Positions 1 through 64,000 of a stretch of 64,000 nucleotides of DNA are shown here, in pieces. The translations under genes and the position numbers were made by a program. Location of the stretch: the NCBI GenBank assembly GCA_963204905.1, contig CAUJJN010000203.1, forward strand, positions 1,585 through 65,584, in the 5' to 3' direction. The number at the start of each line of letters is the position of its first letter. The stretch's first letter is position 1. The notes beneath the pieces were generated by a model. That model saw only the letters and a list, made by a program, of their open reading frames with translations, searched no databases and was not told the DNA's origin. The DNA is from Pseudomonadota bacterium. Lineage in GTDB: Bacteria > Pseudomonadota > Alphaproteobacteria > Rhizobiales > Xanthobacteraceae.

Positions 1-2123
1 CTCCACTGATCGGCGAGATGGAGCAGGCGGTCCATCTTCTTATGGCCCATGAACCCCTGCGTACCGGCGAACACGGTGTAGTCGTATGACAGCACCATGC
101 ATCGCGCGCCCGTTTCACCGAACTGGCTGGCATTTACGGTTCCAATGCCGGCCACCAACCCATCGGCCGGACTGATCGCGATCAGTTCCTCAGTCGAACG
201 ACGACGACGCTGGGCCGCAACCGCCAGCGCGCCATATTCCACGAAGCTGTCCGGATCACAGAGATGCGTAATGTTCTCACGTGCAGTACGCTGTCCAGTG
301 CGGCGACGCCGCGCGACGGCGTCAGGACGACGTTCATCCAGCAGATTGTGATGACGTTCGAGCACCTCGAACAGATCAGGGCGAATGGCGGTAGCATCCT
401 CCTTCGCGATGACCCCTTCGGAACGGCCCTCCTGGTCGCCCGGTTCGATGAACAGAAGCGGCGCATTGGCAAGAACGGTCTGATCAGTTGCGGCGGTAAG
501 GGCCCGCACGGTTCCGGCCATCCCGGCGTGAACCACCTGCTCCATTTTCATGGCCTCGACGATGGCGACGACGCTCTCGGCGCCCACCCGGTCACCGACG
601 GCAACATCGTAAGACACCAGGCGGCCGGTCAGGGGGGAGTTCACCGCAATCGTATCGTCCGGCTGGTCAAGGGTCGCGGCGATTGTCTTTCCGGAAGCGG
701 CCGCCCCTCCGACGTAGCGCTTCGGATGATCCTTCACCGCCAGAATCTCTGCCGCGTTCCTTTCGATGAATCCCGTATCGAACACGTTCGCTCTGATCCG
801 ATCGTCCCGAAGCAGGCTTTGCAGGAACTCAAGGTTCGTCTCGACGCCTTCGATGCGAAATTCGCACAGCGCGCGATACGCGCGGTCGAGCGCCGCTTCC
901 AGATCGTCCGACGGTGAATGCACAATCAGCTTGGCCAGCAGCGAGTCATACCGCGAACTCGTGAGATAACCGGCATATCCGGATGTCTCGATTCGAATGC
1001 CTTTTCCGCCAGGCGCTTCGAACGCCGAGAGGACGCCACCCGTCGGCGACGCGCCGCCGTCGGGGCCGACCTTTTCCATGTTGATGCGCAACTCGATGGC
1101 GATGCCTTCCGGCTTCCCGATCGCCGACTGGGTCAATCCCAGCGACGCCAGCGTGCGTCCCGCCGCAAGCTCGATCTGTGTTTTCACCAGATCGACCCCG
1201 AGCACATCCTCGGTCACCGTATGCTCGACCTGAATCCGGGGATTCGCCTCCATGAAGACGAAGCGGGAATCGTCGCCCAGCAGAAACTCGAATGTGCACA
1301 CGGTATGAACAGCTGCGGCGCGAGCCAACTTCAACGCCGTTTCCGCCATTTCCGCGCGAACGCCATCGTCAAGGCCGGGGAATGGCGCGATCTCGACGAC
1401 CTTCTGGAAGCGCCGTTGCAGACTGCATTCACGCTCGAACAGATGCACGACATCGCCGCCACGGTCGGCAATAACCTGGATTTCGACATGCCGCGCGGGA
1501 GAGATCAGTTCCTCGACATAAAGCTCATCCGTGCCAAACGCGGCCTTGGCCTCCGACGCCGCGCGACCATAAGCATCGGCCAATTGATCCGCGGTCTGCA
1601 CAACACGCATTCCACGCCCGCCTCCGCCAGCCAGCGCTTTGATCATCAAGCCGCGCCCGGCCCCAAGCGACGCCAGAAAGGCCCCGGCTTCGTCAAGGGT
1701 CGTCGCTCGCGTAGTGCCCCGCGCAAGCGGTACGCCAGTCCTTCGCGCCAGATCACGCGCGGCGGCCTTGTCACCGAACAGCGTCAATGCTTCCGGAGTC
1801 GGGCCGATAAAGACAATGCCGGCCTCGGCGCACGCTCTCGCGAACCCGGCGTTCTCCGAGAGAAACCCGTACCCCGGATGGATCGCATCGGAATCCGTCT
1901 CAACGGCAGCGCGTATGACCTGCTGGATGTCGAGGTATGCGGCAGCGCCCTGACCGTCGATGCGCCATGCCACGTCGGCCCGCTTCACATGAAGAGACGC
2001 GGCATCGTCATCCGGATAGATCGCGACGGTTTCGATCCCCAGATCGGCGGCGGCGCGCGCGACCCGGATCGCGATTTCGCCACGGTTGGCGATGAGCATT
2101 CTCTTGAATGGCGATATCGTCAT
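1..2123 (-). CDS. Single-chain multidomain acyl-CoA carboxylase (biotin carboxylase - biotinyl carrier - carboxyltransferase); C-terminus lies beyond the window start
   Basis: Not in the ORF track because it runs off the edge. My translation of the minus strand from ATG 2123-2121 is stop-free to base 1 (~707 codons). N-terminus MTISPFKRMLIANRGEIAIRVARAA.. plus ..ALAGGGGRGMRVV.. indicate an ATP-grasp biotin carboxylase. Biotinylation motif EAMKME (AMKM encoded at ~544-555). This is followed by carboxyltransferase-like ..ARCMVLSYDYTVFAGTQGFMGHKKMDRLLHLA.. Confidence 0.85.
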   Translation of the reverse strand, partial: MTISPFKRMLIANRGEIAIRVARAAADLGIETVAIYPDDDAASLHVKRADVAWRIDGQGAAAYLDIQQVIRAAVETDSDAIHPGYGFLSENAGFARACAEAGIVFIGPTPEALTLFGDKAAARDLARRTGVPLARGTTRATTLDEAGAFLASLGAGRGLMIKALAGGGGRGMRVVQTADQLADAYGRAASEAKAAFGTDELYVEELISPARHVEIQVIADRGGDVVHLFERECSLQRRFQKVVEIAPFPGLDDGVRAEMAETALKLARAAAVHTVCTFEFLLGDDSRFVFMEANPRIQVEHTVTEDVLGVDLVKTQIELAAGRTLASLGLTQSAIGKPEGIAIELRINMEKVGPDGGASPTGGVLSAFEAPGGKGIRIETSGYAGYLTSSRYDSLLAKLIVHSPSDDLEAALDRAYRALCEFRIEGVETNLEFLQSLLRDDRIRANVFDTGFIERNAAEILAVKDHPKRYVGGAAASGKTIAATLDQPDDTIAVNSPLTGRLVSYDVAVGDRVGAESVVAIVEAMKMEQVVHAGMAGTVRALTAATDQTVLANAPLLFIEPGDQEGRSEGVIAKEDATAIRPDLFEVLERHHNLLDERRPDAVARRRRTGQRTARENITHLCDPDSFVEYGALAVAAQRRRRSTEELIAISPADGLVAGIGTVNASQFGETGARCMVLSYDYTVFAGTQGFMGHKKMDRLLHLADQW

Positions 2124-2239
2124 AGGTCTCTTTCCAATTCGTCAAATCAGGACGCGCCGCAGCCGTGACGGCTGACGCGCACCGCTTTCCGCCGGGTGAA
2201 GCAAGGCGACATGGCGCGTTCGATCGACGGAGAAGTTAT

Positions 2240-3868
2240 TCAGGTGCTCAGCCGATCGCGCGAAATTCGAATACCCGCGGTCTCGCGATCCCACGTCTCC
2301 TCCGTGACCCCATCGGACCTGAGCACATGCTTTTCGATCTTCGCGGTCGGGGTTTTGGGCAATGCCTGCATGTGCCGGATGTATCGCGGAACCATGAAGT
2401 GCGGCATCCTGTGCGACAGGAAGCCGATCAATTCCTCGTCGGACAATTGAACGCCCGGCTTCGCGACGACGGCGGCAAGAACGTCTTCCTCGCCGTATTC
2501 GCTTGGTACACCGACCACCGCGGCTTCGAGGATTCCGGGGTGGGCCAGAATCTCCGCCTCCACCTCGAAGGAAGAGATATTCTCTCCGCGCCTGCGGATG
2601 GCGTCCTTCATGCGATCGACGAAGAAATAGTTTCCGTTGCCGTCGACCCGGAATGCATCCCCGGTATGAAACCAGCCGTTTCGCCACGACGCGGCGGTCG
2701 CTTCGGAATTCTTGTGATATCCGTGCGACATCGTCCACGGCGCATCGGAACGCAGGATCAATTCTCCAACCTCCCCGACCACGACTTCGCAATCGTTCCG
2801 GTCGACGATCCGTGCTTCGACTCCCGCTCTCAGCCGGCCGCATGAGCCGCGGCTGGAAGGGTTGTCGTCCGAGCGGATCGGGCACGAGACCTCGCTCATG
2901 TTGAAGACGGTGAAGACAGTGAACCCGAAACGTTCCGCGATGGCCGGCGCATCCTCGTTGAGCGGCAGCACCATGACACGGCGCAGCGCATGATCGCGAT
3001 CGCGATGCGACGGCGGCTGACGCACCAGAAACGTCGCCATCGACGCCAAAAGAACGCAGGCGGTGGCGCCGAGAGCGCGACATCGATCCAGGAACGTATC
3101 GGTCGCGAACGACGCGAGCACGGCGATCGATCCGGCTCGCGACAGTGCGCCATAGACAAACAACGTGCCCCCCACATGGAAGAGTGGCAGATTGATCATC
3201 CAGCGATCCCGGGCATCCGTACCGGCGGTGCACTCCAGGCCCATCGTGAAAAGATGGAGATAACTGGATAAAACGCCTTTCGAAGGTCCGGTCGTGCCCG
3301 ACGTGTAGCAGATCGCCTGGACGTCCCACGGCATCAAACCCTCGACGGGCAAATCCGCGTCGGCGGAGCCCTCCAGATGCTCCCATCCGCGCATCTGGAC
3401 GCCGAGCGGCTCGAACCTGCCGGCGCACTCAAGCAACGACAGATCGGTGAAAACCACTCTCAGACGCCCGATGCTTTCGAGCTCCAACAAGCGCCCGGCC
3501 AATTCGGGATGGCACAGCAACGCTTCGGCGTCGGAGTTCTCGATCACGTGCGCCAGCAATGCACCTCGATACGCAGTGTTGATGCCGACGAAGACCGCGC
3601 CGACGGTATTGATCCCAAACCAGGCCCCGAGCGCCATCGGCCCGTTCGGCATCCAGACCAGAACCTTGTCGCCGCGTTTGACGCCCGCCCGACGCAACCC
3701 GGAGCCGATCTTGCTCGCGATGTGGAATGCGTCAGCATTGGTCCATTTCTTGCCGTCCTCGAAGACGGCGCAGATGCTATCGGGTTCAACATCAGCCCGG
3801 CGTGCGAGGATATAGGGCAGGACGCACGCCTGCGCGTCTGGGATCCGCTTGTCGAAGCCTGACATCAT
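2240..3868 (-). CDS. AMP-forming acyl-CoA synthetase/ligase
   Basis: 542-aa ORF. AMP-binding motif YTSGTTGPSKGV; ..WFHTGDAFRVDGNGNYFFVDRMKDAIRRRGENIS..; C-terminal ..PKTPTAKIEKHVLR. Starts 8 nt after the stop of the upstream binding-protein gene. Confidence 0.9.
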   Translation of the reverse strand: MMSGFDKRIPDAQACVLPYILARRADVEPDSICAVFEDGKKWTNADAFHIASKIGSGLRRAGVKRGDKVLVWMPNGPMALGAWFGINTVGAVFVGINTAYRGALLAHVIENSDAEALLCHPELAGRLLELESIGRLRVVFTDLSLLECAGRFEPLGVQMRGWEHLEGSADADLPVEGLMPWDVQAICYTSGTTGPSKGVLSSYLHLFTMGLECTAGTDARDRWMINLPLFHVGGTLFVYGALSRAGSIAVLASFATDTFLDRCRALGATACVLLASMATFLVRQPPSHRDRDHALRRVMVLPLNEDAPAIAERFGFTVFTVFNMSEVSCPIRSDDNPSSRGSCGRLRAGVEARIVDRNDCEVVVGEVGELILRSDAPWTMSHGYHKNSEATAASWRNGWFHTGDAFRVDGNGNYFFVDRMKDAIRRRGENISSFEVEAEILAHPGILEAAVVGVPSEYGEEDVLAAVVAKPGVQLSDEELIGFLSHRMPHFMVPRYIRHMQALPKTPTAKIEKHVLRSDGVTEETWDRETAGIRISRDRLST

Positions 3869-3876
3869 CCATCAAC

Positions 3877-5085
3877 TCATTTGTTGATCAACGGACACTT
3901 CGAGGCGGCGATCGAACCGAAGGCCGTCGCGCCCGGCACGGTCGAGACGATCTGATAATAATCCCATGGCTTTTTGGATTCGGCCGGCGACTTGACGCGC
4001 GCGAGAAAGACGTCATGAACCAGCAAACCATCCTGCCGGATCGACCCGCCGCGCGCGAAAAAATCGTTAATCGGCTTGTCCTTCATTGCGGCGATAACCG
4101 CGCGGCCATCGTTCCAGCCAACCGACTTGGCGGCCTGAAGATAAGCCAGCGTCGCCGAATAGTCCGCCTGCTGATAGAACGTCGGCATCCGCTTGCTGTC
4201 CTTGTAATAGCGTTCCGCGAACGCGCGGGACTTCTCATCCTGATCCCAGTATGACGCTGTCGTGAGGACCGTGTTCTGCGCGCGGTCCAGGCCCATGGCA
4301 TTCACGTCGGTCAGGAAAATCAGCAGAGCCGCCAGATCCTGACCGCCCTTCTGAAGGCCGAATTCCCCAGCCTGCGCGATCGCGTTGGACATATCCGTGC
4401 TCGCGTTTGCGAGCCCGACAACCTGCGCTTTCGACGCCTGCGCCTGTAGCAGGAACGAAGAAAAATCACTGGTGTTCAGGGGGTGCTTCACCGACCCGAC
4501 GACTTTTCCGCTATTTTGCTCGATGAATTTCGTCGCCTCGGCCAACATCGAATGCCCGAAGGCGTAGTCCGCGACGAGGAAGAACCAGGTCTTCTTGCCC
4601 TGATCGATCAGCGCCTTGACCGTCCCATTGACCAGCGCATGCGAGTTGAGCCCGTAGTGAACATGGTTCGGCGAGCACGCATCGTTGGTCAGACGATCCG
4701 AGATCGCGCCGGTAATCAAGGCGGCCTTGTTGTAACTCTTGGCGATTTCCACCACGGCCAGGGCCGTCGCCGAGCCAGCCGCGTTCACCACGACATCGAC
4801 GCCTTCGCTATCGAACCAGCGGCGCACCAGCGTGCTCGCAATGTCGGGCTTGTTCTGGTGATCGCCCTGGATAATCTCGATCTTCTTGCCGTTGAGGCTG
4901 CCGCCAAAATCATGCACCGCAAGTTCCACAGCCTTGACGGAGCCCGGCCCGGTCATATCCGAGTAGATGCCGCTCATATCGGCAAGAACGCCGATGCGCA
5001 AAACATCCTGGGCAGCTTCGGATGGTCCGGCGAATAGAAACATCGATGAAATGGTCGCGTAGATGACTTGTCTGATCATGCGCAT
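3877..5085 (-). CDS. LIV/HAAT-family ABC transporter periplasmic substrate-binding protein (orphan: no adjacent permease or ATPase)
   Basis: 402 aa. Signal peptide MRMIRQVIYATISSMFLFAGPSEAAQD. Type-I periplasmic binding protein pattern (..RIGVLADMSG..WFFLVADYAFGHS..). Strong SD GGAGGAAACC immediately before ATG 5085. Confidence 0.9.
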   Translation of the reverse strand: MRMIRQVIYATISSMFLFAGPSEAAQDVLRIGVLADMSGIYSDMTGPGSVKAVELAVHDFGGSLNGKKIEIIQGDHQNKPDIASTLVRRWFDSEGVDVVVNAAGSATALAVVEIAKSYNKAALITGAISDRLTNDACSPNHVHYGLNSHALVNGTVKALIDQGKKTWFFLVADYAFGHSMLAEATKFIEQNSGKVVGSVKHPLNTSDFSSFLLQAQASKAQVVGLANASTDMSNAIAQAGEFGLQKGGQDLAALLIFLTDVNAMGLDRAQNTVLTTASYWDQDEKSRAFAERYYKDSKRMPTFYQQADYSATLAYLQAAKSVGWNDGRAVIAAMKDKPINDFFARGGSIRQDGLLVHDVFLARVKSPAESKKPWDYYQIVSTVPGATAFGSIAASKCPLINK

Positions 5086-5130
5086 GGTTTCCTCCGATTT
5101 TCCGAAACCTGCCGGAGGAAATCGGCGATG

Positions 5131-5164
5131 TCAAGAAAAATGAAATTACTTTCATTTTTCTTGA
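5131..5164. promoter_or_regulatory. Perfect 15+15 bp AT-rich palindrome; candidate TetR operator
   Basis: TCAAGAAAAATGAAA-TTAC-TTTCATTTTTCTTGA. It lies 46 bp upstream of the binding-protein ATG (5085) and downstream of the TetR gene stop (5308). Confidence 0.5.
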
Positions 5165-5307
5165 CCGACGCCACGCGGCCGGTCTCGCGCCAGGGAACTG
5201 GCTGCGAACAGGCGCCGGATAGTCAAACCAAATGCTTGATATTGTTCAGGAGGGAGGCTTCAGCGCTCGCTGAGCGAAGGCTTACGTTCCCGGGATTGCG
5301 ATGTGCC

Positions 5308-5952
5308 TCAGGCTCCGGACACGGCGAGAGTCCGTCGCAGGATGTCGTTGTAGGTCGCGACGATCCGCGGATCGATCTCACCGTTGGATGAAACGTAGGA
5401 TTGCAGTCGCAATCCGTAAAACGAGCGTTGAGCCATCAGCATCAAGGCTACCGCCTCGATCTCGTAATCCTTCAACTTGCGAATCTCACCCGTAGCCGCC
5501 GAGCGCTTGAGGATCCGCCGATAGCCCCCCGTTATGGATTCGAAGTAAGCTTCAAAGGCATCGGGACTGAAGATTTCGGCTTCGTTCAACACCCTTACAA
5601 AAAAGGGATGCAGGTGCAAAAACTTGAACCAGGCCCGGAAAGCAGCCTCTTCGCGTTCAAAAAAACCGGCCTTCCCTGGTACCGACGCCTTGATCCAGCG
5701 CCGAAGTCGAATGCCGTAGCTGTCCATCAATTCCGCGAAAAGAGCATCCGTACTCTCGAAGTAATTATAAAATGTTCCGAGCGCGATATCGGAACGCTCA
5801 GTGATGCGGGTGATCGTTGCGGCCCCGAAACCCTGCTCGGCGATGATTCGCGCAGTAACCTCCATCAAGGTTTCGCGTGTCTGCTCACGCTTCTGTTCTC
5901 GCCGGGAGGGCGCATGTTTCGGCGACCGCAGTTGAACTGCTTTCCTGCTCAT
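5308..5952 (-). CDS. TetR/AcrR-family transcriptional regulator
   Basis: HTH region ..RETLMEVTARIIAEQGFGAATITRITERSDIALGTFYNYF... The ORF track extends to 6018. I prefer ATG 5952 (MSRKAVQL..) because the extra 22 aa look non-homologous, but the start is uncertain. Confidence 0.8.
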   Translation of the reverse strand: MSRKAVQLRSPKHAPSRREQKREQTRETLMEVTARIIAEQGFGAATITRITERSDIALGTFYNYFESTDALFAELMDSYGIRLRRWIKASVPGKAGFFEREEAAFRAWFKFLHLHPFFVRVLNEAEIFSPDAFEAYFESITGGYRRILKRSAATGEIRKLKDYEIEAVALMLMAQRSFYGLRLQSYVSSNGEIDPRIVATYNDILRRTLAVSGA

Positions 5953-6395
5953 ATCTTTTAACTTTGATTGGCGACAAATCGTACGTCGTGTTGTAGCGTC
6001 ATCATCGCGAAATTGCACTCTCTTGGAATAGCTACCCCGCTCACGCCAGCGGAAGCTCGACGGTTTCCGGATAGGCTGGCGACTTCAGTTCCGAGAGACT
6101 GAATCATCTGACATAGCCCGACGCCAAGGAACAGTAGCGTCAGCACGACGAGAAGGCGAGGAAGCCAAGCGGCGCTTCGCTCAGGATGAGGGCGCTGACC
6201 GCGTTCACCCGATAGATGCTATCGTAAACGCGGTCCTGCACCAGGTGCCCGACGGTAGGCAGTGCCGAGCAGATGGACATCGTCGTCGGTGCCGACGAAT
6301 TCCGTGTGATGGCCGCCCGCTCGCACCCGACTGCGTCCGCCACCACCCAGAATAAACTGCGAACTTTTGAACAGAACGATGTGGCGACCGGTTGC

Positions 6396-7199
6396 TCAGT
6401 TCAGCCCGAGGCGCCGCATGGCCTCCAGGGTTCGGGAGCAAAACTCCTCGGGCTGCTCGGTCTGGGGAAAGTGTCCCACGCCTTCAAACAGAAGGAAGTC
6501 TGTCGGAGCCTTCATTAGTGCAATCGCCTGACGTGCGGGTTCTGGAGGAACGGACCAGTCCTCGTCGCATTCGACCACGACCACCGGGCACACGATGTTG
6601 GGCAAGTCGTCGACCAGCCGGTAGGCTGCGAAATTCTCGAGATCGCCGAACGCCACTTCAGGAATACAACGGCGCGCTTCCGCGACGATCTCGGCACCTC
6701 TGGCCGGGTTGGTCCGCTTGCCGAGAAGCGTCCCGAAATTTACCGAGAACCAGTCGTTCGGATTTACGCGCGCAAGGTCCTTCACCACGCTGCTGTGGTA
6801 TCCCGTGGTCTGCGCGGCGTTGTATGTGGTGCCGTCGACAAGCACCAAGCCGCCGACAAAATCGGGGGCCTGGGACGCCGCCGAGGTTGCAACCCCGCCA
6901 CCCATCGAGTGCCCCATGATGATGGGATGCGAGAGCCCCAACGTCTTACCGATTTCGATCACGTGACGCGCATTGTGTGCCGTGCTGTCAAGAACGCCGC
7001 GCGAGCCATGGAGACTTGATTTCCCGTGGCCAGGCAGGTCGACCGCAATGACGTCGTAGTGTTGCGCGAAAAACGGAATCGCGTATCGCCATGACAGGGT
7101 ATCCTGCGATGCACCGTGCACCATGATCAGCGCGCGCCGCCCCGGCTCGCCCGCACGCTCATAGTAGGTCTGTATACCGTCAATGGAAACATAGGGCAT
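6396..7199 (-). CDS. Alpha/beta-fold hydrolase
   Basis: The ORF-track ORF 6396..7418 overlaps the upstream gene. The homologous part begins MPYVSIDGIQTYYERAGEPGRRALIMVHGAS.. at ATG 7199, 4 nt after the SCP2 gene stop. Nucleophile elbow GHSMGG. Confidence 0.85.
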   Translation of the reverse strand: MPYVSIDGIQTYYERAGEPGRRALIMVHGASQDTLSWRYAIPFFAQHYDVIAVDLPGHGKSSLHGSRGVLDSTAHNARHVIEIGKTLGLSHPIIMGHSMGGGVATSAASQAPDFVGGLVLVDGTTYNAAQTTGYHSSVVKDLARVNPNDWFSVNFGTLLGKRTNPARGAEIVAEARRCIPEVAFGDLENFAAYRLVDDLPNIVCPVVVVECDEDWSVPPEPARQAIALMKAPTDFLLFEGVGHFPQTEQPEEFCSRTLEAMRRLGLN

Positions 7200-7203
7200 G
7201 GGA

Positions 7204-7578
7204 TCAACGCGCCTTTCGAACGGTATTAAAAATTTCAAAAACGAGTAGCCAGTTCTGCACGCAATGGCGCGCATCGCCTGCGATGACCATCTTTCCCTGG
7301 CGGACCAGCCGGTTGATGGGCATTCCCTCCGCCAGTTCGCGCCACGCGGCGCTGTCGGCTTCAAAGATAAAGCGCGCATCGGCGTTACCGCTGCCGCCAA
7401 GCACGGAATCTTCGTCAATTCGGATCCACCCGGTTTCGGTCGTGTCCGTGTCCTTCAGACCGAACGTGAGATGAGCCATCCTCGCATGCGGGACGATGGC
7501 CGAATTCGACGGAGCCCCCGTCAGAATATTTGACAGCAAACCCGAAAGGGGGCCGTTGGCCGCGTTTATGCTCGACAT
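7204..7578 (-). CDS. SCP2 (sterol-carrier-protein-2-like) domain protein
   Basis: 124 aa. ..ARFIFEADSAAWRELAEGMPINRLVRQGKMVIAGDARHCVQNWLLVF.. resembles SCP2 domains (recognised by eye). AAGGA lies 10 nt before the ATG. 5 nt gap to the upstream gene. Confidence 0.7.
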   Translation of the reverse strand: MSSINAANGPLSGLLSNILTGAPSNSAIVPHARMAHLTFGLKDTDTTETGWIRIDEDSVLGGSGNADARFIFEADSAAWRELAEGMPINRLVRQGKMVIAGDARHCVQNWLLVFEIFNTVRKAR

Positions 7579-7583
7579 GAACG

Positions 7584-8378
7584 CTATTCCTTTCGCTCGC
7601 CGTAGCTCACCGCCAATCCTTCCTGCGGATCGACCGACGATCCGTAAGGAAAGATCGGGTAACGCAGCCCGGCTTTCCGCAGTGCCTTCAATCCTTCAAT
7701 GCCACGCTTCAGGTCGGCGGGAGGCAGCGCCATCAGCATCTCGTGATCCTGCACGCCGCCGAACCGCCGCTCCGCGTAGCAGGGAATGGACAGGCTCGGC
7801 TCACGCGTCTTCAAGGCAAGTCCCCAGGAGTCCGCGCAGGCGCTTTCGCCGGTGACGCTGAAATCGAACCGCTTGTAATTGCCGTGCTGCAGGCCGTTGA
7901 TGAACAGGATCATCTGGCCGGGCGAGCCATAGAACAGAACGACGTCCGGCGGATCGAGGCGCGCGCTTCGCAGCGGAGACACGACCAGTCCCTGATAACG
8001 GCCTGGCGCGATCCGCGGCATCTGCTCCTGATGCGCCTTGGCCTGTTCGCGATCCTTGAACCAGACGCCGCCCATTTTCTCGCCGCTGAGATATTCGGGG
8101 CCGACGGGGTTGAGGCCCGGGACGGCGCCGCAATTACCCCGTGGCAACAGATTGTCGGCGACGATGCCCAGCGTGAAGCCAGCGATGCGGGATTGCGTGA
8201 CCAACTGACAGGTTCCGAAGCGCTTGCCGGCGCTGGGTTTTCGCAAGCCGGGAATGGCGTTCATCTCGTCGAGGTCTTCGAACAGTTTCATGCCGACCGG
8301 CAGCGTCTGAATCCGCAACAGATCGTTGAGGTCCTCGCCGAGAGCCTTGACGTCCTGAGCCGACAGTTCTTCACTCAT
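7584..8378 (-). CDS. DUF169 (COG2043)-like protein of unknown function
   Basis: The homologous part starts MSEELSAQDV.. at ATG 8378, overlapping the ligase stop (ATGA at 8375-8378). ..LPVGMKLFEDL..FGTCQLVTQSRIAGFTLG..GNCGAVPGL.. matches my memory of DUF169. Needs an HMM check. Confidence 0.65.
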   Translation of the reverse strand: MSEELSAQDVKALGEDLNDLLRIQTLPVGMKLFEDLDEMNAIPGLRKPSAGKRFGTCQLVTQSRIAGFTLGIVADNLLPRGNCGAVPGLNPVGPEYLSGEKMGGVWFKDREQAKAHQEQMPRIAPGRYQGLVVSPLRSARLDPPDVVLFYGSPGQMILFINGLQHGNYKRFDFSVTGESACADSWGLALKTREPSLSIPCYAERRFGGVQDHEMLMALPPADLKRGIEGLKALRKAGLRYPIFPYGSSVDPQEGLAVSYGERKE

Positions 8379-9904
8379 TTCAGCATGTCCTTGAGCTTGA
8401 ATTTCTGGACTTTTCCGGACGACGATTTCGGCAATGCTTCCACGACGGTAATCTTTTTCGGAATCTTGAAACCGGTCAGACGTCCACGACAGAATTGAAG
8501 CAGGGCCTCGGTATCGACGCTCCGGCCCGGCACCGGCACAACGGCGGCGCGCAATTCCTCTCCCCAATAGTCATGCGGCGCGCCGTAGGCGGCGGCTTCG
8601 GAGACATCGGGATGTTCAAGGATGCCGATTTCTACTTCGAGCGCGGAGACGTTCTCGCCGCCGGTCTTCACCATGTCTTTTGCGCGGCCGACAAAGTAAG
8701 CGAACCCGTCCTTGTCGAAGCGGATCAGATCGCCGGTTCGCATCCATCCGTCCGGCAGCAGCGTGGAGCGCGTGGCTTCCTCGTCGTTCCAATAGCCCGC
8801 AAAGATCGTCGGACCTTTGATCTCGAGAGCGCCTTCCGCGGACGGGTCCGTGAGAATCCGGCCTTCTTCGTCCACCAGCCGATAGGAAAAATGCGGCCAG
8901 CGATAGCCGACGGAACCGGGATGAGTGAGAATCTCCTCCGTCGTTCTGTTCTTGAAGATCGTGACGCAAGCTTCCGTCAATCCGAAGCCCCAGCCGAACT
9001 CCGCGTTGGGAAATACTTTTCGAATGAGCTCCTGCCGATATTCGGCCAACGGCGCGGCGGCGGTCTGGACATAGCGGACGTCAGGGAAACGAAGGTCTCC
9101 GAAACCGGGGTGATCGGTGAGCGAAACCCACATCGGCGAGAGAAGAAACAGATGCGTCGGGGTGTAGGTTCGCAAATGCACGATGATCGCCTCGGATTCG
9201 AAGCGCGATAGCATCGAGAGCTGTCCACCTGCGGCGAGGATCGGCCCGTTGATGACGCCGAAGCCGCCGATGTGAAACAGCGGCGCAGCGAGGACGGCCC
9301 GGCAATCCTTGTTGATGCCGAGTTCGATCTGGTAGTTGATCGAATTCCAGACCAGACCCGCGTGGCGCAGCATCGCTCCCTTGGGCAGGGACGTGGTGCC
9401 GGAGGTATAGATGATCAGCGCGATATCGTCGTCGCCCACCGATCCGGATTCCACAACCTGCTGATCGAAATCCGGCTTGGTTTCGCGGACTGGAAGATCT
9501 GCGATCGCGGTCCACCGGACATCGGCGCTGCAATCCGCACGCGCCGCCTCCGCGATCTTTGCGTTTCGCGGATCATAGAGCACGATCTTCGGCTCGCCGT
9601 GACCAATCATCCAGGTGATTTCGCGGTTCGATAGCCGGACGTTGACAGGAACGAGAATGAAGCCCGTCAGCGCCGTCGCATGATAAAGCGCCAGATAATC
9701 CGCTGAATTCTCCAGCAACGCGAAAACACGATCGCCGCGCTGGATCCCAGCCCGGGCGAGACATACGGCATACTTACGGACATACTCTGCGAAGGCCGGG
9801 AATGTGAATGTCCTGTCTCCATCGACGACAGCGACGGCGTCGGGTTGACGAAGGGCGTGATAGGTCAGCGACTGATAGATATTCGGCACGTCTACGCCTC
9901 TCAA
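8375..9904 (-). CDS. AMP-forming acyl-CoA synthetase/ligase
   Basis: 509 aa. YTSGTTSLPKGA; ..GWMRTGDLIRFDKDGFAYFVGRAKDMVKTGGENVS... Start is TTG 9904 (TTGA overlap with the upstream ATPase stop) or GTG 9889, which is preceded by GAGAGG. Confidence 0.9.
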   Translation of the reverse strand: MRGVDVPNIYQSLTYHALRQPDAVAVVDGDRTFTFPAFAEYVRKYAVCLARAGIQRGDRVFALLENSADYLALYHATALTGFILVPVNVRLSNREITWMIGHGEPKIVLYDPRNAKIAEAARADCSADVRWTAIADLPVRETKPDFDQQVVESGSVGDDDIALIIYTSGTTSLPKGAMLRHAGLVWNSINYQIELGINKDCRAVLAAPLFHIGGFGVINGPILAAGGQLSMLSRFESEAIIVHLRTYTPTHLFLLSPMWVSLTDHPGFGDLRFPDVRYVQTAAAPLAEYRQELIRKVFPNAEFGWGFGLTEACVTIFKNRTTEEILTHPGSVGYRWPHFSYRLVDEEGRILTDPSAEGALEIKGPTIFAGYWNDEEATRSTLLPDGWMRTGDLIRFDKDGFAYFVGRAKDMVKTGGENVSALEVEIGILEHPDVSEAAAYGAPHDYWGEELRAAVVPVPGRSVDTEALLQFCRGRLTGFKIPKKITVVEALPKSSSGKVQKFKLKDMLK

Positions 9905-10608
9905 GTTCCTAGATACACATCCTGCAAGCGTTTATCCGCAAGCATCTCTTTTGCCGAGCCGCTCATGATCATGCGCCCCGCTTCGAGGAGGAACGCGTCA
10001 GACGAAATCGAGAGCGCCAGCCGTGAATTCTGTTCGACGAGAACGATGGTGACGCCGGATTTCGCAACACGCTCGATCGCGTGGGCCATCTCGCTCACCA
10101 CTTTGGGCGCGAGACCAAGCGAAGGTTCGTCGAGCAGCAACAGCTTGGGGCGGCTCAGCAGAGCGCGGCCGATGGCGCACATCTGCTGTTCGCCACCCGA
10201 TAGATTGCGGCCGAGACTGGAGCGCCGCTCATTCAGCCGAGGAAACAGATCGTAGACCTTCGCGAGATCGGCGGTGACCCGGTCGCGATCCGTTCGGCGA
10301 ATCGCGCCGGTCATCAGATTCTCAACGACAGTCAGTTCCGGAAATAACCGCCGTCCTTCGGGCGACAACGCGATTCCGAGGGCATGCCGCGCCTCCGGCG
10401 GTTTCCCCACTAACGCGATGCCGTCGGCCTCGATCTGCCCCGCGCTGACATTCACAAGTCCGGCAATCGCCTTGAGCAGGGTGGACTTGCCCGCCCCGTT
10501 GGCTCCGATGATCGCGGTAATGCAGCCTTCCCTCGCGACAATCGAGACATCGTTCAACGCTTCGACAGCGCCGTAGCGAACTGAAAGCCCGCTGATATCA
10601 AGACGCAT
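9901..10608 (-). CDS. LIV/HAAT ABC transporter ATP-binding protein (LivF-type)
   Basis: Walker A GANGAGKST, signature LSGGEQQM, Walker B LLLLDEPSLGLAP. The homologous start MRLDISGLSVRYG.. is at ATG 10608. The ORF-track start 10692 adds an Arg/Ser/Pro-rich extension. Confidence 0.9.
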   Translation of the reverse strand: MRLDISGLSVRYGAVEALNDVSIVAREGCITAIIGANGAGKSTLLKAIAGLVNVSAGQIEADGIALVGKPPEARHALGIALSPEGRRLFPELTVVENLMTGAIRRTDRDRVTADLAKVYDLFPRLNERRSSLGRNLSGGEQQMCAIGRALLSRPKLLLLDEPSLGLAPKVVSEMAHAIERVAKSGVTIVLVEQNSRLALSISSDAFLLEAGRMIMSGSAKEMLADKRLQDVYLGT

Positions 10609-11377
10609 GATCAGCTCCAAGATACGCGGTGATGAAGGCCTGGTCATTGCGCACGACGTTCGGCGGTCCGTCGGCGATGATCGCGCCGGCATTCAGCGCG
10701 ATGATCCGATCGCAGAGCTTCATGACAAGCCTGAGATCGTGCTCCACAAGAAGAACGTCGATGCCGCGATCGTAGCGGACCCGACGCAGCAACTCGGTCA
10801 TCTCGGTCGTCTCGACCGGGTTGAGCCCTGCCGCCGGCTCGTCGGCCAGCAGCAGCCGCGGCTGCGTCGCCAGCGCCATGCCGACGCCCAGAATTTTCTG
10901 ATGACCGTAGGCCAGCGTCGCCGCATCCCGATCCGCCGCATGACGAAGTTCGAGGAAGTCAAGCAACTCCTCCGCCCTGTCGCGCGCGGCCTTCTTGTGA
11001 TTGGCCAGGCTCCGCCGCTTCAAAAGATCGAGCGGCCGGCCGATCGCCTTCAGATACCCCGCACGCACGATATGATCTCTTACCGTGACGTTGCGAAAGA
11101 CCGTTGCGGACTGGAAGCATCGCGCGATGCCACGCCGCGCGATGGTCGAGGCACTCAGCCCGTTGATCGATTTGCCTTCGAACGCAACGGTCCCGCTGTC
11201 CGGCGTCAACGAGCCGGCCAGCAGATTGAAGACGGTTGTCTTGCCCGCGCCATTCGGGCCGATCAGGCCGGTAATGTGGTCGGCCGCAAGGTCGAAGGAG
11301 ACGTTGTTGACTGCGACGATACCGCCGAACGTGCGGCGAAGGTCGCGAACCGACAGCCGGGGAACCGTGTTGCTCAT
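10598..11377 (-). CDS. LIV/HAAT ABC transporter ATP-binding protein (LivG-type)
   Basis: GPNGAGKTT, LAYGHQKILGV, LLLADEPAAGLNP. Start MSNTVPRLSVRDL.. at ATG 11377 overlaps the permease stop (ATGA at 11374-11377). Confidence 0.9.
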   Translation of the reverse strand: MSNTVPRLSVRDLRRTFGGIVAVNNVSFDLAADHITGLIGPNGAGKTTVFNLLAGSLTPDSGTVAFEGKSINGLSASTIARRGIARCFQSATVFRNVTVRDHIVRAGYLKAIGRPLDLLKRRSLANHKKAARDRAEELLDFLELRHAADRDAATLAYGHQKILGVGMALATQPRLLLADEPAAGLNPVETTEMTELLRRVRYDRGIDVLLVEHDLRLVMKLCDRIIALNAGAIIADGPPNVVRNDQAFITAYLGADHAS

Positions 11378-12315
11378 CGGTTGTTCCCCCAGCCCAGACG
11401 CGGAAGAATCAATCCCAGAAAACCCTGCGGCAGGCCGCGCATCAGCAACAGCAACGCGACGCCGTAGAGAACGCGCTGATAGTGAACCCATTCGCGGAAG
11501 ACTTCGGGCAGCGGCGCCAGAAGCAAGGCGCCGAGAAACGGCCCCATGAGAAACTGTGCGCCGCCGATCACGTTCAGAATGAGCGCGTTCACGGTGGTCC
11601 AGAAACCGAATGCTTCGGGCGACATGAACGACAGATAGTGCGCATACAAGCTGCCGGACAGTCCCGCGATGAAGGCACTGCCGCTGAAGATGAGGCAGCG
11701 ATAAGCCAACGCATTGACCCCGAGCGAGGACTGTAGAGGTTCGTTACGTTCGAGGCCTTCGACCACAACGCCGAGATCTCCCGCGAACGCGATATGGCAG
11801 CATAGCATGATGATGCTCAGGAGAATGGCGGTGAAGATCAGGTAACTGGAAGGCGCGATCAGTTGCAGCCCCATGATCGAAGCCGGCGGAATCGCGGAAA
11901 TCCCGTTGTTGCCGCCGAACAACGATGTCCACTCCACAAAGATGAGGACGATCACTTCGCCGAAGGCGAAAGTGAGAAGGACAAAGTGAACGCCCTTCGT
12001 TCTCATCAACAGGGGCCCGACGGCGCCGGCAATGAGCGCGGGAATCACACCGGCAAGCAGCAAGGCCACCTCGTAAGGAATGCCAGCGTCCCGCGTCAAT
12101 AGCGCCGACGCATAGGCGCCGATGCCCATGAATCCGGCCTGAGCCAGCGAAAGCTGGCCGATCTTCAGCATCAGATAGACGCTGACGGCGAGAATGGCGT
12201 GAATGCCGATCAGGATCGCCAGATGAGTATAGAAAATCTGGTTGATGAGCAGCGGGATCAGCAGATAGGCGAGCAGAGTCGCAGCACTGAAAACGAATGA
12301 CCATCGCCGCATCAT
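11374..12315 (-). CDS. LIV/HAAT ABC transporter permease (LivM-type)
   Basis: Polytopic hydrophobic protein. Start MMRRWSFVFSAATLLAYLL.. at ATG 12315 overlaps the upstream permease stop (ATGA at 12312-12315). Confidence 0.9.
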   Translation of the reverse strand: MMRRWSFVFSAATLLAYLLIPLLINQIFYTHLAILIGIHAILAVSVYLMLKIGQLSLAQAGFMGIGAYASALLTRDAGIPYEVALLLAGVIPALIAGAVGPLLMRTKGVHFVLLTFAFGEVIVLIFVEWTSLFGGNNGISAIPPASIMGLQLIAPSSYLIFTAILLSIIMLCCHIAFAGDLGVVVEGLERNEPLQSSLGVNALAYRCLIFSGSAFIAGLSGSLYAHYLSFMSPEAFGFWTTVNALILNVIGGAQFLMGPFLGALLLAPLPEVFREWVHYQRVLYGVALLLLMRGLPQGFLGLILPRLGWGNNR

Positions 12316-13175
12316 GCACGCCCCCAAAGCCCGGATGGTTTGACAATCAAGATGATGACGACGAGCACGAAGGACACCAGTGTTGCCATGGTCGCGCTGA
12401 ACCATACCGAGATGACGGCGTCGGTCGTGCCGAGAATGATCGCTGCGATCATGGCTCCCGGCAGGCTTCCGAGGCCCCCGAGAACGACGACAATGAAGGC
12501 CTTGAGCAGGGCTGCCTCACCCATGAAAGGGTTGACGGCGTAGAGCGGTACGGTGAGGGCGCCCGCGAGCCCGGCGAGAATGCAACCGATGCCGAAGGCG
12601 AGCGGCAGGATCACCGAGGGCGCCATGCCGTAAGCTCGCGCGATTTCCGTGTCCTGCGCAACGGCGCGCAGCGCCAGGCCCAGGCGGGTGTGATGCACCA
12701 GAAAATGGAAGGCGATCACCACGAGAAAGGACGAGCCGGCAACGAAAAGCTGATCGTTCGGTAGATAGATCGATCCGAAGTGCAGGACGCCGGAGATCGG
12801 CCGCGGGACACTCAACTGATCCACGGTAAAAATAATCATCACTGCGCCTTGCAGGATAATGGCCAGCGCCAGCGACGTAATCATCGCTCCGAGTTCATCG
12901 CCGAGGAATGGGCGGAAGATCAACCGTTCCGCCACGACGCCACAAACACCGGCGAACAGCCCGGCTACCGGAATCGCGATAAAGTAATTCAGCCCGCATA
13001 TGACGGTGAGGACGTAGATTGCATAGGCGCCGAGCATCACGAACTCGCCATGAGCAAAATTCACGATGCGCATAAGGCCGAATATGAGGGTGAAGCCGAG
13101 CGCCAACAGCATCATATAGGCGCTCGATGTCGCCGCAATCACCAGAGTCTGAACCAGCATGGACGTTTCCGACAT
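12312..13175 (-). CDS. LIV/HAAT ABC transporter permease (LivH-type)
   Basis: 287-aa polytopic membrane protein with LivH-like ..VNFAHGEFVMLGAY.. near the N-terminus. Confidence 0.9.
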   Translation of the reverse strand: MSETSMLVQTLVIAATSSAYMMLLALGFTLIFGLMRIVNFAHGEFVMLGAYAIYVLTVICGLNYFIAIPVAGLFAGVCGVVAERLIFRPFLGDELGAMITSLALAIILQGAVMIIFTVDQLSVPRPISGVLHFGSIYLPNDQLFVAGSSFLVVIAFHFLVHHTRLGLALRAVAQDTEIARAYGMAPSVILPLAFGIGCILAGLAGALTVPLYAVNPFMGEAALLKAFIVVVLGGLGSLPGAMIAAIILGTTDAVISVWFSATMATLVSFVLVVIILIVKPSGLWGRA

Positions 13176-13206
13176 CGAGAATTCGGCAGAGGGCCAGAGG
13201 CCAGGC

Positions 13207-13237
13207 CCGCCTGATTCGCCGAAGCTGAATCAGGCGG
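13207..13237 (-). other. Intercistronic stem-loop (11-bp perfect stem, 9-nt loop) just downstream of the binding-protein gene
   Basis: CCGCCTGATTC-GCCGAAGCT-GAATCAGGCGG lies in the 86-nt gap between the binding-protein stop (13262) and the livH-like start (13175). There is no U-tract, so it looks more like an mRNA-stabilising or segmental-decay element than a full terminator. Confidence 0.4.
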
Positions 13238-13261
13238 CCGGCGTCTGTTACGGCTAAGAAG

Positions 13262-14413
13262 TTACTTGGGTTCGAGCTTTTGAATCACAGTGCCCTTGCC
13301 ATCCTTGACCTCGACGAGAAACGAAGGCGTGTAAAGCTGATGATCGATGCCGTAAACCTTCTTGCCGCCCCAGAAGGATTTACCGATCAGCGTATCGAAT
13401 GGAGAAGCCTTTTCAATCGCGTCGCGCACGGCAGTGGTATCGGTCACCGTTCCGGTTTTAGCGATCGCCTCGAGCAAGAACTTGGTGGCATCATAGAAAA
13501 AGAAGGTGAAGTCCCCCATGCGGTTCTTGTGAATCTTCGCGTACTGGGTTTCGAGCCACTCCCATTCCTTGCTATTCGGATCGGCGCCGAGATAGCCGAG
13601 CAGGCCCTCTGCGTTTTCCTTGCCTGCGGCATCGACGATTTCGCTGACATTCACGCCGCCAAATTTCGTGAACTGTCCCTTGTAGCCGAGTTCACGTGCC
13701 TGACGGATGATGGGCCCCGCGATCGGCGGGGGTGTGGTGTCGAGTTCGATATTGTCGGGATTGGAAGCCAGAAGCTTGGTCAGAATGGCACGGAAGTCCG
13801 TCTGCTTCCGCTCGAACAGCTCCTTGGCGACGACATCAAAGCCGTTGGTCTTGTAGGCCTCATCCTGCACCGCCTGGCTATCCCATCCGGTCTCATCGTT
13901 CGGAGCGAGGAGAGCGACCCGTTTCAGCGCGGGCCGGTTCTGTTTGAGCCATGCCACGAATGGAGGCACGAATTCGCGCGAGGTCGGCAGCACGCGGAAG
14001 ACAAATTTGGTGTTCTCGAGCGCCTTCACGGTATAGGTGTTCGAGAGCATCAACGTCTGCGAGCGTTCGGTGATCGGCTTCGCCGCGAGGAGGGAAGCGG
14101 CGCCGAGCGGACCAATGATGAAGCGAACACCGTCCTGATGAATCAGGCGATTGACGGCGGTGACTGTCTCCGATGCTTTATACTGATCGTCATAGGTAAT
14201 GACATCGACCTGATAGGTTTTGCCTGCGACCTTGAGGCCACCCTTCTCATTGACCTGGTTTGCGGCAATCCGCGCGCCGGCATCAAGCGCCAAACCCCAG
14301 GCGGCGCCTGGGCCCGTCTGCGGCGCGACCACGCCAATCTTGAGCGTTTCCGCGCTCAGCGGCGTGGTGAGCACAAGAGCTAACGCAAGAGCGGATGGAG
14401 AGAAAAATTTCAT
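13262..14413 (-). CDS. LIV/HAAT-family ABC transporter substrate-binding protein
   Basis: 383 aa. Signal peptide MKFFSPSALALALVLTTPLSAE. ..LKIGVVAPQTGPGAAWG.. is typical of LivK-like binding proteins. Confidence 0.9.
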   Translation of the reverse strand: MKFFSPSALALALVLTTPLSAETLKIGVVAPQTGPGAAWGLALDAGARIAANQVNEKGGLKVAGKTYQVDVITYDDQYKASETVTAVNRLIHQDGVRFIIGPLGAASLLAAKPITERSQTLMLSNTYTVKALENTKFVFRVLPTSREFVPPFVAWLKQNRPALKRVALLAPNDETGWDSQAVQDEAYKTNGFDVVAKELFERKQTDFRAILTKLLASNPDNIELDTTPPPIAGPIIRQARELGYKGQFTKFGGVNVSEIVDAAGKENAEGLLGYLGADPNSKEWEWLETQYAKIHKNRMGDFTFFFYDATKFLLEAIAKTGTVTDTTAVRDAIEKASPFDTLIGKSFWGGKKVYGIDHQLYTPSFLVEVKDGKGTVIQKLEPK

Positions 14414-14482
14414 TTAGCGATTCCTCTTTGAGGGATAAAAGTTGAGCTTCTGGACGGTGAGTAAAGGGACTTGCTATATTCG

Positions 14483-15307
14483 TCAGGCTTGCTCTTCAGA
14501 AAGTGTGGAAGCCTGATACAGAGCGGCGGCAGATCGGGCAGCCAAGGCGCGCAATTCGCCGCCCAGCTTGGTGATTTCATTTGCTTCGAGTTGCCCTTGG
14601 AAGGCATGTACGCCGACAACCAATCGAGCTCTGCCGTTGCGATCTCGCACAGCGGCGGCGACCGATGTAACGCCACGAATCAGATTGCCAATGTCCACCG
14701 CAAAACCCTTTGCGCGAGCACGTTTGGCCTCTGCGAGATAGGCCTTTGGAGATGGCTGCACCGCCCAACGTATTTGCTTCATGGCATCGACAATTTCCTT
14801 GTCCGAAGCCTGATGCGCCGCTGCGACGACAAGGCCGGTTGCGCCGGCGTAAAGCGGTAGCCGCGTCGCGATACGAAATTCGATACGAATGTAACTGTCC
14901 GGCGCGATGCGCCCCAGGAGCAGCAGGCGGCCGTCATTGAGGACGAGCCAAACACTGGCGGTCGTCTCGAATCGCGTTGCTATCTGGTAGAGATCTGGCT
15001 CGATCAATTCGAATTCGGATCGGTTGAGGAGCGGCCGGGACAATTCAAGCAATCCAATCCCCAGCCGGTAAACCTTCGCGTCACGCGAAAACGAAACGAT
15101 CCGCTGATTCACCAGGGTGCGGATGATGTTCAGTGTGGTCGACGGACTGACGCCGGCGGCCTTCGCAATAACCGAGAGCGTCGCGCCTTTATGCTGGGAG
15201 CCGATCACGCGCAATATAGCGAGCGCCTGGATGACCGCCGCCACATCGCGGCCGACATCCATGAAATGTTCCCAACTATCTGAAGCCGGTGCGATGTCCC
15301 TCGGCAT
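14483..15307 (-). CDS. IclR-family transcriptional regulator
   Basis: HTH ..ATLSVIAKAAGVSPSTTLNIIRTLV.. plus a C-terminal IclR effector domain. I prefer ATG 15307 (MPRDIAP..), which is preceded by GGGGGAG. The ORF track uses GTG 15337. Confidence 0.85.
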   Translation of the reverse strand: MPRDIAPASDSWEHFMDVGRDVAAVIQALAILRVIGSQHKGATLSVIAKAAGVSPSTTLNIIRTLVNQRIVSFSRDAKVYRLGIGLLELSRPLLNRSEFELIEPDLYQIATRFETTASVWLVLNDGRLLLLGRIAPDSYIRIEFRIATRLPLYAGATGLVVAAAHQASDKEIVDAMKQIRWAVQPSPKAYLAEAKRARAKGFAVDIGNLIRGVTSVAAAVRDRNGRARLVVGVHAFQGQLEANEITKLGGELRALAARSAAALYQASTLSEEQA

Positions 15308-15331
15308 GGTGCTCCCCCACGCTGGAGACAT

Positions 15332-15366
15332 ATTCACAATAGTGAATTCTCGTCAACATTGTGAAT
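15332..15366. promoter_or_regulatory. Repeated ATTCACAAT / ATTGTGAAT half-sites; candidate IclR operator
   Basis: ATTCAC-AATA-GTGAAT (15332-15347) is a 6+6 palindrome. ATTGTGAAT (15358-15366) is the exact reverse complement of ATTCACAAT (15332-15340). The site lies 25-60 bp upstream of the IclR start. Confidence 0.35.
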
Positions 15367-15470
15367 TTCTCTGAGCAACCATGTCGCACCCGGCACGTGA
15401 TGCGCATGGGGCCGCTTGAATTCCTAATTTATATAACTATTTCAGCCACATAGATATCTGTCGATCGCAC

Positions 15471-16407
15471 ATGACCGGCATCTGTGGCGCGCCGGCAGCG
15501 CAAGATACCGTCCGATCGGCGGATGACTATCGACAATACAACGCGAACATTCTGTACCGTTCAGAATGCAAGGCGTCGGCCATACACGCCCCTACGCTCG
15601 TTGGACGCGGAAAAGCTGTATCCTTGCTCTGAACCAGCCGACCTCGTGGAATCGGAACTGTTCGGCTACGAACCCGGCGCCTTCGCCGGCGCCGACAACA
15701 AAGGGCGGAAGAGCACGTTCGAGCAGGCCGAAGGTGGCACGATCTTTCTTGACGAGATCGGGGACATGCCGCTCGACGTCCAGGCAAAGCTTTTGCGCGT
15801 GGTGCAGGACAAGATCATCGAACGGATCGGCGGCGACCGTTCGCGCTCCGTCGATCTTCGTCTGGTATCTGCCACCAACAAGGACTTGCAGTCGCTGGTG
15901 GAGAGCGGCGGATTCCGTCTCGATCTGCTTTATCGCCTCTCGCCGATCGTCATCGAAGTTCCTCCGCTCCGCGAGCGGATCGACGACATCCCGCTGCTGG
16001 TCGACAAATTCCTTCAGGAGATTGCCTATCGGCACGCGCGGCCGACACCGCGGATCAGCAGCGAGGCGTTGGTAGAACTGGCCGAGCGCGCATGGCCCGG
16101 CAACACCCGACAACTGCAACACGAGATCGAGCGTGCGTTCGTATTCTCGGACGGGATAACGATTGGCGTTCAGGATTTGTCGGAAACGCCAAGACGCTCC
16201 GAGAAACCTTTTGGACTCGCGGGGGCGGCTCCGGTGAGCGGTTCGCAAGGCCTGAAAAAGGTCATCTCCGACGTTCAGAACGAGCAGATCAAGGAAGCCA
16301 TCGCAGCCTGTGGCGGCAACAAGAAGAAGGCCGCCGCTCGCCTCGGCATCTCGCGCTCGTTTCTCTACAAGAAGCTGACCGCAATCGAGAATGCCGAACA
16401 GACGTAA
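15471..16407 (+). pseudogene. Remnant of a sigma-54-dependent (NtrC/Fis-family) transcriptional activator lacking the sensory domain and Walker A
   Basis: ORF 15484..16407 carries only the distal AAA+ core: ..ESELFGYEPGAFAGA.., Walker B GGTIFLDEIGDM, ..DLRLVSATNKDL.., WPGNTRQL. It also has a Fis-type HTH (GGNKKKAAARLGISRSFLYKKL). No GxxGxGK P-loop in frame. A different frame (ATG 15471) reads ..ANILYRSECKASAIHAP.., which looks like a deleted P-loop region. Confidence 0.6.
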
Positions 16408-16441
16408 CTGCGGCGGAAGCCCCCTCAATCTTCCGCCGCAG
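16408..16441. terminator. Bidirectional hairpin between convergent genes (12-bp perfect GC-rich stem, 10-nt loop)
   Basis: CTGCGGCGGAAG-CCCCCTCAAT-CTTCCGCCGCAG starts 1 nt after the TAA at 16405-16407 and ends 10 nt before the stop of the minus-strand binding-protein pseudogene (16451). Confidence 0.55.
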
Positions 16442-16450
16442 CCCCCGCCT

Positions 16451-17692
16451 CTACTTCTTGATCAGCGGGCATTCGCTTTCAGAAAGCGACCGGAACGCAT
16501 CCTCTGCGGGAATCGTCGCGACGACCTTCATCAGATCCCATTCGCCCTTCGACTCCGAAGGCTTCTTGGCCTGAAGCAGGTACATATCCCGCATCATTCG
16601 CCGGTCGTCGCGAATGCTGCCGTTCCTGGTCATGAAGTCATTGACGGGGATCTTCTTCATTTCCGCGATGACAGTCTTGGCTTCGTCGGAGCCCGCCATC
16701 TTGATGGCCTTCAAGTAGTGCGTGACAGCACTGTAGATGCCGGCCTGGAACATCGTCGGCGGTTTTCCACCATGGCGCTCGGCAAACCGCTTGGCAAATG
16801 CGCGAGTCTCGCCGTTCTGATCCCTAGTAATAGGCTTCGGTAAACATCAGTCCCTGAGCCGTCTTCAAGCCGAGGCATGAATATCGGTGATCAACACCAA
16901 GAGACCTGCAAGCTTCTGACCGCCGGCGACCAGGCCGAAATCCGACGCGGTCTTGCTCGAATTGATGGCATCGGCGCCCGCAACCGCAAGGCCGATGACC
17001 TGAGCCTTCGACGCCTGCGCCTATAGTATGAAGGACGAATAGTCGGGACTGTTGACCGGCGCTCGAACGTTTCCGACCACCTTGCCACCGCTTTTCTTGA
17101 CGATATCGGCTGTGTCTTGCTCCAAAGCATGGCCGAACGCATAGTCCGCGGTCAGAAAGAACCAGCTATCCGCACCGCCCTGCTTCATCATGGCATTCGC
17201 GGTCCCTTTGGCGAGTGCGTAAGTGTCGTAGACCCAATGAATTCCATTGGGAGAACAAGCCTTTCCCGTCAACGCCGTCGATCCGACCGATGTCGCGATG
17301 GAAACCTTGTTCTTCTCCTGAGCGATAGCCTGGACGGCGAGAGCGACGGCCGAGGTGCCAAGGCCGAAAACCGCATCTACTTTTTCGGTATCAAACCAGC
17401 GACGCGCGATCGCGCCGCCGACGTCGGCCTTCAACTGAACGTCGGCGGACACCACCTCGATCGGCTTGCCGTTGACCTTGCCGCCGAAATCCTCGACCGC
17501 CATTTTGGTCGCGACCACATCGCCTGGTCCCTGAATATCGGCATAGGGTCCGGACATGTCGTCAAGAACACCAATCTTCACAACATCATCGGACACCTGG
17601 GCGTGAGCGATCGCAGCCGACCCGAGCAACGTCGCCATGGCGAGCAGAGCGGTGAGATTTCTCGGCAGAGCCCTCAACAAGATTCCTGGCAT
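16451..17692 (-). pseudogene. Inactivated LIV/HAAT-family substrate-binding protein gene (paralogue of 3877..5085)
   Basis: ORFs 17021..17758 (N-terminal part with signal peptide) and 16451..16753 (C-terminal part ending ..ECPLIKK) align to the intact paralogue. There are three lesions. In-frame TAG at 17021-17023 (SSFIL*AQASKAQ vs SSFLLQAQASKAQ). A frameshift near 16885. A 1-nt insertion that creates TAG at ~16824-16826 where the paralogue has W. Confidence 0.8.
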
Positions 17693-18153
17693 TTGCGCCT
17701 CCCTCATTTGCACTGGAGACCGCATAGCAACTTGAATGCCAACGCCGTTTGCGACCATTTCACGGTTGAATCAGTCTTCCGTCGACACCTGATTGATCTT
17801 GCCGAGGACACATTGTCCTCGAAACCAACATGGACGCATCTGTCCTGCTTCCATAGCAGACGGAACCGGGGTTCTTGCCTCTCCCTCATCGCGGCACGGT
17901 GCTGATCTTAGGAAGGCAGGCCGCGGGAACCGTTCTTCGACTACGTGCATAGCATCACCACAGTCGTCCCCGACAAGACGCATCGGGACGCCGGTCGCGA
18001 CATGCAGCCCGAGGCCAAGAAGCTCATCTAGAGCCGCAAAGCTGGCGCGTAAGCGCTTTCGCTACGGGGCATCACGATCTGCGGAATGTTTCGAGTGACT
18101 GAGGTGCTTCGCGATATGGCAAGATCGATGGCGAGCGCATGACGATGCATATT

Positions 18154-18852
18154 CTAAAGATATGACGCCTTTACCACGGGTGAGTTTCGCAGCTCTTCGC
18201 TGGAACCACGCAGAGTGAACTGGCCCAGGTCGAGTACGCAGCCAGCCGATGCAACGTCGAGCGCCAGCGCAGCATTCTGTTCGACCAGCAGGACCGCTGT
18301 TCCCTCCGCGCTGATGCGGCGGACGATGCCGAAAATTTCTTCAACGATGCGAGGCGCAAGCCCGAGGGAGGGCTCATCGAGCAGCAAGAATTCAGGGCGC
18401 GCCATCAACGCTCGCGCAATCGCAAGCATCTGCTGCTCGCCGCCGGACAACGTGCGCGCCGGCTGCGCGAGCCGGGCCCGCAAACTCGGAAAGATATTGA
18501 GAAGCCGCTCGCTTTCGGCAAGGATATCGGCCGAGGCGCGCCGCAGATAGCCACCGAGGCGCAAATTGTCCGCAACGCTGAGACTCAAAAACAGCTCACG
18601 CTGTTCCGGCACCAGCGCGACGCCCGCCTTCAGCGCCTGATCTGGCGCGTTGTCGGACAGAGGCTTGTCATCAAGCGTTACTGTCCCGGCCGCGCGCGGC
18701 AACAATCCAACGATTGCTTTCAGAAGCGTCGATTTGCCAGCCCCATTCGCGCCGAGCACCGTGACGATCGCACCGCGAGGCACGTCGAGGCTGACGCCGT
18801 GCAACACCGACTTGTTGCCGTAACCGGCGTGAAGATCACGCACTGAAAGCAT
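18154..18852 (-). CDS. LIV/HAAT ABC transporter ATP-binding protein (LivF-type)
   Basis: GANGAGKST, LSGGEQQML, FLLLDEPSLGLAP. ATG 18852 (MLSVRDLHAGYG..) is preferred over the ORF-track TTG 18870. Confidence 0.9.
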   Translation of the reverse strand: MLSVRDLHAGYGNKSVLHGVSLDVPRGAIVTVLGANGAGKSTLLKAIVGLLPRAAGTVTLDDKPLSDNAPDQALKAGVALVPEQRELFLSLSVADNLRLGGYLRRASADILAESERLLNIFPSLRARLAQPARTLSGGEQQMLAIARALMARPEFLLLDEPSLGLAPRIVEEIFGIVRRISAEGTAVLLVEQNAALALDVASAGCVLDLGQFTLRGSSEELRNSPVVKASYL

Positions 18853-19624
18853 GAGCCGCTTTCTTTCCAAGATAGGCTTCGATCACTTCGGGCGATGCCC
18901 GGACCTCTTCCGGGATGCCTTCCGCGATCTTTCGCCCAAAGTTCAGCACGCTGATTCGGTCAGAGATCGCCATCACCAGCGCCATGACATGGTCGATGAC
19001 AAGAATGGTGAGACCACGGCTGGCGCGCAGATCGAGCAGGACGCGGTTGAGCGCCTCGATTTCGGCCGCGCGAAGGCCGGCTGCTGGCTCGTCGAGCAAC
19101 AGAAGCTTCGGTTGCGTCGCAAGCGCGCGAGCGATCTCCAGGCGGCGCTGCTTGCCGAACGGCAACGCTGCGGCGGCCTCGTCCTCGTCTTCCGACAGGC
19201 CGACCAGATCAAGCAATTCCCGCGCCTCGCGCCGCGCCGCCGTTTCGCTTGCACGCCATCGGCCATCGTGCAGCGCCGCGTTGATGCCACTGCAGGCATA
19301 TCGTCGATCCAGCGCCACCACGACATTGTCCAGCGCGGTCATTTCGCCGAACAGTTCGGTATTCTGGAAAGTGCGTGCGATACCTTCCCGCGTGATGAGA
19401 TGCGGCGCGCGACCGGAGAGAGTTTGGCCCTCGAAGGTCACATCGCCTTCGCTTGCACGATAAAGTCCCGTCACCACATTCAGCAAGGTGCTCTTGCCGG
19501 CGCCATTGGGTCCGATCACGGCGTGAATGCTCCCGCGAGCGATCTTCACGGAAACCTTGTCAAGCGCGACGAGGCCACCGAACCTGACACTGACACCGTC
19601 GACATGGAGCAGCCGTTCCATCAT
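18836..19624 (-). CDS. LIV/HAAT ABC transporter ATP-binding protein (LivG-type)
   Basis: GPNGAGKST, LPFGKQRRLEIA, LLLLDEPAAGL. Start MMERLLHVDGVSVRFG.. at ATG 19624 overlaps the permease stop (ATGA at 19621-19624). Confidence 0.9.
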   Translation of the reverse strand: MMERLLHVDGVSVRFGGLVALDKVSVKIARGSIHAVIGPNGAGKSTLLNVVTGLYRASEGDVTFEGQTLSGRAPHLITREGIARTFQNTELFGEMTALDNVVVALDRRYACSGINAALHDGRWRASETAARREARELLDLVGLSEDEDEAAAALPFGKQRRLEIARALATQPKLLLLDEPAAGLRAAEIEALNRVLLDLRASRGLTILVIDHVMALVMAISDRISVLNFGRKIAEGIPEEVRASPEVIEAYLGKKAAHAFSA

Positions 19625-20574
19625 CGCCGCGCTCCGCCTGACCATGGAAAAGCCGTGACGATCCTCCTTGGCAATCGCAAGCCTGCAAGACCTCCCGGCC
19701 ACAGCACGATGAAGCCAAGCAGAAGAAGCGCGAACACCAACCCAAGATAAGTCTGAAAAGCCTGCAGGAAATCAGGCAGCAGCACGAAGACGATGCTGCC
19801 GACCAACGCGCCGAGCGGCGACATCATCCCGCCAACCACGGCCACCGCCAAAAAATAGACGCTCTGTGTGATTCCGAACTGCGCCGGGTCGAGATAGGTC
19901 GAGAGCGGCGCCAGCAAGCCGCCACCGAAGGCACCGAGAAAACCACTCGCGCCGAAAGCCGCCGCCTTGTAGCGCAGCACGTTCAGTCCCATCAGTTCGG
20001 CAGCCGTCTCGCTCTGGCGGATCGCGGCCAGCGCACGCCCGTAATGCGAATGATTGAGATGATGAACTGCGAAGAACAACACCGCAGTCGTGGGAACAAT
20101 CACGTAATAGAGTTGGCCGCCGGTCGACAGGGTCGAGCCGAAAATCTCGACCGCGGGCACCGGCATCCCGGCCGCGCCGCCCGTGACACTGTCGGAATAG
20201 ATCAAGGCGATCTGCGCAATTGCCGTCACCGCCAGCGTCACCAGCGCCAGATAGTGGCCCGACACGCGCAATGTCATCTGACCGAGCAGAAAGCCGACGA
20301 TAAAGGCAGCGACGGAGACGATTGGAACGCCGGCCCATAGCGGAATCCCCCATCGCGCCGCCAGGATCGCAGAGCCATAGCCGCCAAGCGCGACGAAGGC
20401 GGCCTGTGCCAGCGAAATCTGCCCGGCAAAGCCAGTGACAACGACGAGACCGAGAACGACCAGCGCCGTGCCCGCCACCAGACAGATTTGAAACAGATGA
20501 AATTCCGCGAGCGCATATGGCACGGCGAAGAAAGCCGCCAGCGCAATCACAACAATGAGCGCGCGTCCTGCCAT
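19621..20574 (-). CDS. LIV/HAAT ABC transporter permease (LivM-type)
   Basis: 317-aa polytopic membrane protein. ATG at 20574, 5 nt after the upstream permease stop. Confidence 0.9.
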   Translation of the reverse strand: MAGRALIVVIALAAFFAVPYALAEFHLFQICLVAGTALVVLGLVVVTGFAGQISLAQAAFVALGGYGSAILAARWGIPLWAGVPIVSVAAFIVGFLLGQMTLRVSGHYLALVTLAVTAIAQIALIYSDSVTGGAAGMPVPAVEIFGSTLSTGGQLYYVIVPTTAVLFFAVHHLNHSHYGRALAAIRQSETAAELMGLNVLRYKAAAFGASGFLGAFGGGLLAPLSTYLDPAQFGITQSVYFLAVAVVGGMMSPLGALVGSIVFVLLPDFLQAFQTYLGLVFALLLLGFIVLWPGGLAGLRLPRRIVTAFPWSGGARR

Positions 20575-20579
20575 GCCCG

Positions 20580-21446
20580 CTACACCTTCTTCATTGCAAG
20601 AACGCCGAGCAGCCCCTGCGGACGCACCAGCACGACGGCAATCAGGATACCGTAGCTGATCATGTCTTTGAGCGCGCTTGAGACATAGGTGCCGGCAAGT
20701 GCTTCCAGCACGCCGAGAACGATGCCGCCGATCACCGCACCGGGCAGGCTGTTGAACCCGCCGAGCACCGCGGCGGTGAAACCCTTGATTCCGATCAACC
20801 CCATATCGGGCGACAGCGTCAGCAAAGGCGCAACCAGAACACCGGCAACGGTTGCAAGCACTGACGACAGGATCCAGATTGCCAGAAAGACCATGGCAAC
20901 CCGTACGCCGATCAGGCTTGCTCCGGTCCGGTTATCGCAGGCGGCCATGATGGCCTTGCCGTGGTACGTCCGCTCGAACAGCAGGAACAGCAGCGCCAAA
21001 ACGCCCAAGGATACGCCGACGATTGCCAGATTGGCTGGCACGACAAGGATGCCGAACACCGATATCGGCGCCGGAGACAACAGAAACGGAAACGGCCAGG
21101 CGCTGGGCCCCATATAGGCCCGAACGAATTCGCGCAGCACCGTGCCCATGGCAAGGCTGGCGATGATCTGCGCCAGCAACGAGGCATTGCGCAGCGGCCA
21201 CATCAGGGCGCCATAAATCAGCGCGCCCAGCAGTACGGATGCGCCCAGCGCGACGACGACGGCGGGCCAGAACGGCAATCCGATCAGCATCTGCGCGATC
21301 AACACGAGATAGGCGCCGAACGTGACTTGATCGCCATAGCCGAAATGGACAACGCCGGTTCCTTTGTAGATCAAGACAAAGCCGAGCGCGATTAATGCGT
21401 AGACCGCGCCGGCCGTGATCGAACTGACAAGAACCTGAGCGAGCAT
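20580..21446 (-). CDS. LIV/HAAT ABC transporter permease (LivH-type)
   Basis: Polytopic, ..VVHFGYGDQVTFGAY... ATG 21446 (MLAQVLVSS..) has GAGG 6 nt upstream and lies 7 nt after the RidA stop. The ORF track uses TTG 21467. Confidence 0.9.
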   Translation of the reverse strand: MLAQVLVSSITAGAVYALIALGFVLIYKGTGVVHFGYGDQVTFGAYLVLIAQMLIGLPFWPAVVVALGASVLLGALIYGALMWPLRNASLLAQIIASLAMGTVLREFVRAYMGPSAWPFPFLLSPAPISVFGILVVPANLAIVGVSLGVLALLFLLFERTYHGKAIMAACDNRTGASLIGVRVAMVFLAIWILSSVLATVAGVLVAPLLTLSPDMGLIGIKGFTAAVLGGFNSLPGAVIGGIVLGVLEALAGTYVSSALKDMISYGILIAVVLVRPQGLLGVLAMKKV

Positions 21447-21453
21447 GGCGACC

Positions 21454-21846
21454 TCAGAGCGAGGCAATCCCCTTGATTTCGATCAATGCATCGGGCCGCA
21501 CCAGGCCTTTGACGACAACCCCGGTCGCCGCCGGCCATGGCGGGCCCTTGAACAATTCACGCCGCAACTGCGACGTCTTCTTGTATTCGTCGAGCGACAG
21601 CACGTAGTCGGTCGTCTCCACGATATTTTCGAGGCCGACGCCGACATGCGCCAGCACCCGAGCGAATTTCTCGAAGATGCGACGCGTCTGCGCGACGATA
21701 TCACCGGGGCCGACAATATTGCCTGCATCATCAGTGGCGGTGGTGCCTGACAGGAAAATCAGGTTACCCACCCGCACCGCCGGCGAGAAAGTGAATTTGT
21801 CGGGCCATTTGTCGCCCGGAAGGATCGGTTGATAGATCGGCATCAC
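21454..21846 (-). CDS. RidA/YjgF/UK114-family (reactive enamine/imine deaminase) protein
   Basis: 130 aa. ..FSPAVRVGNLIFLSGTTATDDAGNIVGPGDIVAQTRRIFEK.. and C-terminal ..PAATGVVVKGLVRPDALIEIKGIA are typical of the family. Confidence 0.85.
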   Translation of the reverse strand: MMPIYQPILPGDKWPDKFTFSPAVRVGNLIFLSGTTATDDAGNIVGPGDIVAQTRRIFEKFARVLAHVGVGLENIVETTDYVLSLDEYKKTSQLRRELFKGPPWPAATGVVVKGLVRPDALIEIKGIASL

Positions 21847-21855
21847 GAACTCCTT

Positions 21856-23487
21856 TCAGCTGCGCTGACGCAAGGCGAAACGCTGGATTTTTCCGGTTTC
21901 GGTTTTTGGCAATGCGTCGAGATATTCGATCTCGCGCGGATACTGGTGCCGGCCCACGCTGCTTTTCACCATACTGACCAGCTCGTCGCTCAGTGCGTCG
22001 CTTCCGGCATATCCCGGACGCAGCACCACAAAGCTCTTGACGATCTGGCCGCGCAGCGCGTCGGCTTTGCCGATCACCGCCGCTTCGGCCACGGCTGGGT
22101 GTTTCAGCAGCGCGCTTTCAACCTCGAACGGCCCGATGCGATATCCGGCACTTTTGATCATGTCGTCGGCGCGGCCTTCGAACCAGAAGTAACCGTCGCC
22201 GTCCTTGCGGCCGAGATCGCCGGTCACGATCCATCCATGTCTGACCAGTGCGCTGGTCGCTTCAGGGTCGTTCCAGTAACAGAGCCAGTAACGGCAATCC
22301 GGATCGGCTTTCTTACCGATGAAGCCGGTTTCGCCGGGGGCGAGTTCGCGTCCTTTCTCATCGACGACGGCCATGGTGTAGCCCGGCGACGGCAATCCCA
22401 TCGATCCGGCCTTCACGTCCATGTCGAGCGCATTGTAGTTGCCGATCGGCAGCGCGTACTCGGTCGCACCGAAATGATCCATCGGCGTGAGATTCCATAC
22501 CCGGCGGAACGACTCGACGACCTTGGCATTCAGCGGCTCGCCGCAACTCGATATCCCATGGAGATGAAGCGCCGGTGCCCGCAAGGCAGCATCGTCCAGC
22601 GTCATCAGGCTGCGCAACAAGGTCGGTGTTGTCGCAAGATTGGTGACGCCATGGCGCTCAAGAACCGAAAGACAAATTTCGGCGGTCGGGTTCTGTTCAA
22701 CCGAGATCACCGTTGCACCGGCCGCGAGTGCGCCGAGATAGCAAATGAACCCGTACCCCCAACCGGGATCGCCGGTTGGCCAAAGCACATCGTCTTGCCT
22801 GAGATCGAGACCGTAGATGATATAAGGCCAGATCGCGGCGAGAAAATTGACAGCGATGGCACCACCTTTGGGCTGTCCCGTCGATCCAGACGTATAGATC
22901 AGCGCGGCTGGCTCCTCACGGTTTCGGCGAACCGCAGCGAAGTCATGGCTTTCATTTGCCATTGCGGCGTCGAAGCTGATGGCGTCATCGGGCAATGCCG
23001 CATCGGAGCGACCCGCGACAATCATCCGGGCCGCCGTTCCCGGCGGCACTTGCCGAAGCACGTCGTGATGCGTCACCAACACGCGCGCCCCGCAATGCTT
23101 CAGACGAAAATCGACGGCGTCCGGGCCAAACCCGGTGAACACCGGAACATAAATCGCGCCGACCTTGAGCGCCGCGATGATCGCGATCATCACTTCGGCA
23201 CCGCGCGGCATCAATCCTGCAACGCGGTCGCCCGGACCGATACCAAGCCGACGCAAGGCGTTGGCGAAGCGATTGCTCGCTTCTGACAACTCCCGATAAG
23301 ATAGTTTCCGGTCGGTGCCGTCGCGGCTCACGACGATTAATGCCGTTCGATCGCTGTCGACGTGACGATCGACGATCGAATGCCCCAGCGACACAGCGTC
23401 GCTCTCGCCCCACTCCAGTGACTCTCGGACCTGCTTCCAGTCGAACGCCCAAACGGCATTCAGATAGCTTTGACGTTCAGACGGCAT
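21856..23487 (-). CDS. AMP-forming acyl-CoA synthetase/ligase
   Basis: 543 aa. YTSGSTGQPKGG; ..GWIVTGDLGRKDGDGYFWFEGRADDMIKSAGYRIGP..; ..LPKTETGKIQR. Overlaps the MaoC gene stop by 11 nt. Confidence 0.9.
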   Translation of the reverse strand: MPSERQSYLNAVWAFDWKQVRESLEWGESDAVSLGHSIVDRHVDSDRTALIVVSRDGTDRKLSYRELSEASNRFANALRRLGIGPGDRVAGLMPRGAEVMIAIIAALKVGAIYVPVFTGFGPDAVDFRLKHCGARVLVTHHDVLRQVPPGTAARMIVAGRSDAALPDDAISFDAAMANESHDFAAVRRNREEPAALIYTSGSTGQPKGGAIAVNFLAAIWPYIIYGLDLRQDDVLWPTGDPGWGYGFICYLGALAAGATVISVEQNPTAEICLSVLERHGVTNLATTPTLLRSLMTLDDAALRAPALHLHGISSCGEPLNAKVVESFRRVWNLTPMDHFGATEYALPIGNYNALDMDVKAGSMGLPSPGYTMAVVDEKGRELAPGETGFIGKKADPDCRYWLCYWNDPEATSALVRHGWIVTGDLGRKDGDGYFWFEGRADDMIKSAGYRIGPFEVESALLKHPAVAEAAVIGKADALRGQIVKSFVVLRPGYAGSDALSDELVSMVKSSVGRHQYPREIEYLDALPKTETGKIQRFALRQRS

Positions 23488-23971
23488 TTGGGCGTTCCGA
23501 AGTCCGCCCGTTCGCGGGTCGGCACAACAGCAGATAGGTATGGTGGCCTTCCAGCACGGTTTCGTCCCGACCGTTGATCAGCCGGATGTTGAAACGCACC
23601 GACGCCGTATCGCGTCCTTCCAGACGCTTTACCGACGCAACTTCGAAGCGGCTGATCAAAGTGTCGCCAACGAACACCGGCTTCAGAAACCGCGCGCCCT
23701 GCTCCATGAAAGCAACCATCGCATCATCGAGTTGGCGCGACATTGGCGTCGCGCCAAGCGCCGTCATCGACATCACCAGAAGACCGTGCGCCAGCCGTTT
23801 GCCAAAACGGGTCTTCGCGGCATAGGCATCGTCGTAGTGAATCGGATGATCGTCCCCGGTCATTTGCGCAAAGGCGGCGAACTCAGGGTCGGCAACTTCA
23901 CGGGGGGGGCCGGAGAAGGTTTGCCCCACCGTGAAATCGTCGGCGAACAATTGTGGTTCGCCGCGCGTCAC
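23477..23971 (-). CDS. MaoC-like (R)-specific enoyl-CoA hydratase/dehydratase (hotdog fold)
   Basis: 164 aa. ..FAQMTGDDHPIHYDDAYAAKTRFGKRLAHGLLVMS.. is the MaoC dehydratase signature region. The GTG start overlaps the binding-protein stop (GTGA at 23968-23971). Confidence 0.85.
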   Translation of the reverse strand: MTRGEPQLFADDFTVGQTFSGPPREVADPEFAAFAQMTGDDHPIHYDDAYAAKTRFGKRLAHGLLVMSMTALGATPMSRQLDDAMVAFMEQGARFLKPVFVGDTLISRFEVASVKRLEGRDTASVRFNIRLINGRDETVLEGHHTYLLLCRPANGRTSERPNAV

Positions 23972-25194
23972 TTTGCACCGCTTTCCGTCGCGCGCACCAC
24001 CTCCGGCAACATCTTCCGGCTCAGGTCGCCCTCGATTTCAACGACCTTGGCCGCCTGATTGCCTTCGCGGATGTCGGGGGCGAACGTGGTCGGCAACGTC
24101 AGGGCGGTCTCGTAGTTCTTCAGCGACTCAAGCGCCTTGATAAAGCCGGCCTGGGTCAGTTGCGGCCCGGCCCGCTTCAAGGCCTCGACGAAGACTTGGG
24201 CGCCACCGTAACCAAGCACGTCGCCCAGGTCCGGGCGGCCCTGCCGCGCGAGATCGGGGAAATGCTTCTCGAAGGTCTGGCGAAACTGCAATGCGGCGGG
24301 ATCATTGCTTTCCGGCAGCACCTTCAACGTCACGATATTCCGCGTGCCGGCCGCTGCGGCACCGACGATCTCCGGATACTTGCGGCTACCGGCCGAATTC
24401 GCCCCCATAATCGTCGCCTTCAAACCAAGCTGCTTGGCCTGGCGCGTAATGATGGCGGAGGGATTGGGATAGCCATAGACGATCAACACGTCGGGCGACG
24501 TCTGGATGACGCGCGTCAATTGCGCCGTAAAGTCAGTATCCGAGATATTGAAAGTCTCGTCGCTGACCAACGAGACCTTGCGCTCCGTGAGCCGCTTGAT
24601 CACACTCTCGCCGCCGCGCTTGCCGTATTCATCGGACTGCTTCACCAGCGCGATCTTCTTGGCCTTGAGATGATCGAGAACGTAGTCGGCGATCGCAATG
24701 CCCTGCTGGCGGTCATTCATCGGGCCGGTGCGGAATACATTCGGAATGATGGGCTCGGTCACCGCCGGCGTTGAGAACACCGAGATGAATGTCGGAGTCT
24801 TGCCGGCCTTGAAGGTCGGCACCAGAGCTTGACCGACAGCGCTTGCCGCAGGACCGAACACCGCAAACACCTGGTCCTGATCGACCAGCCGTTTGTAGGC
24901 CGCGATGCCCTTCGGCGGCGAGGACTCGTCGTCCAGCGACACCCACTCCAGCTTGCGGCCGTTGATGCCGCCAGCCGCGTTCGCCTCCTCGAAAGCAATC
25001 GTCGCACCGGCGAGATTTCCTGTTCCGAACACCGCCAGTGGACCGGTGAGACTCCCGAGAATGCCGATCTTGATCGTCTTGTCGGTGACACCGGGTTCGG
25101 CCGCACGGCTTGCAGCCGACGACCACAGCGGCATCGCCGCCATCAACCCGACAATAGCGGCGCGCGTCGCCCAGCGAGTTTGTCTCTCGAACAT
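23968..25194 (-). CDS. LIV/HAAT-family ABC transporter substrate-binding protein
   Basis: 408 aa. Signal peptide ..AAIVGLMAAMPLWSSAASRAAE. ..IKIGILGSLTGPLAVFG.. First gene of the 25194->18154 operon. Confidence 0.9.
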   Translation of the reverse strand: MFERQTRWATRAAIVGLMAAMPLWSSAASRAAEPGVTDKTIKIGILGSLTGPLAVFGTGNLAGATIAFEEANAAGGINGRKLEWVSLDDESSPPKGIAAYKRLVDQDQVFAVFGPAASAVGQALVPTFKAGKTPTFISVFSTPAVTEPIIPNVFRTGPMNDRQQGIAIADYVLDHLKAKKIALVKQSDEYGKRGGESVIKRLTERKVSLVSDETFNISDTDFTAQLTRVIQTSPDVLIVYGYPNPSAIITRQAKQLGLKATIMGANSAGSRKYPEIVGAAAAGTRNIVTLKVLPESNDPAALQFRQTFEKHFPDLARQGRPDLGDVLGYGGAQVFVEALKRAGPQLTQAGFIKALESLKNYETALTLPTTFAPDIREGNQAAKVVEIEGDLSRKMLPEVVRATESGAK

Positions 25195-25215
25195 TATACC
25201 GCCTCCATTTTTCTC

Positions 25216-25247
25216 GATTATCGGAAATTATTATTGATTATCGAAAA
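25216..25247. promoter_or_regulatory. Direct repeats GATTATCG[G/A]AAA spaced 20 bp apart in a divergent promoter region
   Basis: GATTATCGGAAA (25216-25227) and GATTATCGAAAA (25236-25247) lie in the AT-rich 130-bp gap between the binding-protein start (25194, minus strand) and the IclR gene (25325, plus strand). The core CGATTATCG is itself a 9-bp palindrome. Confidence 0.3.
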
Positions 25248-25324
25248 CATTAGAGTAGACAGGTCGATTGTCAAGCGCGTTCGACCGCAGCTAGATTTCC
25301 GCCCTGCATCAGGAAAGCCCGGCT

Positions 25325-26125
25325 TTGAAAAGTGAGATTGAATCCCCGCTCGAGCGCTACTTCAGAGCACTCGAAAGCATTGCTATTTCACCACATGGTC
25401 TCAGCGTTTCGGAGATTGCCCAGACTTGCGATCTGCCGGTCGGGACTGCGCATCGCCTGCTGCAAAATTTGCAACGCACCGGCCTGATCACCACCAACGG
25501 TGAGAAGCGAAAAGATTATCGGCTGGGCGAGCGGCTGTTGCGGCTGCTTCACGCCGGTTCGGATGGCGCATGGTTGTCCATCGCGGTGCAGCCCATATTG
25601 AACGATCTCGCAAATCGGCTCGAAGAAACCTGCTATCTCGCACGCCTCGCCGGGCACGAGATTGTTTCAACTGCATGGGCGACGCCGAACAGCGGCCTGC
25701 GCGGGTACGTCGTCCCCGGCTACAAGATGTCACCACATGTAGCCGCATCCGCCAAGGCGATCCTCGCGTTTCAATCGCCTGAACTCATCGATAAAGCGCT
25801 TGTCGAGCCGCTACCGAAGCTGACAAAGAACACCAAAAGCGACCGCGCCAGCATCGATCGGGAATATGCGCAGGTGAGAAAGCAAGGTTACGCGACCTGC
25901 TGGGACGAAATGGAAATCGGGCTTGGTGCGATTGCGGTGCCGATCTCGTTACCCGACGCCGGCGTCATTTATAGCGTCGGCATCGCAGGATTGATCGATC
26001 GGTTAACGCGACGGTCGGAGCAGGAAACGGTGACACTTCTCCAATCATCCGTTGAAATGCTCTCGCGAACGCTGCGCGATTTGAGACCGTCAGATCGTGT
26101 CGTGTCACAAAACAGCACTCGATAG
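25325..26125 (+). CDS. IclR-family transcriptional regulator
   Basis: 266 aa. HTH ..LSVSEIAQTCDLPVGTAHRLLQNL... TTG start with AGGAAAG 7-8 nt upstream; there is no in-frame ATG before the HTH. Confidence 0.85.
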   Translation: MKSEIESPLERYFRALESIAISPHGLSVSEIAQTCDLPVGTAHRLLQNLQRTGLITTNGEKRKDYRLGERLLRLLHAGSDGAWLSIAVQPILNDLANRLEETCYLARLAGHEIVSTAWATPNSGLRGYVVPGYKMSPHVAASAKAILAFQSPELIDKALVEPLPKLTKNTKSDRASIDREYAQVRKQGYATCWDEMEIGLGAIAVPISLPDAGVIYSVGIAGLIDRLTRRSEQETVTLLQSSVEMLSRTLRDLRPSDRVVSQNSTR

Positions 26126-26443
26126 GATTGAGAGAAAGTCAGAGTACAACATCCGAGGCGACGGTATTTCGTACCGGAAAGGACCAGGTATCGATGGCCT
26201 CCGCAAGGCGACGTCATGAATCGTCGCGGCGTTTTAGGAACAACTGCGCGACGAACTGATCTTCAGCGATTATCTGGGGTCGCAAATCCGATCAGGAAGC
26301 TTCCGGTTCAGGCGGAATCCAGGTGAACATCAACTGATCCCCGCGGCGAGTCCCGCCAGCGATTCACCATGCACAGGCCCGCTCCACATCGAAGGGAGCC
26401 GCAGACCTGCTTGCGTGTCAGTTCGCCCTTGCCGCAACCAAGA

Positions 26444-27184
26444 CTAATGCGCCGACGACGTCAGATCCAGCCGCCGGAGGAACGATCTCGCGCGTTCCGT
26501 CTTGGGAGCGGCAAAAAAGTCGTCCGGCGCACCATCCTCAACAATCTCACCATTCGACATGAAGATGATGCGATCGGCCGCCCGCTTGGCAAAGCCCATC
26601 TCATGCGTGACGCACACCATCGTCATCCCTGCCTCGGCGAGATCGATCATTACCTCGAGAACCTCACCGATCATTTCGGGATCAAGCGCTGATGTCGGTT
26701 CATCAAACAGCATAATTTTCGGGTTCATGCAAAGGGCACGGGCGATCGCCACACGCTGCTGTTGCCCGCCCGAGAGCTGGCTCGGATACTTGGATGCCTG
26801 ATCCTGAATATGGACACGATTGAGAAAATCCATCGCCACATGCCTGGCATCGTCCGCCGCCTGCTTTCTCACCAGCTGCGGAGCGATCATGCAATTCTCA
26901 AGGACGGTCATATGCGGGAATAGATTGAAGCTTTGGAAGACCATGCCGACATCCTTGCGGATCTGGTCCGTCGCGCGCAGATCGTCACCCAAGGTCCGTC
27001 CCAATACCTCGATCGATCCGGCGTCATGCTTCTCCAATTGATTGATGCATCTGATAAGCGTCGATTTTCCGGAACCAGATGGCCCACACACGACAACGCG
27101 TTCGCCTTCCTTGACGGTCAGATCGACGGCGTTGAGAGCCTTGAAGCCGCCGTAGAATTTGTTCACAGCCGCAAAGCGGATCAT
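26444..27184 (-). CDS. Polar amino-acid ABC transporter ATP-binding protein (AapP/GlnQ-type)
   Basis: The homologous part starts [22 protein letters not shown].. at ATG 27184 (alternative ATG 27232). [38 protein letters not shown]. The ORF-track start 27595 overlaps the upstream permease and is an artefact. Confidence 0.9.
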
Positions 27185-27218
27185 CGGAGATTCATGGCTT
27201 TTGTGGCGAGGAGGGTAT

Positions 27219-28325
27219 CTATTCTGCGGCATTGGGAGCCCCGCGCCTTTCGAGATATGCGCCATACCGCGAAAGCGAAAATGTGAAGATGAAGAAGATC
27301 GCAGCGACGAACAGATAGACTTCGATCTTGGCAATGCCCCATTTGGCCGTTCCAAACGCAGCATTGCCCGACGCCAGCACATCGAAGAAGCCGATGACGA
27401 CCACCAGTGACGTCTCGAGGAAGGTGATGACAAACTGGTTGACCGTCGGAGGCAGCACCGCTTTGAAAGCTTGCGGCAACAAAATGTAAGCGACACGCTG
27501 CCGGTATGACATGCCGAGAGCCTGTGCCGCCTCCTCCTGGCCCGCTGGTATCGCCTGAAACCCGCTTCGAATAATTTCGGCTTGATAGCAGGCAAAATAG
27601 AGGGAGAAAGCCGCGATCACCCGATACAGTTTCTCTCCGACCAGCGCATCGGGCAGTCCGAACGGGATGATAACGCCGGCTGTAAATAAAATGGCGAGAA
27701 GCGGAATCGCGCGCACTGCATCGATAATTATCGCGGTCGTGCCCGCAATCAACGTCAATCGCGAGCGCCTTAGCAGGGCCAGTACGATTGCGAGCGGCAT
27801 ACCGGTGATGGATACCGCGGCAAAGATAAACAACGTCAGCGACAGGCCGCCCCAATCATTGACGGACACCGGTGAGAGACCAAGAACGCTCCCGCCCATC
27901 AACGCGAGGAAGCTGACGAAGCCGGCAACCCATAACAACGTCAACCGCGCGAGAGTCTGGAAAGGCCTGGTGCAGGACAGGATCGCGGTCAGAATGATAA
28001 CGAAGCATGCGAGCGCCGAGCGCCACTGCTCATCATATGGGTAGAGGCCAAAGAGGATAATTCGCCAACGCACGTGGATAACAGCCCAACACGCTCCTGC
28101 GTCGACGGCCCGGCAGGCTGTGCCGTCTTCCGAAGTCCATACCGCACGAAGGATTGCCCAATCAACGATCCGGTATGATACCCACACGACAAGAGCAATC
28201 GCGATCGCGCTGACCAACAGATTGATCCCGTTAAGACGCACCTTCGAGAAAGCCGTGCTTCTCTTCGCAGGCTGCCCGCCAGCGGCGATTCCGCTATTCT
28301 CATCCCTGAACTGAACAACCGCCAT
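27219..28325 (-). CDS. Polar amino-acid ABC transporter permease (AapM-type)
   Basis: 368-aa polytopic protein with an EAA-like loop ..[25 protein letters not shown].. Confidence 0.9.
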
Positions 28326-28328
28326 CCT

Positions 28329-29504
28329 TCAGCTCCGCAATCTCAACGATTCGTTGAGCCTGTTCGAGGCCGCTGCCATGCCGTGGCTCATGATCCAGAA
28401 CACGACCATAAGAATGCCCATGAGTTCGATTGGCTGGCCGATCTGATTGATCGAGGACGATACGACGAGAAACAGATCGGCAAATCCGACAGCAACGCCC
28501 AGCGTCGTCGCCTTGATCAGCCAGACGTACTGGTTCACGAGGGCCGGCAGCATGTAGCGAAAGGCAAGCGGAAACTGGATGTTTCGAAAAATCTGCCAAC
28601 TTGAAAACCCGAGTGCCTTCCCGGCCTCGAACTGCCCTTTCGGCACTGCCAGAAAGCCGGCGCGAACAACCTCTGCGATATAGGCAGACCCATAAACCAT
28701 CATCGCGGCAAAGATCGTGGAAACCTCCGGTGGGACCTGTGTCCCTCCAGCGATGCCAAATCCTTTCAGGCGAGGCAGATCGATAAACGGAGCATCAGGG
28801 ATCCGGCACAACGCGACAACCAACGCGGCCATCATGAGACCGGCAACCGTTACGCCAGCGGCAATGGGTCGCTTCCAATGCCCGAGGCGGCTTCCCGCGG
28901 TCTTAGAAACAAGTATCCATACGGCGATCACGGCGGCGAGCAGCATCACCCCCGCAACAATCAATTTGGCTTCAGACGTGATCGCAAAGCTCGGAAACGC
29001 AACGCCTCGTGCACTGAGATAGATATCTCCCAGAACGAATGCGTCACGCGGCCGCGGCAAAGCCGTGAAAACCGCGTACCAGATGAACACCTGAAGAATC
29101 GGCGGCACGTTGCGAACGATATCGATGTAGATTGCGCTGAGTCCGCGAACGATCCGATTTCCCGACATCCGCATCATTGCGACGAGCAAACCAAGAACGG
29201 ATGCCGCAAGAATGGCGCTATAGCCGACGACGATAGTGTTCAAAAGGCCGACGAACAGCGCCCACCAGTAAGGATCACGTATCGAATAATCAAGGATGGA
29301 GAACCCGATATCCCATCCGGTCGATCGCCACAGAAAGGCAAAGCCTGAAGCAATTCCCTTCCGCTTCATTTCGCCGATCGCAACAACGATGATCGTGACA
29401 AGAACAGCCACAATCGCCCCGACGAAAAGAACCTGTAGCAGCCAATCGCGCGCACGTTGACTATTGACGAGCCTGATCACGTGATTAGCCCATAGCGTCG
29501 GCAA
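28329..29504 (-). CDS. Polar amino-acid ABC transporter permease (AapQ-type)
   Basis: 391-aa polytopic protein. ..GQFEAGKALGFSSWQIFRNIQFPLA... 3 nt gap to the next permease gene. Confidence 0.9.
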   Translation of the reverse strand: MPTLWANHVIRLVNSQRARDWLLQVLFVGAIVAVLVTIIVVAIGEMKRKGIASGFAFLWRSTGWDIGFSILDYSIRDPYWWALFVGLLNTIVVGYSAILAASVLGLLVAMMRMSGNRIVRGLSAIYIDIVRNVPPILQVFIWYAVFTALPRPRDAFVLGDIYLSARGVAFPSFAITSEAKLIVAGVMLLAAVIAVWILVSKTAGSRLGHWKRPIAAGVTVAGLMMAALVVALCRIPDAPFIDLPRLKGFGIAGGTQVPPEVSTIFAAMMVYGSAYIAEVVRAGFLAVPKGQFEAGKALGFSSWQIFRNIQFPLAFRYMLPALVNQYVWLIKATTLGVAVGFADLFLVVSSSINQIGQPIELMGILMVVFWIMSHGMAAASNRLNESLRLRS

Positions 29505-29602
29505 GTCGACGATATCCGCGCGACCTTGTTCGATCTACTCTTCAACATTCCGCGTAACACCGGTCCCGGCCTGTTATCATGCGACGCAACAAACCGACAT
29601 TC

Positions 29603-29629
29603 GCGCCCCGCCATCCAGGAGCGGGACGC
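29603..29629 (-). other. Intercistronic GC-rich stem-loop downstream of the binding-protein gene
   Basis: In mRNA sense: GCGUCCCGC-UCCUGGAUG-GCGGGGCGC (9 bp including one G-U pair), 20 nt after the stop at 29649, followed by a moderately U-rich stretch. It lies in the 144-nt gap before the aapQ-like gene. Confidence 0.3.
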
Positions 29630-29648
29630 CAATGCCGGCAACAGTCCG

Positions 29649-30701
29649 CTAATCCAGCGTGAACGAGTACATCACACCGCCTTTGGTCCACAGATTGTTG
29701 ATGCCGCGATCGAGCTTGTAGGGCGATTTCGCGCCGAGGTTACGATCGAAGATTTCGCCGTAATTGCCATGCGCCTTGATCACCTTGTAGCCCCAGTCGT
29801 TCGACAGACCGAGGCGATCGCCCAGACCGGGGTCCACGCCCAGCAAGCGAGCCACAGTCGGATTCTTCGGCTTGGCTTTCATCGCATCGACATTTTCCTG
29901 CGTGATTCCATTTGCCTCCGCTTCAAGCAGTGCTGACAGCAGCCAGTTGACAACATCGAGAAACTGGTCGTCGCCCTGTCGCACGGCGATGCTTTGCGGC
30001 CCCATCTTGATGAGGTCCGGGAGAATGACGTTGTTCTCCGGGCCATCTGCGGCATCGAGCTTGAACACGGCGAGGTTCGGGCCCCAACCGATAAATGCGT
30101 CGCAGCGCCCGGACGTATAGGCGGCCTGCGCTTCTTCCTGTTTTTCGAACTGGATCAGATCATACTTGATGCCAAGCCCGGTCAAATAGTCCGACGCATG
30201 CCTGATCGTAGACGTACCTGATTCGCCGCAAATCGTTGCGCCAACCAATTCCGAAGCTTTGGCAATGCCGGCCTTCTTGTGCACGATAAATTGCGTGCCG
30301 CCGAAGAAGTAAGGACGGGTAAATTGCAACTTCAGATCTGTATCGCGCGACATCGTCCATTCGGACAGCTTCACGCTGGCATCGATATCGCCGGATTGCA
30401 GCGCAGGAAATCGCTGCGCCCAGCCGAGGGGAATGATCTTGACCTTGTCAGGGGAACCTAGGATCATCGTGCCAAGAGCCCGGCATAGTTCGATATCAAA
30501 ACCCTTCCAGTTGCCTTTGTCGTCGACCTCGGCAAAGCCGCGATAGCTTCCGTTGTGCCCCGGGCACAGCAATTGTCCGCGATCGAGAATCGTCTTGAGT
30601 GTCTTGCCGGGTTCGTTCTTTGCGGCGGATGCCTGTATGGATGTTCCGACCTGCAGGCCGAACAGGACGGCGGCGCTGAGAATGGCTGATGTGATTTTCA
30701 T
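29649..30701 (-). CDS. Polar amino-acid ABC transporter substrate-binding protein (AapJ-type)
   Basis: 350 aa. Signal peptide MKITSAILSAAVLFGLQVGTSIQASA. ..GFAEVDDKGNWKGFDIELCRALG.. resembles general L-amino-acid binding proteins. Confidence 0.9.
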   Translation of the reverse strand: MKITSAILSAAVLFGLQVGTSIQASAAKNEPGKTLKTILDRGQLLCPGHNGSYRGFAEVDDKGNWKGFDIELCRALGTMILGSPDKVKIIPLGWAQRFPALQSGDIDASVKLSEWTMSRDTDLKLQFTRPYFFGGTQFIVHKKAGIAKASELVGATICGESGTSTIRHASDYLTGLGIKYDLIQFEKQEEAQAAYTSGRCDAFIGWGPNLAVFKLDAADGPENNVILPDLIKMGPQSIAVRQGDDQFLDVVNWLLSALLEAEANGITQENVDAMKAKPKNPTVARLLGVDPGLGDRLGLSNDWGYKVIKAHGNYGEIFDRNLGAKSPYKLDRGINNLWTKGGVMYSFTLD

Positions 30702-30741
30702 TTTTATGCTCCCCTCGATTGCGTGTTTCAGGTTTTGAAAC

Positions 30742-32139
30742 TCAGTGGCTCATCGCGTTGCCCGTGGCTCGGCTCGGCCGATCGGACTCCATGTCTCGCG
30801 CACCAGCGATCTTGCGCAGAAACTTCCTGAGGCGCGCTTTTCGCAGAACGCGGTCCAGCCCAGAAAAATAGCGAACGCGATCTTCCTGAAGCGAATGCCG
30901 CTGCGAACCACCGAACGTCTGCTCTGCCCAGTTCTTTGCCGCTGCAATATCAGCGCGCATCTCAGCCTCGTTCGGCAACGGCAACCGATCCTTTTCGATC
31001 GCCCCGATCCATTTCGCCTGACGCTCCAGCGCATGGTTGATCGGTGTATCGACGTTGATCATCCCGACGAAATAGAGGCCTGGCCGCCCGGGCGCGACGA
31101 TCCGCTTGTAAAGATCGAGATGTCCGGCTTCCTTGTGCACGAGGGAATCCTCCATGAACGGGAATTCCTTGATGAAGCCAGTCGCCGCGATGATGGTATC
31201 GAATTCCTCGCGGACGCCGTCGACGAACTCGATCGTCCGCCCCTCGATCTTCTTGATGCCCTGACGCACCAGAACACGTTCGAACATGATGTCCTGCACG
31301 ATGGTCGAGCTGATCGTAGGCTGGATGCGGTGAGTGGGCACCTTGAACCCCAACTTCACCATGTCTCCATGGACGGCACGGACGAGTTTGTTGATCGCCC
31401 ACTTTCTGATCGAAGCCGGAACGAACTTCTTCTGGAAGATGTCCATGACATCGAACATTTCCCGCCCATTGAGAATGTGCGGCATGATAAAGACCGGCGA
31501 ACGTGCAACCAGCGTCACGCCCGACGTGACCGTGCAGATATCGCTTGCAACATCCACTGCGCTGTTGGCCGCCCCGATGATGCATACTTTCTTTCCCTGA
31601 AAGGTTTCGGGAATGCGGTAGTCCGCGGAATGAACGTATTCACCGGTGAAATTGTCCTTGATATCGCTCGCATGGAGCGGTCGCGTATAGGGGCCGCTAC
31701 AGACGATCACGATGTCGAAGGTTTCAGTGCTTCCATCAGCCGTTTTCACCGACCACTTTCGTTCTCCAGCACCCAACGATTGCGGTCGGATCGCGGTGAC
31801 CCCGGATTTCAAGCGGATGTGCGGGTAGAGATCGAAGCGTTCGGCGTAGGATTGCAGATAGCGCGCCATGTCGTGATGGCTCGGGATTCGCTGGACGCTG
31901 GAATCAAACGGCCATCCCTGGAACGCTGTCAGCTTTTTTGAAGTGTTGATGTGGAGGTTGCGATAGATAAAATTCCGCCCGTTGTCGTTGTCAAATACCC
32001 ACGTGCCTCCAACAACGGACCCGATTTCATAGACGGTCACGTCGAAGCCGGCTTCCTTCATGGTTTTCGCACTGACAAGCCCGGCAGGACCTGCGCCAAT
32101 GATCGCAACGCGCCTCTCGTTGTTGTGAATTTTCTCCAT
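30742..32139 (-). CDS. Class-B flavin-containing monooxygenase (FMO-like, FAD/NADPH-dependent)
   Basis: 465 aa. FAD fold RVAIIGAGPAGL, FMO-identifying motif FTGEYVHSADYR (FxGxxxHxxxY), second dinucleotide fold VCIIGAANSAVD, ..ATGF.. motif. Confidence 0.85.
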   Translation of the reverse strand: MEKIHNNERRVAIIGAGPAGLVSAKTMKEAGFDVTVYEIGSVVGGTWVFDNDNGRNFIYRNLHINTSKKLTAFQGWPFDSSVQRIPSHHDMARYLQSYAERFDLYPHIRLKSGVTAIRPQSLGAGERKWSVKTADGSTETFDIVIVCSGPYTRPLHASDIKDNFTGEYVHSADYRIPETFQGKKVCIIGAANSAVDVASDICTVTSGVTLVARSPVFIMPHILNGREMFDVMDIFQKKFVPASIRKWAINKLVRAVHGDMVKLGFKVPTHRIQPTISSTIVQDIMFERVLVRQGIKKIEGRTIEFVDGVREEFDTIIAATGFIKEFPFMEDSLVHKEAGHLDLYKRIVAPGRPGLYFVGMINVDTPINHALERQAKWIGAIEKDRLPLPNEAEMRADIAAAKNWAEQTFGGSQRHSLQEDRVRYFSGLDRVLRKARLRKFLRKIAGARDMESDRPSRATGNAMSH

Positions 32140-32610
32140 GCACCCCAGACCCGATTTCCCCGCGCAAAAGCTAGCGAAAACGGTTCAGACGGCAATTCAG
32201 TTCTTCGACCTCCAACCATTCAGCTTTTCTTATCCATTCAAGCCCGCAGACATGCATGAAGATGGGTCGTTCTGCGTCCCAACGCGGCAATCGCGAATGA
32301 CGAACAATGGGAATGACGACCGGAGGGCGTTGGCCCCTCTCCTGGTCACGAATCTCGCGTGGCGATCGGCCTCAGGCCTATCCCATCCTTGCGGGCGCAC
32401 CGCGGCATTTTGACCACGGGCCGATGGCCAGCAGCACCGCGCGTCGCCGACGCCGCCGGGGGATATGTTTCATGAAATTTATCTATCCTCCCTGAGCAGG
32501 ATTCAGCCATCCAGTTGATATTGTTTACCCTTTTCTCTCTTCACGACTTTAAGATCGGCAAATATCTTTTGGAGATAGCCAAAAACAGCTTTCAGATTTA
32601 TCATTCCAAA

Positions 32611-33462
32611 ATGTTGGATTTGGAAGCTCTTCGAACCTTCGTCACCGTGGTTGATCAAGGATCATTCGCGGCGGCGGCGGGCCGCGTTTATCGCAGCCAG
32701 CCTGCGGTCACGCAGCGCATCCAGCGCCTCGAAGCCAGCATCGGTCGCCCGCTGTTTCGAAAAGTAGGACGCGTCAAGCAACTCACCGAAGATGGCGTGA
32801 CGCTCCTCGACTACGCGCGACGCATCATGGCGCTGCACGATGCAGCATGTGCATCGCTTCTCGGTGATCGCCTCTCCGGTGAGATTCGCCTGGGCGCACC
32901 GGACGATGCGACCGAGACAATCGTGCCCGATCTCTTGCGGCAGATTTCGACATCTTTTCCAGATGTACGTGTCGTCATTCACGTCGCTCGAAGCGCGTTT
33001 CTGATGCAATCGCTTCAGCAGGGCCAAATCGACATGGCCGTCTCGACTCGCGACGATCCATCACATACCCGCATCTGCGTCCGCACCGCGCCGACGGTCT
33101 GGCTTTCCGCCACGGGGTTCAAGTTCAATCGTGGAGAACCTGTTCCGCTGGTGTGCCACGACGAGCCGAGCCTGTACCGCGCCCTCGCCATTGACGCGCT
33201 GACCAAGGCGGAAATACCGAGGCGCATAAATCATACTTCCGGCTCGCTCTCGGGCATCCGCGCCGCAGTGCGCGCGGGCCTCGGTATTACGGCGCGAACC
33301 GTCGAGATGCTGGAGCCCTCACTTCGTGTCCTGGGCACCACGGAAGGGCTGCCGCCTCTGCCTGACGTCAATTTCTATTTGTATCTATCCGGCGCCAAGC
33401 CGCATCCCACGGCCCGACGCCTGTTTGACAGCATCGAGAAATCATTCGGTTTCAAAAGCTAG
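32611..33462 (+). CDS. LysR-family transcriptional regulator
   Basis: The homologous start MLDLEALRTFVTVVDQGSFAAAAGRVYRSQPAVTQRIQRLE.. is at ATG 32611. The ORF-track start 32515 adds an AT-rich, non-homologous 32 aa. Divergent from the FMO gene. Confidence 0.9.
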   Translation: MLDLEALRTFVTVVDQGSFAAAAGRVYRSQPAVTQRIQRLEASIGRPLFRKVGRVKQLTEDGVTLLDYARRIMALHDAACASLLGDRLSGEIRLGAPDDATETIVPDLLRQISTSFPDVRVVIHVARSAFLMQSLQQGQIDMAVSTRDDPSHTRICVRTAPTVWLSATGFKFNRGEPVPLVCHDEPSLYRALAIDALTKAEIPRRINHTSGSLSGIRAAVRAGLGITARTVEMLEPSLRVLGTTEGLPPLPDVNFYLYLSGAKPHPTARRLFDSIEKSFGFKS

Positions 33463-33541
33463 ATTTCCGAAGCAAGCCATTAAATGATGGAATCCGACCA
33501 CCGTAACCCGTGGGCCGCCGCCCTGCATGGTTTGCGACAGT

Positions 33542-35200
33542 CTAGTCCTCAGTCAGGTTCAAGCCACCGCTGTCAGCGACAAGACACGTATCTTCATAGG
33601 CGATCGCATAACCCTCACCCGGCCACTGGTATTCACAGCAGGCGATCATCCCCTCATGAAGCCTGTTCGTTTCGGAGCGGGTGAACTTGAGATGCGCGAG
33701 GTTGTTGCGGCCAAGCAGATGGCCGACGTCCCGCTCATATGACTCCGGTGTTTTCCCGATGTCGTGGTAGATCGGGTTCGATTTCAGGTCAGGACTTGCC
33801 TTACTGATCACGCGCGTCGCCAGCGCATGGATATCGCTACCGCTTGCCCCCGGCGCACAAGCGGGAATCAGCTGGTTCCGTATCGCACTTCGGAATTTAT
33901 CAAGGATAGCCTGATCGCTTTCTTCAAAGCACAATGTTCTGGCGATATCGGAGCATCCGAGCATCATTCCGTCAGGTGACATCATCAAGCAACCGGCGTC
34001 GATCTTCAGTGTCCGCGCCGCCCTGGTCACCGGGTAGTGCGTGGGATTGGACGGAAACATCGTTCTCGCACCAGAATGAAAATTCGTCAGGGTTCGCGCC
34101 ACTCGGAAATCCGGCGCAAACTCCTGGAAGAATCCACGGAGAGTGGAAAGATACACATCGAATGCATCCAGCTCAGTGATAAGCCTCTCATCCGCGACGG
34201 CGGTCCGCGCGAACGAGAGGGCTTGGTTCATCGCATGGCGCGACGCTCTTGTCGTCACGACATAGGCGCCGAGATCCGGCAAGGTCGATCGGTCGCGCCA
34301 GACCCGCAGCAGGAAATCGCCCGGCACAGTGGCACGCCGACTTAGGCCGAGCGAAGAAACCAGCCATGTCTCGAGATCGTCCTCCTCCAGAGCGATATTC
34401 CCGGATGGGACCAGCACGTTCAGGGCAGCAGCGGCATTGTCGAAAATGGCTGCGCCATCGACCCGGCCACTTTCGACAAGGTGAAGCCCGCCACCTTTCA
34501 CATAGATGGCCGCCAACGGTCGACGCTTGCCTCGCATCGGCAAGCCTGTCAGTTCCTGCACGTTGATGAGAGAGCTTGCGATAACTGCGTCGGCATCTGC
34601 GCCGTTCAACAGGTGTTCAAGCAAATCGAAGCGCCGATCGTCCTGATCGACGAGATAGGGCAAGATCTTGGCGCGGAGCGACGATTGCTCGAGAAGCCGC
34701 CTGGCAATCTGATTAGCTCTGGGCCGATGGCGAGCCAAATGCTCCAGCGCAGTGCTTGGCGCGACGGTCGTAACCGAGACCGTGCCCGGGTTAGCCGACG
34801 TTTCGAACGTGACGTTCAGCCGCTCGCGAAGACGTTTGGCAATGCCGACAGGAACGCGCGGGTCCAGAACGATCTCAGTCCGGCCATCTGCGACATGGCT
34901 GATCGCATCTTCCAGGGAAGCATGGGATGCCAGGGAAGCATGGGAGGCCGAACGCGGCTGCGCGAAGCTGAAGTAGGGCTGATAGAACACCGGCTCGATA
35001 TCGGGCGGAAGACGAGCGGCCTCGACATTTCCGTGTTCAACATGAAGAAACAGCCCGAACCGCCTGTCGCCGCGTTCCAGGATAAACGGCGTGACAGACT
35101 TGATATTGTCAAATGCACGCAGAGCCATCAGGAACCGATCCGGCAGCGAACAACCGAACTGATGCTCGATGTAGGACCAGTCTGAATGAAGATGCATCAA
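33542..35200 (-). CDS. M24-family (creatinase/prolidase 'pita-bread' fold) metallohydrolase-like protein with a long N-terminal extension
   Basis: 552 aa. The C-terminal half shows the M24 ligand pattern in order: ..LKIDAGC.. / ..GCSDIARTL.. / ..DVGHLLG.. / ..EGMIACCEYQW.. / ..IAYEDTCLV.. (D, D, H, E, E). Start is TTG 35200 or ATG 35197; both overlap the stop of the upstream gene. Confidence 0.6.
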   Translation of the reverse strand: MMHLHSDWSYIEHQFGCSLPDRFLMALRAFDNIKSVTPFILERGDRRFGLFLHVEHGNVEAARLPPDIEPVFYQPYFSFAQPRSASHASLASHASLEDAISHVADGRTEIVLDPRVPVGIAKRLRERLNVTFETSANPGTVSVTTVAPSTALEHLARHRPRANQIARRLLEQSSLRAKILPYLVDQDDRRFDLLEHLLNGADADAVIASSLINVQELTGLPMRGKRRPLAAIYVKGGGLHLVESGRVDGAAIFDNAAAALNVLVPSGNIALEEDDLETWLVSSLGLSRRATVPGDFLLRVWRDRSTLPDLGAYVVTTRASRHAMNQALSFARTAVADERLITELDAFDVYLSTLRGFFQEFAPDFRVARTLTNFHSGARTMFPSNPTHYPVTRAARTLKIDAGCLMMSPDGMMLGCSDIARTLCFEESDQAILDKFRSAIRNQLIPACAPGASGSDIHALATRVISKASPDLKSNPIYHDIGKTPESYERDVGHLLGRNNLAHLKFTRSETNRLHEGMIACCEYQWPGEGYAIAYEDTCLVADSGGLNLTED

Positions 35201-35538
35201 GGCGTTTCATCCTCGAATGCGAACTGGTGATCTTTCGCCATACTGAGATCAACCACCGTATCACACACCTGGATATCCTGGCGGATAGGCTCGATCACCA
35301 TGCCATCAATAACGGGCGTGACACAGGCCGTGCAGATCGCGCCATTGGCTCGGACCACGCAGCAAGCACACATGCCGCGCCGGCACGACAGATAGTAACC
35401 GATCGTGCTATCTTTGGTTCGCGCCAACAACTGCAAGGCGCTGCTGATGCTGGAGAGCCCGACGTCAGGCAGTTCGTAATCATATCGCCGCACCGTTGCG
35501 GGGTCCTGCGGGTCGGCACGAACCAGTGTGATTCGCAT
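35197..35538 (-). CDS. Small [2Fe-2S] ferredoxin-like protein (SdhB/FrdB N-terminal domain only)
   Basis: 113 aa. ..YYLSCRRGMCACCVVRANGAICTAC.. reproduces the SdhB C-x4-C-x2-C-x11-C 2Fe-2S pattern. There is no second (4Fe-4S/3Fe-4S) Cys-cluster domain. Confidence 0.7.
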   Translation of the reverse strand: MRITLVRADPQDPATVRRYDYELPDVGLSSISSALQLLARTKDSTIGYYLSCRRGMCACCVVRANGAICTACVTPVIDGMVIEPIRQDIQVCDTVVDLSMAKDHQFAFEDETP

Positions 35539-35544
35539 GATGCG

Positions 35545-37254
35545 TCACCCATTGATGGCCATTGTGGAATAGTTCATAGCGCCGTGCTGAACGCGGATGA
35601 TGCCATGATGCAGATAGCGATCATCCGGTTCGGGGAAGTCGTCGCGATAATGCGCGCCGCGGCTTTCCTGACGCTCGATCGCCGAAAGCACCATCGCTTC
35701 CACCGTCATCGCGGCGCTTCGCGCTTCCAGCGTATCGATGATCCGCCGATTATAGGCGGAATCGAAAGCAAGAGTCGCGCAACTGTTTTGCGCTTCCTCA
35801 ACCACCGAGCGGATGGCGTCCCGCGCCGTTCTCAGATCGTCCAATGATCGCACGACATTCAGCCCCGCATTGGCGATCGACTGCGCCTTTTCGAGCAACA
35901 CATAGGCATCAGCATTCGATCCCGATGTTTTCGCTTCGGGCGTTGCAAGTTCTCGCAAGGTTTGCGGACCGACGATCGGTCCACCGGCCTTGGCGGACTC
36001 CGCGGCGGCGCGCCCGGCCACACGCCCCTGAACCAGAAACTGGGTGCAGGCGTTCCCCGACAACCGGTTGGCGCCGTGCACACCGCCCGCGACTTCCCCA
36101 CATGCGAACAGTCCGTGAAGTGCGGTTTCGCATCGCTCATCGATGTGCACGCCCCCCATCGTGAAATGCGCCGCCGGGGCAACCTCGACCGCATAGCCTT
36201 GCTTGATGCGCGCGACCAGATCCTTGAAGTCGAAACCTTCCCAATGCCAGTTGCCGCGAAGCAACGGCTTGCCATACCACTGCGGCAGGAAGTCGAGAAT
36301 ATCCTGCGGCAGATGCGCCCATGACATGAAGACGCCACCGCCCGGTCCACCGCGTCCCTCCTGCACCTCACGCACACAGGCCCGTGAGAGAATGTCGCGG
36401 GTCGACATCTCCATGCGCTCGGCATCATAGCGCGCCATGAAGCGCTCGCCGTACTTGTTCAAGAGCCACGCGCGCGTCCCGCTTTGCGGCCCGATGATCC
36501 AAGGAAACTGGATGCCGCGCCACAGCGGTGGATTGACCAGACAGCAAGGCAGAAATTGAATCATTTCCATGTCGACGAGCGCGGCGCCGGCCTGCAACGC
36601 CAGCACGTAACCGTCGCCGACCAGTTCTTCCGGAACAGTGCGGAATGGATGCACCATTCCGCCACCACCAGCCGCAATGATCACGGCTCCCGCGGCAATC
36701 GTCCGCCGGATGCCGGATCGCATGTCATAGCCGGAAACACCAACGGCGCAGCCGTTGTCCCGCAGGATATCGGTAACATAAAACTCGTCGCGATACTTCA
36801 CACCTGCCGCAGAGGCCTTCTTCGACAGCAACTGAAGCATCTGCATTCCCGAAACAAGAACGCCGCGGGGAGAGCGGTGGCCCGGGGCATGGCCGATCCC
36901 GACCACCTTCAATCCAGCCGCCATCAAGGAACTGACTTCCGATCCCACATCGGACACCATGGCCTGGGCCAATCGTCGATCGTTGAGATAGCCGCCGCCC
37001 TTCAGGGTATCTTCATAGAAGAGCGCCTGATTGTCGGTGCTTTTCCGCGAGAGCCCCAGGTCATGGATGGTTGTGCCGTCGACCGAGATATCACCGGTGA
37101 TGGTGGCGGTCGCGCCGGAACGTCCGGTCTGCCCTTTGGAGAGAACGAGAACCGAGCATCCGCGGGCGGCGGCTTCCTGCGCGGCGACAAGACCAGCAGC
37201 CCCGCTCCCGATCACCACGACATCCACACGCGGAATGCTGCTCGCCATGCTCAT
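35545..37254 (-). CDS. FAD-dependent oxidoreductase of the succinate dehydrogenase/fumarate reductase/L-aspartate oxidase flavoprotein family
   Basis: Start MSMASSIPRVDVVVIGSGAAGLVAAQEAA.. at ATG 37254 (ATGA overlap at 37251-37254). ..APAAHFTMGGVHID.. and ..GLFACGEVAGGVHGANRLSGNA.. are typical of the family. The covalent-FAD His motif is not evident (..GRSGATATITG..). Confidence 0.85.
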   Translation of the reverse strand: MSMASSIPRVDVVVIGSGAAGLVAAQEAAARGCSVLVLSKGQTGRSGATATITGDISVDGTTIHDLGLSRKSTDNQALFYEDTLKGGGYLNDRRLAQAMVSDVGSEVSSLMAAGLKVVGIGHAPGHRSPRGVLVSGMQMLQLLSKKASAAGVKYRDEFYVTDILRDNGCAVGVSGYDMRSGIRRTIAAGAVIIAAGGGGMVHPFRTVPEELVGDGYVLALQAGAALVDMEMIQFLPCCLVNPPLWRGIQFPWIIGPQSGTRAWLLNKYGERFMARYDAERMEMSTRDILSRACVREVQEGRGGPGGGVFMSWAHLPQDILDFLPQWYGKPLLRGNWHWEGFDFKDLVARIKQGYAVEVAPAAHFTMGGVHIDERCETALHGLFACGEVAGGVHGANRLSGNACTQFLVQGRVAGRAAAESAKAGGPIVGPQTLRELATPEAKTSGSNADAYVLLEKAQSIANAGLNVVRSLDDLRTARDAIRSVVEEAQNSCATLAFDSAYNRRIIDTLEARSAAMTVEAMVLSAIERQESRGAHYRDDFPEPDDRYLHHGIIRVQHGAMNYSTMAING

Positions 37255-38636
37255 TTCTCCGCCAGTCGCGCGCGCAGGTCGGCAAACAACTCGCGTGCAT
37301 AACCGCCCCGACTCAATTGACCGAGACTGTCGTAGATCGAAACCGCCATCGTGCTCGGGATCAGTTCGGCGGCGCAACCCATGAACTTGTCCCGCAGTTG
37401 GACGTCGCTCAGCGGATCACTCGGCATCCCGCGCGCGGCCAACACTCTATGATCGATGCGACGGCCATCATGAAGTTCCACCGAAATCGCGGCGGCTTCC
37501 GGATAGCGGCCGGCGTCATCCGCTTCCATAATATCATCAGCGCGCAACATCGACACTTTCGCCATCTCCGCACGCAGCTCCGGCGCATTCAGAACGTCAT
37601 CCTTCAATTGACGAACGCCACATTCCCCATAAGCCAAAAGACATCCAATAGCGAAGGGCAAGCTGAACTGGGCTTCGGTCAGATTGGTCGGATTCGGATA
37701 TCGCAAATTCTCGGCGACCAGCGGCGCGACCCGACATGTCACTGTCTTCACGTCTCGCGCGGTGAAGCGGTGCCGTTGCAGCAGCTCCTGAACTGCCTGA
37801 CATGCGGCCTGTGTGCCGGAACATGCGGGATAGGCCTTGAAAGCAATCCCGGAGTCGCGCAGCGCATAGTATCGGCCGATCTCCGACAGCTTCTCACGAT
37901 CCAGCACGCCACGATTGAATGCCGCGGCAAGACCGGCAGGGTGCTCGATCGCGAACAGCGGCCCACTCGCTCCGGCCCGTGCCAACAGCGCGGCGCGGAC
38001 CCCAGCCTGTGCCGCGGTGCCGGCCCCGATCGGATTCGCATCCGTGCCCAGCAGTGTCCGCGTGCCGAACGTGAGGCTGGTCGCAATCGCCATGGCGTGC
38101 GCACTTCCGGCTTCTCCAAGATCCAGCGCCCGCGCGGCACCGGCCGCGGCACCGATCGAGCCAAGCGTCGCTGTCGTCCACCAGCCGCCCCAGAACACAT
38201 CCGTCAGCGCGCGCCCGAGCGCATAGGTGACTTCCGAGCCCGCGACAAAAGCGGCGAAAATGTCCGCCGTCGTGGCATCGGCTTCTTCCGCACAGGCGAG
38301 CACTGCGGGAAGGATAACACAGGAGGCGTGCAGAATGCCGTCGTAGCAGGTGTCGTCGAAATCCAACACATGCGCCGCGACGCCATTGGCAAACGCCGCG
38401 CCGGCCGGCTTGAGTGACCTTCTCCCGGCAAATATCGTCGCATGCCCGGGCTGACAATCCTCCTCGCTCATGAGGGCGACGCGCTGGCTCAACGGCTTTC
38501 CTGCCCCGGCCAACATCACGCCGACCGTATCGATGATCGCGCGGGTGGCAGCGCGCGTGATCTCCGCGTCAAGCTGAGTAGCGCTGAGATTTGCGCTCCA
38601 GCTTGCGAGGCGTTGGATCAAGGACTGCTCCGACAC
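37251..38636 (-). CDS. MmgE/PrpD-family protein (2-methylcitrate dehydratase-like)
   Basis: ..LIQRLASWSANLSATQLDAEITRAATRAIIDTVGVMLAGAG.. is a typical PrpD N-terminus. I prefer GTG 38636, which is preceded by AGGAG with a 9-nt spacer and lies just after the upstream TAA (38641). The ORF-track ATG 38693 would overlap the upstream gene by 53 nt. Confidence 0.85.
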   Translation of the reverse strand: MSEQSLIQRLASWSANLSATQLDAEITRAATRAIIDTVGVMLAGAGKPLSQRVALMSEEDCQPGHATIFAGRRSLKPAGAAFANGVAAHVLDFDDTCYDGILHASCVILPAVLACAEEADATTADIFAAFVAGSEVTYALGRALTDVFWGGWWTTATLGSIGAAAGAARALDLGEAGSAHAMAIATSLTFGTRTLLGTDANPIGAGTAAQAGVRAALLARAGASGPLFAIEHPAGLAAAFNRGVLDREKLSEIGRYYALRDSGIAFKAYPACSGTQAACQAVQELLQRHRFTARDVKTVTCRVAPLVAENLRYPNPTNLTEAQFSLPFAIGCLLAYGECGVRQLKDDVLNAPELRAEMAKVSMLRADDIMEADDAGRYPEAAAISVELHDGRRIDHRVLAARGMPSDPLSDVQLRDKFMGCAAELIPSTMAVSIYDSLGQLSRGGYARELFADLRARLAEK

Positions 38637-38640
38637 GTCG

Positions 38641-39405
38641 TTACGCTCCTGCCGCCGCTGCACGGCTTCGATCAGACTGTCGCCCTTGCGCATAGGCGAG
38701 GATGCGCTTCTTCAGTCCAGGTCGACTGGCGCTACGGGTCAGCAACGCCAAGTCCCTATCGCTTTCGTCCCGGCGCGATGCCTCGTTAAGCGCCCGCAAC
38801 GTAACGGTATCGACCGAAATCGTCGGAAGGCCGGCGAGAACCGTATCGACAGAACTGATATCGTCAGACACATGGGTTACAAGTCCCGCAGCGACAGCCT
38901 CCGCAAACGTGAACTCGACCCCCGTCGTGGTCCACAGCCGCGCCTTGTCCTCTCCGACACGAACGGCCAGTCGCCGCGTTCCCAGTACCAGACCGAATCC
39001 CGCACCCGGAAATCGAAACCGACATTCCGCCGGCGCGATCCGGACATCGCAAGCTGTGAAAAGATCGGCTCCCGCCCCCCACGTCCGCCCGGTGCCGATG
39101 GCGACGGTGCGCAACCGCGTTCCCCAGATCATGCTCAGCAGCGTTTCGATCCGCACGAAGCGATGCAGTAAATCACCGTCGCTATGCTGCTCGATGCCTT
39201 GAAGATCGAACCCGGTGCAGAAATGCCGTCCGGCGCCTCGTAGAACCACGGTATCGATATTCGCATCAGACTCGGCCGCCGCGAGCGCTTCAATCAGGCC
39301 CTCCACCAGCGTGGCAGACAAGGCGTTGCCGTGATCGGGACGGTTGAGTTCGATCTGCACTGTGGCTCTGGCGCAGGTCACTCGAGCGAAGCTGCCATCC
39401 GTCAT
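38641..39405 (-). CDS. Enoyl-CoA hydratase/isomerase (crotonase) family protein
   Basis: Homologous start MTDGSFARVTCARATVQIELNRPDHGNALS.. at ATG 39405, 8 nt after the upstream stop. ..VVLRGAGRHFCTGFDL.. is the oxyanion-hole region. Confidence 0.85.
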   Translation of the reverse strand: MTDGSFARVTCARATVQIELNRPDHGNALSATLVEGLIEALAAAESDANIDTVVLRGAGRHFCTGFDLQGIEQHSDGDLLHRFVRIETLLSMIWGTRLRTVAIGTGRTWGAGADLFTACDVRIAPAECRFRFPGAGFGLVLGTRRLAVRVGEDKARLWTTTGVEFTFAEAVAAGLVTHVSDDISSVDTVLAGLPTISVDTVTLRALNEASRRDESDRDLALLTRSASRPGLKKRILAYAQGRQSDRSRAAAAGA

Positions 39406-39413
39406 GTCATCAA

Positions 39414-40601
39414 CTACCCGACAAATATCTGCGACGCGGCCGCCACATCCTGAAGCAGATCGTTCGCGTCCTCGAGCCCCGCATGGAATCGGATGATATG
39501 GCCCTTGGGCGGCGTCGACGCCGTACGAAGCATCGCGGCGTTCTCCAGCCGCGCGAGGCTTTCGAAACCACCCCACGACGAACCGATTCCGAACAGCCGG
39601 AGGGCATTGACGAAAGCAATCGCCCGCCGCTCGTCGAACTCCGGTTTCAACTCAATCGAAAACAAACCGGATCCGCCGGCAAAGTCCCGCCGCCAGATGG
39701 CATGTCCGTCATGCTCGGGACTCGCGGGATAATAGGTCCGTCGCACGAACGGTTGCGCCTTGAACCAGTCGACCAGCCGCGACGCATGATCTGCATGCGC
39801 CTTCATCCGAACGGCTAGTGTGCGCAAGCCGCGCAACACCTGGTAGGCATCGTCAGGCGATGCCGACACGCCAGTCAATTCGGCCATGTCATTGATCAAC
39901 GGCCACGTCGCCTGGTTCGCGACCACGGCGCCCAGCAGCACATCCGAATGCCCATTGAGATACTTCGTCGCCGAGACGACCGAGATATCGGCACCAAGCG
40001 CGAGCGGTTTGTAAAGCCAGCCGGACGCCCAGGTATTGTCGACGGCAAGCCATGCGCCGGCGGCCTTCGCTACCGACGCGATGCGAGGCAGATCAGCGAT
40101 CTCGAACAGAACGGATCCCGGTATCTCAAGGTAGATCAGACGCGTGTTTTCGCGCAGCAATGTCTCGATATCCGAGCCATCTGCGCGACAAAAATCAAAA
40201 TCGACGCCATGCCGCTTGAGTGCATTGATCGCGAATTTCCGAACCGGGCCATAGACGCCATCGCTGACGACCGCATGATCGCCGGCTTTCAAAGTGGAGA
40301 GAAACACCAGCACATTGGCAGCCAGCCCAGACGATGTGAGCCGCGCGCAGTGTCCCTGCTCCATTTCCACCAGAGCATCTTCCAGATGGAATCCGGTTTG
40401 GCTGCCGCGCCGACCGTAAGCGCGGGCTCGCTCTCCCTTCGCGCGCGATGCTTCCACATCGCGCATCGCTTCGACGGTTCCATAGAGATAGGTCGATGCC
40501 CGCTCGATGGACGGGTTCACCGCGGAGCCATTGGACGAGGACCGCCCCATATGGACAAGACGAGATGAGCGGCCGACCTTCTGAGAGGAATCGTCGTTCA
40601 T
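39414..40601 (-). CDS. Cys/Met-metabolism PLP-dependent enzyme (cystathionine beta-lyase / C-S lyase-like)
   Basis: 395 aa. PLP-lysine region ..DISVVSATKYLNGHSDVLLG... N-terminal ..RLVHMGR..VNPSIERASTY.. is typical of the MetC/MetB family. Confidence 0.85.
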   Translation of the reverse strand: MNDDSSQKVGRSSRLVHMGRSSSNGSAVNPSIERASTYLYGTVEAMRDVEASRAKGERARAYGRRGSQTGFHLEDALVEMEQGHCARLTSSGLAANVLVFLSTLKAGDHAVVSDGVYGPVRKFAINALKRHGVDFDFCRADGSDIETLLRENTRLIYLEIPGSVLFEIADLPRIASVAKAAGAWLAVDNTWASGWLYKPLALGADISVVSATKYLNGHSDVLLGAVVANQATWPLINDMAELTGVSASPDDAYQVLRGLRTLAVRMKAHADHASRLVDWFKAQPFVRRTYYPASPEHDGHAIWRRDFAGGSGLFSIELKPEFDERRAIAFVNALRLFGIGSSWGGFESLARLENAAMLRTASTPPKGHIIRFHAGLEDANDLLQDVAAASQIFVG

Positions 40602-40611
40602 GCGCGCGACC

Positions 40612-41757
40612 TCACGCCCCTCCCGCGCTCAGTTCGGTCATCACTTCCCGCGTATGCTCGCCGAGCGCCGGCGGTTGACGATAGATATCGAACTGAAGAC
40701 CCGAGATTTGGATAGGACTCTTAAACGTGCTGGTCTGATGCCCGCCCGGCAGATCGATCGGCTGGACCCAGCCGTAATGAGCAACCTGCTCGTCGGCGAG
40801 GGCTTGAGAATATGTATTGATCGGCGCGCACGGTACACCGCAATCCCGCATCATCGCCAACCACCTTTCGGCCGGCTGCTTCATGAACTCGATTTCGAGA
40901 ATCTCCCGAAGCTCCTCCTGGTTCTGCGCCCGAAGCAGCGATGTCAGAAACCGCGGATCATTCACGAGATCCGGCTTGCCGACAACCTCACACGTCCGCC
41001 GGAACAGATCGTTGTTGCCGGCCGCCAACACGAAATGGCCATCACTGCACCGAAACGCCTGATACGGAGCGTTGCGAGGATGAGCCGAGCCGAGCTTTTT
41101 CGGATCTTTGCCGCTGCCGAAGTACTCGCTCACTTGAAGTGCTGCAATTCCCAACATGACACCGAGCATCGGCACATCGATGTGCCCTCCGATGCCTTCC
41201 TTTTCGACCCGCCGCACCATCGCGGCGACGGAATAAGCGGCGTAGAGACCGGCCGCGAAGTCCGCAACCGGAACGCCGCATTTCACCGGCGCACCGTCGG
41301 ATTCTCCCGTCACGCTCATCACGCCTGCGACAGCCTGGAGGGTGACGTCGAAGCCGCCTTCTCGCGCCCGCGGCCCTTGCTGGCCGTACGCCGAGATCGA
41401 ACAATAGATTAGTTTCGGCGCCAGCTTGCTAAGCTCGGCATAACCCAGGCCAAGCCTCGGCAACACGCTCGGCCGGAAGTTTTCCAGAACGACGTCCGAT
41501 TGCAGACAGAGTTCTCGGGCGCGAGCCAGATCATGCTCGTTTTTGAGATCCAGAACGACCGAGCGCTTGTTTCTGTTTAACGAGGCGAAGTTCTCCGAAT
41601 AGCCGCCGGACAACGGCGGCCAGCTTCGCATACCATCGCCATCGGGAGATTCGATTTTGATAACATCGGCACCCATATCCGCCAGCAGCATGCCGGCAAA
41701 TGGACCCGCAGCAATCTGACAGAACTCGACGACCTTGATTCCAGCCAGGGGAAGCAT
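40612..41757 (-). CDS. Family III CoA-transferase (CaiB/BaiF family)
   Basis: Homologous start MLPLAGIKVVEFCQIAAGPFAGMLLADMGADVIKIE.. at ATG 41757. The ORF-track start 41922 overlaps the upstream gene. Confidence 0.9.
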   Translation of the reverse strand: MLPLAGIKVVEFCQIAAGPFAGMLLADMGADVIKIESPDGDGMRSWPPLSGGYSENFASLNRNKRSVVLDLKNEHDLARARELCLQSDVVLENFRPSVLPRLGLGYAELSKLAPKLIYCSISAYGQQGPRAREGGFDVTLQAVAGVMSVTGESDGAPVKCGVPVADFAAGLYAAYSVAAMVRRVEKEGIGGHIDVPMLGVMLGIAALQVSEYFGSGKDPKKLGSAHPRNAPYQAFRCSDGHFVLAAGNNDLFRRTCEVVGKPDLVNDPRFLTSLLRAQNQEELREILEIEFMKQPAERWLAMMRDCGVPCAPINTYSQALADEQVAHYGWVQPIDLPGGHQTSTFKSPIQISGLQFDIYRQPPALGEHTREVMTELSAGGA

Positions 41758-41794
41758 TTTTGTTCTCTTTATTTTCTCTTGAATGCGACCATCG

Positions 41795-42604
41795 TCACGA
41801 AACATCGAGTCCGAGGTGATGGACCTCAGGCACGCCGGCTGTTCGCCCTCCATCAACCGGAAGAGCAACACCGGTGATGTACTGAGCCTCGTCAGAGGCC
41901 AGGAAGAGCGTCGCCGCCGCAATGTCGTCCGCCGCCCCGATGCGTCCCAGGGGAATTACGAGTTCCGTGCGGCGCCAGTTCTGTTCACACTGTCCGGATG
42001 ACGCAAGCGCACCGCGAAGCATCGGAGTGTCGATCGAGCCGGGGCAGATACAGTTTACGCGAATGTTCTGTTTTGCCAGCGACAGCGCCATCGATTTCGT
42101 CAGCGACACGACGCCTGCCTTGGTCGCACCGTACATCGGCTGCCAGGGGCGACCGACAATGCCGGCATTCGACGCATCGTGAACAATCGCGCCGCCGCCG
42201 GCTTTCTCCATGTGTGGAATGGCGGCCTGACTGAACAGCATCAACCCCTTGAGATTGACGCTGACGAGGAAATCGACATCGTCAACGGTGGTCTCGACGA
42301 AGGGGCGCGTCAACGTCACGCCAGCGTTGTTGACCAGGATATTGACGCCTCCCAACTCCTTGACGACAGCGTCGACGAACCTCGAAATGTCGGCTGCGCT
42401 GGTGACGTCGCCAGGCATGGCGACGACACCAGCGCCTTTCTTCGACAACTCCTCAGCCGTCGCTTTGAGCGCTTCGGAATCCTTGTCGAACACGCCAACA
42501 GCAGCGCCTTCACGTGCAAACATATGAGCTGTCGCGGCACCGATACCCTTCGCCGCACCGGTAATGATAGCAACCTTGCCCTGTAATCTCGTTCCAGTGG
42601 TCAT
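41795..42604 (-). CDS. Short-chain dehydrogenase/reductase (SDR) family oxidoreductase
   Basis: ..LQGKVAIITGAAKGIGAATA.. (TGxxxGxG), NNAG, and catalytic ..YGATKAGV.. (YxxxK). Start is ATG 42604, or ATG 42628 (1-nt overlap with the cupin stop). Confidence 0.9.
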   Translation of the reverse strand: MTTGTRLQGKVAIITGAAKGIGAATAHMFAREGAAVGVFDKDSEALKATAEELSKKGAGVVAMPGDVTSAADISRFVDAVVKELGGVNILVNNAGVTLTRPFVETTVDDVDFLVSVNLKGLMLFSQAAIPHMEKAGGGAIVHDASNAGIVGRPWQPMYGATKAGVVSLTKSMALSLAKQNIRVNCICPGSIDTPMLRGALASSGQCEQNWRRTELVIPLGRIGAADDIAAATLFLASDEAQYITGVALPVDGGRTAGVPEVHHLGLDVS

Positions 42605-42627
42605 TGCATTCTCTTGGGGTTGGACCA

Positions 42628-43092
42628 TCAATCCAGCTTGGCCGGGCCAGCGGGCTCAAATTGATCGAGGCGGGAGATTCCCATAAAGATCGGAATCGGC
42701 CACGCTTCGATTTGCAGGATTCTCGCTCGCTTCTCGGAATCGCGATTGATGTGACGATGAGGCACGTTCGGCGGCATATAGAATGTATCGCCCTCCTCCC
42801 AATCGATCACCTGGTCGCCGATAATCTCACGCCCTTTGCCTTCGAGAACGAACGCGGCCGCTTCGAATGTATGCTGGTGCAGGCCCGACATTCGACCCGG
42901 CGGAATTTCCGTGATCATCGCGCCAAAGAACTTGGCGTTCATACCGGTTGTTTCATCGATCAGAACCGCATTTTTTCCCTGCGGGCTCTCGTGCCACTGA
43001 ACGTCTTTCGCCTTGATGATCAGCTTGCCGCGATAAGTATAGGTCTCGGCCTGGCGTCGCATCAGGCTCTCATAGAAAGTCTCGCCACTCAT
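42628..43092 (-). CDS. Cupin-domain protein (metal-binding, 3-His-1-Glu type)
   Basis: 154 aa. Cupin motif 1 ..GLHQHTFEAAAFVLEGKG.. (HxH...E). Cupin motif 2 ..GDTFYMPPNVPHRHIN.. Confidence 0.8.
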   Translation of the reverse strand: MSGETFYESLMRRQAETYTYRGKLIIKAKDVQWHESPQGKNAVLIDETTGMNAKFFGAMITEIPPGRMSGLHQHTFEAAAFVLEGKGREIIGDQVIDWEEGDTFYMPPNVPHRHINRDSEKRARILQIEAWPIPIFMGISRLDQFEPAGPAKLD

Positions 43093-43110
43093 CTTGAAAC
43101 CCTTTCGCGT

Positions 43111-43503
43111 TCAGTCGCACTTCGCAATCGCTTCGATCTCGACGACGAAGCCGCCGAGAAGTCCAGCCTGCAACGTGGTGCGTGCCGGGTAGGATGGTCC
43201 CTTGAACACTTCCTGAAATGCTTCGTTGAAACCGATGTAGTCGGTCGGGAAGTTCGGCAGAATGCAGGTCAGCTTCATGATCCTGTCGATCGAGCTGCCG
43301 GATGCTTCGAGAACCATCTTCAGGTTCTTCAGCGTCTGGCGGGTCTGCTCCTTGATGTCGCCGAGCACCGGCGCGCCCTTTTCTCCGTCGTAGGCAACCT
43401 GGCCCGCGACATAAACGACGTCACCATCCTTGACGGCTTGTGAGAACGGGCCCGGCGGCATTGTCGGTATTGCGGTTTTGATAACCTGCATTTTCTTCTC
43501 CAT
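43111..43503 (-). CDS. RidA/YjgF/UK114-family protein
   Basis: 130 aa. ..PGPFSQAVKDGDVVYVAGQVAYD..IKEQTRQTLKNLKMVLEASG.. and ..PARTTLQAGLLGGFVVEIEAIA. Confidence 0.85.
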   Translation of the reverse strand: MEKKMQVIKTAIPTMPPGPFSQAVKDGDVVYVAGQVAYDGEKGAPVLGDIKEQTRQTLKNLKMVLEASGSSIDRIMKLTCILPNFPTDYIGFNEAFQEVFKGPSYPARTTLQAGLLGGFVVEIEAIAKCD

Positions 43504-43518
43504 TTGCAGTGTGAAAAT

Positions 43519-44355
43519 TTAGAGCCCGGCTCCCAGTTCCTGGCTCCTGCGAAGCGAGCTACCCTTGACGAAGAGGCGCTCCGCGAGTTCGACGGCGAGG
43601 AAGAACAGAAAACCAAGAACGATGAGCCAGATGATCGCGGCGAACACCATCACCATGTCGAGATTGGCGCGCGCATCCACCAGCACATAACCAAGCCCGG
43701 AATCCGAGGCGACGAATTCGGCCACGATGGCGCCGACCACCGCGAAGGTCATGGCGATCTTCAACCCCGAGAAGATATGTGGCATTGCCGTCGGCAGCCG
43801 GACCTTCCAGAATGATTGCCATCGCGTCGCCCCCATCGAACGCAGCAGCATCAAGCTTTCCGGACGAACCGTGGACAATCCTGCAAGCGTATCGATCACG
43901 ATCGGAAACAACGCGATCAGAAAGGTCATGACCACCTTCGGGAACATGCCGAACCCGAACCAGACGATGAACAGCGGCGCCAACGCGACCTTCGGCAGAA
44001 CCTGTGCGACGATAAGCAGCGGATAGATCGCGCGCCGTAGCGGCTCTGAGAACGTCATGACGGTCGCAAGCGGAATGCCGATCGCGAAGGCCCAAATGAA
44101 GCCGAGAAAAATCGCCCAACTCGTGGAGATCGCATGCTTGAGCAGATACTGATGCTGCGCGATCGCGGTATGGAAGATCGAGCTCGGCGGAGGCAAAATG
44201 TAGACCGGCACGGAAAAAAACCTGACGATTCCTTCCCACAGCAGTACCGATACCAGCAGACTGCACACGGGCACCAGAAAGCCGAAGCCTTTCAATTTTT
44301 TGGTGACAGTTTTCTCCGGGGTAGATTGGATCTGATTCATCACCGTCTCAGTCAT
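43519..44355 (-). CDS. NitT/TauT-family (sulfonate/nitrate/taurine-type) ABC transporter permease
   Basis: Start MTETVMNQIQ.. at ATG 44355, with an 8-nt overlap on the ATPase stop. Six hydrophobic segments and a BPD-transporter loop ..RSMGATRWQSFWKVRLPTAMP.. Confidence 0.9.
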   Translation of the reverse strand: MTETVMNQIQSTPEKTVTKKLKGFGFLVPVCSLLVSVLLWEGIVRFFSVPVYILPPPSSIFHTAIAQHQYLLKHAISTSWAIFLGFIWAFAIGIPLATVMTFSEPLRRAIYPLLIVAQVLPKVALAPLFIVWFGFGMFPKVVMTFLIALFPIVIDTLAGLSTVRPESLMLLRSMGATRWQSFWKVRLPTAMPHIFSGLKIAMTFAVVGAIVAEFVASDSGLGYVLVDARANLDMVMVFAAIIWLIVLGFLFFLAVELAERLFVKGSSLRRSQELGAGL

Positions 44356-45151
44356 TTGAGAAAACTCCAAGCGCCTTAAAGCGCGCTCGTAGGTGGGCGG
44401 TGTACTCATTGAATTGGGGCGTATCCCGCACATCGAGGTTTCGCGGACGGGGCAAATCAATATGCAGGTCCTCAACCACGCTGGCTGGCCGCGCGCTCAT
44501 GACGATGACGCGGTCGGACATGAACACCGCCTCGTCGATGCTGTGCGTCACCAGAACCGCAGTTTTCTTCGACTGCATCCAGATACGTTGGAGATCTGCA
44601 TTCATCTGATCCCGCGTCATGGCATCGAGCGCTCCGAATGGCTCGTCCATCAGCAGGATTTCGGGATCATGGATCAACGCGCGGCACAACGCGACGCGCT
44701 GCTTCATACCGCCTGACAGTTCATCAGGATACTTGTTCTCAAAATCCTTCAGGCCGACCTGCGCCAAAAGCTTTCGTGCGATCGGAAGATAGGTTTTAAC
44801 GTCGAGCCCCCTGATCTCCATTTGCAGCATGATATTCTGCAACGCAGTCCGCCAATCCAGCAGCTCAGCGTTCTGAAAGACGATCCCGAGATTGGTGTAG
44901 GGCGCACGGATCGACACGTCGTCGATCCGCACTTCACCTTCGGACGGCGTGGCCAAGCCAGCGATGAGCGACATCAATGTCGTCTTGCCGCAACCGCTCG
45001 GGCCCAGCAGAGACACAAATTCTCCCCGTTTAATCTTCAGATCGACCCGTGCGAGCGCGTGCACGGAGCCCGTATCCGTTTCGTAGGTCTTCGCGACCGC
45101 ACGAAGATCGATCAGAGGGCTCTCATTTGCCGTGGCCACCGCAAGGTTCAT
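44348..45151 (-). CDS. NitT/TauT-family ABC transporter ATP-binding protein
   Basis: 267 aa. GPSGCGKTT, LSGGMKQRVALCRAL, ILLMDEPFGALD. The ATG overlaps the binding-protein stop (ATGA at 45148-45151). Confidence 0.9.
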   Translation of the reverse strand: MNLAVATANESPLIDLRAVAKTYETDTGSVHALARVDLKIKRGEFVSLLGPSGCGKTTLMSLIAGLATPSEGEVRIDDVSIRAPYTNLGIVFQNAELLDWRTALQNIMLQMEIRGLDVKTYLPIARKLLAQVGLKDFENKYPDELSGGMKQRVALCRALIHDPEILLMDEPFGALDAMTRDQMNADLQRIWMQSKKTAVLVTHSIDEAVFMSDRVIVMSARPASVVEDLHIDLPRPRNLDVRDTPQFNEYTAHLRARFKALGVFSND

Positions 45152-46185
45152 TTCTTGCCGCCCCCAGCCGGTTCGGAGAGATACTCGTTGGTCGCAACCT
45201 TGGCAGGGGTGACGACCCCCTTGGGCAGATCAGCATATTCGACCAGCGCATCAATCGTCTTCTGCCAGTCGGATGGGTCGGTCACGCCGTACGGCTTGTC
45301 CTTCGTCGCCTGCGTATGCAGCAGCTTGATGGTCTCCAGCCACTGGTCGGTCACGACCGGGCGGCTCAGCTTGGTTTCCTTGGCATATTGAAAGAAGGCA
45401 TCGACACCTTTCTCCGGGTTTTTCACCGCGGCTTCGATGGCTTTCGCCGTCGCCATGGCGAAGCTGCGGACGATCGCCGGATTCTTCGCGGCATAATCGT
45501 CTCCCACGGTGATGCCATTACTGATGGCAGTGATTCCAGCTCCGGCATAAGGTAATGTCACGAGCTTGCACGCACACTTTTCCTGCATCAGCGGAAGCTG
45601 CGTCACCGTATAGCCGAACGAAAAGTCAATCTGCTTCTGCATGAACAAATTGTCGCGCGTCGGCAGATCGACGCTCACCCGCTTGACCGAGCTGGCATCG
45701 AGACCGCTGCCCTTGGCAAAGGCGGCGAAGAGTTGCTCCGGCGCCGAACCGACCCCGAAACCGCCGGTTTTTCCTGCGAGATCCTTCGCGGTAACGATCC
45801 CGCTGTTCGGCATGGCCAGGACGATGGCGGGTGTCGTCTGGAACATGCCGACGATCTGCTTGGCCTTCAGACCTTGCGCGACGAACTTGACGAGCGTTCC
45901 GCCATCCGCAAAGCCAAACTGGTCGGTGCCGGCGGCAACGGTCTGGATGGTATTGGCGGATCCACGTCCAGGCTGAGCGGTGACTTCGAGTCCATGTTTT
46001 TTGTAGATGCCGTCCGTGATCCCTAGCAGAATCGGCACGTGCGAACCATAGAAGAAGGTGTCCATACGCACGGTCACCGCCGTCTGCGCGCTGGCCTCGG
46101 ATGTAATTCCCATTGTCACTGTTGTCGCAAAAAGCACTGTCGCCAGTCGCGCGACTTTGGACATCCCGCTCAATCTTGTCATCAC
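45148..46185 (-). CDS. NitT/TauT-family (NMT1/SsuA-like) ABC transporter substrate-binding protein
   Basis: 345 aa. Signal peptide ..VARLATVLFATTVTMGITSEASAQ. ..VRMDTFFYGSHVPILLGITDGIYKKHGLEV.. is typical of NMT1/SsuA-like binding proteins. GTG start at 46185. Confidence 0.85.
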   Translation of the reverse strand: MMTRLSGMSKVARLATVLFATTVTMGITSEASAQTAVTVRMDTFFYGSHVPILLGITDGIYKKHGLEVTAQPGRGSANTIQTVAAGTDQFGFADGGTLVKFVAQGLKAKQIVGMFQTTPAIVLAMPNSGIVTAKDLAGKTGGFGVGSAPEQLFAAFAKGSGLDASSVKRVSVDLPTRDNLFMQKQIDFSFGYTVTQLPLMQEKCACKLVTLPYAGAGITAISNGITVGDDYAAKNPAIVRSFAMATAKAIEAAVKNPEKGVDAFFQYAKETKLSRPVVTDQWLETIKLLHTQATKDKPYGVTDPSDWQKTIDALVEYADLPKGVVTPAKVATNEYLSEPAGGGKK

Positions 46186-46230
46186 TCCACCTCCTCTTTT
46201 GTCGTCGTTGAAATCATCGTGGCCGAGTAA

Positions 46231-47652
46231 CTAGAGATCAGTCCTTCCCGCCGTCGCGCTTCCACTCTTGAGCGTCGTTGGGCGGTCGTCCCGAACGATT
46301 GCAGATGACGGTTTCCCGCCGGATGATGCGGCGCGGTTCAACGCATCGCGCAGGCTCCGTTTCAGTTCGCGGTAGTAGATCATGCTTTCTTCCTGAAGAC
46401 TGTGCCGCGCGGCCGAACCGTATTCGCGTCGCACCCAGGCATCCTTTCGAGCGATGGCATCTCGCATCTCGTTGACTGCGGGCAGCTTTGCTTGCGCCAT
46501 TTCGATCCCCGCCACCCATTTCGCTTGCTGCTCGCAAGCGAAATTGATCGGTGTATCGATATTGACCATGCCGACGAAGTAGATGCCGTCATGCCCCGGC
46601 GGAACGATTCGATTAAAGAGACTCAATCGTCCATCTTCCGGAACGATGCTTGGCGACAGGAACGGAAATTCGGTGATGAATCCCGTCGCGGCGAACAGCA
46701 CATCGAATTCGTCGCTCTCGCCATCGACGAATGTAATTCTGCGGCCGTCGATCTTGTCGATCCCGTTCTTCACATTGATGCGTTTGAACAGGATATCCTG
46801 AATGACCGTGGAACTGATCGTGGCATGGACCTTATGAGTCAGCGGCCGAAAGCCGCAGTCGGTCATCTTGCCGTGAATGACGCGCACCAGCCCGCGCAGA
46901 AGCGCTCGGCGCAGCTTCGAGGGAATGAAGGGCTTCTGCAGGGCCCGCGAAATATCGTTGAAGCTGATGCCCCGGATCAGATGCGGCGTCACGAACACCG
47001 GCGATCGCGCCACCATCACGACACGCTCGGCCGTCCTGCAAACGTCGCTGCCGATATCGACGGCGCTGTTCCCGGCGCCGACAATGCAGACCTTCTTGCC
47101 GACATAGGGCGCGGGATCGCGATATTCGGCGGAATGAATGTAAGTGCCTTGAAACGCGGCGAGGTCCGGAGAATGAAAAGGCCGGTTGAACGGACCGATC
47201 GCAACAACCACTGCATCAAAGACTTCTTCGGGGCGTCCATCGACCCTTACGGTCCAACCGCTAGTCGCGCCATGCCTCGCAGGCGCGACCTCGGCAACCG
47301 TGTGGCCGAACCGGACCTTGTCAATCAACCCGAAGTGCTCGGCGTAACCCTGAAGGTATCGCGCCATATCGCGATGGTCCGGAACCACCTGCGTATCTTT
47401 CGGAAACGGATAGCCCTCGAATGCCGTCAGACGTTTCGACGTATTGATATGGAGGTTTTTGTAGATAAAGTTGCGGCCGTTGTGATCGGCACCGAGCCAA
47501 GTGCCTCCGACAGCCGAGCCTTGCTCGAATATCGAAACATCCGCACCGGACGAAACAAGGGTCTTTGCGGTCACCAATCCTGCCGGGCCAGCACCAATGA
47601 CGGCGATGCGCCGCCTTCGATCATGCTCGCTCTTGTTCAAAGCCTGGACCAT
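46231..47652 (-). CDS. Class-B flavin-containing monooxygenase (paralogue of 30742..32139)
   Basis: RIAVIGAGPAGL, FQGTYIHSAEYRD (FMO motif), VCIVGAGNSAVD. Roughly 55-60% identical to the other FMO over the first ~110 aligned residues (judged by eye). ATG 47652 (MVQALNKSEH..) is preferred over the ORF-track TTG 47706. Confidence 0.85.
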   Translation of the reverse strand: MVQALNKSEHDRRRRIAVIGAGPAGLVTAKTLVSSGADVSIFEQGSAVGGTWLGADHNGRNFIYKNLHINTSKRLTAFEGYPFPKDTQVVPDHRDMARYLQGYAEHFGLIDKVRFGHTVAEVAPARHGATSGWTVRVDGRPEEVFDAVVVAIGPFNRPFHSPDLAAFQGTYIHSAEYRDPAPYVGKKVCIVGAGNSAVDIGSDVCRTAERVVMVARSPVFVTPHLIRGISFNDISRALQKPFIPSKLRRALLRGLVRVIHGKMTDCGFRPLTHKVHATISSTVIQDILFKRINVKNGIDKIDGRRITFVDGESDEFDVLFAATGFITEFPFLSPSIVPEDGRLSLFNRIVPPGHDGIYFVGMVNIDTPINFACEQQAKWVAGIEMAQAKLPAVNEMRDAIARKDAWVRREYGSAARHSLQEESMIYYRELKRSLRDALNRAASSGGKPSSAIVRDDRPTTLKSGSATAGRTDL

Positions 47653-48241
47653 CAACCCGCCGGAGTAGAACTTCCGGAAGCTTAGGTTGGCAAACTCCCG
47701 GAACAAGTCAGTTTACCGACAGCAATCGTATTGAGATTCTTTATGTAAACCGGCGATCTTTTTGTATCTCCCAACTCCCGCTTCAAGCACAGGTTGAGTT
47801 TCATCTCCATCCGCACCCAACGCCCTGCGCATCCTGCACGATGACTTCACAGGGCCACAGCGCTTCGTGGCAATCAATATCTGCTTCGCGTTCGAGAAAT
47901 GCGGCTGGAATTCAGGCGACCTGGTCGATCCGGTCGACGGCGCCGTCATCTATCGGTTCGATGAACCTCTGGAGATTCACTTTCGCCGAAGCGATTGAAA
48001 GACAGTCAATCTCAAGCAGATGCAGAATTTTGCATCCCGCCCAGCAATGCCCGAGACTCAATCATTATTGACCGGACACACAATCGCCGAAGCCCCGCAG
48101 GTTGATCAGGTGCGCTCAGCCAAACTTCTGCGTCTACGCTCACCGCGCAGGACCGCTCGATGGAGGGTGCCAATTCTGCCGAATTGGTCGACCACTTTCG
48201 TACAGACTTGTCCGCATTGGTGAGCACACAATAAAGTCGGT

Positions 48242-49231
48242 CTAGTCACCCTTTTGCTTCCGCCCCAGCTTATTCGTCTTTTTGGTCTCATGCACATTCA
48301 AAGTCTGCAGCGGCGCATCCGGCGCCACAGGCGCAGTGGAAGGAGCATTCTTTTCATCGATTGTAAGCAGGCTCCGCAAATGAGCCGCAGCATCCAATCC
48401 CTTAATTGCGCCCCGCCACATCTCATTGACTACTTTTTCGTGGAGATTGACTGCCTCGGGCGCTGACGTGATCATCGCGACGCCCAACCGGACATTGGGC
48501 TGCTCGCCCAGCCGAAACGGGCTCAGCGTCAGCATCTTGGTGTCGGCCATCCTGAAAATCTGGAAATGCGTATGCGGGAGTGATTCCGTGACGAGGCCGA
48601 TCTGAACCCCGATCGCCTGCTCCTCGACCACGTTGGCGAAATGCTCCACCTCGGCGCGAGCCAGGGCACGACGTTCCTCGAGAAGGTCACCGGTGATGGA
48701 AGGATTTCCGATAAAGCCGCTCTGTACGAAGCGGCGAATTTCCCGCGCCGAGATCAGATTGAGAATACCCGGCCGGCGGCGACGATACGTGACCTTGCGT
48801 TGCTGGAGAATTTCGAGAATTCTGTCGACCTGTGCCAAGAACTCGTCTCGATCCGGCAAATCCAGCGGCAAACTCTCTTTCAGCACCGTATTGAGAAGAT
48901 CGAGGAAACGATCCGAAGCGAGCAGGAATGAGACCGGACCGGACAGCGCAATGATGTGCTCTGCGGTTTCTTCAAACTGACGCATCCGCTCGAAATAGCT
49001 GACGGCCGACGGCATGTATTCGATGCCAACCCCCAGGAGGGTCGGCATTGAGACACCCAACAGTTCCGAGAGCTTCTCCAGTGTCTCAATTTTGGCAAGC
49101 TCGCCCTTCTCAAAACGGTAGAGCGCCGTCCTGGAGATACCGACCCGTTTCGCGATTTCATCAGCGCTCAACCCGGAGCCGAGACGGAATGCCCGCAGCC
49201 GGTCTGCGATTTCTTTATAGCGGACGGTCAA
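48242..49231 (-). CDS. XRE-family helix-turn-helix transcriptional regulator with an uncharacterised ~250-aa C-terminal domain
   Basis: 329 aa. N-terminal HTH_3-like ..[33 protein letters not shown]... I did not recognise the C-terminal domain. Confidence 0.75.
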   Translation of the reverse strand: MTVRYKEIADRLRAFRLGSGLSADEIAKRVGISRTALYRFEKGELAKIETLEKLSELLGVSMPTLLGVGIEYMPSAVSYFERMRQFEETAEHIIALSGPVSFLLASDRFLDLLNTVLKESLPLDLPDRDEFLAQVDRILEILQQRKVTYRRRRPGILNLISAREIRRFVQSGFIGNPSITGDLLEERRALARAEVEHFANVVEEQAIGVQIGLVTESLPHTHFQIFRMADTKMLTLSPFRLGEQPNVRLGVAMITSAPEAVNLHEKVVNEMWRGAIKGLDAAAHLRSLLTIDEKNAPSTAPVAPDAPLQTLNVHETKKTNKLGRKQKGD

Positions 49232-49426
49232 TTCAGCACCTGTCGATCTGCGACATCCATCGGAAGCTCTCTCGATGCCGCACGCGGGTTGATACCCGTC
49301 CCGCAGGAAACATCCGGAAGTTGCCTCAGACAGCTCCTCCCATCTATGCCAATCCCGTACCGATTTTGGAATAGCAGCCTTTCGAAACTGCCCAATTTTT
49401 GCGACCTACGAGGTCGAAAGTCCGTC

Positions 49427-50413
49427 TTACGGGACAAGGACAATGCGTTCCTTGGATTTGCGATCGCGAATTTCGCCGAGGGCCTGTGCAAAATCGTCGA
49501 GAGGACGAACCGACATCGTCGGCGGCCGAACCGCCCCCTGTTCGTAAAGCGCAAAAATCTGTTCGAAACATTCGCGCATGCGGGCCGGCATTCGCTTGCG
49601 ATAGTCGCTCACCTGCAACCCGCTGACTTCGATATTCTTGACCATGAGATAGTTAACCTTCACGGACGGAATTTCACCAGCTGCAAAGCCGACGACGACC
49701 AGGCGCCCCGACCAGGCCATCGCTCGCAACGCCGCAGTGAAGAATCGATCGCCCAGCGAGTCGATGACAACGTCCGCGCCGCGACCGTCCGTGAGGGCAT
49801 ACACCTGGTCGCGCAGTCCGTCGCGCAGGTTCTCCACCGAAAGGTCGACCACACCATCAGCGCCCGCCGCCGTGACCATATCCGCCTTGCCCATCGAGGA
49901 GACCGCCGCGAGGACGCGTGCGCCGAAAGCCTTGGCCAGTTGAATCGCGGCAAGGCCAACTGCGCCGGTGGCTCCCAATACCAGTACCGTCTCGCCGCTT
50001 TGCAATCTTGCGCGCTCCCGAAGCGCGAACCAGGCGGTATCGAATGCCAATGCCATCGCGGCCGCTTCGGTGAAAGCCATCTTGTCGGGAATGCGATAGC
50101 AGTGGTCAGCCAGTGCGACGGCCTGCTCTGCATAGCCTCCCTGCTCCGCAGTGGTCAGCACGCGGTCACCGACAGCGAACCTCTTGACGTTGTCGCCGAC
50201 CGCGATCACGCGACCAGCCGGAAGCTTGCCCGGTGTGAAGGGGCGCGGCGGCAGGAACTGATAGGTGCCACCGATCACCAGAAGATCGACGAAATTGACG
50301 CCGACCGCCTCAACATCGACGAGAACCTCATCGGGACCCGGCCGCAGGGCCGCAATCTGCTCGATCGACAGACTTTCCGGCGCACCAAATTCGCGCACGA
50401 CCACTGCTCGCAT
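49427..50413 (-). CDS. MDR-superfamily NAD(P)H:quinone oxidoreductase / zinc-type alcohol dehydrogenase-like protein
   Basis: 328 aa. MRAVVVREFGAPESLSIEQIAALRPGPDEVLVDVEAVGVNFVD... Nucleotide fold ..VLVLGATGAVGLAAIQLAK.. Confidence 0.9.
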   Translation of the reverse strand: MRAVVVREFGAPESLSIEQIAALRPGPDEVLVDVEAVGVNFVDLLVIGGTYQFLPPRPFTPGKLPAGRVIAVGDNVKRFAVGDRVLTTAEQGGYAEQAVALADHCYRIPDKMAFTEAAAMALAFDTAWFALRERARLQSGETVLVLGATGAVGLAAIQLAKAFGARVLAAVSSMGKADMVTAAGADGVVDLSVENLRDGLRDQVYALTDGRGADVVIDSLGDRFFTAALRAMAWSGRLVVVGFAAGEIPSVKVNYLMVKNIEVSGLQVSDYRKRMPARMRECFEQIFALYEQGAVRPPTMSVRPLDDFAQALGEIRDRKSKERIVLVP

Positions 50414-50425
50414 GTTGAAGTCCCT

Positions 50426-50884
50426 TCACTCGCTCGCGCGTGTACTGAACGTACCGCGCGCCACTGCCAGAATTTTTCCGCTGGTCCCCGCGATCTCGAC
50501 GTCGGCTCGCCCGATTGATCTGCCGGCGATCAGAATTCGTCCGATCGCTGTGAGATCACCTTCGGGCGCCGCACGCAGATAGTCGATACGCAGATCGATT
50601 GTCGGCACCATCCGCTGAACCTTGACCGCCACCGCGGCATGCGCGGTGAGATCTGCCAGCGCGGCGATGACGCCGCCATGGATAAAGAGACTGTCGCGAC
50701 GCCGTCGGAATTCCGGGCGCGACGGCAGCATAACGGTCACTGCGCCATCGCTCGCGACATCGACAGCTTGGGGACGAAGAAAGTCATGAAATGGCGGATC
50801 AGCCATTTCATCGCGCAGACGCGCGAGCGCAGCGACACGATCGAACGCATTCGGTTCGTGCTTGTCCGCACGTTCCAACGTCAT
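50426..50884 (-). CDS. PaaI/4HBT-type hotdog-fold acyl-CoA thioesterase
   Basis: 152 aa. ..FIHGGVIAALADLTAHAAV.. is the PaaI-family core. ATGA overlap with the ligase stop (50881-50884). Confidence 0.8.
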   Translation of the reverse strand: MTLERADKHEPNAFDRVAALARLRDEMADPPFHDFLRPQAVDVASDGAVTVMLPSRPEFRRRRDSLFIHGGVIAALADLTAHAAVAVKVQRMVPTIDLRIDYLRAAPEGDLTAIGRILIAGRSIGRADVEIAGTSGKILAVARGTFSTRASE

Positions 50885-52548
50885 GCCAGCACCGTATTCC
50901 CACGCGGCACGAACCGAACCGGCACGGGCGTCAGCTTGCCTTCAGCGACCTGAAACGCGATATCGCGTTTGAGAATTTTGCCACTGGCTGTCAGCGGGAT
51001 CGCATTGAGTGGAAGATAGTATTCCGGCATGTCGTAACGCGACAGACCGGAGCGATCGAGATGATCGAGCACGTCGTCGGACGTCAGCGATGAGCCCGGC
51101 TTCAGCATCACCGCGAGACAGACCTTCTCGCCAAGTCGCGGATCGGGCACCGGCAGCGCCGCCGCGCGCGATATCTCCGGGTGTTGCATCGCAAGGTTTT
51201 CGATCCTGGCCGGGTAGATGTTGTGCCCGCCGCGAATGATCAGATCCTTCTTGCGCCCGGTGATCTGCAGGTAGCCATCCTCATCGAGCCGGCCGATATC
51301 TCCGGTCATGAACCAGCCTTCCGCATTGAAGGCTTCGTCATTGGCGAACTGATCGTCGAAGTACCCGATCATCAAACCCGCGCCGCGACCGCCAATCTGA
51401 CCAATCTCACCGACCGCAACCTCGCGGTTGGGATCATCCTGCGAGAAAATCTTCACCTCATATCCGTCGCACGCGCGACCCGATGTCTGCACCACGCGAT
51501 CGGCATTGTCGTCCATCCGCGTATAGTGGTGAGAACCGGCTTCCGTCATGCCGTATCCGCTCTGCGGCATGACGCCTCTTTCGATCAGTTGCGCGATCAC
51601 CTCGCGTGGTGCCGATGCGCCTGAAATCCGGAATCCTCGGACGCGGCCCGGCGAATCCATCTTCCGCGCCTTCATCTCCGTCAGCAGATCCATCGCATGG
51701 GTCGGCACGCCGACGATAAAAGTCGCGCCCACTTCGATGATCCGATCCAGCGTGCTCGCACCGCGCTTCAAATCGTGAACCACCAGTTCGCCGCCGACGG
51801 CAAGCGCCATGATCAGCGAACCTAGGCCCAGATTGTGACTGAGCGGGCTCATCGTGTAGATCACAGAATGCTGTCCGAATTGCCAATCGTTGATCATGGC
51901 CCGGGCATTGGCGAGCAACGTGTTGTCGCTATGCATCACGCCCTTCGGGCGACCCGTCGTGCCGGACGTGAAGGCGAGATAGACAACGATATTGGGATCG
52001 GAGTTGAATTCACCTTCACCCGCGGCACCGGCGGCCGGCAGCGGTAACGCATCCTCGCCGTCGATCGCTCCCAGTTTGAAAATCGCCTTGAGCGTTGACA
52101 CACGATCGAGATCCGCGAAAATATCGCGACGCGCTGCGTCGGCGCCATAGCCGGCTTCACCGATGAAAGCTGCGGCGCGCATACGCTCCATCAGCTCGAT
52201 CACCTCGACCGAGGTATGGTCGCGGTGCAACGACGGGCAACACACGTACCCCCCGTGCGAACAGGCAACAAGAGCGATCGCGACCTCGATCCGGCTGGAG
52301 AGCCAGACGGCTATGCGATGACCGGGCTGAAGCCCCGCAGCCTTGAGTGCGTTCGACAGCGCGACAGCGCGCAACGCAAGCTCACGATAGGTGATTTCAC
52401 TCGAACGGTCGCGAACGGCGATCTTGTCGGGGATAGCAGTCGCGTGATGCCTGACCAGCGAAAAGATGGTGTCGTCCCGCCAGTATCCCGCCGCGTAGTT
52501 TTGCTCGAGCTTCCGCCGCGACAATAGCGTTAACATCACACTGGTCAT
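50881..52548 (-). CDS. AMP-forming acyl-CoA synthetase/ligase
   Basis: 555 aa. FTSGTTGRPKGV; ..GWFMTGDIGRLDEDGYLQITGRKKDLIIRGGHNIYP..; ..LTASGKILKR. ATGA overlap with the CoxG-like stop (52545-52548). Confidence 0.9.
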   Translation of the reverse strand: MTSVMLTLLSRRKLEQNYAAGYWRDDTIFSLVRHHATAIPDKIAVRDRSSEITYRELALRAVALSNALKAAGLQPGHRIAVWLSSRIEVAIALVACSHGGYVCCPSLHRDHTSVEVIELMERMRAAAFIGEAGYGADAARRDIFADLDRVSTLKAIFKLGAIDGEDALPLPAAGAAGEGEFNSDPNIVVYLAFTSGTTGRPKGVMHSDNTLLANARAMINDWQFGQHSVIYTMSPLSHNLGLGSLIMALAVGGELVVHDLKRGASTLDRIIEVGATFIVGVPTHAMDLLTEMKARKMDSPGRVRGFRISGASAPREVIAQLIERGVMPQSGYGMTEAGSHHYTRMDDNADRVVQTSGRACDGYEVKIFSQDDPNREVAVGEIGQIGGRGAGLMIGYFDDQFANDEAFNAEGWFMTGDIGRLDEDGYLQITGRKKDLIIRGGHNIYPARIENLAMQHPEISRAAALPVPDPRLGEKVCLAVMLKPGSSLTSDDVLDHLDRSGLSRYDMPEYYLPLNAIPLTASGKILKRDIAFQVAEGKLTPVPVRFVPRGNTVLA

Positions 52549-53144
52549 GAGCCTCTTTCATCTTCATTCTTGGCGCCGAACGGGCGCTTGACGGACGTCC
52601 ACATCGCACCTGCGACCAGCGAGAACGCTCCGATCGGCTTGGCTCCGACCACCTCCGGCGATGAAGCGGTGTCATCCCCCTGCCCGTCGGCCGATGACGC
52701 GATTTTCTTCTCAAGCGATTTCGCAAACTGATTGATGAGCTGCGCGGCGATGGTCTGAATCATTCCCGCACTGCGACCGTATTGCGCGACCGAGCCCGAC
52801 AGGTTGAGATCGGTATCGATCAGCACCTTGCTGCCGGAACCGTTTGGCTCAAGCCGAAAGCTGGCGGTCGCGCTGGCACCGCCGCGCCCCTTGGAATCCG
52901 TTCCCTGCGCCTTGACGCGCGCGGTATGCGCCGTGTCGTCGCGCTCCTCGAATTTGGCAATACCTGCGAAGGCCAGCACAACCGGCCCCATGCGAACCGC
53001 GACCTTGCCCTTGAAGGTCTCCGGATCGACGACTTCGGTCAATTCGGCCCCCGGCATGCAGGGCGCGATCGCGGGAATGTTCATCAGCATCCGCCACGCA
53101 TCCGCGGGCGGCAACGACACGTTGAAACTGTTTGAAAACTGCAT
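52545..53144 (-). CDS. CoxG-like SRPBCC-fold protein (carbon monoxide dehydrogenase subunit G family)
   Basis: 199 aa. MQFSNSFNVSLPPADAWRMLMNIPAIAPCMPGAELTEV..FKGKVAVRMGPV.. matches the CoxG pattern. It has a low-complexity C-terminal tail. Confidence 0.8.
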   Translation of the reverse strand: MQFSNSFNVSLPPADAWRMLMNIPAIAPCMPGAELTEVVDPETFKGKVAVRMGPVVLAFAGIAKFEERDDTAHTARVKAQGTDSKGRGGASATASFRLEPNGSGSKVLIDTDLNLSGSVAQYGRSAGMIQTIAAQLINQFAKSLEKKIASSADGQGDDTASSPEVVGAKPIGAFSLVAGAMWTSVKRPFGAKNEDERGS

Positions 53145-54478
53145 CAGGAACTCTCGGTGTCAGCGGTTTCGAACTGAGACGGCGGCGTGCAGGTGTTCAG
53201 CACCCACTTCGCCAGTTGAAGAAGTCCGGCATCACCGAAACGCCGCCCCACCATCTGCACGCCGACCGGCAATCCGGACGGCCCGGTCGCCAGCGGCAAG
53301 GTGATGGCGGGGAGATGCAGCATGCTCCAGATTTCCTGAAACGACGCATCGCCGGTGGAGGCGAGCCCGATGGGCGCTTCGCCACAAACCGCCGCGGTCA
53401 AGATCGCGTCGTGAGAGCCAGCGATCTCCGCGATACGACCGCGCCAGCATTCCACCCGCGCCATCGCGGCGAGATAGCTGTCGTAGGAACAGGCTTGGCC
53501 ATCCGTCACGACACGCAGCATCGCGCGGCTGAGCTGCTTCGCATGATGCTGCAGCTCCCACGCCAGCGCCCGGGCACGTTCGTAGCCATTGATGACGACG
53601 CGCGCCTTGCTCAGTTCCGCAAAACCCTCGGGGACCTGCAATTCAACAATGTGAGCGCCGCGATCCCGCAAGCGCCGCACGGTCTGCTGAATGGCAAACA
53701 CGGTTTCGGGCGCCGCGCGATCCCATTGATGACCACGAAACACCGCCAAGCGCGGCTGCGGCTCGTGCAGGTCAGGCGGCGCCGCTCCTGCGCCGGCGAG
53801 CACACGCCAGATCAGCGCGATGTCGTCGACATCACGCGCGATCACCCCGATGGTATCGAAACTCTCGGCGGCAAATTTCAGCCCGGCGCGATTGATGACG
53901 CCGAAACTCGGCTTGAAGCCGACGACACCACAGAACGCTGCAGGCCGGATGATCGAGCCACCGGTTTGTGTCCCGAGCGCAATTGGCACCATACGATCCG
54001 CCACTGCCGCCGCCGAGCCGCTCGACGACCCGCCCGGCGTACGATCCGGCGCGGCCGGATGCGTGGTCGACCCAGGGAAAACACCAGCGAATTCCGCCGT
54101 CACGGTCTTGCCGAGAATCACCGCGCCCGCAGCACGCAACGCCGCGACGCAGGCGGCGTCGGCGAACGGCACATAGCCGTCATAAATCGGAGATCCCATT
54201 CCAGTCGGCGAGCCCGCGACATCGATCACGTCCTTCACGGCTACCGGAATGCCGTGCAACGGGCCGCTGTGAGGTGACGCGTCGCACAGCCGCGCCTGAT
54301 CGATCGCCTTCGCAGGGTTGATGTCCGCCCATGCACGAACCACCGGTTCACGGGTCGCAATCCGCTCCAGACACGACTGAACCAGCACGGAGGGCGACAA
54401 CCTCCCCGCTGAAATCAATCCTGCGGCTTCGGTCGCAGTCAGACAGTTCGGAGCACGCGACGCGTCCGGCTCGATCAT
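53144..54478 (-). CDS. Amidase (amidase-signature family, GatA-like)
   Basis: AS-signature GGSSSGSAAAVA, and ..LHGIPVAVKDVID... ATG 54478 (MIEPDAS..) is preferred because the 42 codons up to the ORF-track start 54604 fall in AT-rich promoter-like DNA. The stop shares 1 nt with the CoxG-like ATG. Confidence 0.85.
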   Translation of the reverse strand: MIEPDASRAPNCLTATEAAGLISAGRLSPSVLVQSCLERIATREPVVRAWADINPAKAIDQARLCDASPHSGPLHGIPVAVKDVIDVAGSPTGMGSPIYDGYVPFADAACVAALRAAGAVILGKTVTAEFAGVFPGSTTHPAAPDRTPGGSSSGSAAAVADRMVPIALGTQTGGSIIRPAAFCGVVGFKPSFGVINRAGLKFAAESFDTIGVIARDVDDIALIWRVLAGAGAAPPDLHEPQPRLAVFRGHQWDRAAPETVFAIQQTVRRLRDRGAHIVELQVPEGFAELSKARVVINGYERARALAWELQHHAKQLSRAMLRVVTDGQACSYDSYLAAMARVECWRGRIAEIAGSHDAILTAAVCGEAPIGLASTGDASFQEIWSMLHLPAITLPLATGPSGLPVGVQMVGRRFGDAGLLQLAKWVLNTCTPPSQFETADTESS

Positions 54479-54827
54479 CGCTTGACCAATCCTTCCAGTT
54501 CTAAAATCAGTGATCGTAGCATTTTTGGGACAAGGCAAGCGAAATTTTGCTCCATATATCAGAAATTGCCTAAAAGGATCACTTATGAAACGATGCTCCG
54601 ACATACCTGCCTGGCGTTTCAGCTAGAATTAAACCTTTGTAAAACCCCGTTTTAGCGAGATTATAGGAATAATTACCGACAACTTCGCTGCTGTTGGCCG
54701 GCTTTTGCCGCAAAGTGTGCCAATTTTTGTATTTCTGCTTTACACCGAAACTGATCGCGGTCTAAACCGACCAAAATAATGCGCTCCATGTCGGCGAAGG
54801 CTGCCAGGGGACTCAGGGAGCCAGACC

Positions 54828-56267
54828 TTGAATAACGCGGACACCGCCGGGCGAACTTTGCACCAAAGGACCGACACGCCTGAGCAGCGCCACGATGTGC
54901 TGGTTATCGGTGGTGGCAACGCGGCGCTGTGCGCAGCGATCAGCGCCCGTCGCAGCGGCGCAACCGTGCTGGTCCTTGAGGCGGCGCCCCGCTTCTATCG
55001 CGGCGGCAACACCCGACACACCCGCAACATGCGGTGCGCGCACGACAGCGCCACCGAAACGCTCAGCGGTCCCTATACCGAAGACGAGTTCTGGGAAGAC
55101 CTCAAGCGCGTCACCCAGGGCCACACCGACGAAGAATTGGCGCGACACATGATCGCGCAATCCAAGGAAATGCTGACCTGGATCGTAGACCAGGGCGTCC
55201 GTTTCCAGCCATCGCTGGGCGGAACGCTTTCGCTTGGACGCACCAATTCGTTCTTCCTTGGCGGTGGGCGCGCCATGCTGAACGCGCTCTACGCCACCGC
55301 GGAGCGACTCGGCGTCGAGATCCGCTACGACGCCGAAGTTGTCGGGCTCGAGATTGAGAATGGCATGTTTCTATCCGCAACGGTGAAGGAGGCTCACGGC
55401 ACGTCGCAGGTGCGGGCGGGCGCGCTGGTCGCGGCTTCCGGCGGCTTCGAGGCGAATATCGATTGGCTCAAGCTGGGCTGGGGCGAAATCGCCGGCAATT
55501 TCCTTATTCGCGGCACACCTTACAATCGCGGGACGATCCTGCGGATCCTGATCGACAACCACATCCAGCAGATCGGCGACGTCACCCAATGCCATGCGGT
55601 TGCGATCGACGCACGCGCACCGAAATTCGACGGCGGAATCATCACGCGACTGGATTGCGTCATCTACGGCATCGTCGTGAACAAGAACTGCGAGCGCTTC
55701 TACGACGAGGGAGAGGACATCTGGCCTAAACGCTACGCCATCTGGGGACGACTGGTGGCGGCGCAGCCCGACCAAATCGCCTATATTATCTTCGACGCAC
55801 GCTCGCTCGAGCTGTTCATGCCCTCATTGTTTCCACCCATCAAGGGCGCCAGCATCGCGGAACTGGCCGGACAACTCGGTCTCGATCCCGAGAGACTTGC
55901 CGCGACGGTCGCGACCTTCAACGATGCCGTTCAGCCCGGCACTTTCGATCCCGACAACTATGACAATTGCGCCACCGCTGGCCTGAATCCGCCGAAGACG
56001 CACTGGGCACGCAAGATCGAACAAGGCCCGTTCTATGCTTATCCTGTGCGCCCCGGCATTACCTTTACCTACCTTGGCGTCAAGGTGAACAAGGACGCGC
56101 GCATGATCATGACGGACAGAAAGCCCGCGGTGAACATGTTCGCCGCGGGTGAAATCATGGCAGGCAACGTGCTGGGACAGGGCTACGCGGCCGGAATCGG
56201 CATGACCATCGGTAGTGTCTTCGGGCGGGCCGCAGGACAGGGAGCGGCGAAATATGCACGCAACTAG
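54828..56267 (+). CDS. tcuA: FAD-dependent tricarballylate dehydrogenase TcuA-like flavoprotein
   Basis: 479 aa. ..HDVLVIGGGNAALCAAISARRSGATVLVLEAAPRFYRGGNTRHTRNMRC.. matches my memory of the TcuA family. TTG start preceded by AGGGAG. Followed by tcuB. Confidence 0.8.
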   Translation: MNNADTAGRTLHQRTDTPEQRHDVLVIGGGNAALCAAISARRSGATVLVLEAAPRFYRGGNTRHTRNMRCAHDSATETLSGPYTEDEFWEDLKRVTQGHTDEELARHMIAQSKEMLTWIVDQGVRFQPSLGGTLSLGRTNSFFLGGGRAMLNALYATAERLGVEIRYDAEVVGLEIENGMFLSATVKEAHGTSQVRAGALVAASGGFEANIDWLKLGWGEIAGNFLIRGTPYNRGTILRILIDNHIQQIGDVTQCHAVAIDARAPKFDGGIITRLDCVIYGIVVNKNCERFYDEGEDIWPKRYAIWGRLVAAQPDQIAYIIFDARSLELFMPSLFPPIKGASIAELAGQLGLDPERLAATVATFNDAVQPGTFDPDNYDNCATAGLNPPKTHWARKIEQGPFYAYPVRPGITFTYLGVKVNKDARMIMTDRKPAVNMFAAGEIMAGNVLGQGYAAGIGMTIGSVFGRAAGQGAAKYARN

Positions 56268-57354
56268 CGCACTGGCGGAAGCCGACCGCCTGATGACGGT
56301 CTGCAACTCCTGCCGCTACTGCGAAGGCATCTGCGCGGTTTTCCCCGCCATGGAAATGCGCCGCGCCTTTGGCGACGGCGATCTCAACTATCTCGCCAAC
56401 CTCTGTCATGGCTGTAGCGCTTGCTATTACGATTGCCAGTTCTCGCCGCCGCACGAATTCAACGTCAACGTCCCCGCGACGATGGCAAAAGTCCGCAGCG
56501 AATCCTATGAGGCCTATGCGTGGCCGCAATTCCTGGCGCCGACGTTCCGGCGCAACGGGCTGGTCATCAGCATCGTGGCTTGCCTGAGTGTGTTCGCTTT
56601 CATCGTGGGCTTTGCCGCCTTACGCGATCCGAGCGTGCTGTTCGGCGTTCATGTTGGCCCCGGCGCCTTTTACAAACTGATGCCGCACAACGCCATGGCG
56701 GCACTGTTCGGCGCAGCATTTCTCTATGCGATGATCGCCATCGCCATGGGTATCCGCAATTTCTGGCGCGACATCGGCGAACCGGCCAGTACGCTGGCGA
56801 AGCCGGCGCCGCTCTGGCAGGCGATCAAGGACGCTTCCACCCTGCGCTATCTCGATGGCGGTGGTGTCGGATGCATGAACGACGAGGACAAGCCGACCGA
56901 TACACGGCGCGTCTATCATCATCTTACTTTCTATGGCTTCCTGCTGTGCTTCGCCGCGACGACGACCGCCACCGGATATCACTATCTCTTGGGGCTGGAG
57001 GCTCCTTATCCCTGGTATGACCTGCCGGTGCTGTTGGGTTCGCTCGGCGGCGCGGGCCTTGTCATCGGCCCGATCGGCCTGCTGCGCGCGAAGACCCAGC
57101 GCGACAGCGACCTTGTCGAAGCACGCTCCTACGGCATGGACGTTGCGTTCCTCGTCATGCTCCTGCTGACGAGCATCACCGGCCTGCTGCTCCTCGTGGC
57201 GCGCGCAACGCCCGCGATGGGAATGCTTCTCGCGCTTCACATCGGCATCGTGTTTGCACTGTTCATCACCATGCCTTACGGCAAATTCGTTCACGGGTTC
57301 TACCGGTTTCTGGCGCTCGTCCGCTACGCGAAAGAGCGGCGCGAAACTCACTGA
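56254..57354 (+). CDS. tcuB: Tricarballylate-utilisation Fe-S membrane protein TcuB-like
   Basis: ATG 56254 (GGGAG upstream) overlaps the tcuA end by 14 nt. Cys clusters CNSCRYCEGICAVFPAME and CHGCSACYYDCQFSPPHEF are followed by about six hydrophobic segments. Confidence 0.85.
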   Translation: MHATSALAEADRLMTVCNSCRYCEGICAVFPAMEMRRAFGDGDLNYLANLCHGCSACYYDCQFSPPHEFNVNVPATMAKVRSESYEAYAWPQFLAPTFRRNGLVISIVACLSVFAFIVGFAALRDPSVLFGVHVGPGAFYKLMPHNAMAALFGAAFLYAMIAIAMGIRNFWRDIGEPASTLAKPAPLWQAIKDASTLRYLDGGGVGCMNDEDKPTDTRRVYHHLTFYGFLLCFAATTTATGYHYLLGLEAPYPWYDLPVLLGSLGGAGLVIGPIGLLRAKTQRDSDLVEARSYGMDVAFLVMLLLTSITGLLLLVARATPAMGMLLALHIGIVFALFITMPYGKFVHGFYRFLALVRYAKERRETH

Positions 57355-57396
57355 ACCGCCTCGCATCTTCCGCCGTCAACAGCAAGGACCTATCGG

Positions 57397-58290
57397 ATGC
57401 GCCTCAAACATCATGGTCGCTATGACTATTCACCCATCCATCAACGGCCCGCGTTCCGTTGGCCGAACGGCAAGAAGCTCGCCTTCTACGTCGCGCTGAA
57501 TGTCGAGAACTTCAGCTTTGGCGAAGGGCTCGGTCATACGCCCACAGCGCTCGGCCCGCCGCCGGACACCCGCAATTTCGGCTGGCGCGACTACGGCCTT
57601 CGTGTCGGAATCTGGCGGATATTCGACATGATGGACAGCTTTGGCTTGCCGATGAGCCATCTCATCAATGCATCGGTTTGCGAAACCATGCCGCAGATCC
57701 CGGAGCGCATCCGCCAGCGCAAGGACGAGGTCATCGGACACGGCTACACCAATTCGGAGCGACAGTCCGAGATGGATGAACCGACTGAAACCGAAATGAT
57801 CCGTCACGCGACGGAGACGCTGGCGCAACATTGCGGACAACGGCCCTATGGATGGATGGGCCCGTGGATCGCCGAAACACCAACCACTCCGGATATCCTC
57901 AAGGAAGCCGGGTATACTTTCGTAATGGACTGGCCGGCGGACGATCAGCCTTTCTGGATGCGAACGCGCTCCGGGCCGATTCTCTCAGTCCCCTATCCGA
58001 TCGAAATCAACGATAGTCCGACGATGTTGAGCCGCCAGCAACCGGCGACTGACTTTCATCGGATGATCATCGATCAATTCGAGGAAATGTTGGCGCTGGC
58101 GGATCAGCAATCACTGGTGTTCGGTATCTCGATGCACACGTTTGTTGCCGGGCAGCCGTTCCGGCTGAGGCAGATCCGCAGCGCGATCTCACATATCTTG
58201 AATCACCCGCGCTTCTCCGAGGTCTGGGTCACCACGCCCGGCGGCATTGCTTCCTATGCGGCGACACTTCCTGACGGCATCGTTCCCTGA
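57397..58290 (+). CDS. Polysaccharide deacetylase-family protein (PuuE/allantoinase-like subgroup)
   Basis: 297 aa. ..RPAFRWPNGKKLAFYVALNVENF.. and ..EVIGHGYTNSE.. resemble the PuuE-type deacetylase fold (recognised by eye). AAGGA lies before the ATG. Confidence 0.75.
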   Translation: MRLKHHGRYDYSPIHQRPAFRWPNGKKLAFYVALNVENFSFGEGLGHTPTALGPPPDTRNFGWRDYGLRVGIWRIFDMMDSFGLPMSHLINASVCETMPQIPERIRQRKDEVIGHGYTNSERQSEMDEPTETEMIRHATETLAQHCGQRPYGWMGPWIAETPTTPDILKEAGYTFVMDWPADDQPFWMRTRSGPILSVPYPIEINDSPTMLSRQQPATDFHRMIIDQFEEMLALADQQSLVFGISMHTFVAGQPFRLRQIRSAISHILNHPRFSEVWVTTPGGIASYAATLPDGIVP

Positions 58291-58324
58291 CGTCGTCCGC
58301 ATCAGCACGTCCGACCAAAAGCAC

Positions 58325-58357
58325 GGGGCCTCTCACCATTTCGCGGTGAGAGGCCCC
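58325..58357. terminator. Bidirectional intrinsic-terminator hairpin between convergent genes (13-bp perfect stem, 7-nt loop)
   Basis: GGGGCCTCTCACC-ATTTCGC-GGTGAGAGGCCCC lies 35 nt after the plus-strand stop (58290) and 26 nt after the minus-strand stop (58383). In minus sense it is followed by GUGCUUUUGG. Confidence 0.65.
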
Positions 58358-58382
58358 GGTTCGGAAGTAGAGTGTTACAGCC

Positions 58383-58835
58383 CTACTTCAGAGCTTCGGC
58401 GAAGTTATTGAAAAACTGATCCGCCGTCTTGCTGGCGACGCCATTGATGAGGCGGTTGCCGAGCTGCGCGATCTTGCCGCCGACCTCCGCGTTGACCTCA
58501 TAGGCGAGCGTACAGCGCTCCGGAGAGCCTGGAATGTCATGCAGGCGGACGCGCGCCCCGCCCTTGGCAAAGCCTGCGATTCCGCCCTCACCCTGACCGA
58601 CAATGCGATAGCCGTTCGGCGGATCGATATCCGTCAATTCGACCGATCCCTTGAACACCGCGCCGACCGGACCGACCTTCAGCTTCACTGTCGCGCGAAA
58701 AGCCGTATCGCCGATCTTCTCGAGATCCTGACACCCGGGAATCGCGGCCTTCAACGCTTGCGGATCGTTCAATTTCGTCCACACCGTATTGCGGTCAGCG
58801 TGCAGGGTGACCTCACCCGTCATGGTCATCGCCAT
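58383..58835 (-). CDS. CoxG-like SRPBCC-fold protein
   Basis: 150 aa. ..GEVTLHADRNTVWTKLNDPQALKAAIPGCQDLEKIGDTAFRATVKLKVGPV.. is a canonical CoxG pattern. Confidence 0.85.
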   Translation of the reverse strand: MAMTMTGEVTLHADRNTVWTKLNDPQALKAAIPGCQDLEKIGDTAFRATVKLKVGPVGAVFKGSVELTDIDPPNGYRIVGQGEGGIAGFAKGGARVRLHDIPGSPERCTLAYEVNAEVGGKIAQLGNRLINGVASKTADQFFNNFAEALK

Positions 58836-58867
58836 ATCAATGATCTCTTCTGTCCGTCGGAAATGTC

Positions 58868-59650
58868 TTACGCCGGTCGCGCGACGGGAACGCCGGATGT
58901 TGCGGCAAAGCGTTGCGCGAACTTGTTGCCGAGATAGGCCTCGATGACCTTCGGGTCCCGCATCACCTCATCGGTCGGACCTTCGCTCGCCACCGCGCCG
59001 TGATGCAACACCACGGTTCGCTCCGCGAGCGCGGTCACGACACGCATCAAGTGCTCGATCACGACGATGGTGATTCCGGTGGCGGCGATCGACCGGATCA
59101 TCTGGATCGCTTCATCGATCTCTGACGAGTTCAAGCCGGCATTGACCTCATCCAGCATCAGCAAACGCGGGTTCATCGCCAGGCTCTTGGCAAGCTCCAG
59201 CCGCTTGCGGTTCGCCAACGCCAGCTCCGACGCCGGCATATCCTTGAGGTGCGCAAGCCTGGTGAACTCGAGACACTCAATCGCCTTGTCGCGCGCCTGC
59301 ACCATCCCGCGATGACCGGCATAGATCGCACCCGCCATCACGTTTTCAAGCACGGTCATTTGGGCGAACGGCTGCACGATCTGAAACGTCCGTGCGATAC
59401 CGCTCCGCGCGATGACATGCGGCTTCTTGTGGGTGATGCTCTGGCCATCGAAAACCACATCGCCACTGCTCACCGACAGAAAGCCGGAGATCAGGTTGAC
59501 CAGAGTCGTCTTTCCGGCGCCGTTCGGGCCGATCAGACCGACGATCTCGCCGGAATACAGTTTGAGGCTGACATCATCGACAGCCAGAATACCATCGAAC
59601 AACCGCGAGACGGACTTCAACTCGAGAACAGGCGTCGTCGGCTTCATCAT
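58868..59650 (-). CDS. LIV/HAAT-type ABC transporter ATP-binding protein (the only ATPase of this system)
   Basis: The homologous part starts MMKPTTPVLELKSVSRLFDG.. at ATG 59650 (ATGA overlap at 59647-59650). GPNGAGKTT. Walker B region LLMLDEVNAGLN. The ORF-track 405-aa version runs into the permease gene and is an artefact. Confidence 0.9.
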   Translation of the reverse strand: MMKPTTPVLELKSVSRLFDGILAVDDVSLKLYSGEIVGLIGPNGAGKTTLVNLISGFLSVSSGDVVFDGQSITHKKPHVIARSGIARTFQIVQPFAQMTVLENVMAGAIYAGHRGMVQARDKAIECLEFTRLAHLKDMPASELALANRKRLELAKSLAMNPRLLMLDEVNAGLNSSEIDEAIQMIRSIAATGITIVVIEHLMRVVTALAERTVVLHHGAVASEGPTDEVMRDPKVIEAYLGNKFAQRFAATSGVPVARPA

Positions 59651-60642
59651 GATGCGGACCTCGCGATGTCGGAGGTGGCAGGCCTTGCTGACCTTGCCAC
59701 GCCGAACTTCCTGAAGAGATCGCGCCAGGTCAGACCGAGCACGCCGACCGGCAGGAAATAGATCACGGCCACCACGATGAGGCCGAGAATTCCACTGTGC
59801 CAGTTGATGAAGTAGGCCCAAACGAATTCCTTGAGGATAACGTAGGATAGTCCGCCGATCAGTGGCCCAAAGATTGTGCCCATGCCGCCCAGCATCACCA
59901 TGACCGGAATCTCGATGGTCATGATGAGGTTGAAGGCATCCTTCGGTTCGAGGAACGCCACCATCGACGCATAGATCGCACCGGTAGAGGCGCCGATCAC
60001 GCCGGTCAGCACGAACGCACTCACCTTGTACTTGAAGACATCGATACCGACCATGGAAGCCGCTTGCTCGTTCTGACGAATGCAACGCAGGCCGAAACCG
60101 AACTTGGTGCGATCCACCACAGCGGTGATCAGAAAGGCAAGGAAGGCGAGCCCCAGCATCGAGAGGTAGAAAAACCTGCCTACCTCATCAGGTGAACCCG
60201 CATGGATAGGGAGGTTCAATCCAATCGCCCCGCCGGTCAGTTGCTCCCAGTTGTTGGCGACCTCGCGAAGCACTTCGACGCTCGCGATCGTTCCGACCGC
60301 GAAATAGTGTCCCTTGAGCCGGAGCAGCGGCACTCCCAATAGTACCGCGAACAGTAGTCCAACCCCGGCCGCAACAAGCCATGCGAGCGTCTCCGGAATG
60401 CCCGCCGCTTGCGCGATGCCACCGGCATAGGCACCGATGCCGAAAAACGAAATCATGCACAGCGCTGGGTAGCCCATATAGCCGCCCACAATGTTCCAGG
60501 CCCAGCATAGCGCGCACAGCATCGCCAGCGTCGTGCCTACCTGCAAATAGTAGTTGTCGAGAACGGCCGACAGCAGAGCCCCGCATGCGAATAGCAGGAC
60601 GCCGAAGGCGATCTTGAGCGCGAAAGCCCTGTCGATAATCAT
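59647..60642 (-). CDS. LIV/HAAT ABC transporter permease (LivM-type)
   Basis: Start MIIDRAFALKIAFGVLLFA.. at ATG 60642 (ATGA overlap at 60639-60642). Polytopic. Confidence 0.9.
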   Translation of the reverse strand: MIIDRAFALKIAFGVLLFACGALLSAVLDNYYLQVGTTLAMLCALCWAWNIVGGYMGYPALCMISFFGIGAYAGGIAQAAGIPETLAWLVAAGVGLLFAVLLGVPLLRLKGHYFAVGTIASVEVLREVANNWEQLTGGAIGLNLPIHAGSPDEVGRFFYLSMLGLAFLAFLITAVVDRTKFGFGLRCIRQNEQAASMVGIDVFKYKVSAFVLTGVIGASTGAIYASMVAFLEPKDAFNLIMTIEIPVMVMLGGMGTIFGPLIGGLSYVILKEFVWAYFINWHSGILGLIVVAVIYFLPVGVLGLTWRDLFRKFGVARSARPATSDIARSAS

Positions 60643-61496
60643 TCGTAGCCCTTCTTTCCCATAATGCCGGTGGGAAACAGCACAATCACGGCCATCATCA
60701 TGATAAAGCCGACCGAGGTCGCCCATTGCTGGCCGAACGTCAGCGTGCCGAGCCCTTCGACAACGCCCAGCACCAGGCCACCGATGATCGCACCGGGTAC
60801 GCTGCCAAGCCCCCCCAGCACGCAGATCACGAACGCCTTACCGAGAAATACGCCCGACATCATCGGCGTCACCGGATAGATCAGCGCCATCGCGCATCCG
60901 GCCGCGCCCGCCATGAAGGCGCCGATGCCGAACGTCAGCGCGTAGATATGCGGGATGCGGATACCCATCAGCGCAGCCGCATGACGATCCATACGCACAG
61001 CGATGATGGCACGGCCGGTCTTCGAATGCCGAAGTAGCCAGTAAAGCATCAGCGTGAGCACCACCGCGACCAGCATGCCGCCGACACGCACCACGGGCAC
61101 CCGAACGCCAGAAAACTCCAGCGTGCCAAAGTTCGTCACCAGCGACTGCGGAGTCGCGCTGAAAACATGGATGATCAGATTGTTGACGATCAGATCCAGA
61201 CCGAACGTCAATGTGAGTGTAATCAGGATCGGTTGCGTGATGACCCGATTGAGCAAGCCACGCTGAACGGCGTAGCCGAACACGAACAGGACCACACAGG
61301 CAACTGGGGCCACCACGTAGAGCGGAAGTCCCAGTTGCTGTACGCCATAAAGGCAGAAGTATGCACCCAACACGACCATCGAGCCGTGCAGCATGTTGAC
61401 GACGTTCAACACGCCCCAGACCAGCGAGAACCCGACCGCGAGGCAGGCATAAAGCCCCCCGGTCAGAAGTCCATTGACTATGTATTGACTTATCAT
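60639..61496 (-). CDS. LIV/HAAT ABC transporter permease (LivH-type)
   Basis: 285 aa, polytopic, ..VVNMLHGSMVVLGAY... Confidence 0.9.
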   Translation of the reverse strand: MISQYIVNGLLTGGLYACLAVGFSLVWGVLNVVNMLHGSMVVLGAYFCLYGVQQLGLPLYVVAPVACVVLFVFGYAVQRGLLNRVITQPILITLTLTFGLDLIVNNLIIHVFSATPQSLVTNFGTLEFSGVRVPVVRVGGMLVAVVLTLMLYWLLRHSKTGRAIIAVRMDRHAAALMGIRIPHIYALTFGIGAFMAGAAGCAMALIYPVTPMMSGVFLGKAFVICVLGGLGSVPGAIIGGLVLGVVEGLGTLTFGQQWATSVGFIMMMAVIVLFPTGIMGKKGYE

Positions 61497-61526
61497 GATG
61501 CCCGCGTGGGTTCTCGAGTTGAGGAG

Positions 61527-62726
61527 TTACTTCTTCGGCACGCCGATCTGAAGTTCGCCCTGCTTCAGATTATCCGGGGCGAGGACGAGCAGCTTGTCGT
61601 TCTGGATTTGCATTACCAGCGCCGCGTTCACTTCATTCTGGCCCAGCTGGCCGTAGTGGATCGGGCCATAGAAGGTGTTGAAGGTCTTCTCGTGCAGCAC
61701 CTTGCGAACCGCTTCGGCCGAGGTCGACTTGGCTTCCTCGATCGCCATCGCCAGCGTCTGGCAAGCGGCGGTCGCTGCAGCTTCCAGATAAGTCGCATCG
61801 CGCTTGAACTTGGTATTGAACGCCTCATTGTACTTCAGCGACGAACCGAACAGATAGGCGTCGCTATAGTTTGCGTTCTGGTGCCACCAGGAATTCGTGG
61901 TCACGTTCTCAGCCAAAGCCTTCACGTTGTCCTTGAATTCGGGATAGGAAGGCCCCGCCGTCATGGTGAGAATCTTCACCTCGATGCCGAGATCGGCCAT
62001 TTGGCGACGGATCAGGATCAGGTCCTGTGTGTAGCCGGTCGCATAGATCCAATCCGGATTGGCCCCCTTGATCTGGGTGAGCACATTGGAGAAATCGGAC
62101 GTGTCGGGCGAGTAGGTGGTGTTGAAGACGACCTCGAGGCCAGCCCCCGTCGCCGATTTCACCAGTTCGCCCGCGATGGCTTTCGGGAACAGGCTGTTGA
62201 GCGCCAGAACAGCGACCCGCTTCACCGAAGGCACATGCTTCTTGTAGTAGGCCACCTCGGCTTCGGTGATCATGTCGTTCGGAAACAGGACGCCGAACAG
62301 ATTCTGGAATTTCTGATCGAACACACTCTTGGTCGCGGCCGCTGCGGCGACCATCGGGACGCCGTAGCGCTCGGCGACAACCGCCGTGGCTTTGGTATCG
62401 CCGGAGCCGTAAGGCGAGAGCAGGAACGGCACCTTGTCGACGTTGATCAAGCGCTGCACGATCTGCACCGCACGATTGGTTTCGCTCTGATAGTCGTATT
62501 CGACCAGTTCGAGCTTCATCTTCTTGCCGCCGACATCGACACCGCCCTTGTCGTTGATGGCGGAAACGCAGATGTCGTAGCCCTGCTTCGATTTCGCGCC
62601 CGCATCAGCGAGCGGCCCGGTGAGCGCCAGCGGCGCACCCAGCTTGATGGTCTCTTGCGCCTGCGCGGGCGCGACGCATAGCGCCGCGAACGAAAACGCA
62701 GCTATGATCGACGTCGTTGTTCTCAC
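61527..62726 (-). CDS. LIV/HAAT-family ABC transporter substrate-binding protein
   Basis: I prefer GTG 62726 (VRTTTSIIAAFSFAALCVAPAQAQE = signal peptide), which is preceded by GAGAGAGGGGAAG. The ORF-track ATG 62861 adds 45 Arg/Gly-rich residues and overlaps the coxS-like gene. Confidence 0.85.
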   Translation of the reverse strand: MRTTTSIIAAFSFAALCVAPAQAQETIKLGAPLALTGPLADAGAKSKQGYDICVSAINDKGGVDVGGKKMKLELVEYDYQSETNRAVQIVQRLINVDKVPFLLSPYGSGDTKATAVVAERYGVPMVAAAAATKSVFDQKFQNLFGVLFPNDMITEAEVAYYKKHVPSVKRVAVLALNSLFPKAIAGELVKSATGAGLEVVFNTTYSPDTSDFSNVLTQIKGANPDWIYATGYTQDLILIRRQMADLGIEVKILTMTAGPSYPEFKDNVKALAENVTTNSWWHQNANYSDAYLFGSSLKYNEAFNTKFKRDATYLEAAATAACQTLAMAIEEAKSTSAEAVRKVLHEKTFNTFYGPIHYGQLGQNEVNAALVMQIQNDKLLVLAPDNLKQGELQIGVPKK

Positions 62727-62791
62727 GTTGCTTCCCCTCTCTCTGTGTTTGAGCTGACACGCATGTGCTCCAGCCCCATTCCCCGGTAGCC

Positions 62792-63265
62792 TTACTGACG
62801 ACGCGCGAGTTCCGTCGCGGCGTGCTGAATCGCCTTCACGATTCCCGCATATCCCGTGCATCGGCAGATGTTGCCCGCGAGCGCTTCACGCAGGAATTTC
62901 TCTTCCGGCTCGCCGTGGCGCGCGATGATGTCTCGTGCCGTGATCAGCATTCCGGGCGTGCAATAGCCGCACTGCAGGCCATGACACTCGTGAAAGCTCT
63001 GCCGGAGCTGGACGATCGCCGGATCGTCTTTCAGGCCTTCCAGCGTCCAGATGTCGGCGCCGTCCATCGCTGCGGCGAGAGCGATGCAGGAGCGTGCCAT
63101 CTTTCCGTTGATGACGATGGTGCAACCGCCGCAAACGCCGTGTTCGCAACCGAGATGAATCGAACGTGCATCGGCATGCTGGCGAAGAAAATCGGCGAGC
63201 GTGGTGCGCGGATCGATAGCAACCTCCACCTCTTCGCCGTTGACGCGCAGTTTGATGATCTGCAT
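62792..63265 (-). CDS. [2Fe-2S]-binding small subunit of a xanthine dehydrogenase/CO dehydrogenase-family molybdoenzyme (CoxS-like)
   Basis: Start MQIIKLRVNGEEVEV.. at ATG 63265. Cluster I ..CEHGVCGGCTIVINGKMARSC.. and cluster II ..CGYCTPGM..CRCTGY.. The start shares 1 nt with the stop of the upstream gene. Confidence 0.9.
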   Translation of the reverse strand: MQIIKLRVNGEEVEVAIDPRTTLADFLRQHADARSIHLGCEHGVCGGCTIVINGKMARSCIALAAAMDGADIWTLEGLKDDPAIVQLRQSFHECHGLQCGYCTPGMLITARDIIARHGEPEEKFLREALAGNICRCTGYAGIVKAIQHAATELARRQ

Positions 63266-64000
63266 CACACGCCCTCCGGCTTGATCGGTTCGAAACCGAG
63301 GCTCATCTGGACGGAGCGCAGCAGGCAGGTTCGCGATTGCCACAGCTGAATGTCGGTGAATTCACGTCCGCTGTCGGTGATGTCGGCCTCAAGCGCCTGC
63401 GCGATCAGCCCGGCATGGCCGCTCTCCCAACTGCGGAGATCCGCCACCAGATTTTCCGTCTTCATCAGGCGGATCGGGGCGCCATCGGTCGCGCCGAGGA
63501 ACGCCCGCGACCGCGCGCCGGCGACGATCACCATCGCCATCGCGTGAGCGAACTCACCTGTCTTGCGGCACAGCTTGTAGGTCCCCCATGTCGCATCGGG
63601 CGGCAGGCGCGGGATGCGTACTCCGGTCAACACATCGGAGATATCGAGCTGGGTCGTATAGGCCGCGAACACGAATTCGTCGGCGGGACAGCCCTTCTTG
63701 CCGTCGGGACCTTCCCATTCGATCGTCGCCCCAAGCGCCGCCATTGTGGTCAACCAATCCGCCGCCGGGTCCGCAAGCGAGAGGCTGCCGCCGATGGTGC
63801 CGCGATTGCGGACAGCCTGGTAGGCGATTTTCGAAGCAACCTTCGGCATAAGCCCGTTGGAGGGATCAGCAACCTCGCCGATCTGGATTTGATCGTGGGT
63901 GACGCAAGCGCCGATCCAGACTTCGCGATCATCGGCCGAGCATTGCTTCATCTCGGCGATGCCGCTGACATCCACCAGTCGCTCGGCGGCAACCATGCGC
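63265..64000 (-). CDS. FAD-binding medium subunit of a xanthine dehydrogenase/CO dehydrogenase-family molybdoenzyme (CoxM-like); N-terminus beyond the window end
   Basis: ..AYQAVRNRGTIGGSLSLADPAADW.. is the CoxM/FAD_binding_5 hallmark. In homologues the region ..LVDVSGIAEMK.. sits ~40-50 aa from the N-terminus, so the gene almost certainly continues past 64000. Confidence 0.85.
   Translation of the reverse strand, partial: RMVAAERLVDVSGIAEMKQCSADDREVWIGACVTHDQIQIGEVADPSNGLMPKVASKIAYQAVRNRGTIGGSLSLADPAADWLTTMAALGATIEWEGPDGKKGCPADEFVFAAYTTQLDISDVLTGVRIPRLPPDATWGTYKLCRKTGEFAHAMAMVIVAGARSRAFLGATDGAPIRLMKTENLVADLRSWESGHAGLIAQALEADITDSGREFTDIQLWQSRTCLLRSVQMSLGFEPIKPEGV

Follow-up and report, generated by a model that had tools for sequence, protein, structure and literature searches.

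What is imported and degraded by the products of 14 co-directional genes on the minus strand of a 64,000-nt stretch of Xanthobacteraceae DNA (the whole stretch analysed, hereafter the window), and do these genes act together? We compared the block with related loci to obtain an answer in steps, from the reality of the operon to its conserved parts and finally to the chemistry that they may perform.

Organization and conservation of the operon

All 14 ORFs described in an earlier note were recovered from the ORF tables at positions 33542–47652, and in a Pfam profile search each protein matched the family assigned to it there (Table 1). The start/stop overlaps at 45148–45151 (ATPase start over the stop of the solute-binding protein, SBP; 4 nt), 44348–44355 (permease over ATPase gene; 8 nt), 37251–37254 and 35197–35200 were found as claimed, while a further overlap of 53 nt between the PrpD-like ORF, read from ATG 38693, and the crotonase ORF had been missed. 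The packing is indeed tight, but not within the 45 nt given as the upper limit: non-overlapping gaps ranged from 5 to 48 nt, the latter value applying to the FMO-SBP gap when ATG 46182 is taken as the SBP start codon, in agreement with the database twin P0093 (344 aa). Terminator-like hairpins were at background level (15 found against 14.9 expected) and all 15 were located inside coding sequence, with no intergenic terminator in the 14-gene block, which argues against its division into separate units.

The gene order was kept in about ten independent lineages (the window, L021, L005, L006, L001/L016, L003/L017, L009, L014, L025 and L060), including an isolate, Bradyrhizobium canariense (L014), with protein identity falling to 48% (per-gene range 48–98% across loci of the same order). 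Such synteny, proposed earlier as a check among other Bradyrhizobiaceae, was present in this family and also in Xanthobacteraceae and Betaproteobacteria, which speaks against a chance juxtaposition and for the original view of the 14 genes as one functional unit. The block is a real, evolutionarily conserved operon. None of its enzymes reached an equivalog cut-off in the NCBIfam profile search.

Table 1. Features of the operon and of its flanking region, with window coordinates.
Feature	Coordinates	Strand	Basis
Promoter-proximal motif AAACTGACTTGTT	47702..47714	-	50-62 nt upstream of FMO1 start codon
FMO1, class-B flavin-containing monooxygenase, 473 aa, first gene	46231..47652	-	Pfam FMO-like 1e-56
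NMT1/SsuA-family SBP, periplasmic, signal peptide	45148..46182	-	Pfam NMT1 4e-34
ABC ATPase, NitT/TauT type	44348..45151	-	Pfam ABC_tran
ABC permease, NitT/TauT type	43519..44355	-	Pfam BPD_transp_1; TauC/SsuC-like
RidA-family enamine/imine deaminase, core	43111..43503	-	Pfam Ribonuc_L-PSP 1.5e-26; TIGR00004 86 bits
Cupin, small metal-binding, 154 aa	42628..43092	-	Pfam Cupin_2 6e-17
SDR oxidoreductase, classical, core	41795..42604	-	Pfam adh_short; adh_short_C2 2e-65
CoA-transferase, family III, dicarboxylate (SUGCT/YfdE)-like, accessory	40612..41757	-	Pfam CoA_transf_3 1e-122
PLP enzyme, Cys/Met family, cystathionine-beta-lyase-like, accessory	39414..40601	-	Pfam Cys_Met_Meta_PP 2.5e-96
Crotonase-fold protein, accessory	38641..39408	-	Pfam ECH_1 1.5e-27
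MmgE/PrpD-family protein, IDS-epimerase-like, variable component	37251..38693	-	Pfam MmgE_PrpD N + C domains
FrdA/SdhA-like flavoprotein, non-covalent FAD, core	35545..37254	-	Pfam FAD_binding_2 + Succ_DH_flav_C
2Fe-2S protein, 113 aa, core	35197..35538	-	Pfam Fer2_3 7.6e-12
M24L, three-domain M24-fold metallohydrolase, ~545 aa, last gene	33542..35197	-	Pfam Peptidase_M24
LysR (LrhA-like) regulator	32608..33462	+	NCBIfam LrhA 293 bits
FMO2, paralogue of FMO1 (51% identity), divergent from LysR gene	30742..32139	-	Pfam FMO-like 3e-67
AapJQMP-like polar-amino-acid ABC importer	26444..30701	-	Pfam SBP_bac_3 + two long BPD_transp_1 permeases

Core and add-on module

The operon is modular, combining a widespread importer-plus-five-enzyme core (NitT/TauT importer, RidA, SDR, FrdA-like flavoprotein with its 2Fe-2S protein, and a hydrolase) with an add-on module of FMO, family-III CoA-transferase, cystathionine-beta-lyase-like PLP enzyme and crotonase-like protein. 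The compact loci (L004, L007, L011, L013, L018, L020/L026, L027 and L029) keep core genes and lack FMO, CoA-transferase, PLP enzyme and crotonase; those seen in full encode the ABC importer, RidA, SDR, the FrdA/Fer2 pair and a hydrolase, the DNA compared for L011 and L029 covering these loci in part only. The monolithic 14-step route of the earlier note has to give way to this two-part arrangement. The cupin travels with the add-on module, being present in all Type A loci (the window among them), and also occurs in two compact loci (L011 and L013), while the other compact loci are devoid of it. A Rhodococcus plasmid carries a 25%-identical M24L in the order NMT1-type ABC, M24L, RidA, SDR, adjoining a CoA-transferase and a crotonase.

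Regulator and flanking genes

The XRE gene upstream (48242–49231; HTH_3) exists as reported, but does not belong to the conserved unit: none of the 68 related loci has an XRE homologue, and the nucleotide sequence of the window ceases to be homologous to that of its closest relatives, L021 and L023, at 47744–47749, some 95 nt ahead of the FMO start. The conserved predicted regulator is instead the LysR protein encoded beyond the other end of the operon, which is 62–75% identical to the cluster-head LysR of L014, L016, L017, L025 and L060, where the gene is divergent from the FMO gene; in L005 and L006 it is positioned as in the window. LrhA was the best NCBIfam match for all four LysR proteins tested, and the regulator is LrhA/PtrR-like and not CysB/Cbl-like, therefore control by sulfur starvation is not indicated. 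The motif AAACTGACTTGTT has its sole match in the 64-kb window upstream of FMO1; L014, L017, L021, L023 and L060 each carry a single copy ahead of their FMO gene, and the 68 loci contain no other match.

Where other loci have only one FMO, it resembles FMO2 as closely as FMO1; FMO2 is kept in L005 (93%) and L006. Its co-orientation with the AapJQMP-like importer (ATPase ORF 26444–~27230) and the shared LysR suggest that this importer forms one operon with FMO2 and belongs to the unit.

The importer and the core enzymes

The earlier reading of the block as an import-plus-degradation system was supported. SBP orthologues (58–91% identity) were found in all cluster variants, and paralogues (55–58%) adjoin SfnG-like monooxygenases, with a GST also beside them. 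The SBP scored 57 bits against the NCBIfam SsuA_fam profile, under the cut-off, and among PDB matches the pyrimidine-binding ThiY (1e-4) was as close as SsuA (2e-3). The best NCBIfam matches of the ATPase were SaoA, taurine, nitrate and sulfonate ATPases.

In M24L, Pfam Peptidase_M24 covers only the C-terminal domain (residues 376–542 of 552), in which the metal ligands D401, D418, H494, E523 and E536 were all invariant across 27 homologues. There was no PDB sequence match; the predicted model (pLDDT 88.9) gave three-domain aminopeptidase P, prolidases, creatinase and DddP as top Foldseek matches. The family is rare, with 117 clusters at 50% identity among 1.84 billion representatives. An arginase-family, HutG-like enzyme replaces M24L in L018 and stands beside it in L004, L007 and L027, and in L020 the slot is occupied by an unrelated short M24 (24% identity over 140 aa). 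Because the slot holds a three-domain M24, a short M24 or an arginase-family enzyme, it suggests an amidine- or amide-cleaving step that would unmask an amine; the plain hydrolysis assigned before needs to be changed to include amidine/guanidine hydrolysis, which had not been considered. As to the substrate, the arginase-family and M24 enzymes favour guanidino compounds.

The FrdA-like flavoprotein had TfrA as best NCBIfam match (336 against a cut-off of 718). Its substrate site is altered (RSGAT for RSHT, IQFLPC for QFHPT) and the TEGxRGEGG loop is unconserved; the proximal carboxylate site retains its Arg, His and Arg, while the residues binding the second (distal) carboxylate of succinate, fumarate or aspartate are missing. 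A polycarboxylate is therefore unlikely to be what this protein acts on. The 2Fe-2S gene follows the flavoprotein gene in every case, and its product, with the cysteine pattern C-x4-C-x2-C-x11-C read in the sequence, corresponds to the SdhB/FrdB/TfrB N-terminal domain (TfrB N-terminus, 50 bits). The operons of L003 and L009 continue directly with genes for an Fpr-type reductase and a ferredoxin (Fer4 + DUF3470 domains); these genes would better fit a flavoprotein working reductively than a dehydrogenase.

RidA identity was 82–96% across Type A loci and 53–74% in compact loci, and its YPAR motif preserves the carboxylate-binding Arg. The SDR, with generic PDB neighbours headed by TsaC, occurs in every variant, adjoining RidA or M24. 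As a precedent for pairing RidA with a flavoenzyme, Rid proteins speed the reaction of the flavin-dependent amino-acid dehydrogenase DauA via imine hydrolysis (PMC5619798).

Accessory enzymes and the sulfur theme

The FMO gene heads every Type A locus. FMO1 is assigned by type as a putative heteroatom (S/N) oxygenase; its FQGTYIHSAEY agrees with the FxGxxxHxxxY FMO motif, and no NCBIfam equivalog was found (Tmm, 96 against a cut-off of 675). The CoA-transferase was closest to succinate-glutarate CoA-transferase in NCBIfam (336 against 750) and to SUGCT (284 bits) and YfdE in the PDB, and the PLP enzyme, which carries a SATKY lysine motif, scored 364.4 against the cystathionine beta-lyase profile TIGR01324 (cut-off 365.9). 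Aligned to canonical enoyl-CoA hydratase, the crotonase lacks both catalytic glutamates (GAGADL for GGGxEL, FPGAGFG for PExxxG); its top PDB match was an uncharacterised entry, 3isa. The beta-oxidation-like route earlier assembled from CoA-transferase, crotonase and SDR is doubtful in view of these missing glutamates and of the SDR being a core enzyme that occurs without the CoA enzymes. Both metal motifs of the cupin are legible (HQHTFE, PPNVPHRHIN); it does not belong to the cysteine-dioxygenase family, and its best matches were gentisate dioxygenase (1,2-dioxygenase C-terminal domain in the PDB, 2e-11) and oxalate decarboxylase.

The PrpD-like protein remained far below the PrpD equivalogs (30–34 bits, cut-offs 575–950) and matched best in the PDB IDS-epimerase (149 bits) and the B. 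subtilis IRG1 homologue (121 bits). Its gene is dispensable: it is missing from B. canariense and replaced by YeiH, a 'sulfate exporter', in L003, L009 and L017, while L060 has both. The rearrangement or dehydration step ascribed to it cannot be essential, and the aminopolycarboxylate reading is weakened because of this absence and replacement.

Neighbouring genes in the variants lend independent support to the organosulfur option. CysK-, SufS- and MetC-like PLP enzymes, YeiH, SfnG-like monooxygenases and SsuA-family binding proteins recur across variants; this evidence for sulfur is contextual and stems in part from paralogues or distant homologues. The PLP enzymes of the loci are of MetC-like, CysK-like or SufS/EgtE-like type. 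In Caballeronia, distant FrdA/Fer2 pairs neighbour an SfnG-like monooxygenase, rhodaneses and sulfate transporters; in Pseudomonas they are flanked by two SsuA-family proteins. No sulfite-oxidising enzyme is encoded within the operon. To our knowledge, no natural substrate uniting the sulfur and guanidino themes has been established.

Of the published pathways compared (2SC/yxe, canavanine and thiodipropionate), none matches the operon. The logic of the accessory module has a precedent in Variovorax, where the cupin-type dioxygenase Mdo converts 3-mercaptopropionate to 3-sulfinopropionate, the class-III CoA-transferase Act yields the CoA ester and a desulfinase frees sulfite and propionyl-CoA; that desulfinase is an acyl-CoA-dehydrogenase homologue, whereas the window operon has a crotonase (PMC6370202). 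Bacterial salvage of S-alkylcysteines involves a flavin S-oxygenation (PMC10863075).

Proposed function

Gene content, conservation, modularity, active-site features and the conservation of regulator and promoter were observed directly; every catalytic assignment below and the nature of the substrate are inferences. We give a chance of about two in five to the view that the block is one LysR-controlled operon for the catabolism of a small imported molecule, anionic or zwitterionic, in which sulfur occurs together with a masked amino group. The leading candidates are S-substituted cysteines and sulfonated or sulfinated derivatives of amino acids. In the core, the compound would be taken up by the NitT/TauT ABC system with its SsuA-family binding protein, and the metallohydrolase (here the three-domain M24) would cut an amidine, guanidine or amide bond to unmask the amine. 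The hydrolase product, possibly a succinate/aspartate analogue with another group in place of the distal carboxylate, would be dehydrogenated by the soluble FrdA-like flavoprotein and its 2Fe-2S partner, RidA would hydrolyse the imine/enamine to a carbonyl acid and ammonia, and the SDR would interconvert this carbonyl acid with its hydroxy acid counterpart.

In Type A loci, the FMO may S-oxygenate a thioether or sulfinate, the MetC-like PLP enzyme may split the C-S bond of a cysteine moiety, with RidA removing the aminoacrylate, and the cupin may oxygenate the freed thiol. The SUGCT/Act-like CoA-transferase would activate the sulfino- or sulfo-acid so formed, a dicarboxylate analogue, and the glutamate-less crotonase would expel the sulfur oxyanion from the CoA ester, with YeiH in some genomes exporting sulfite or sulfate; the optional IDS-epimerase-like PrpD homologue may funnel stereoisomers. 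Most likely, these bacteria import an S- and N-containing acid and dismantle it by a route that matches none of the described pathways compared.

Organization and boundaries of the operon

The family names that the earlier note had given to the 14 minus-strand genes of the operon were all confirmed by Pfam (see the table). The genes are tightly packed: the four overlapping junctions (4-8 nt) reported in that note were found again, and the remaining gaps measured 5-48 nt in place of the maximum of 45 nt that it had stated. If the ATG at 38693 is used, the crotonase and PrpD-like genes overlap by a further 53 nt, a junction missing from its list. The G+C content showed no break over the 14-gene block, and terminator-like hairpins were not enriched: 15 were found against 14.9 expected, none of them located between genes.

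At the upstream end, the nucleotide homology with the closest relatives (loci L021 and L023) stopped about 95 nt before the start of FMO1, the flavin monooxygenase gene heading the operon, and beyond this limit L021 contained the unrelated genes DsbD, DsbA and YkuD. The XRE gene, previously considered as the upstream regulator, is present, but had no homologue in any related locus examined and was, therefore, placed outside the unit. A co-directional group lies further upstream, encoding an amidase, a CoxG-like protein, an acyl-CoA synthetase, a PaaI-like thioesterase and a PIG3-type MDR reductase with weak similarity to acryloyl-CoA reductase; the same homology limit led to its exclusion from the unit. 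On the other side, locus L005 remained collinear with the window as far as 30032, a stretch that includes a LysR gene and a second monooxygenase gene, FMO2. The distal part of the window is occupied by genes for Liv-type (Peripla_BP_6) binding proteins, a branched-chain-type permease, acyl-CoA synthetases and a fragment of a sigma-54 activator, and the reading frame running off the window start encodes biotin-carboxylase, biotin-carrier and the beginning of a carboxyltransferase domain. No tRNA genes were found in the whole window.

Operon genes with their Pfam families, and coordinates of features in the window and in related loci
Feature	Coordinates	Strand	Pfam family
Operon, 14 genes	33542-47652	minus	
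1, FMO1		minus	FMO-like
2, binding protein (SBP)		minus	NMT1
3, ABC ATPase		minus	ABC_tran
4, ABC permease		minus	BPD_transp_1
5, RidA		minus	Ribonuc_L-PSP (RidA)
6, cupin		minus	Cupin_2
7, SDR		minus	adh_short
8, CoA-transferase		minus	CoA_transf_3
9, PLP enzyme		minus	Cys_Met_Meta_PP
10, crotonase		minus	ECH_1
11, PrpD-like protein		minus	MmgE_PrpD
12, FrdA-like flavoprotein		minus	FAD_binding_2 + Succ_DH_flav_C
13, Fer2		minus	Fer2_3
14, M24L	33542-35197	minus	Peptidase_M24
13-nt promoter motif	47702-47714		
End of homology with L021, L023	47744-47749		
XRE gene	48242-49231		
Upstream co-directional genes	49427-54604		
PIG3-type MDR reductase	49427-50413		
LysR gene	32608-33462	plus	
FMO2	30742-32139		
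FMO2/AapJQMP-like importer operon	32139 to 26444		
Liv-type and neighboring genes	1-25200		
L003, reductase and ferredoxin	11650-12769		
L009, reductase and ferredoxin	11653-12770		
L014, genes directly upstream of cluster	800-7312		
L018, group II intron and transposase genes	253-480 and 2444-5985		
L067, plasmid NZ_CP070614.1	250540-265238		

Conservation and modular build

Relatives were sought with the last and most distinctive gene, M24L, as the query. The search returned about 90 full-length homologues of roughly 545 aa, whose contigs carried the same genes in the same order. Scanning of one genome per species in 185,579 species gave nine loci, all from metagenome-assembled genomes of Hyphomicrobiales/Xanthobacteraceae, other Alphaproteobacteria and Betaproteobacteria, and further loci were gained with the binding protein as the query; all loci were then compared with the 14 window proteins by tblastn. 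The full arrangement (Type A) was present in the window, L021, L005, L006, L001/L016, L003/L017, L009, L025, L060 and L014, the last being located on the chromosome (LT629750.1:2188936-2209955) of an isolate, Bradyrhizobium canariense GCA_900105125.1. The same order was thus found in other Bradyrhizobiaceae, as the earlier note had proposed to check. The proteins of L021 were 89-98% identical to those of the window; among the Type A loci the identity of the M24 protein dropped down to 48%, and RidA and the cupin stayed above 80%.

A second group of compact loci (L004/L010, L007, L013, L018, L020/L026, L027, and L011 and L029, which were only partly covered by the fetched DNA) kept the importer, RidA, SDR, the FrdA-like/Fer2 pair and a hydrolase, and was devoid of the FMO, CoA-transferase, Cys/Met PLP enzyme and crotonase, with the cupin present in only two of them. 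Since the CoA-transferase, PLP enzyme and crotonase genes of the Type A loci are placed together between the SDR and FrdA-like genes, they were read as an accessory module inserted into the core; the FMO at the head of the operon co-occurs with them. The PrpD-like gene was found in the window, L001, L005, L006, L021 and L025 and was absent from B. canariense; in L003/L017 and L009 a YeiH-family 'putative sulfate export transporter' stands in its place, and L060 had both genes. A group II intron and transposase genes were located just upstream of the arginase-type compact cluster in L018.

FrdA-like flavoprotein and its 2Fe-2S partner

The FrdA-like protein shares the FAD_binding_2 and Succ_DH_flav_C domains with the flavoproteins of SdhAB, FrdAB, TfrAB and with NadB, and its nearest NCBIfam models were TfrA, SdhA and NadB, with scores far under their cut-offs. 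It still has the catalytic Arg and the proximal His/Arg (STRDILSR, AAHFTMGG and GANRLSGN conserved). In contrast to the canonical enzymes, the histidine for covalent FAD binding (RSHT motif) is replaced by Gly in RSGAT, as aligned to the Mycobacterium smegmatis Sdh, the distal-carboxylate motif QFHPT reads IQFLPC, with Leu and Cys standing for His and Thr, and the TEGxRGEGG loop is not kept (FPWIIGPQSGTRAW where SdhA has ISEAVRGEGG). Judging from the lost distal ligands and the retained catalytic Arg and proximal His/Arg, the site may fit a succinate- or aspartate-like molecule with a single carboxylate.

The iron-sulfur partner, Fer2, differs from the three-cluster SdhB/FrdB subunits: it is only 113 aa long, consists of the Fer2_3 domain with one C-x4-C-x2-C-x11-C motif of the SdhB type, and corresponds to the 2Fe-2S domain of SdhB alone; a membrane anchor is also missing. 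Another difference from SdhAB/FrdAB is the presence, in L003 and L009, of an Fpr-type ferredoxin-NADP reductase and a ferredoxin (Fer4, DUF3470) within about 20 nt after the M24 gene. A ferredoxin with a DUF3470 domain is expected to be of the 7Fe type; if so, this protein and the 2Fe-2S protein would jointly supply all the clusters of SdhB on separate chains, possibly as a soluble electron chain.

Pairs of FrdA-like and Fer2 proteins with 45-48% identity were also found in other contexts. In Caballeronia sordidicola (L064, JNFG01000199.1) a pair with 47% identity precedes the gene of a JmjC/Cupin_8 protein; an SfnG-like monooxygenase, two rhodaneses, an NMT1 binding protein and sulfate transporters, among them a SulP protein, are encoded in the same region. 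Other such pairs were located between two SsuA-family proteins in a Pseudomonas and next to a TctC protein. A plasmid search yielded no FrdA-like homologue above 32% identity.

M24-fold metallohydrolase and the hydrolase slot

The five metal ligands of the M24 clan (D401, D418, H494, E523 and E536) were invariant in 27/27 M24L sequences. The predicted structure (pLDDT 88.9) had three-domain aminopeptidase P and prolidases (probability 1.0), creatinase and DddP as Foldseek neighbors. M24L resembles the M24B hydrolases (aminopeptidase P, prolidase, creatinase, ectoine hydrolase, the DMSP lyase DddP) in the pita-bread fold and metal ligands, and eukaryotic aminopeptidase P in the three-domain layout, but its partners are RidA, SDR and a NitT/TauT importer instead of peptide transporters. 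A sequence search of the PDB gave no solved relative, no NCBIfam family was matched, and the M24L family is small: of 1.84 billion representatives, clustering at 50% identity assigned just 117 clusters to it. Identification as a creatinase was rejected: there was no Creatinase_N match, a partial M24 match only and no PDB sequence match, the likeness being structural alone (Foldseek E about 1e-13).

The place of M24L after Fer2 is not always held by the same protein. In L018 it is occupied by an arginase-family enzyme with formimidoylglutamase HutG as the best match, below cut-off; in L004, L007 and L027 an arginase-family enzyme stands alongside the M24 protein; and L020/L026 have a short M24 protein with Creatinase_N, which was rejected as an M24L orthologue in L020 (24% identity over 140 aa). 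Such use of one slot by three non-orthologous hydrolases suggests a shared reaction type. Hydrolysis of guanidino or amidino groups is common to the M24 and arginase families, which suggests this chemistry for the slot.

Two distant M24L cousins extend the comparison. On a plasmid of Rhodococcus pseudokoreensis (L067) a 550-aa cousin, 25% identical, stands in the order permease, NMT1-type binding protein, ATPase, M24L, RidA, SDR, with hydantoinase A/B, family-III CoA-transferase, crotonase and MaoC dehydratase as neighbors. This locus can be regarded as a remote actinobacterial counterpart of the core, and its arrangement indicates that the association of M24L, RidA, SDR and importer, as well as the link to CoA chemistry, is old. 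The cousin from Pantoea (L068) has peptidases of the M20 and M28 families as neighbors, along with a racemase and an amidohydrolase, a context that favors an amide substrate.

Other enzymes and the importer

None of the 14 proteins (0/14) scored above the cut-off of an NCBIfam equivalog model. The FMO (Pfam FMO-like, 1e-56) contained the two dinucleotide-binding motifs of class-B enzymes, GAGPAG and GAGNSA, and, as FQGTYIHSAEY, the heteroatom-oxygenase motif FxGxxxHxxxY/F; its best PDB match was 8z12, a 'flavin-dependent monooxygenase'. In the crotonase, the hydratase sequences GGGxEL and PExxxG are replaced by GAGADL and FPGAGFG, with Asp and Gly at the places of the two catalytic glutamates, and its nearest structure was the uncharacterised 3isa; these replacements make a function as a plain hydratase appear unlikely. 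The CoA-transferase was nearest to the dicarboxylate-type enzymes, i.e., succinate-hydroxymethylglutarate (SUGCT), succinate-glutarate and oxalate CoA-transferases. The PLP enzyme, with the lysine of SATKY present, scored 364.4 bits against a cut-off of 365.9 with the cystathionine beta-lyase MetC model (TIGR01324), and its place in the operon makes a housekeeping role unlikely. A 2-methylcitrate dehydratase (PrpD) was rejected for the PrpD-like protein (34 bits against 950 and 30 against 575), which was nearest to iminodisuccinate epimerase and the IRG1 homologue of Bacillus subtilis.

The cupin has both metal motifs and is closest to a gentisate dioxygenase domain. RidA holds the conserved Arg in its YPAR motif, where it presumably binds the carboxylate of an imino acid; it stayed below the subfamily cut-off of TIGR00004 (85.7 bits against 106) and matched the RutC model weakly (55 bits), scoring higher with the generic RidA model. 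PDB sequence searches gave only generic neighbors for SDR and only remote matches for SBP. The binding protein scored 57 bits with SsuA_fam (cut-off 163.5) and 26 with TauA (304), and the permease 95 with TauC (342) and 91 with SsuC (347), so that the importer shares only the superfamily with SsuABC and TauABC.

Regulation

The LysR protein encoded next to the operon was 62-75% identical to the LysR at the cluster head of L014, L016, L017, L025 and L060, where its gene is divergent from the FMO gene heading the cluster. For 4/4 LysR proteins tested, LrhA was the best NCBIfam match; the regulator is not CysB-like, which speaks for substrate-specific induction and not for sulfur-starvation control. 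A 13-nt motif, AAACTG[AT]CTTG[CT]T, occurred as a single copy in the window (AAACTGACTTGTT), 50 nt upstream of the FMO1 start, and once, at the same distance from the FMO gene, in L014, L017, L021, L023 and L060, and nowhere else in the 68 loci. Probably, it is part of a LysR-dependent promoter.

The FMO is duplicated in the lineage of the window. FMO2, 51% identical to FMO1, heads the operon of an AapJQMP-like polar-amino-acid ABC importer and is divergent from the LysR gene, which is orthologous to the regulator of the cluster elsewhere. These features suggest an amino acid as a further FMO substrate and a functional unit that is not confined to the 14 genes.

Proposed catabolic function

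Two themes recur in the loci. The sulfur theme is represented by the SsuA/TauC-like importer parts, by the surroundings of the distant FrdA/Fer2 pairs, by YeiH in some loci and by the PLP enzymes, which are MetC-like in Type A, CysK-like (PALP) in L007, L013 and L027, and SufS/EgtE-like in L004. In metagenome contigs with SBP paralogues (55-58% identity; L019, L032-L059) the arrangement was a different one, likewise conserved, in which the paralogue is divergent from the genes of the ABC ATPase and permease; the block of L019, the only one that was gene-called and family-scanned, included a beta-etherase-like GST and an SfnG-like luciferase-family monooxygenase, and probably represents another organosulfur uptake system. 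The nitrogen theme consists of RidA, present everywhere, and the arginase-family and M24 hydrolases.

The operon is tentatively assigned, with a probability of about 0.4, to catabolism of an imported organosulfur amino-acid derivative. We infer every catalytic assignment in the following scheme. In the core, M24L would unmask an amine, the FrdA-like/Fer2 pair would dehydrogenate the product, RidA would hydrolyze the resulting imine and SDR would perform a carbonyl/alcohol step. In the accessory module, S-oxygenation by the FMO, C-S cleavage by the MetC-like enzyme with RidA and oxygenation of the thiol by the cupin might be followed by CoA activation of a sulfino or sulfo acid by the CoA-transferase, and the crotonase-like protein would eliminate the sulfur oxyanion, to be exported by YeiH in some genomes. 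From the substrate classes considered in the earlier note, organosulfur acids gained support from the SsuA/TauC-like parts, the MetC/CysK/SufS-like enzymes and YeiH, while the polycarboxylates lost ground, the PrpD-like gene being dispensable.

A more far-reaching version of this assignment, unlikely to hold in full, sees in the core an undescribed two-part enzyme system: a truncated, soluble complex-II-like enzyme composed of the FrdA-like flavoprotein and a stand-alone 2Fe-2S domain, wired to the ferredoxin and Fpr-type reductase in some genomes, and a new family of three-domain M24 amidino- or amidohydrolases. Together with RidA and SDR it would be able to remove, independently of O2, the nitrogen and, by way of the accessory CoA/crotonase step, also the sulfur of an organosulfur amino-acid derivative of never-described catabolism; the substrates of the FrdA-like/Fer2 pair would be sulfur- or guanidino-substituted succinate or aspartate analogues.

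The main alternative, which we consider rather unlikely, is nitrogen scavenging from a guanidino or amidino compound, i.e., a guanidino acid or guanidino-sulfonate such as taurocyamine, 3-guanidinopropionate, guanidinosuccinate or a plant guanidino amino acid, with sulfur being incidental. M24L or an arginase-family amidinohydrolase would release urea, the FrdA-like/Fer2 pair would oxidize the freed amine, RidA would act on the imine, SDR would reduce the aldehyde or keto acid, and the accessory module would clear the carbon skeleton. The three hydrolases sharing one slot and creatinase among the Foldseek neighbors of M24L agree with this scheme, as does the loss of the second-carboxylate ligands from the FrdA-like site, expected with a cationic distal group. 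Another point in its favor is the link of NitT/TauT importers with the uptake of guanidine in the regulons of guanidine riboswitches. However, no guanidine riboswitch (ykkC, mini-ykkC or other) and no riboswitch of any kind was found in the window and nine related loci, where only tRNA and group II intron models reached the Rfam gathering score. Creatinase is metal-free, and all metal ligands are kept in M24L; furthermore, M24L and the arginase-like enzymes are not simply interchangeable, since both occur in L004, L007 and L027. The peptidases and racemase around the Pantoea cousin suggest an amide or peptide substrate, and the CysK-, MetC- and SufS-like enzymes, YeiH and the SfnG-like neighbors are left unexplained. 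A precedent on its side is the flavin-dependent arginine dehydrogenase acting with a Rid protein (PMC5619798).

The other two pathways are weaker. Degradation of an N-substituted aminopolycarboxylate (iminodisuccinate-like) or an S-(dicarboxyalkyl)cysteine such as S-(2-succino)cysteine (2SC), the polycarboxylate version of the earlier note, is improbable. In this case the succinyl part would be the target of the FrdA-like enzyme, and an epimerase or dehydratase role would fall to the PrpD-like protein, in line with the closest solved relatives of the PrpD-like protein and the dicarboxylate type of the CoA-transferase. In B. canariense, the cluster is adjoined by an NtaA/DmoA-family FMN monooxygenase (514 bits, above cut-off), another point in its favor. 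This gene belongs to a group directly upstream, with a Liv-type ABC importer, a flavin reductase and its own LysR, which may be functionally related to the cluster. Against this pathway, the PrpD-like gene is absent from B. canariense, L003, L009 and L017 with the rest kept, and the FrdA-like protein has neither the His nor the Thr-Glu loop by which the second carboxylate of succinate, fumarate or aspartate is bound. The MmgE/PrpD-family gene is the sole candidate for a counterpart in the 2SC (yxe) locus of B. subtilis, provided that YxeQ is a member of that family, to which it presumably belongs. YxeQ, whose presence counts in favor of the pathway, is the protein of unknown function in that locus, which is defined by clustering of at least three of YxeK, YxeL, YxeMNO, YxeP and YxeQ (PMC9706529); no luciferase-like monooxygenase, acetyltransferase or M20 deacetylase, and no YxeK-, YxeL- or YxeP-type gene, was present among the 14 genes.

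Very improbable is a beta-amino-acid route with a Rut-like tail, in which the hydrolase would free beta-alanine or a beta-substituted propionate, the FrdA-like enzyme would desaturate it to 3-aminoacrylate, as succinate dehydrogenase does, RidA (as RutC) would form malonate semialdehyde, SDR (as YdfG) 3-hydroxypropionate, and the CoA-transferase with the crotonase acryloyl-CoA. It offers coherent roles for FrdA/Fer2, RidA, SDR, CoA-transferase and crotonase, and is consistent with the weak RutC match, a 3-hydroxypropionyl-CoA dehydratase as the third PDB match of the crotonase, PanE-like reductase genes near M24L in L007 and Pantoea L068, and the MDR reductase upstream with its weak acryloyl-CoA-reductase matches. 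But the crotonase has neither of the glutamates needed for hydration/dehydration, no YdfG-type match was among the best families of SDR, RidA prefers the generic model, the MDR gene lies outside the conserved block, and the FMO, cupin, PLP lyase and sulfur-related neighbors find no explanation. Finally, a chance collection of 14 unrelated, merely co-directional units, to which the clear modularity, the variable PrpD and YeiH genes and the lineage-specific XRE and upstream genes might point, is excluded by synteny, with order and content held in about 10 lineages at 48-98% identity, and opposed by the translational coupling, the conserved promoter motif and the M24L-RidA-SDR-ABC association persisting at 25% identity in Actinobacteria.

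Comparison with known systems

The co-occurring enzyme set was not found in the published work searched and no checked pathway matched, in agreement with the earlier note, which knew of none; the canavanine gamma-lyase operon, the yxe/2SC locus and the thiodipropionate/3-sulfinopropionate pathway were each rejected as its identity. The nearest precedent for the accessory module is the Mdo/Act/AcdA route for 3-mercaptopropionate, i.e., the 3-mercaptopropionate/3-sulfinopropionate branch of thiodipropionate and dithiodipropionate catabolism in Variovorax paradoxus TBEA6 and Advenella mimigardefordensis (PMC6370202). Common features are a cupin-type oxygenase, a class-III CoA-transferase that depends on succinyl-CoA and acts on a sulfur analogue of succinate, and several crotonase-family proteins in that cluster; the sulfite is released and exported, and the propionyl-CoA is fed into the methylcitrate cycle, where a PrpD-family enzyme is at work (PMC6370202). 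On the other hand, Mdo is a cysteine-dioxygenase homologue, while the Cupin_2 protein of the operon is nearest to gentisate dioxygenase, and the desulfinase of that route is an acyl-CoA-dehydrogenase homologue, of which none is encoded in the operon. That pathway also lacks the FMO, PLP lyase, RidA, M24, FrdA-like/Fer2 and NitT/TauT importer, TctC-type uptake having been reported for it (PMC8102459).

The B. subtilis yxe and CmoO/CmoJ operons, which salvage cysteine sulfur from S-(2-succino)cysteine and S-alkylcysteine, respectively, similarly combine an ABC importer, an S-acting flavin monooxygenase, a metallohydrolase and a protein of unknown role (PMC9706529; PMC10863075). Their enzymes all come from other families (FMN luciferase-like versus class-B FMO, M20 versus M24), the importer is of the polar-amino-acid ABC type versus NitT/TauT here, and the operons include an N-acetyltransferase and no CoA chemistry, FrdA-like enzyme or PLP lyase. 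The canavanine gamma-lyase operon of Pseudomonas canavaninivorans and Rhizobiales, whose lyase acts on a legume guanidino amino acid, likewise has a Cys/Met-family PLP lyase and an ABC importer (PMC9533460). Its homoserine dehydrogenase, aldehyde dehydrogenases, aspartate ammonia-lyase, Gdx exporter and Arg/Lys/Orn-type binding protein have no counterparts here.

For the FrdA-like/RidA combination, DguA/DguB is one of the flavin dehydrogenase/Rid deaminase pairs that can be compared; DauA and DguA belong to the DAO family, in contrast to the SdhA/FrdA/NadB fold with a separate 2Fe-2S subunit found here. In Pseudomonas aeruginosa the dehydrogenase DauA forms an imino acid, whose hydrolysis by a Rid protein, accelerating the dehydrogenase, was shown in vitro (PMC5619798). 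At the family level the operon also recalls the DMSP genes. Among these, DddP is an M24 protein, DddD a class-III CoA-transferase, the Ddd lyases include cupins, DmdD is a crotonase and Tmm an FMO. The sequences lent no support to membership: DddP was one of many equal Foldseek matches, and the FMO is not a trimethylamine monooxygenase (Tmm, 96 bits against 675).

Implications

All 14 proteins belong to known superfamilies and an ABC-importer-linked catabolic operon is of a familiar kind; what sets it apart is a complex-II-like enzyme in truncated and soluble form, a rare M24 family and a crotonase devoid of the glutamates. So far, no long-standing question depends on the cluster. It is real, conserved and, because the cultured B. 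canariense GCA_900105125.1 carries it, experimentally tractable and directly testable. If the proposed reading is right, the operon would represent an unrecognised route of organic sulfur and nitrogen recycling in soil, groundwater and marine Proteobacteria and would give the first function to the FrdA-like/2Fe-2S pairs recurring beside sulfonate-type binding proteins, and the first functions to the approximately 550-aa M24 family and the glutamate-less 3isa-type crotonases. Furthermore, it would illustrate the assembly of a catabolic operon through insertion of an accessory module into a widespread core.
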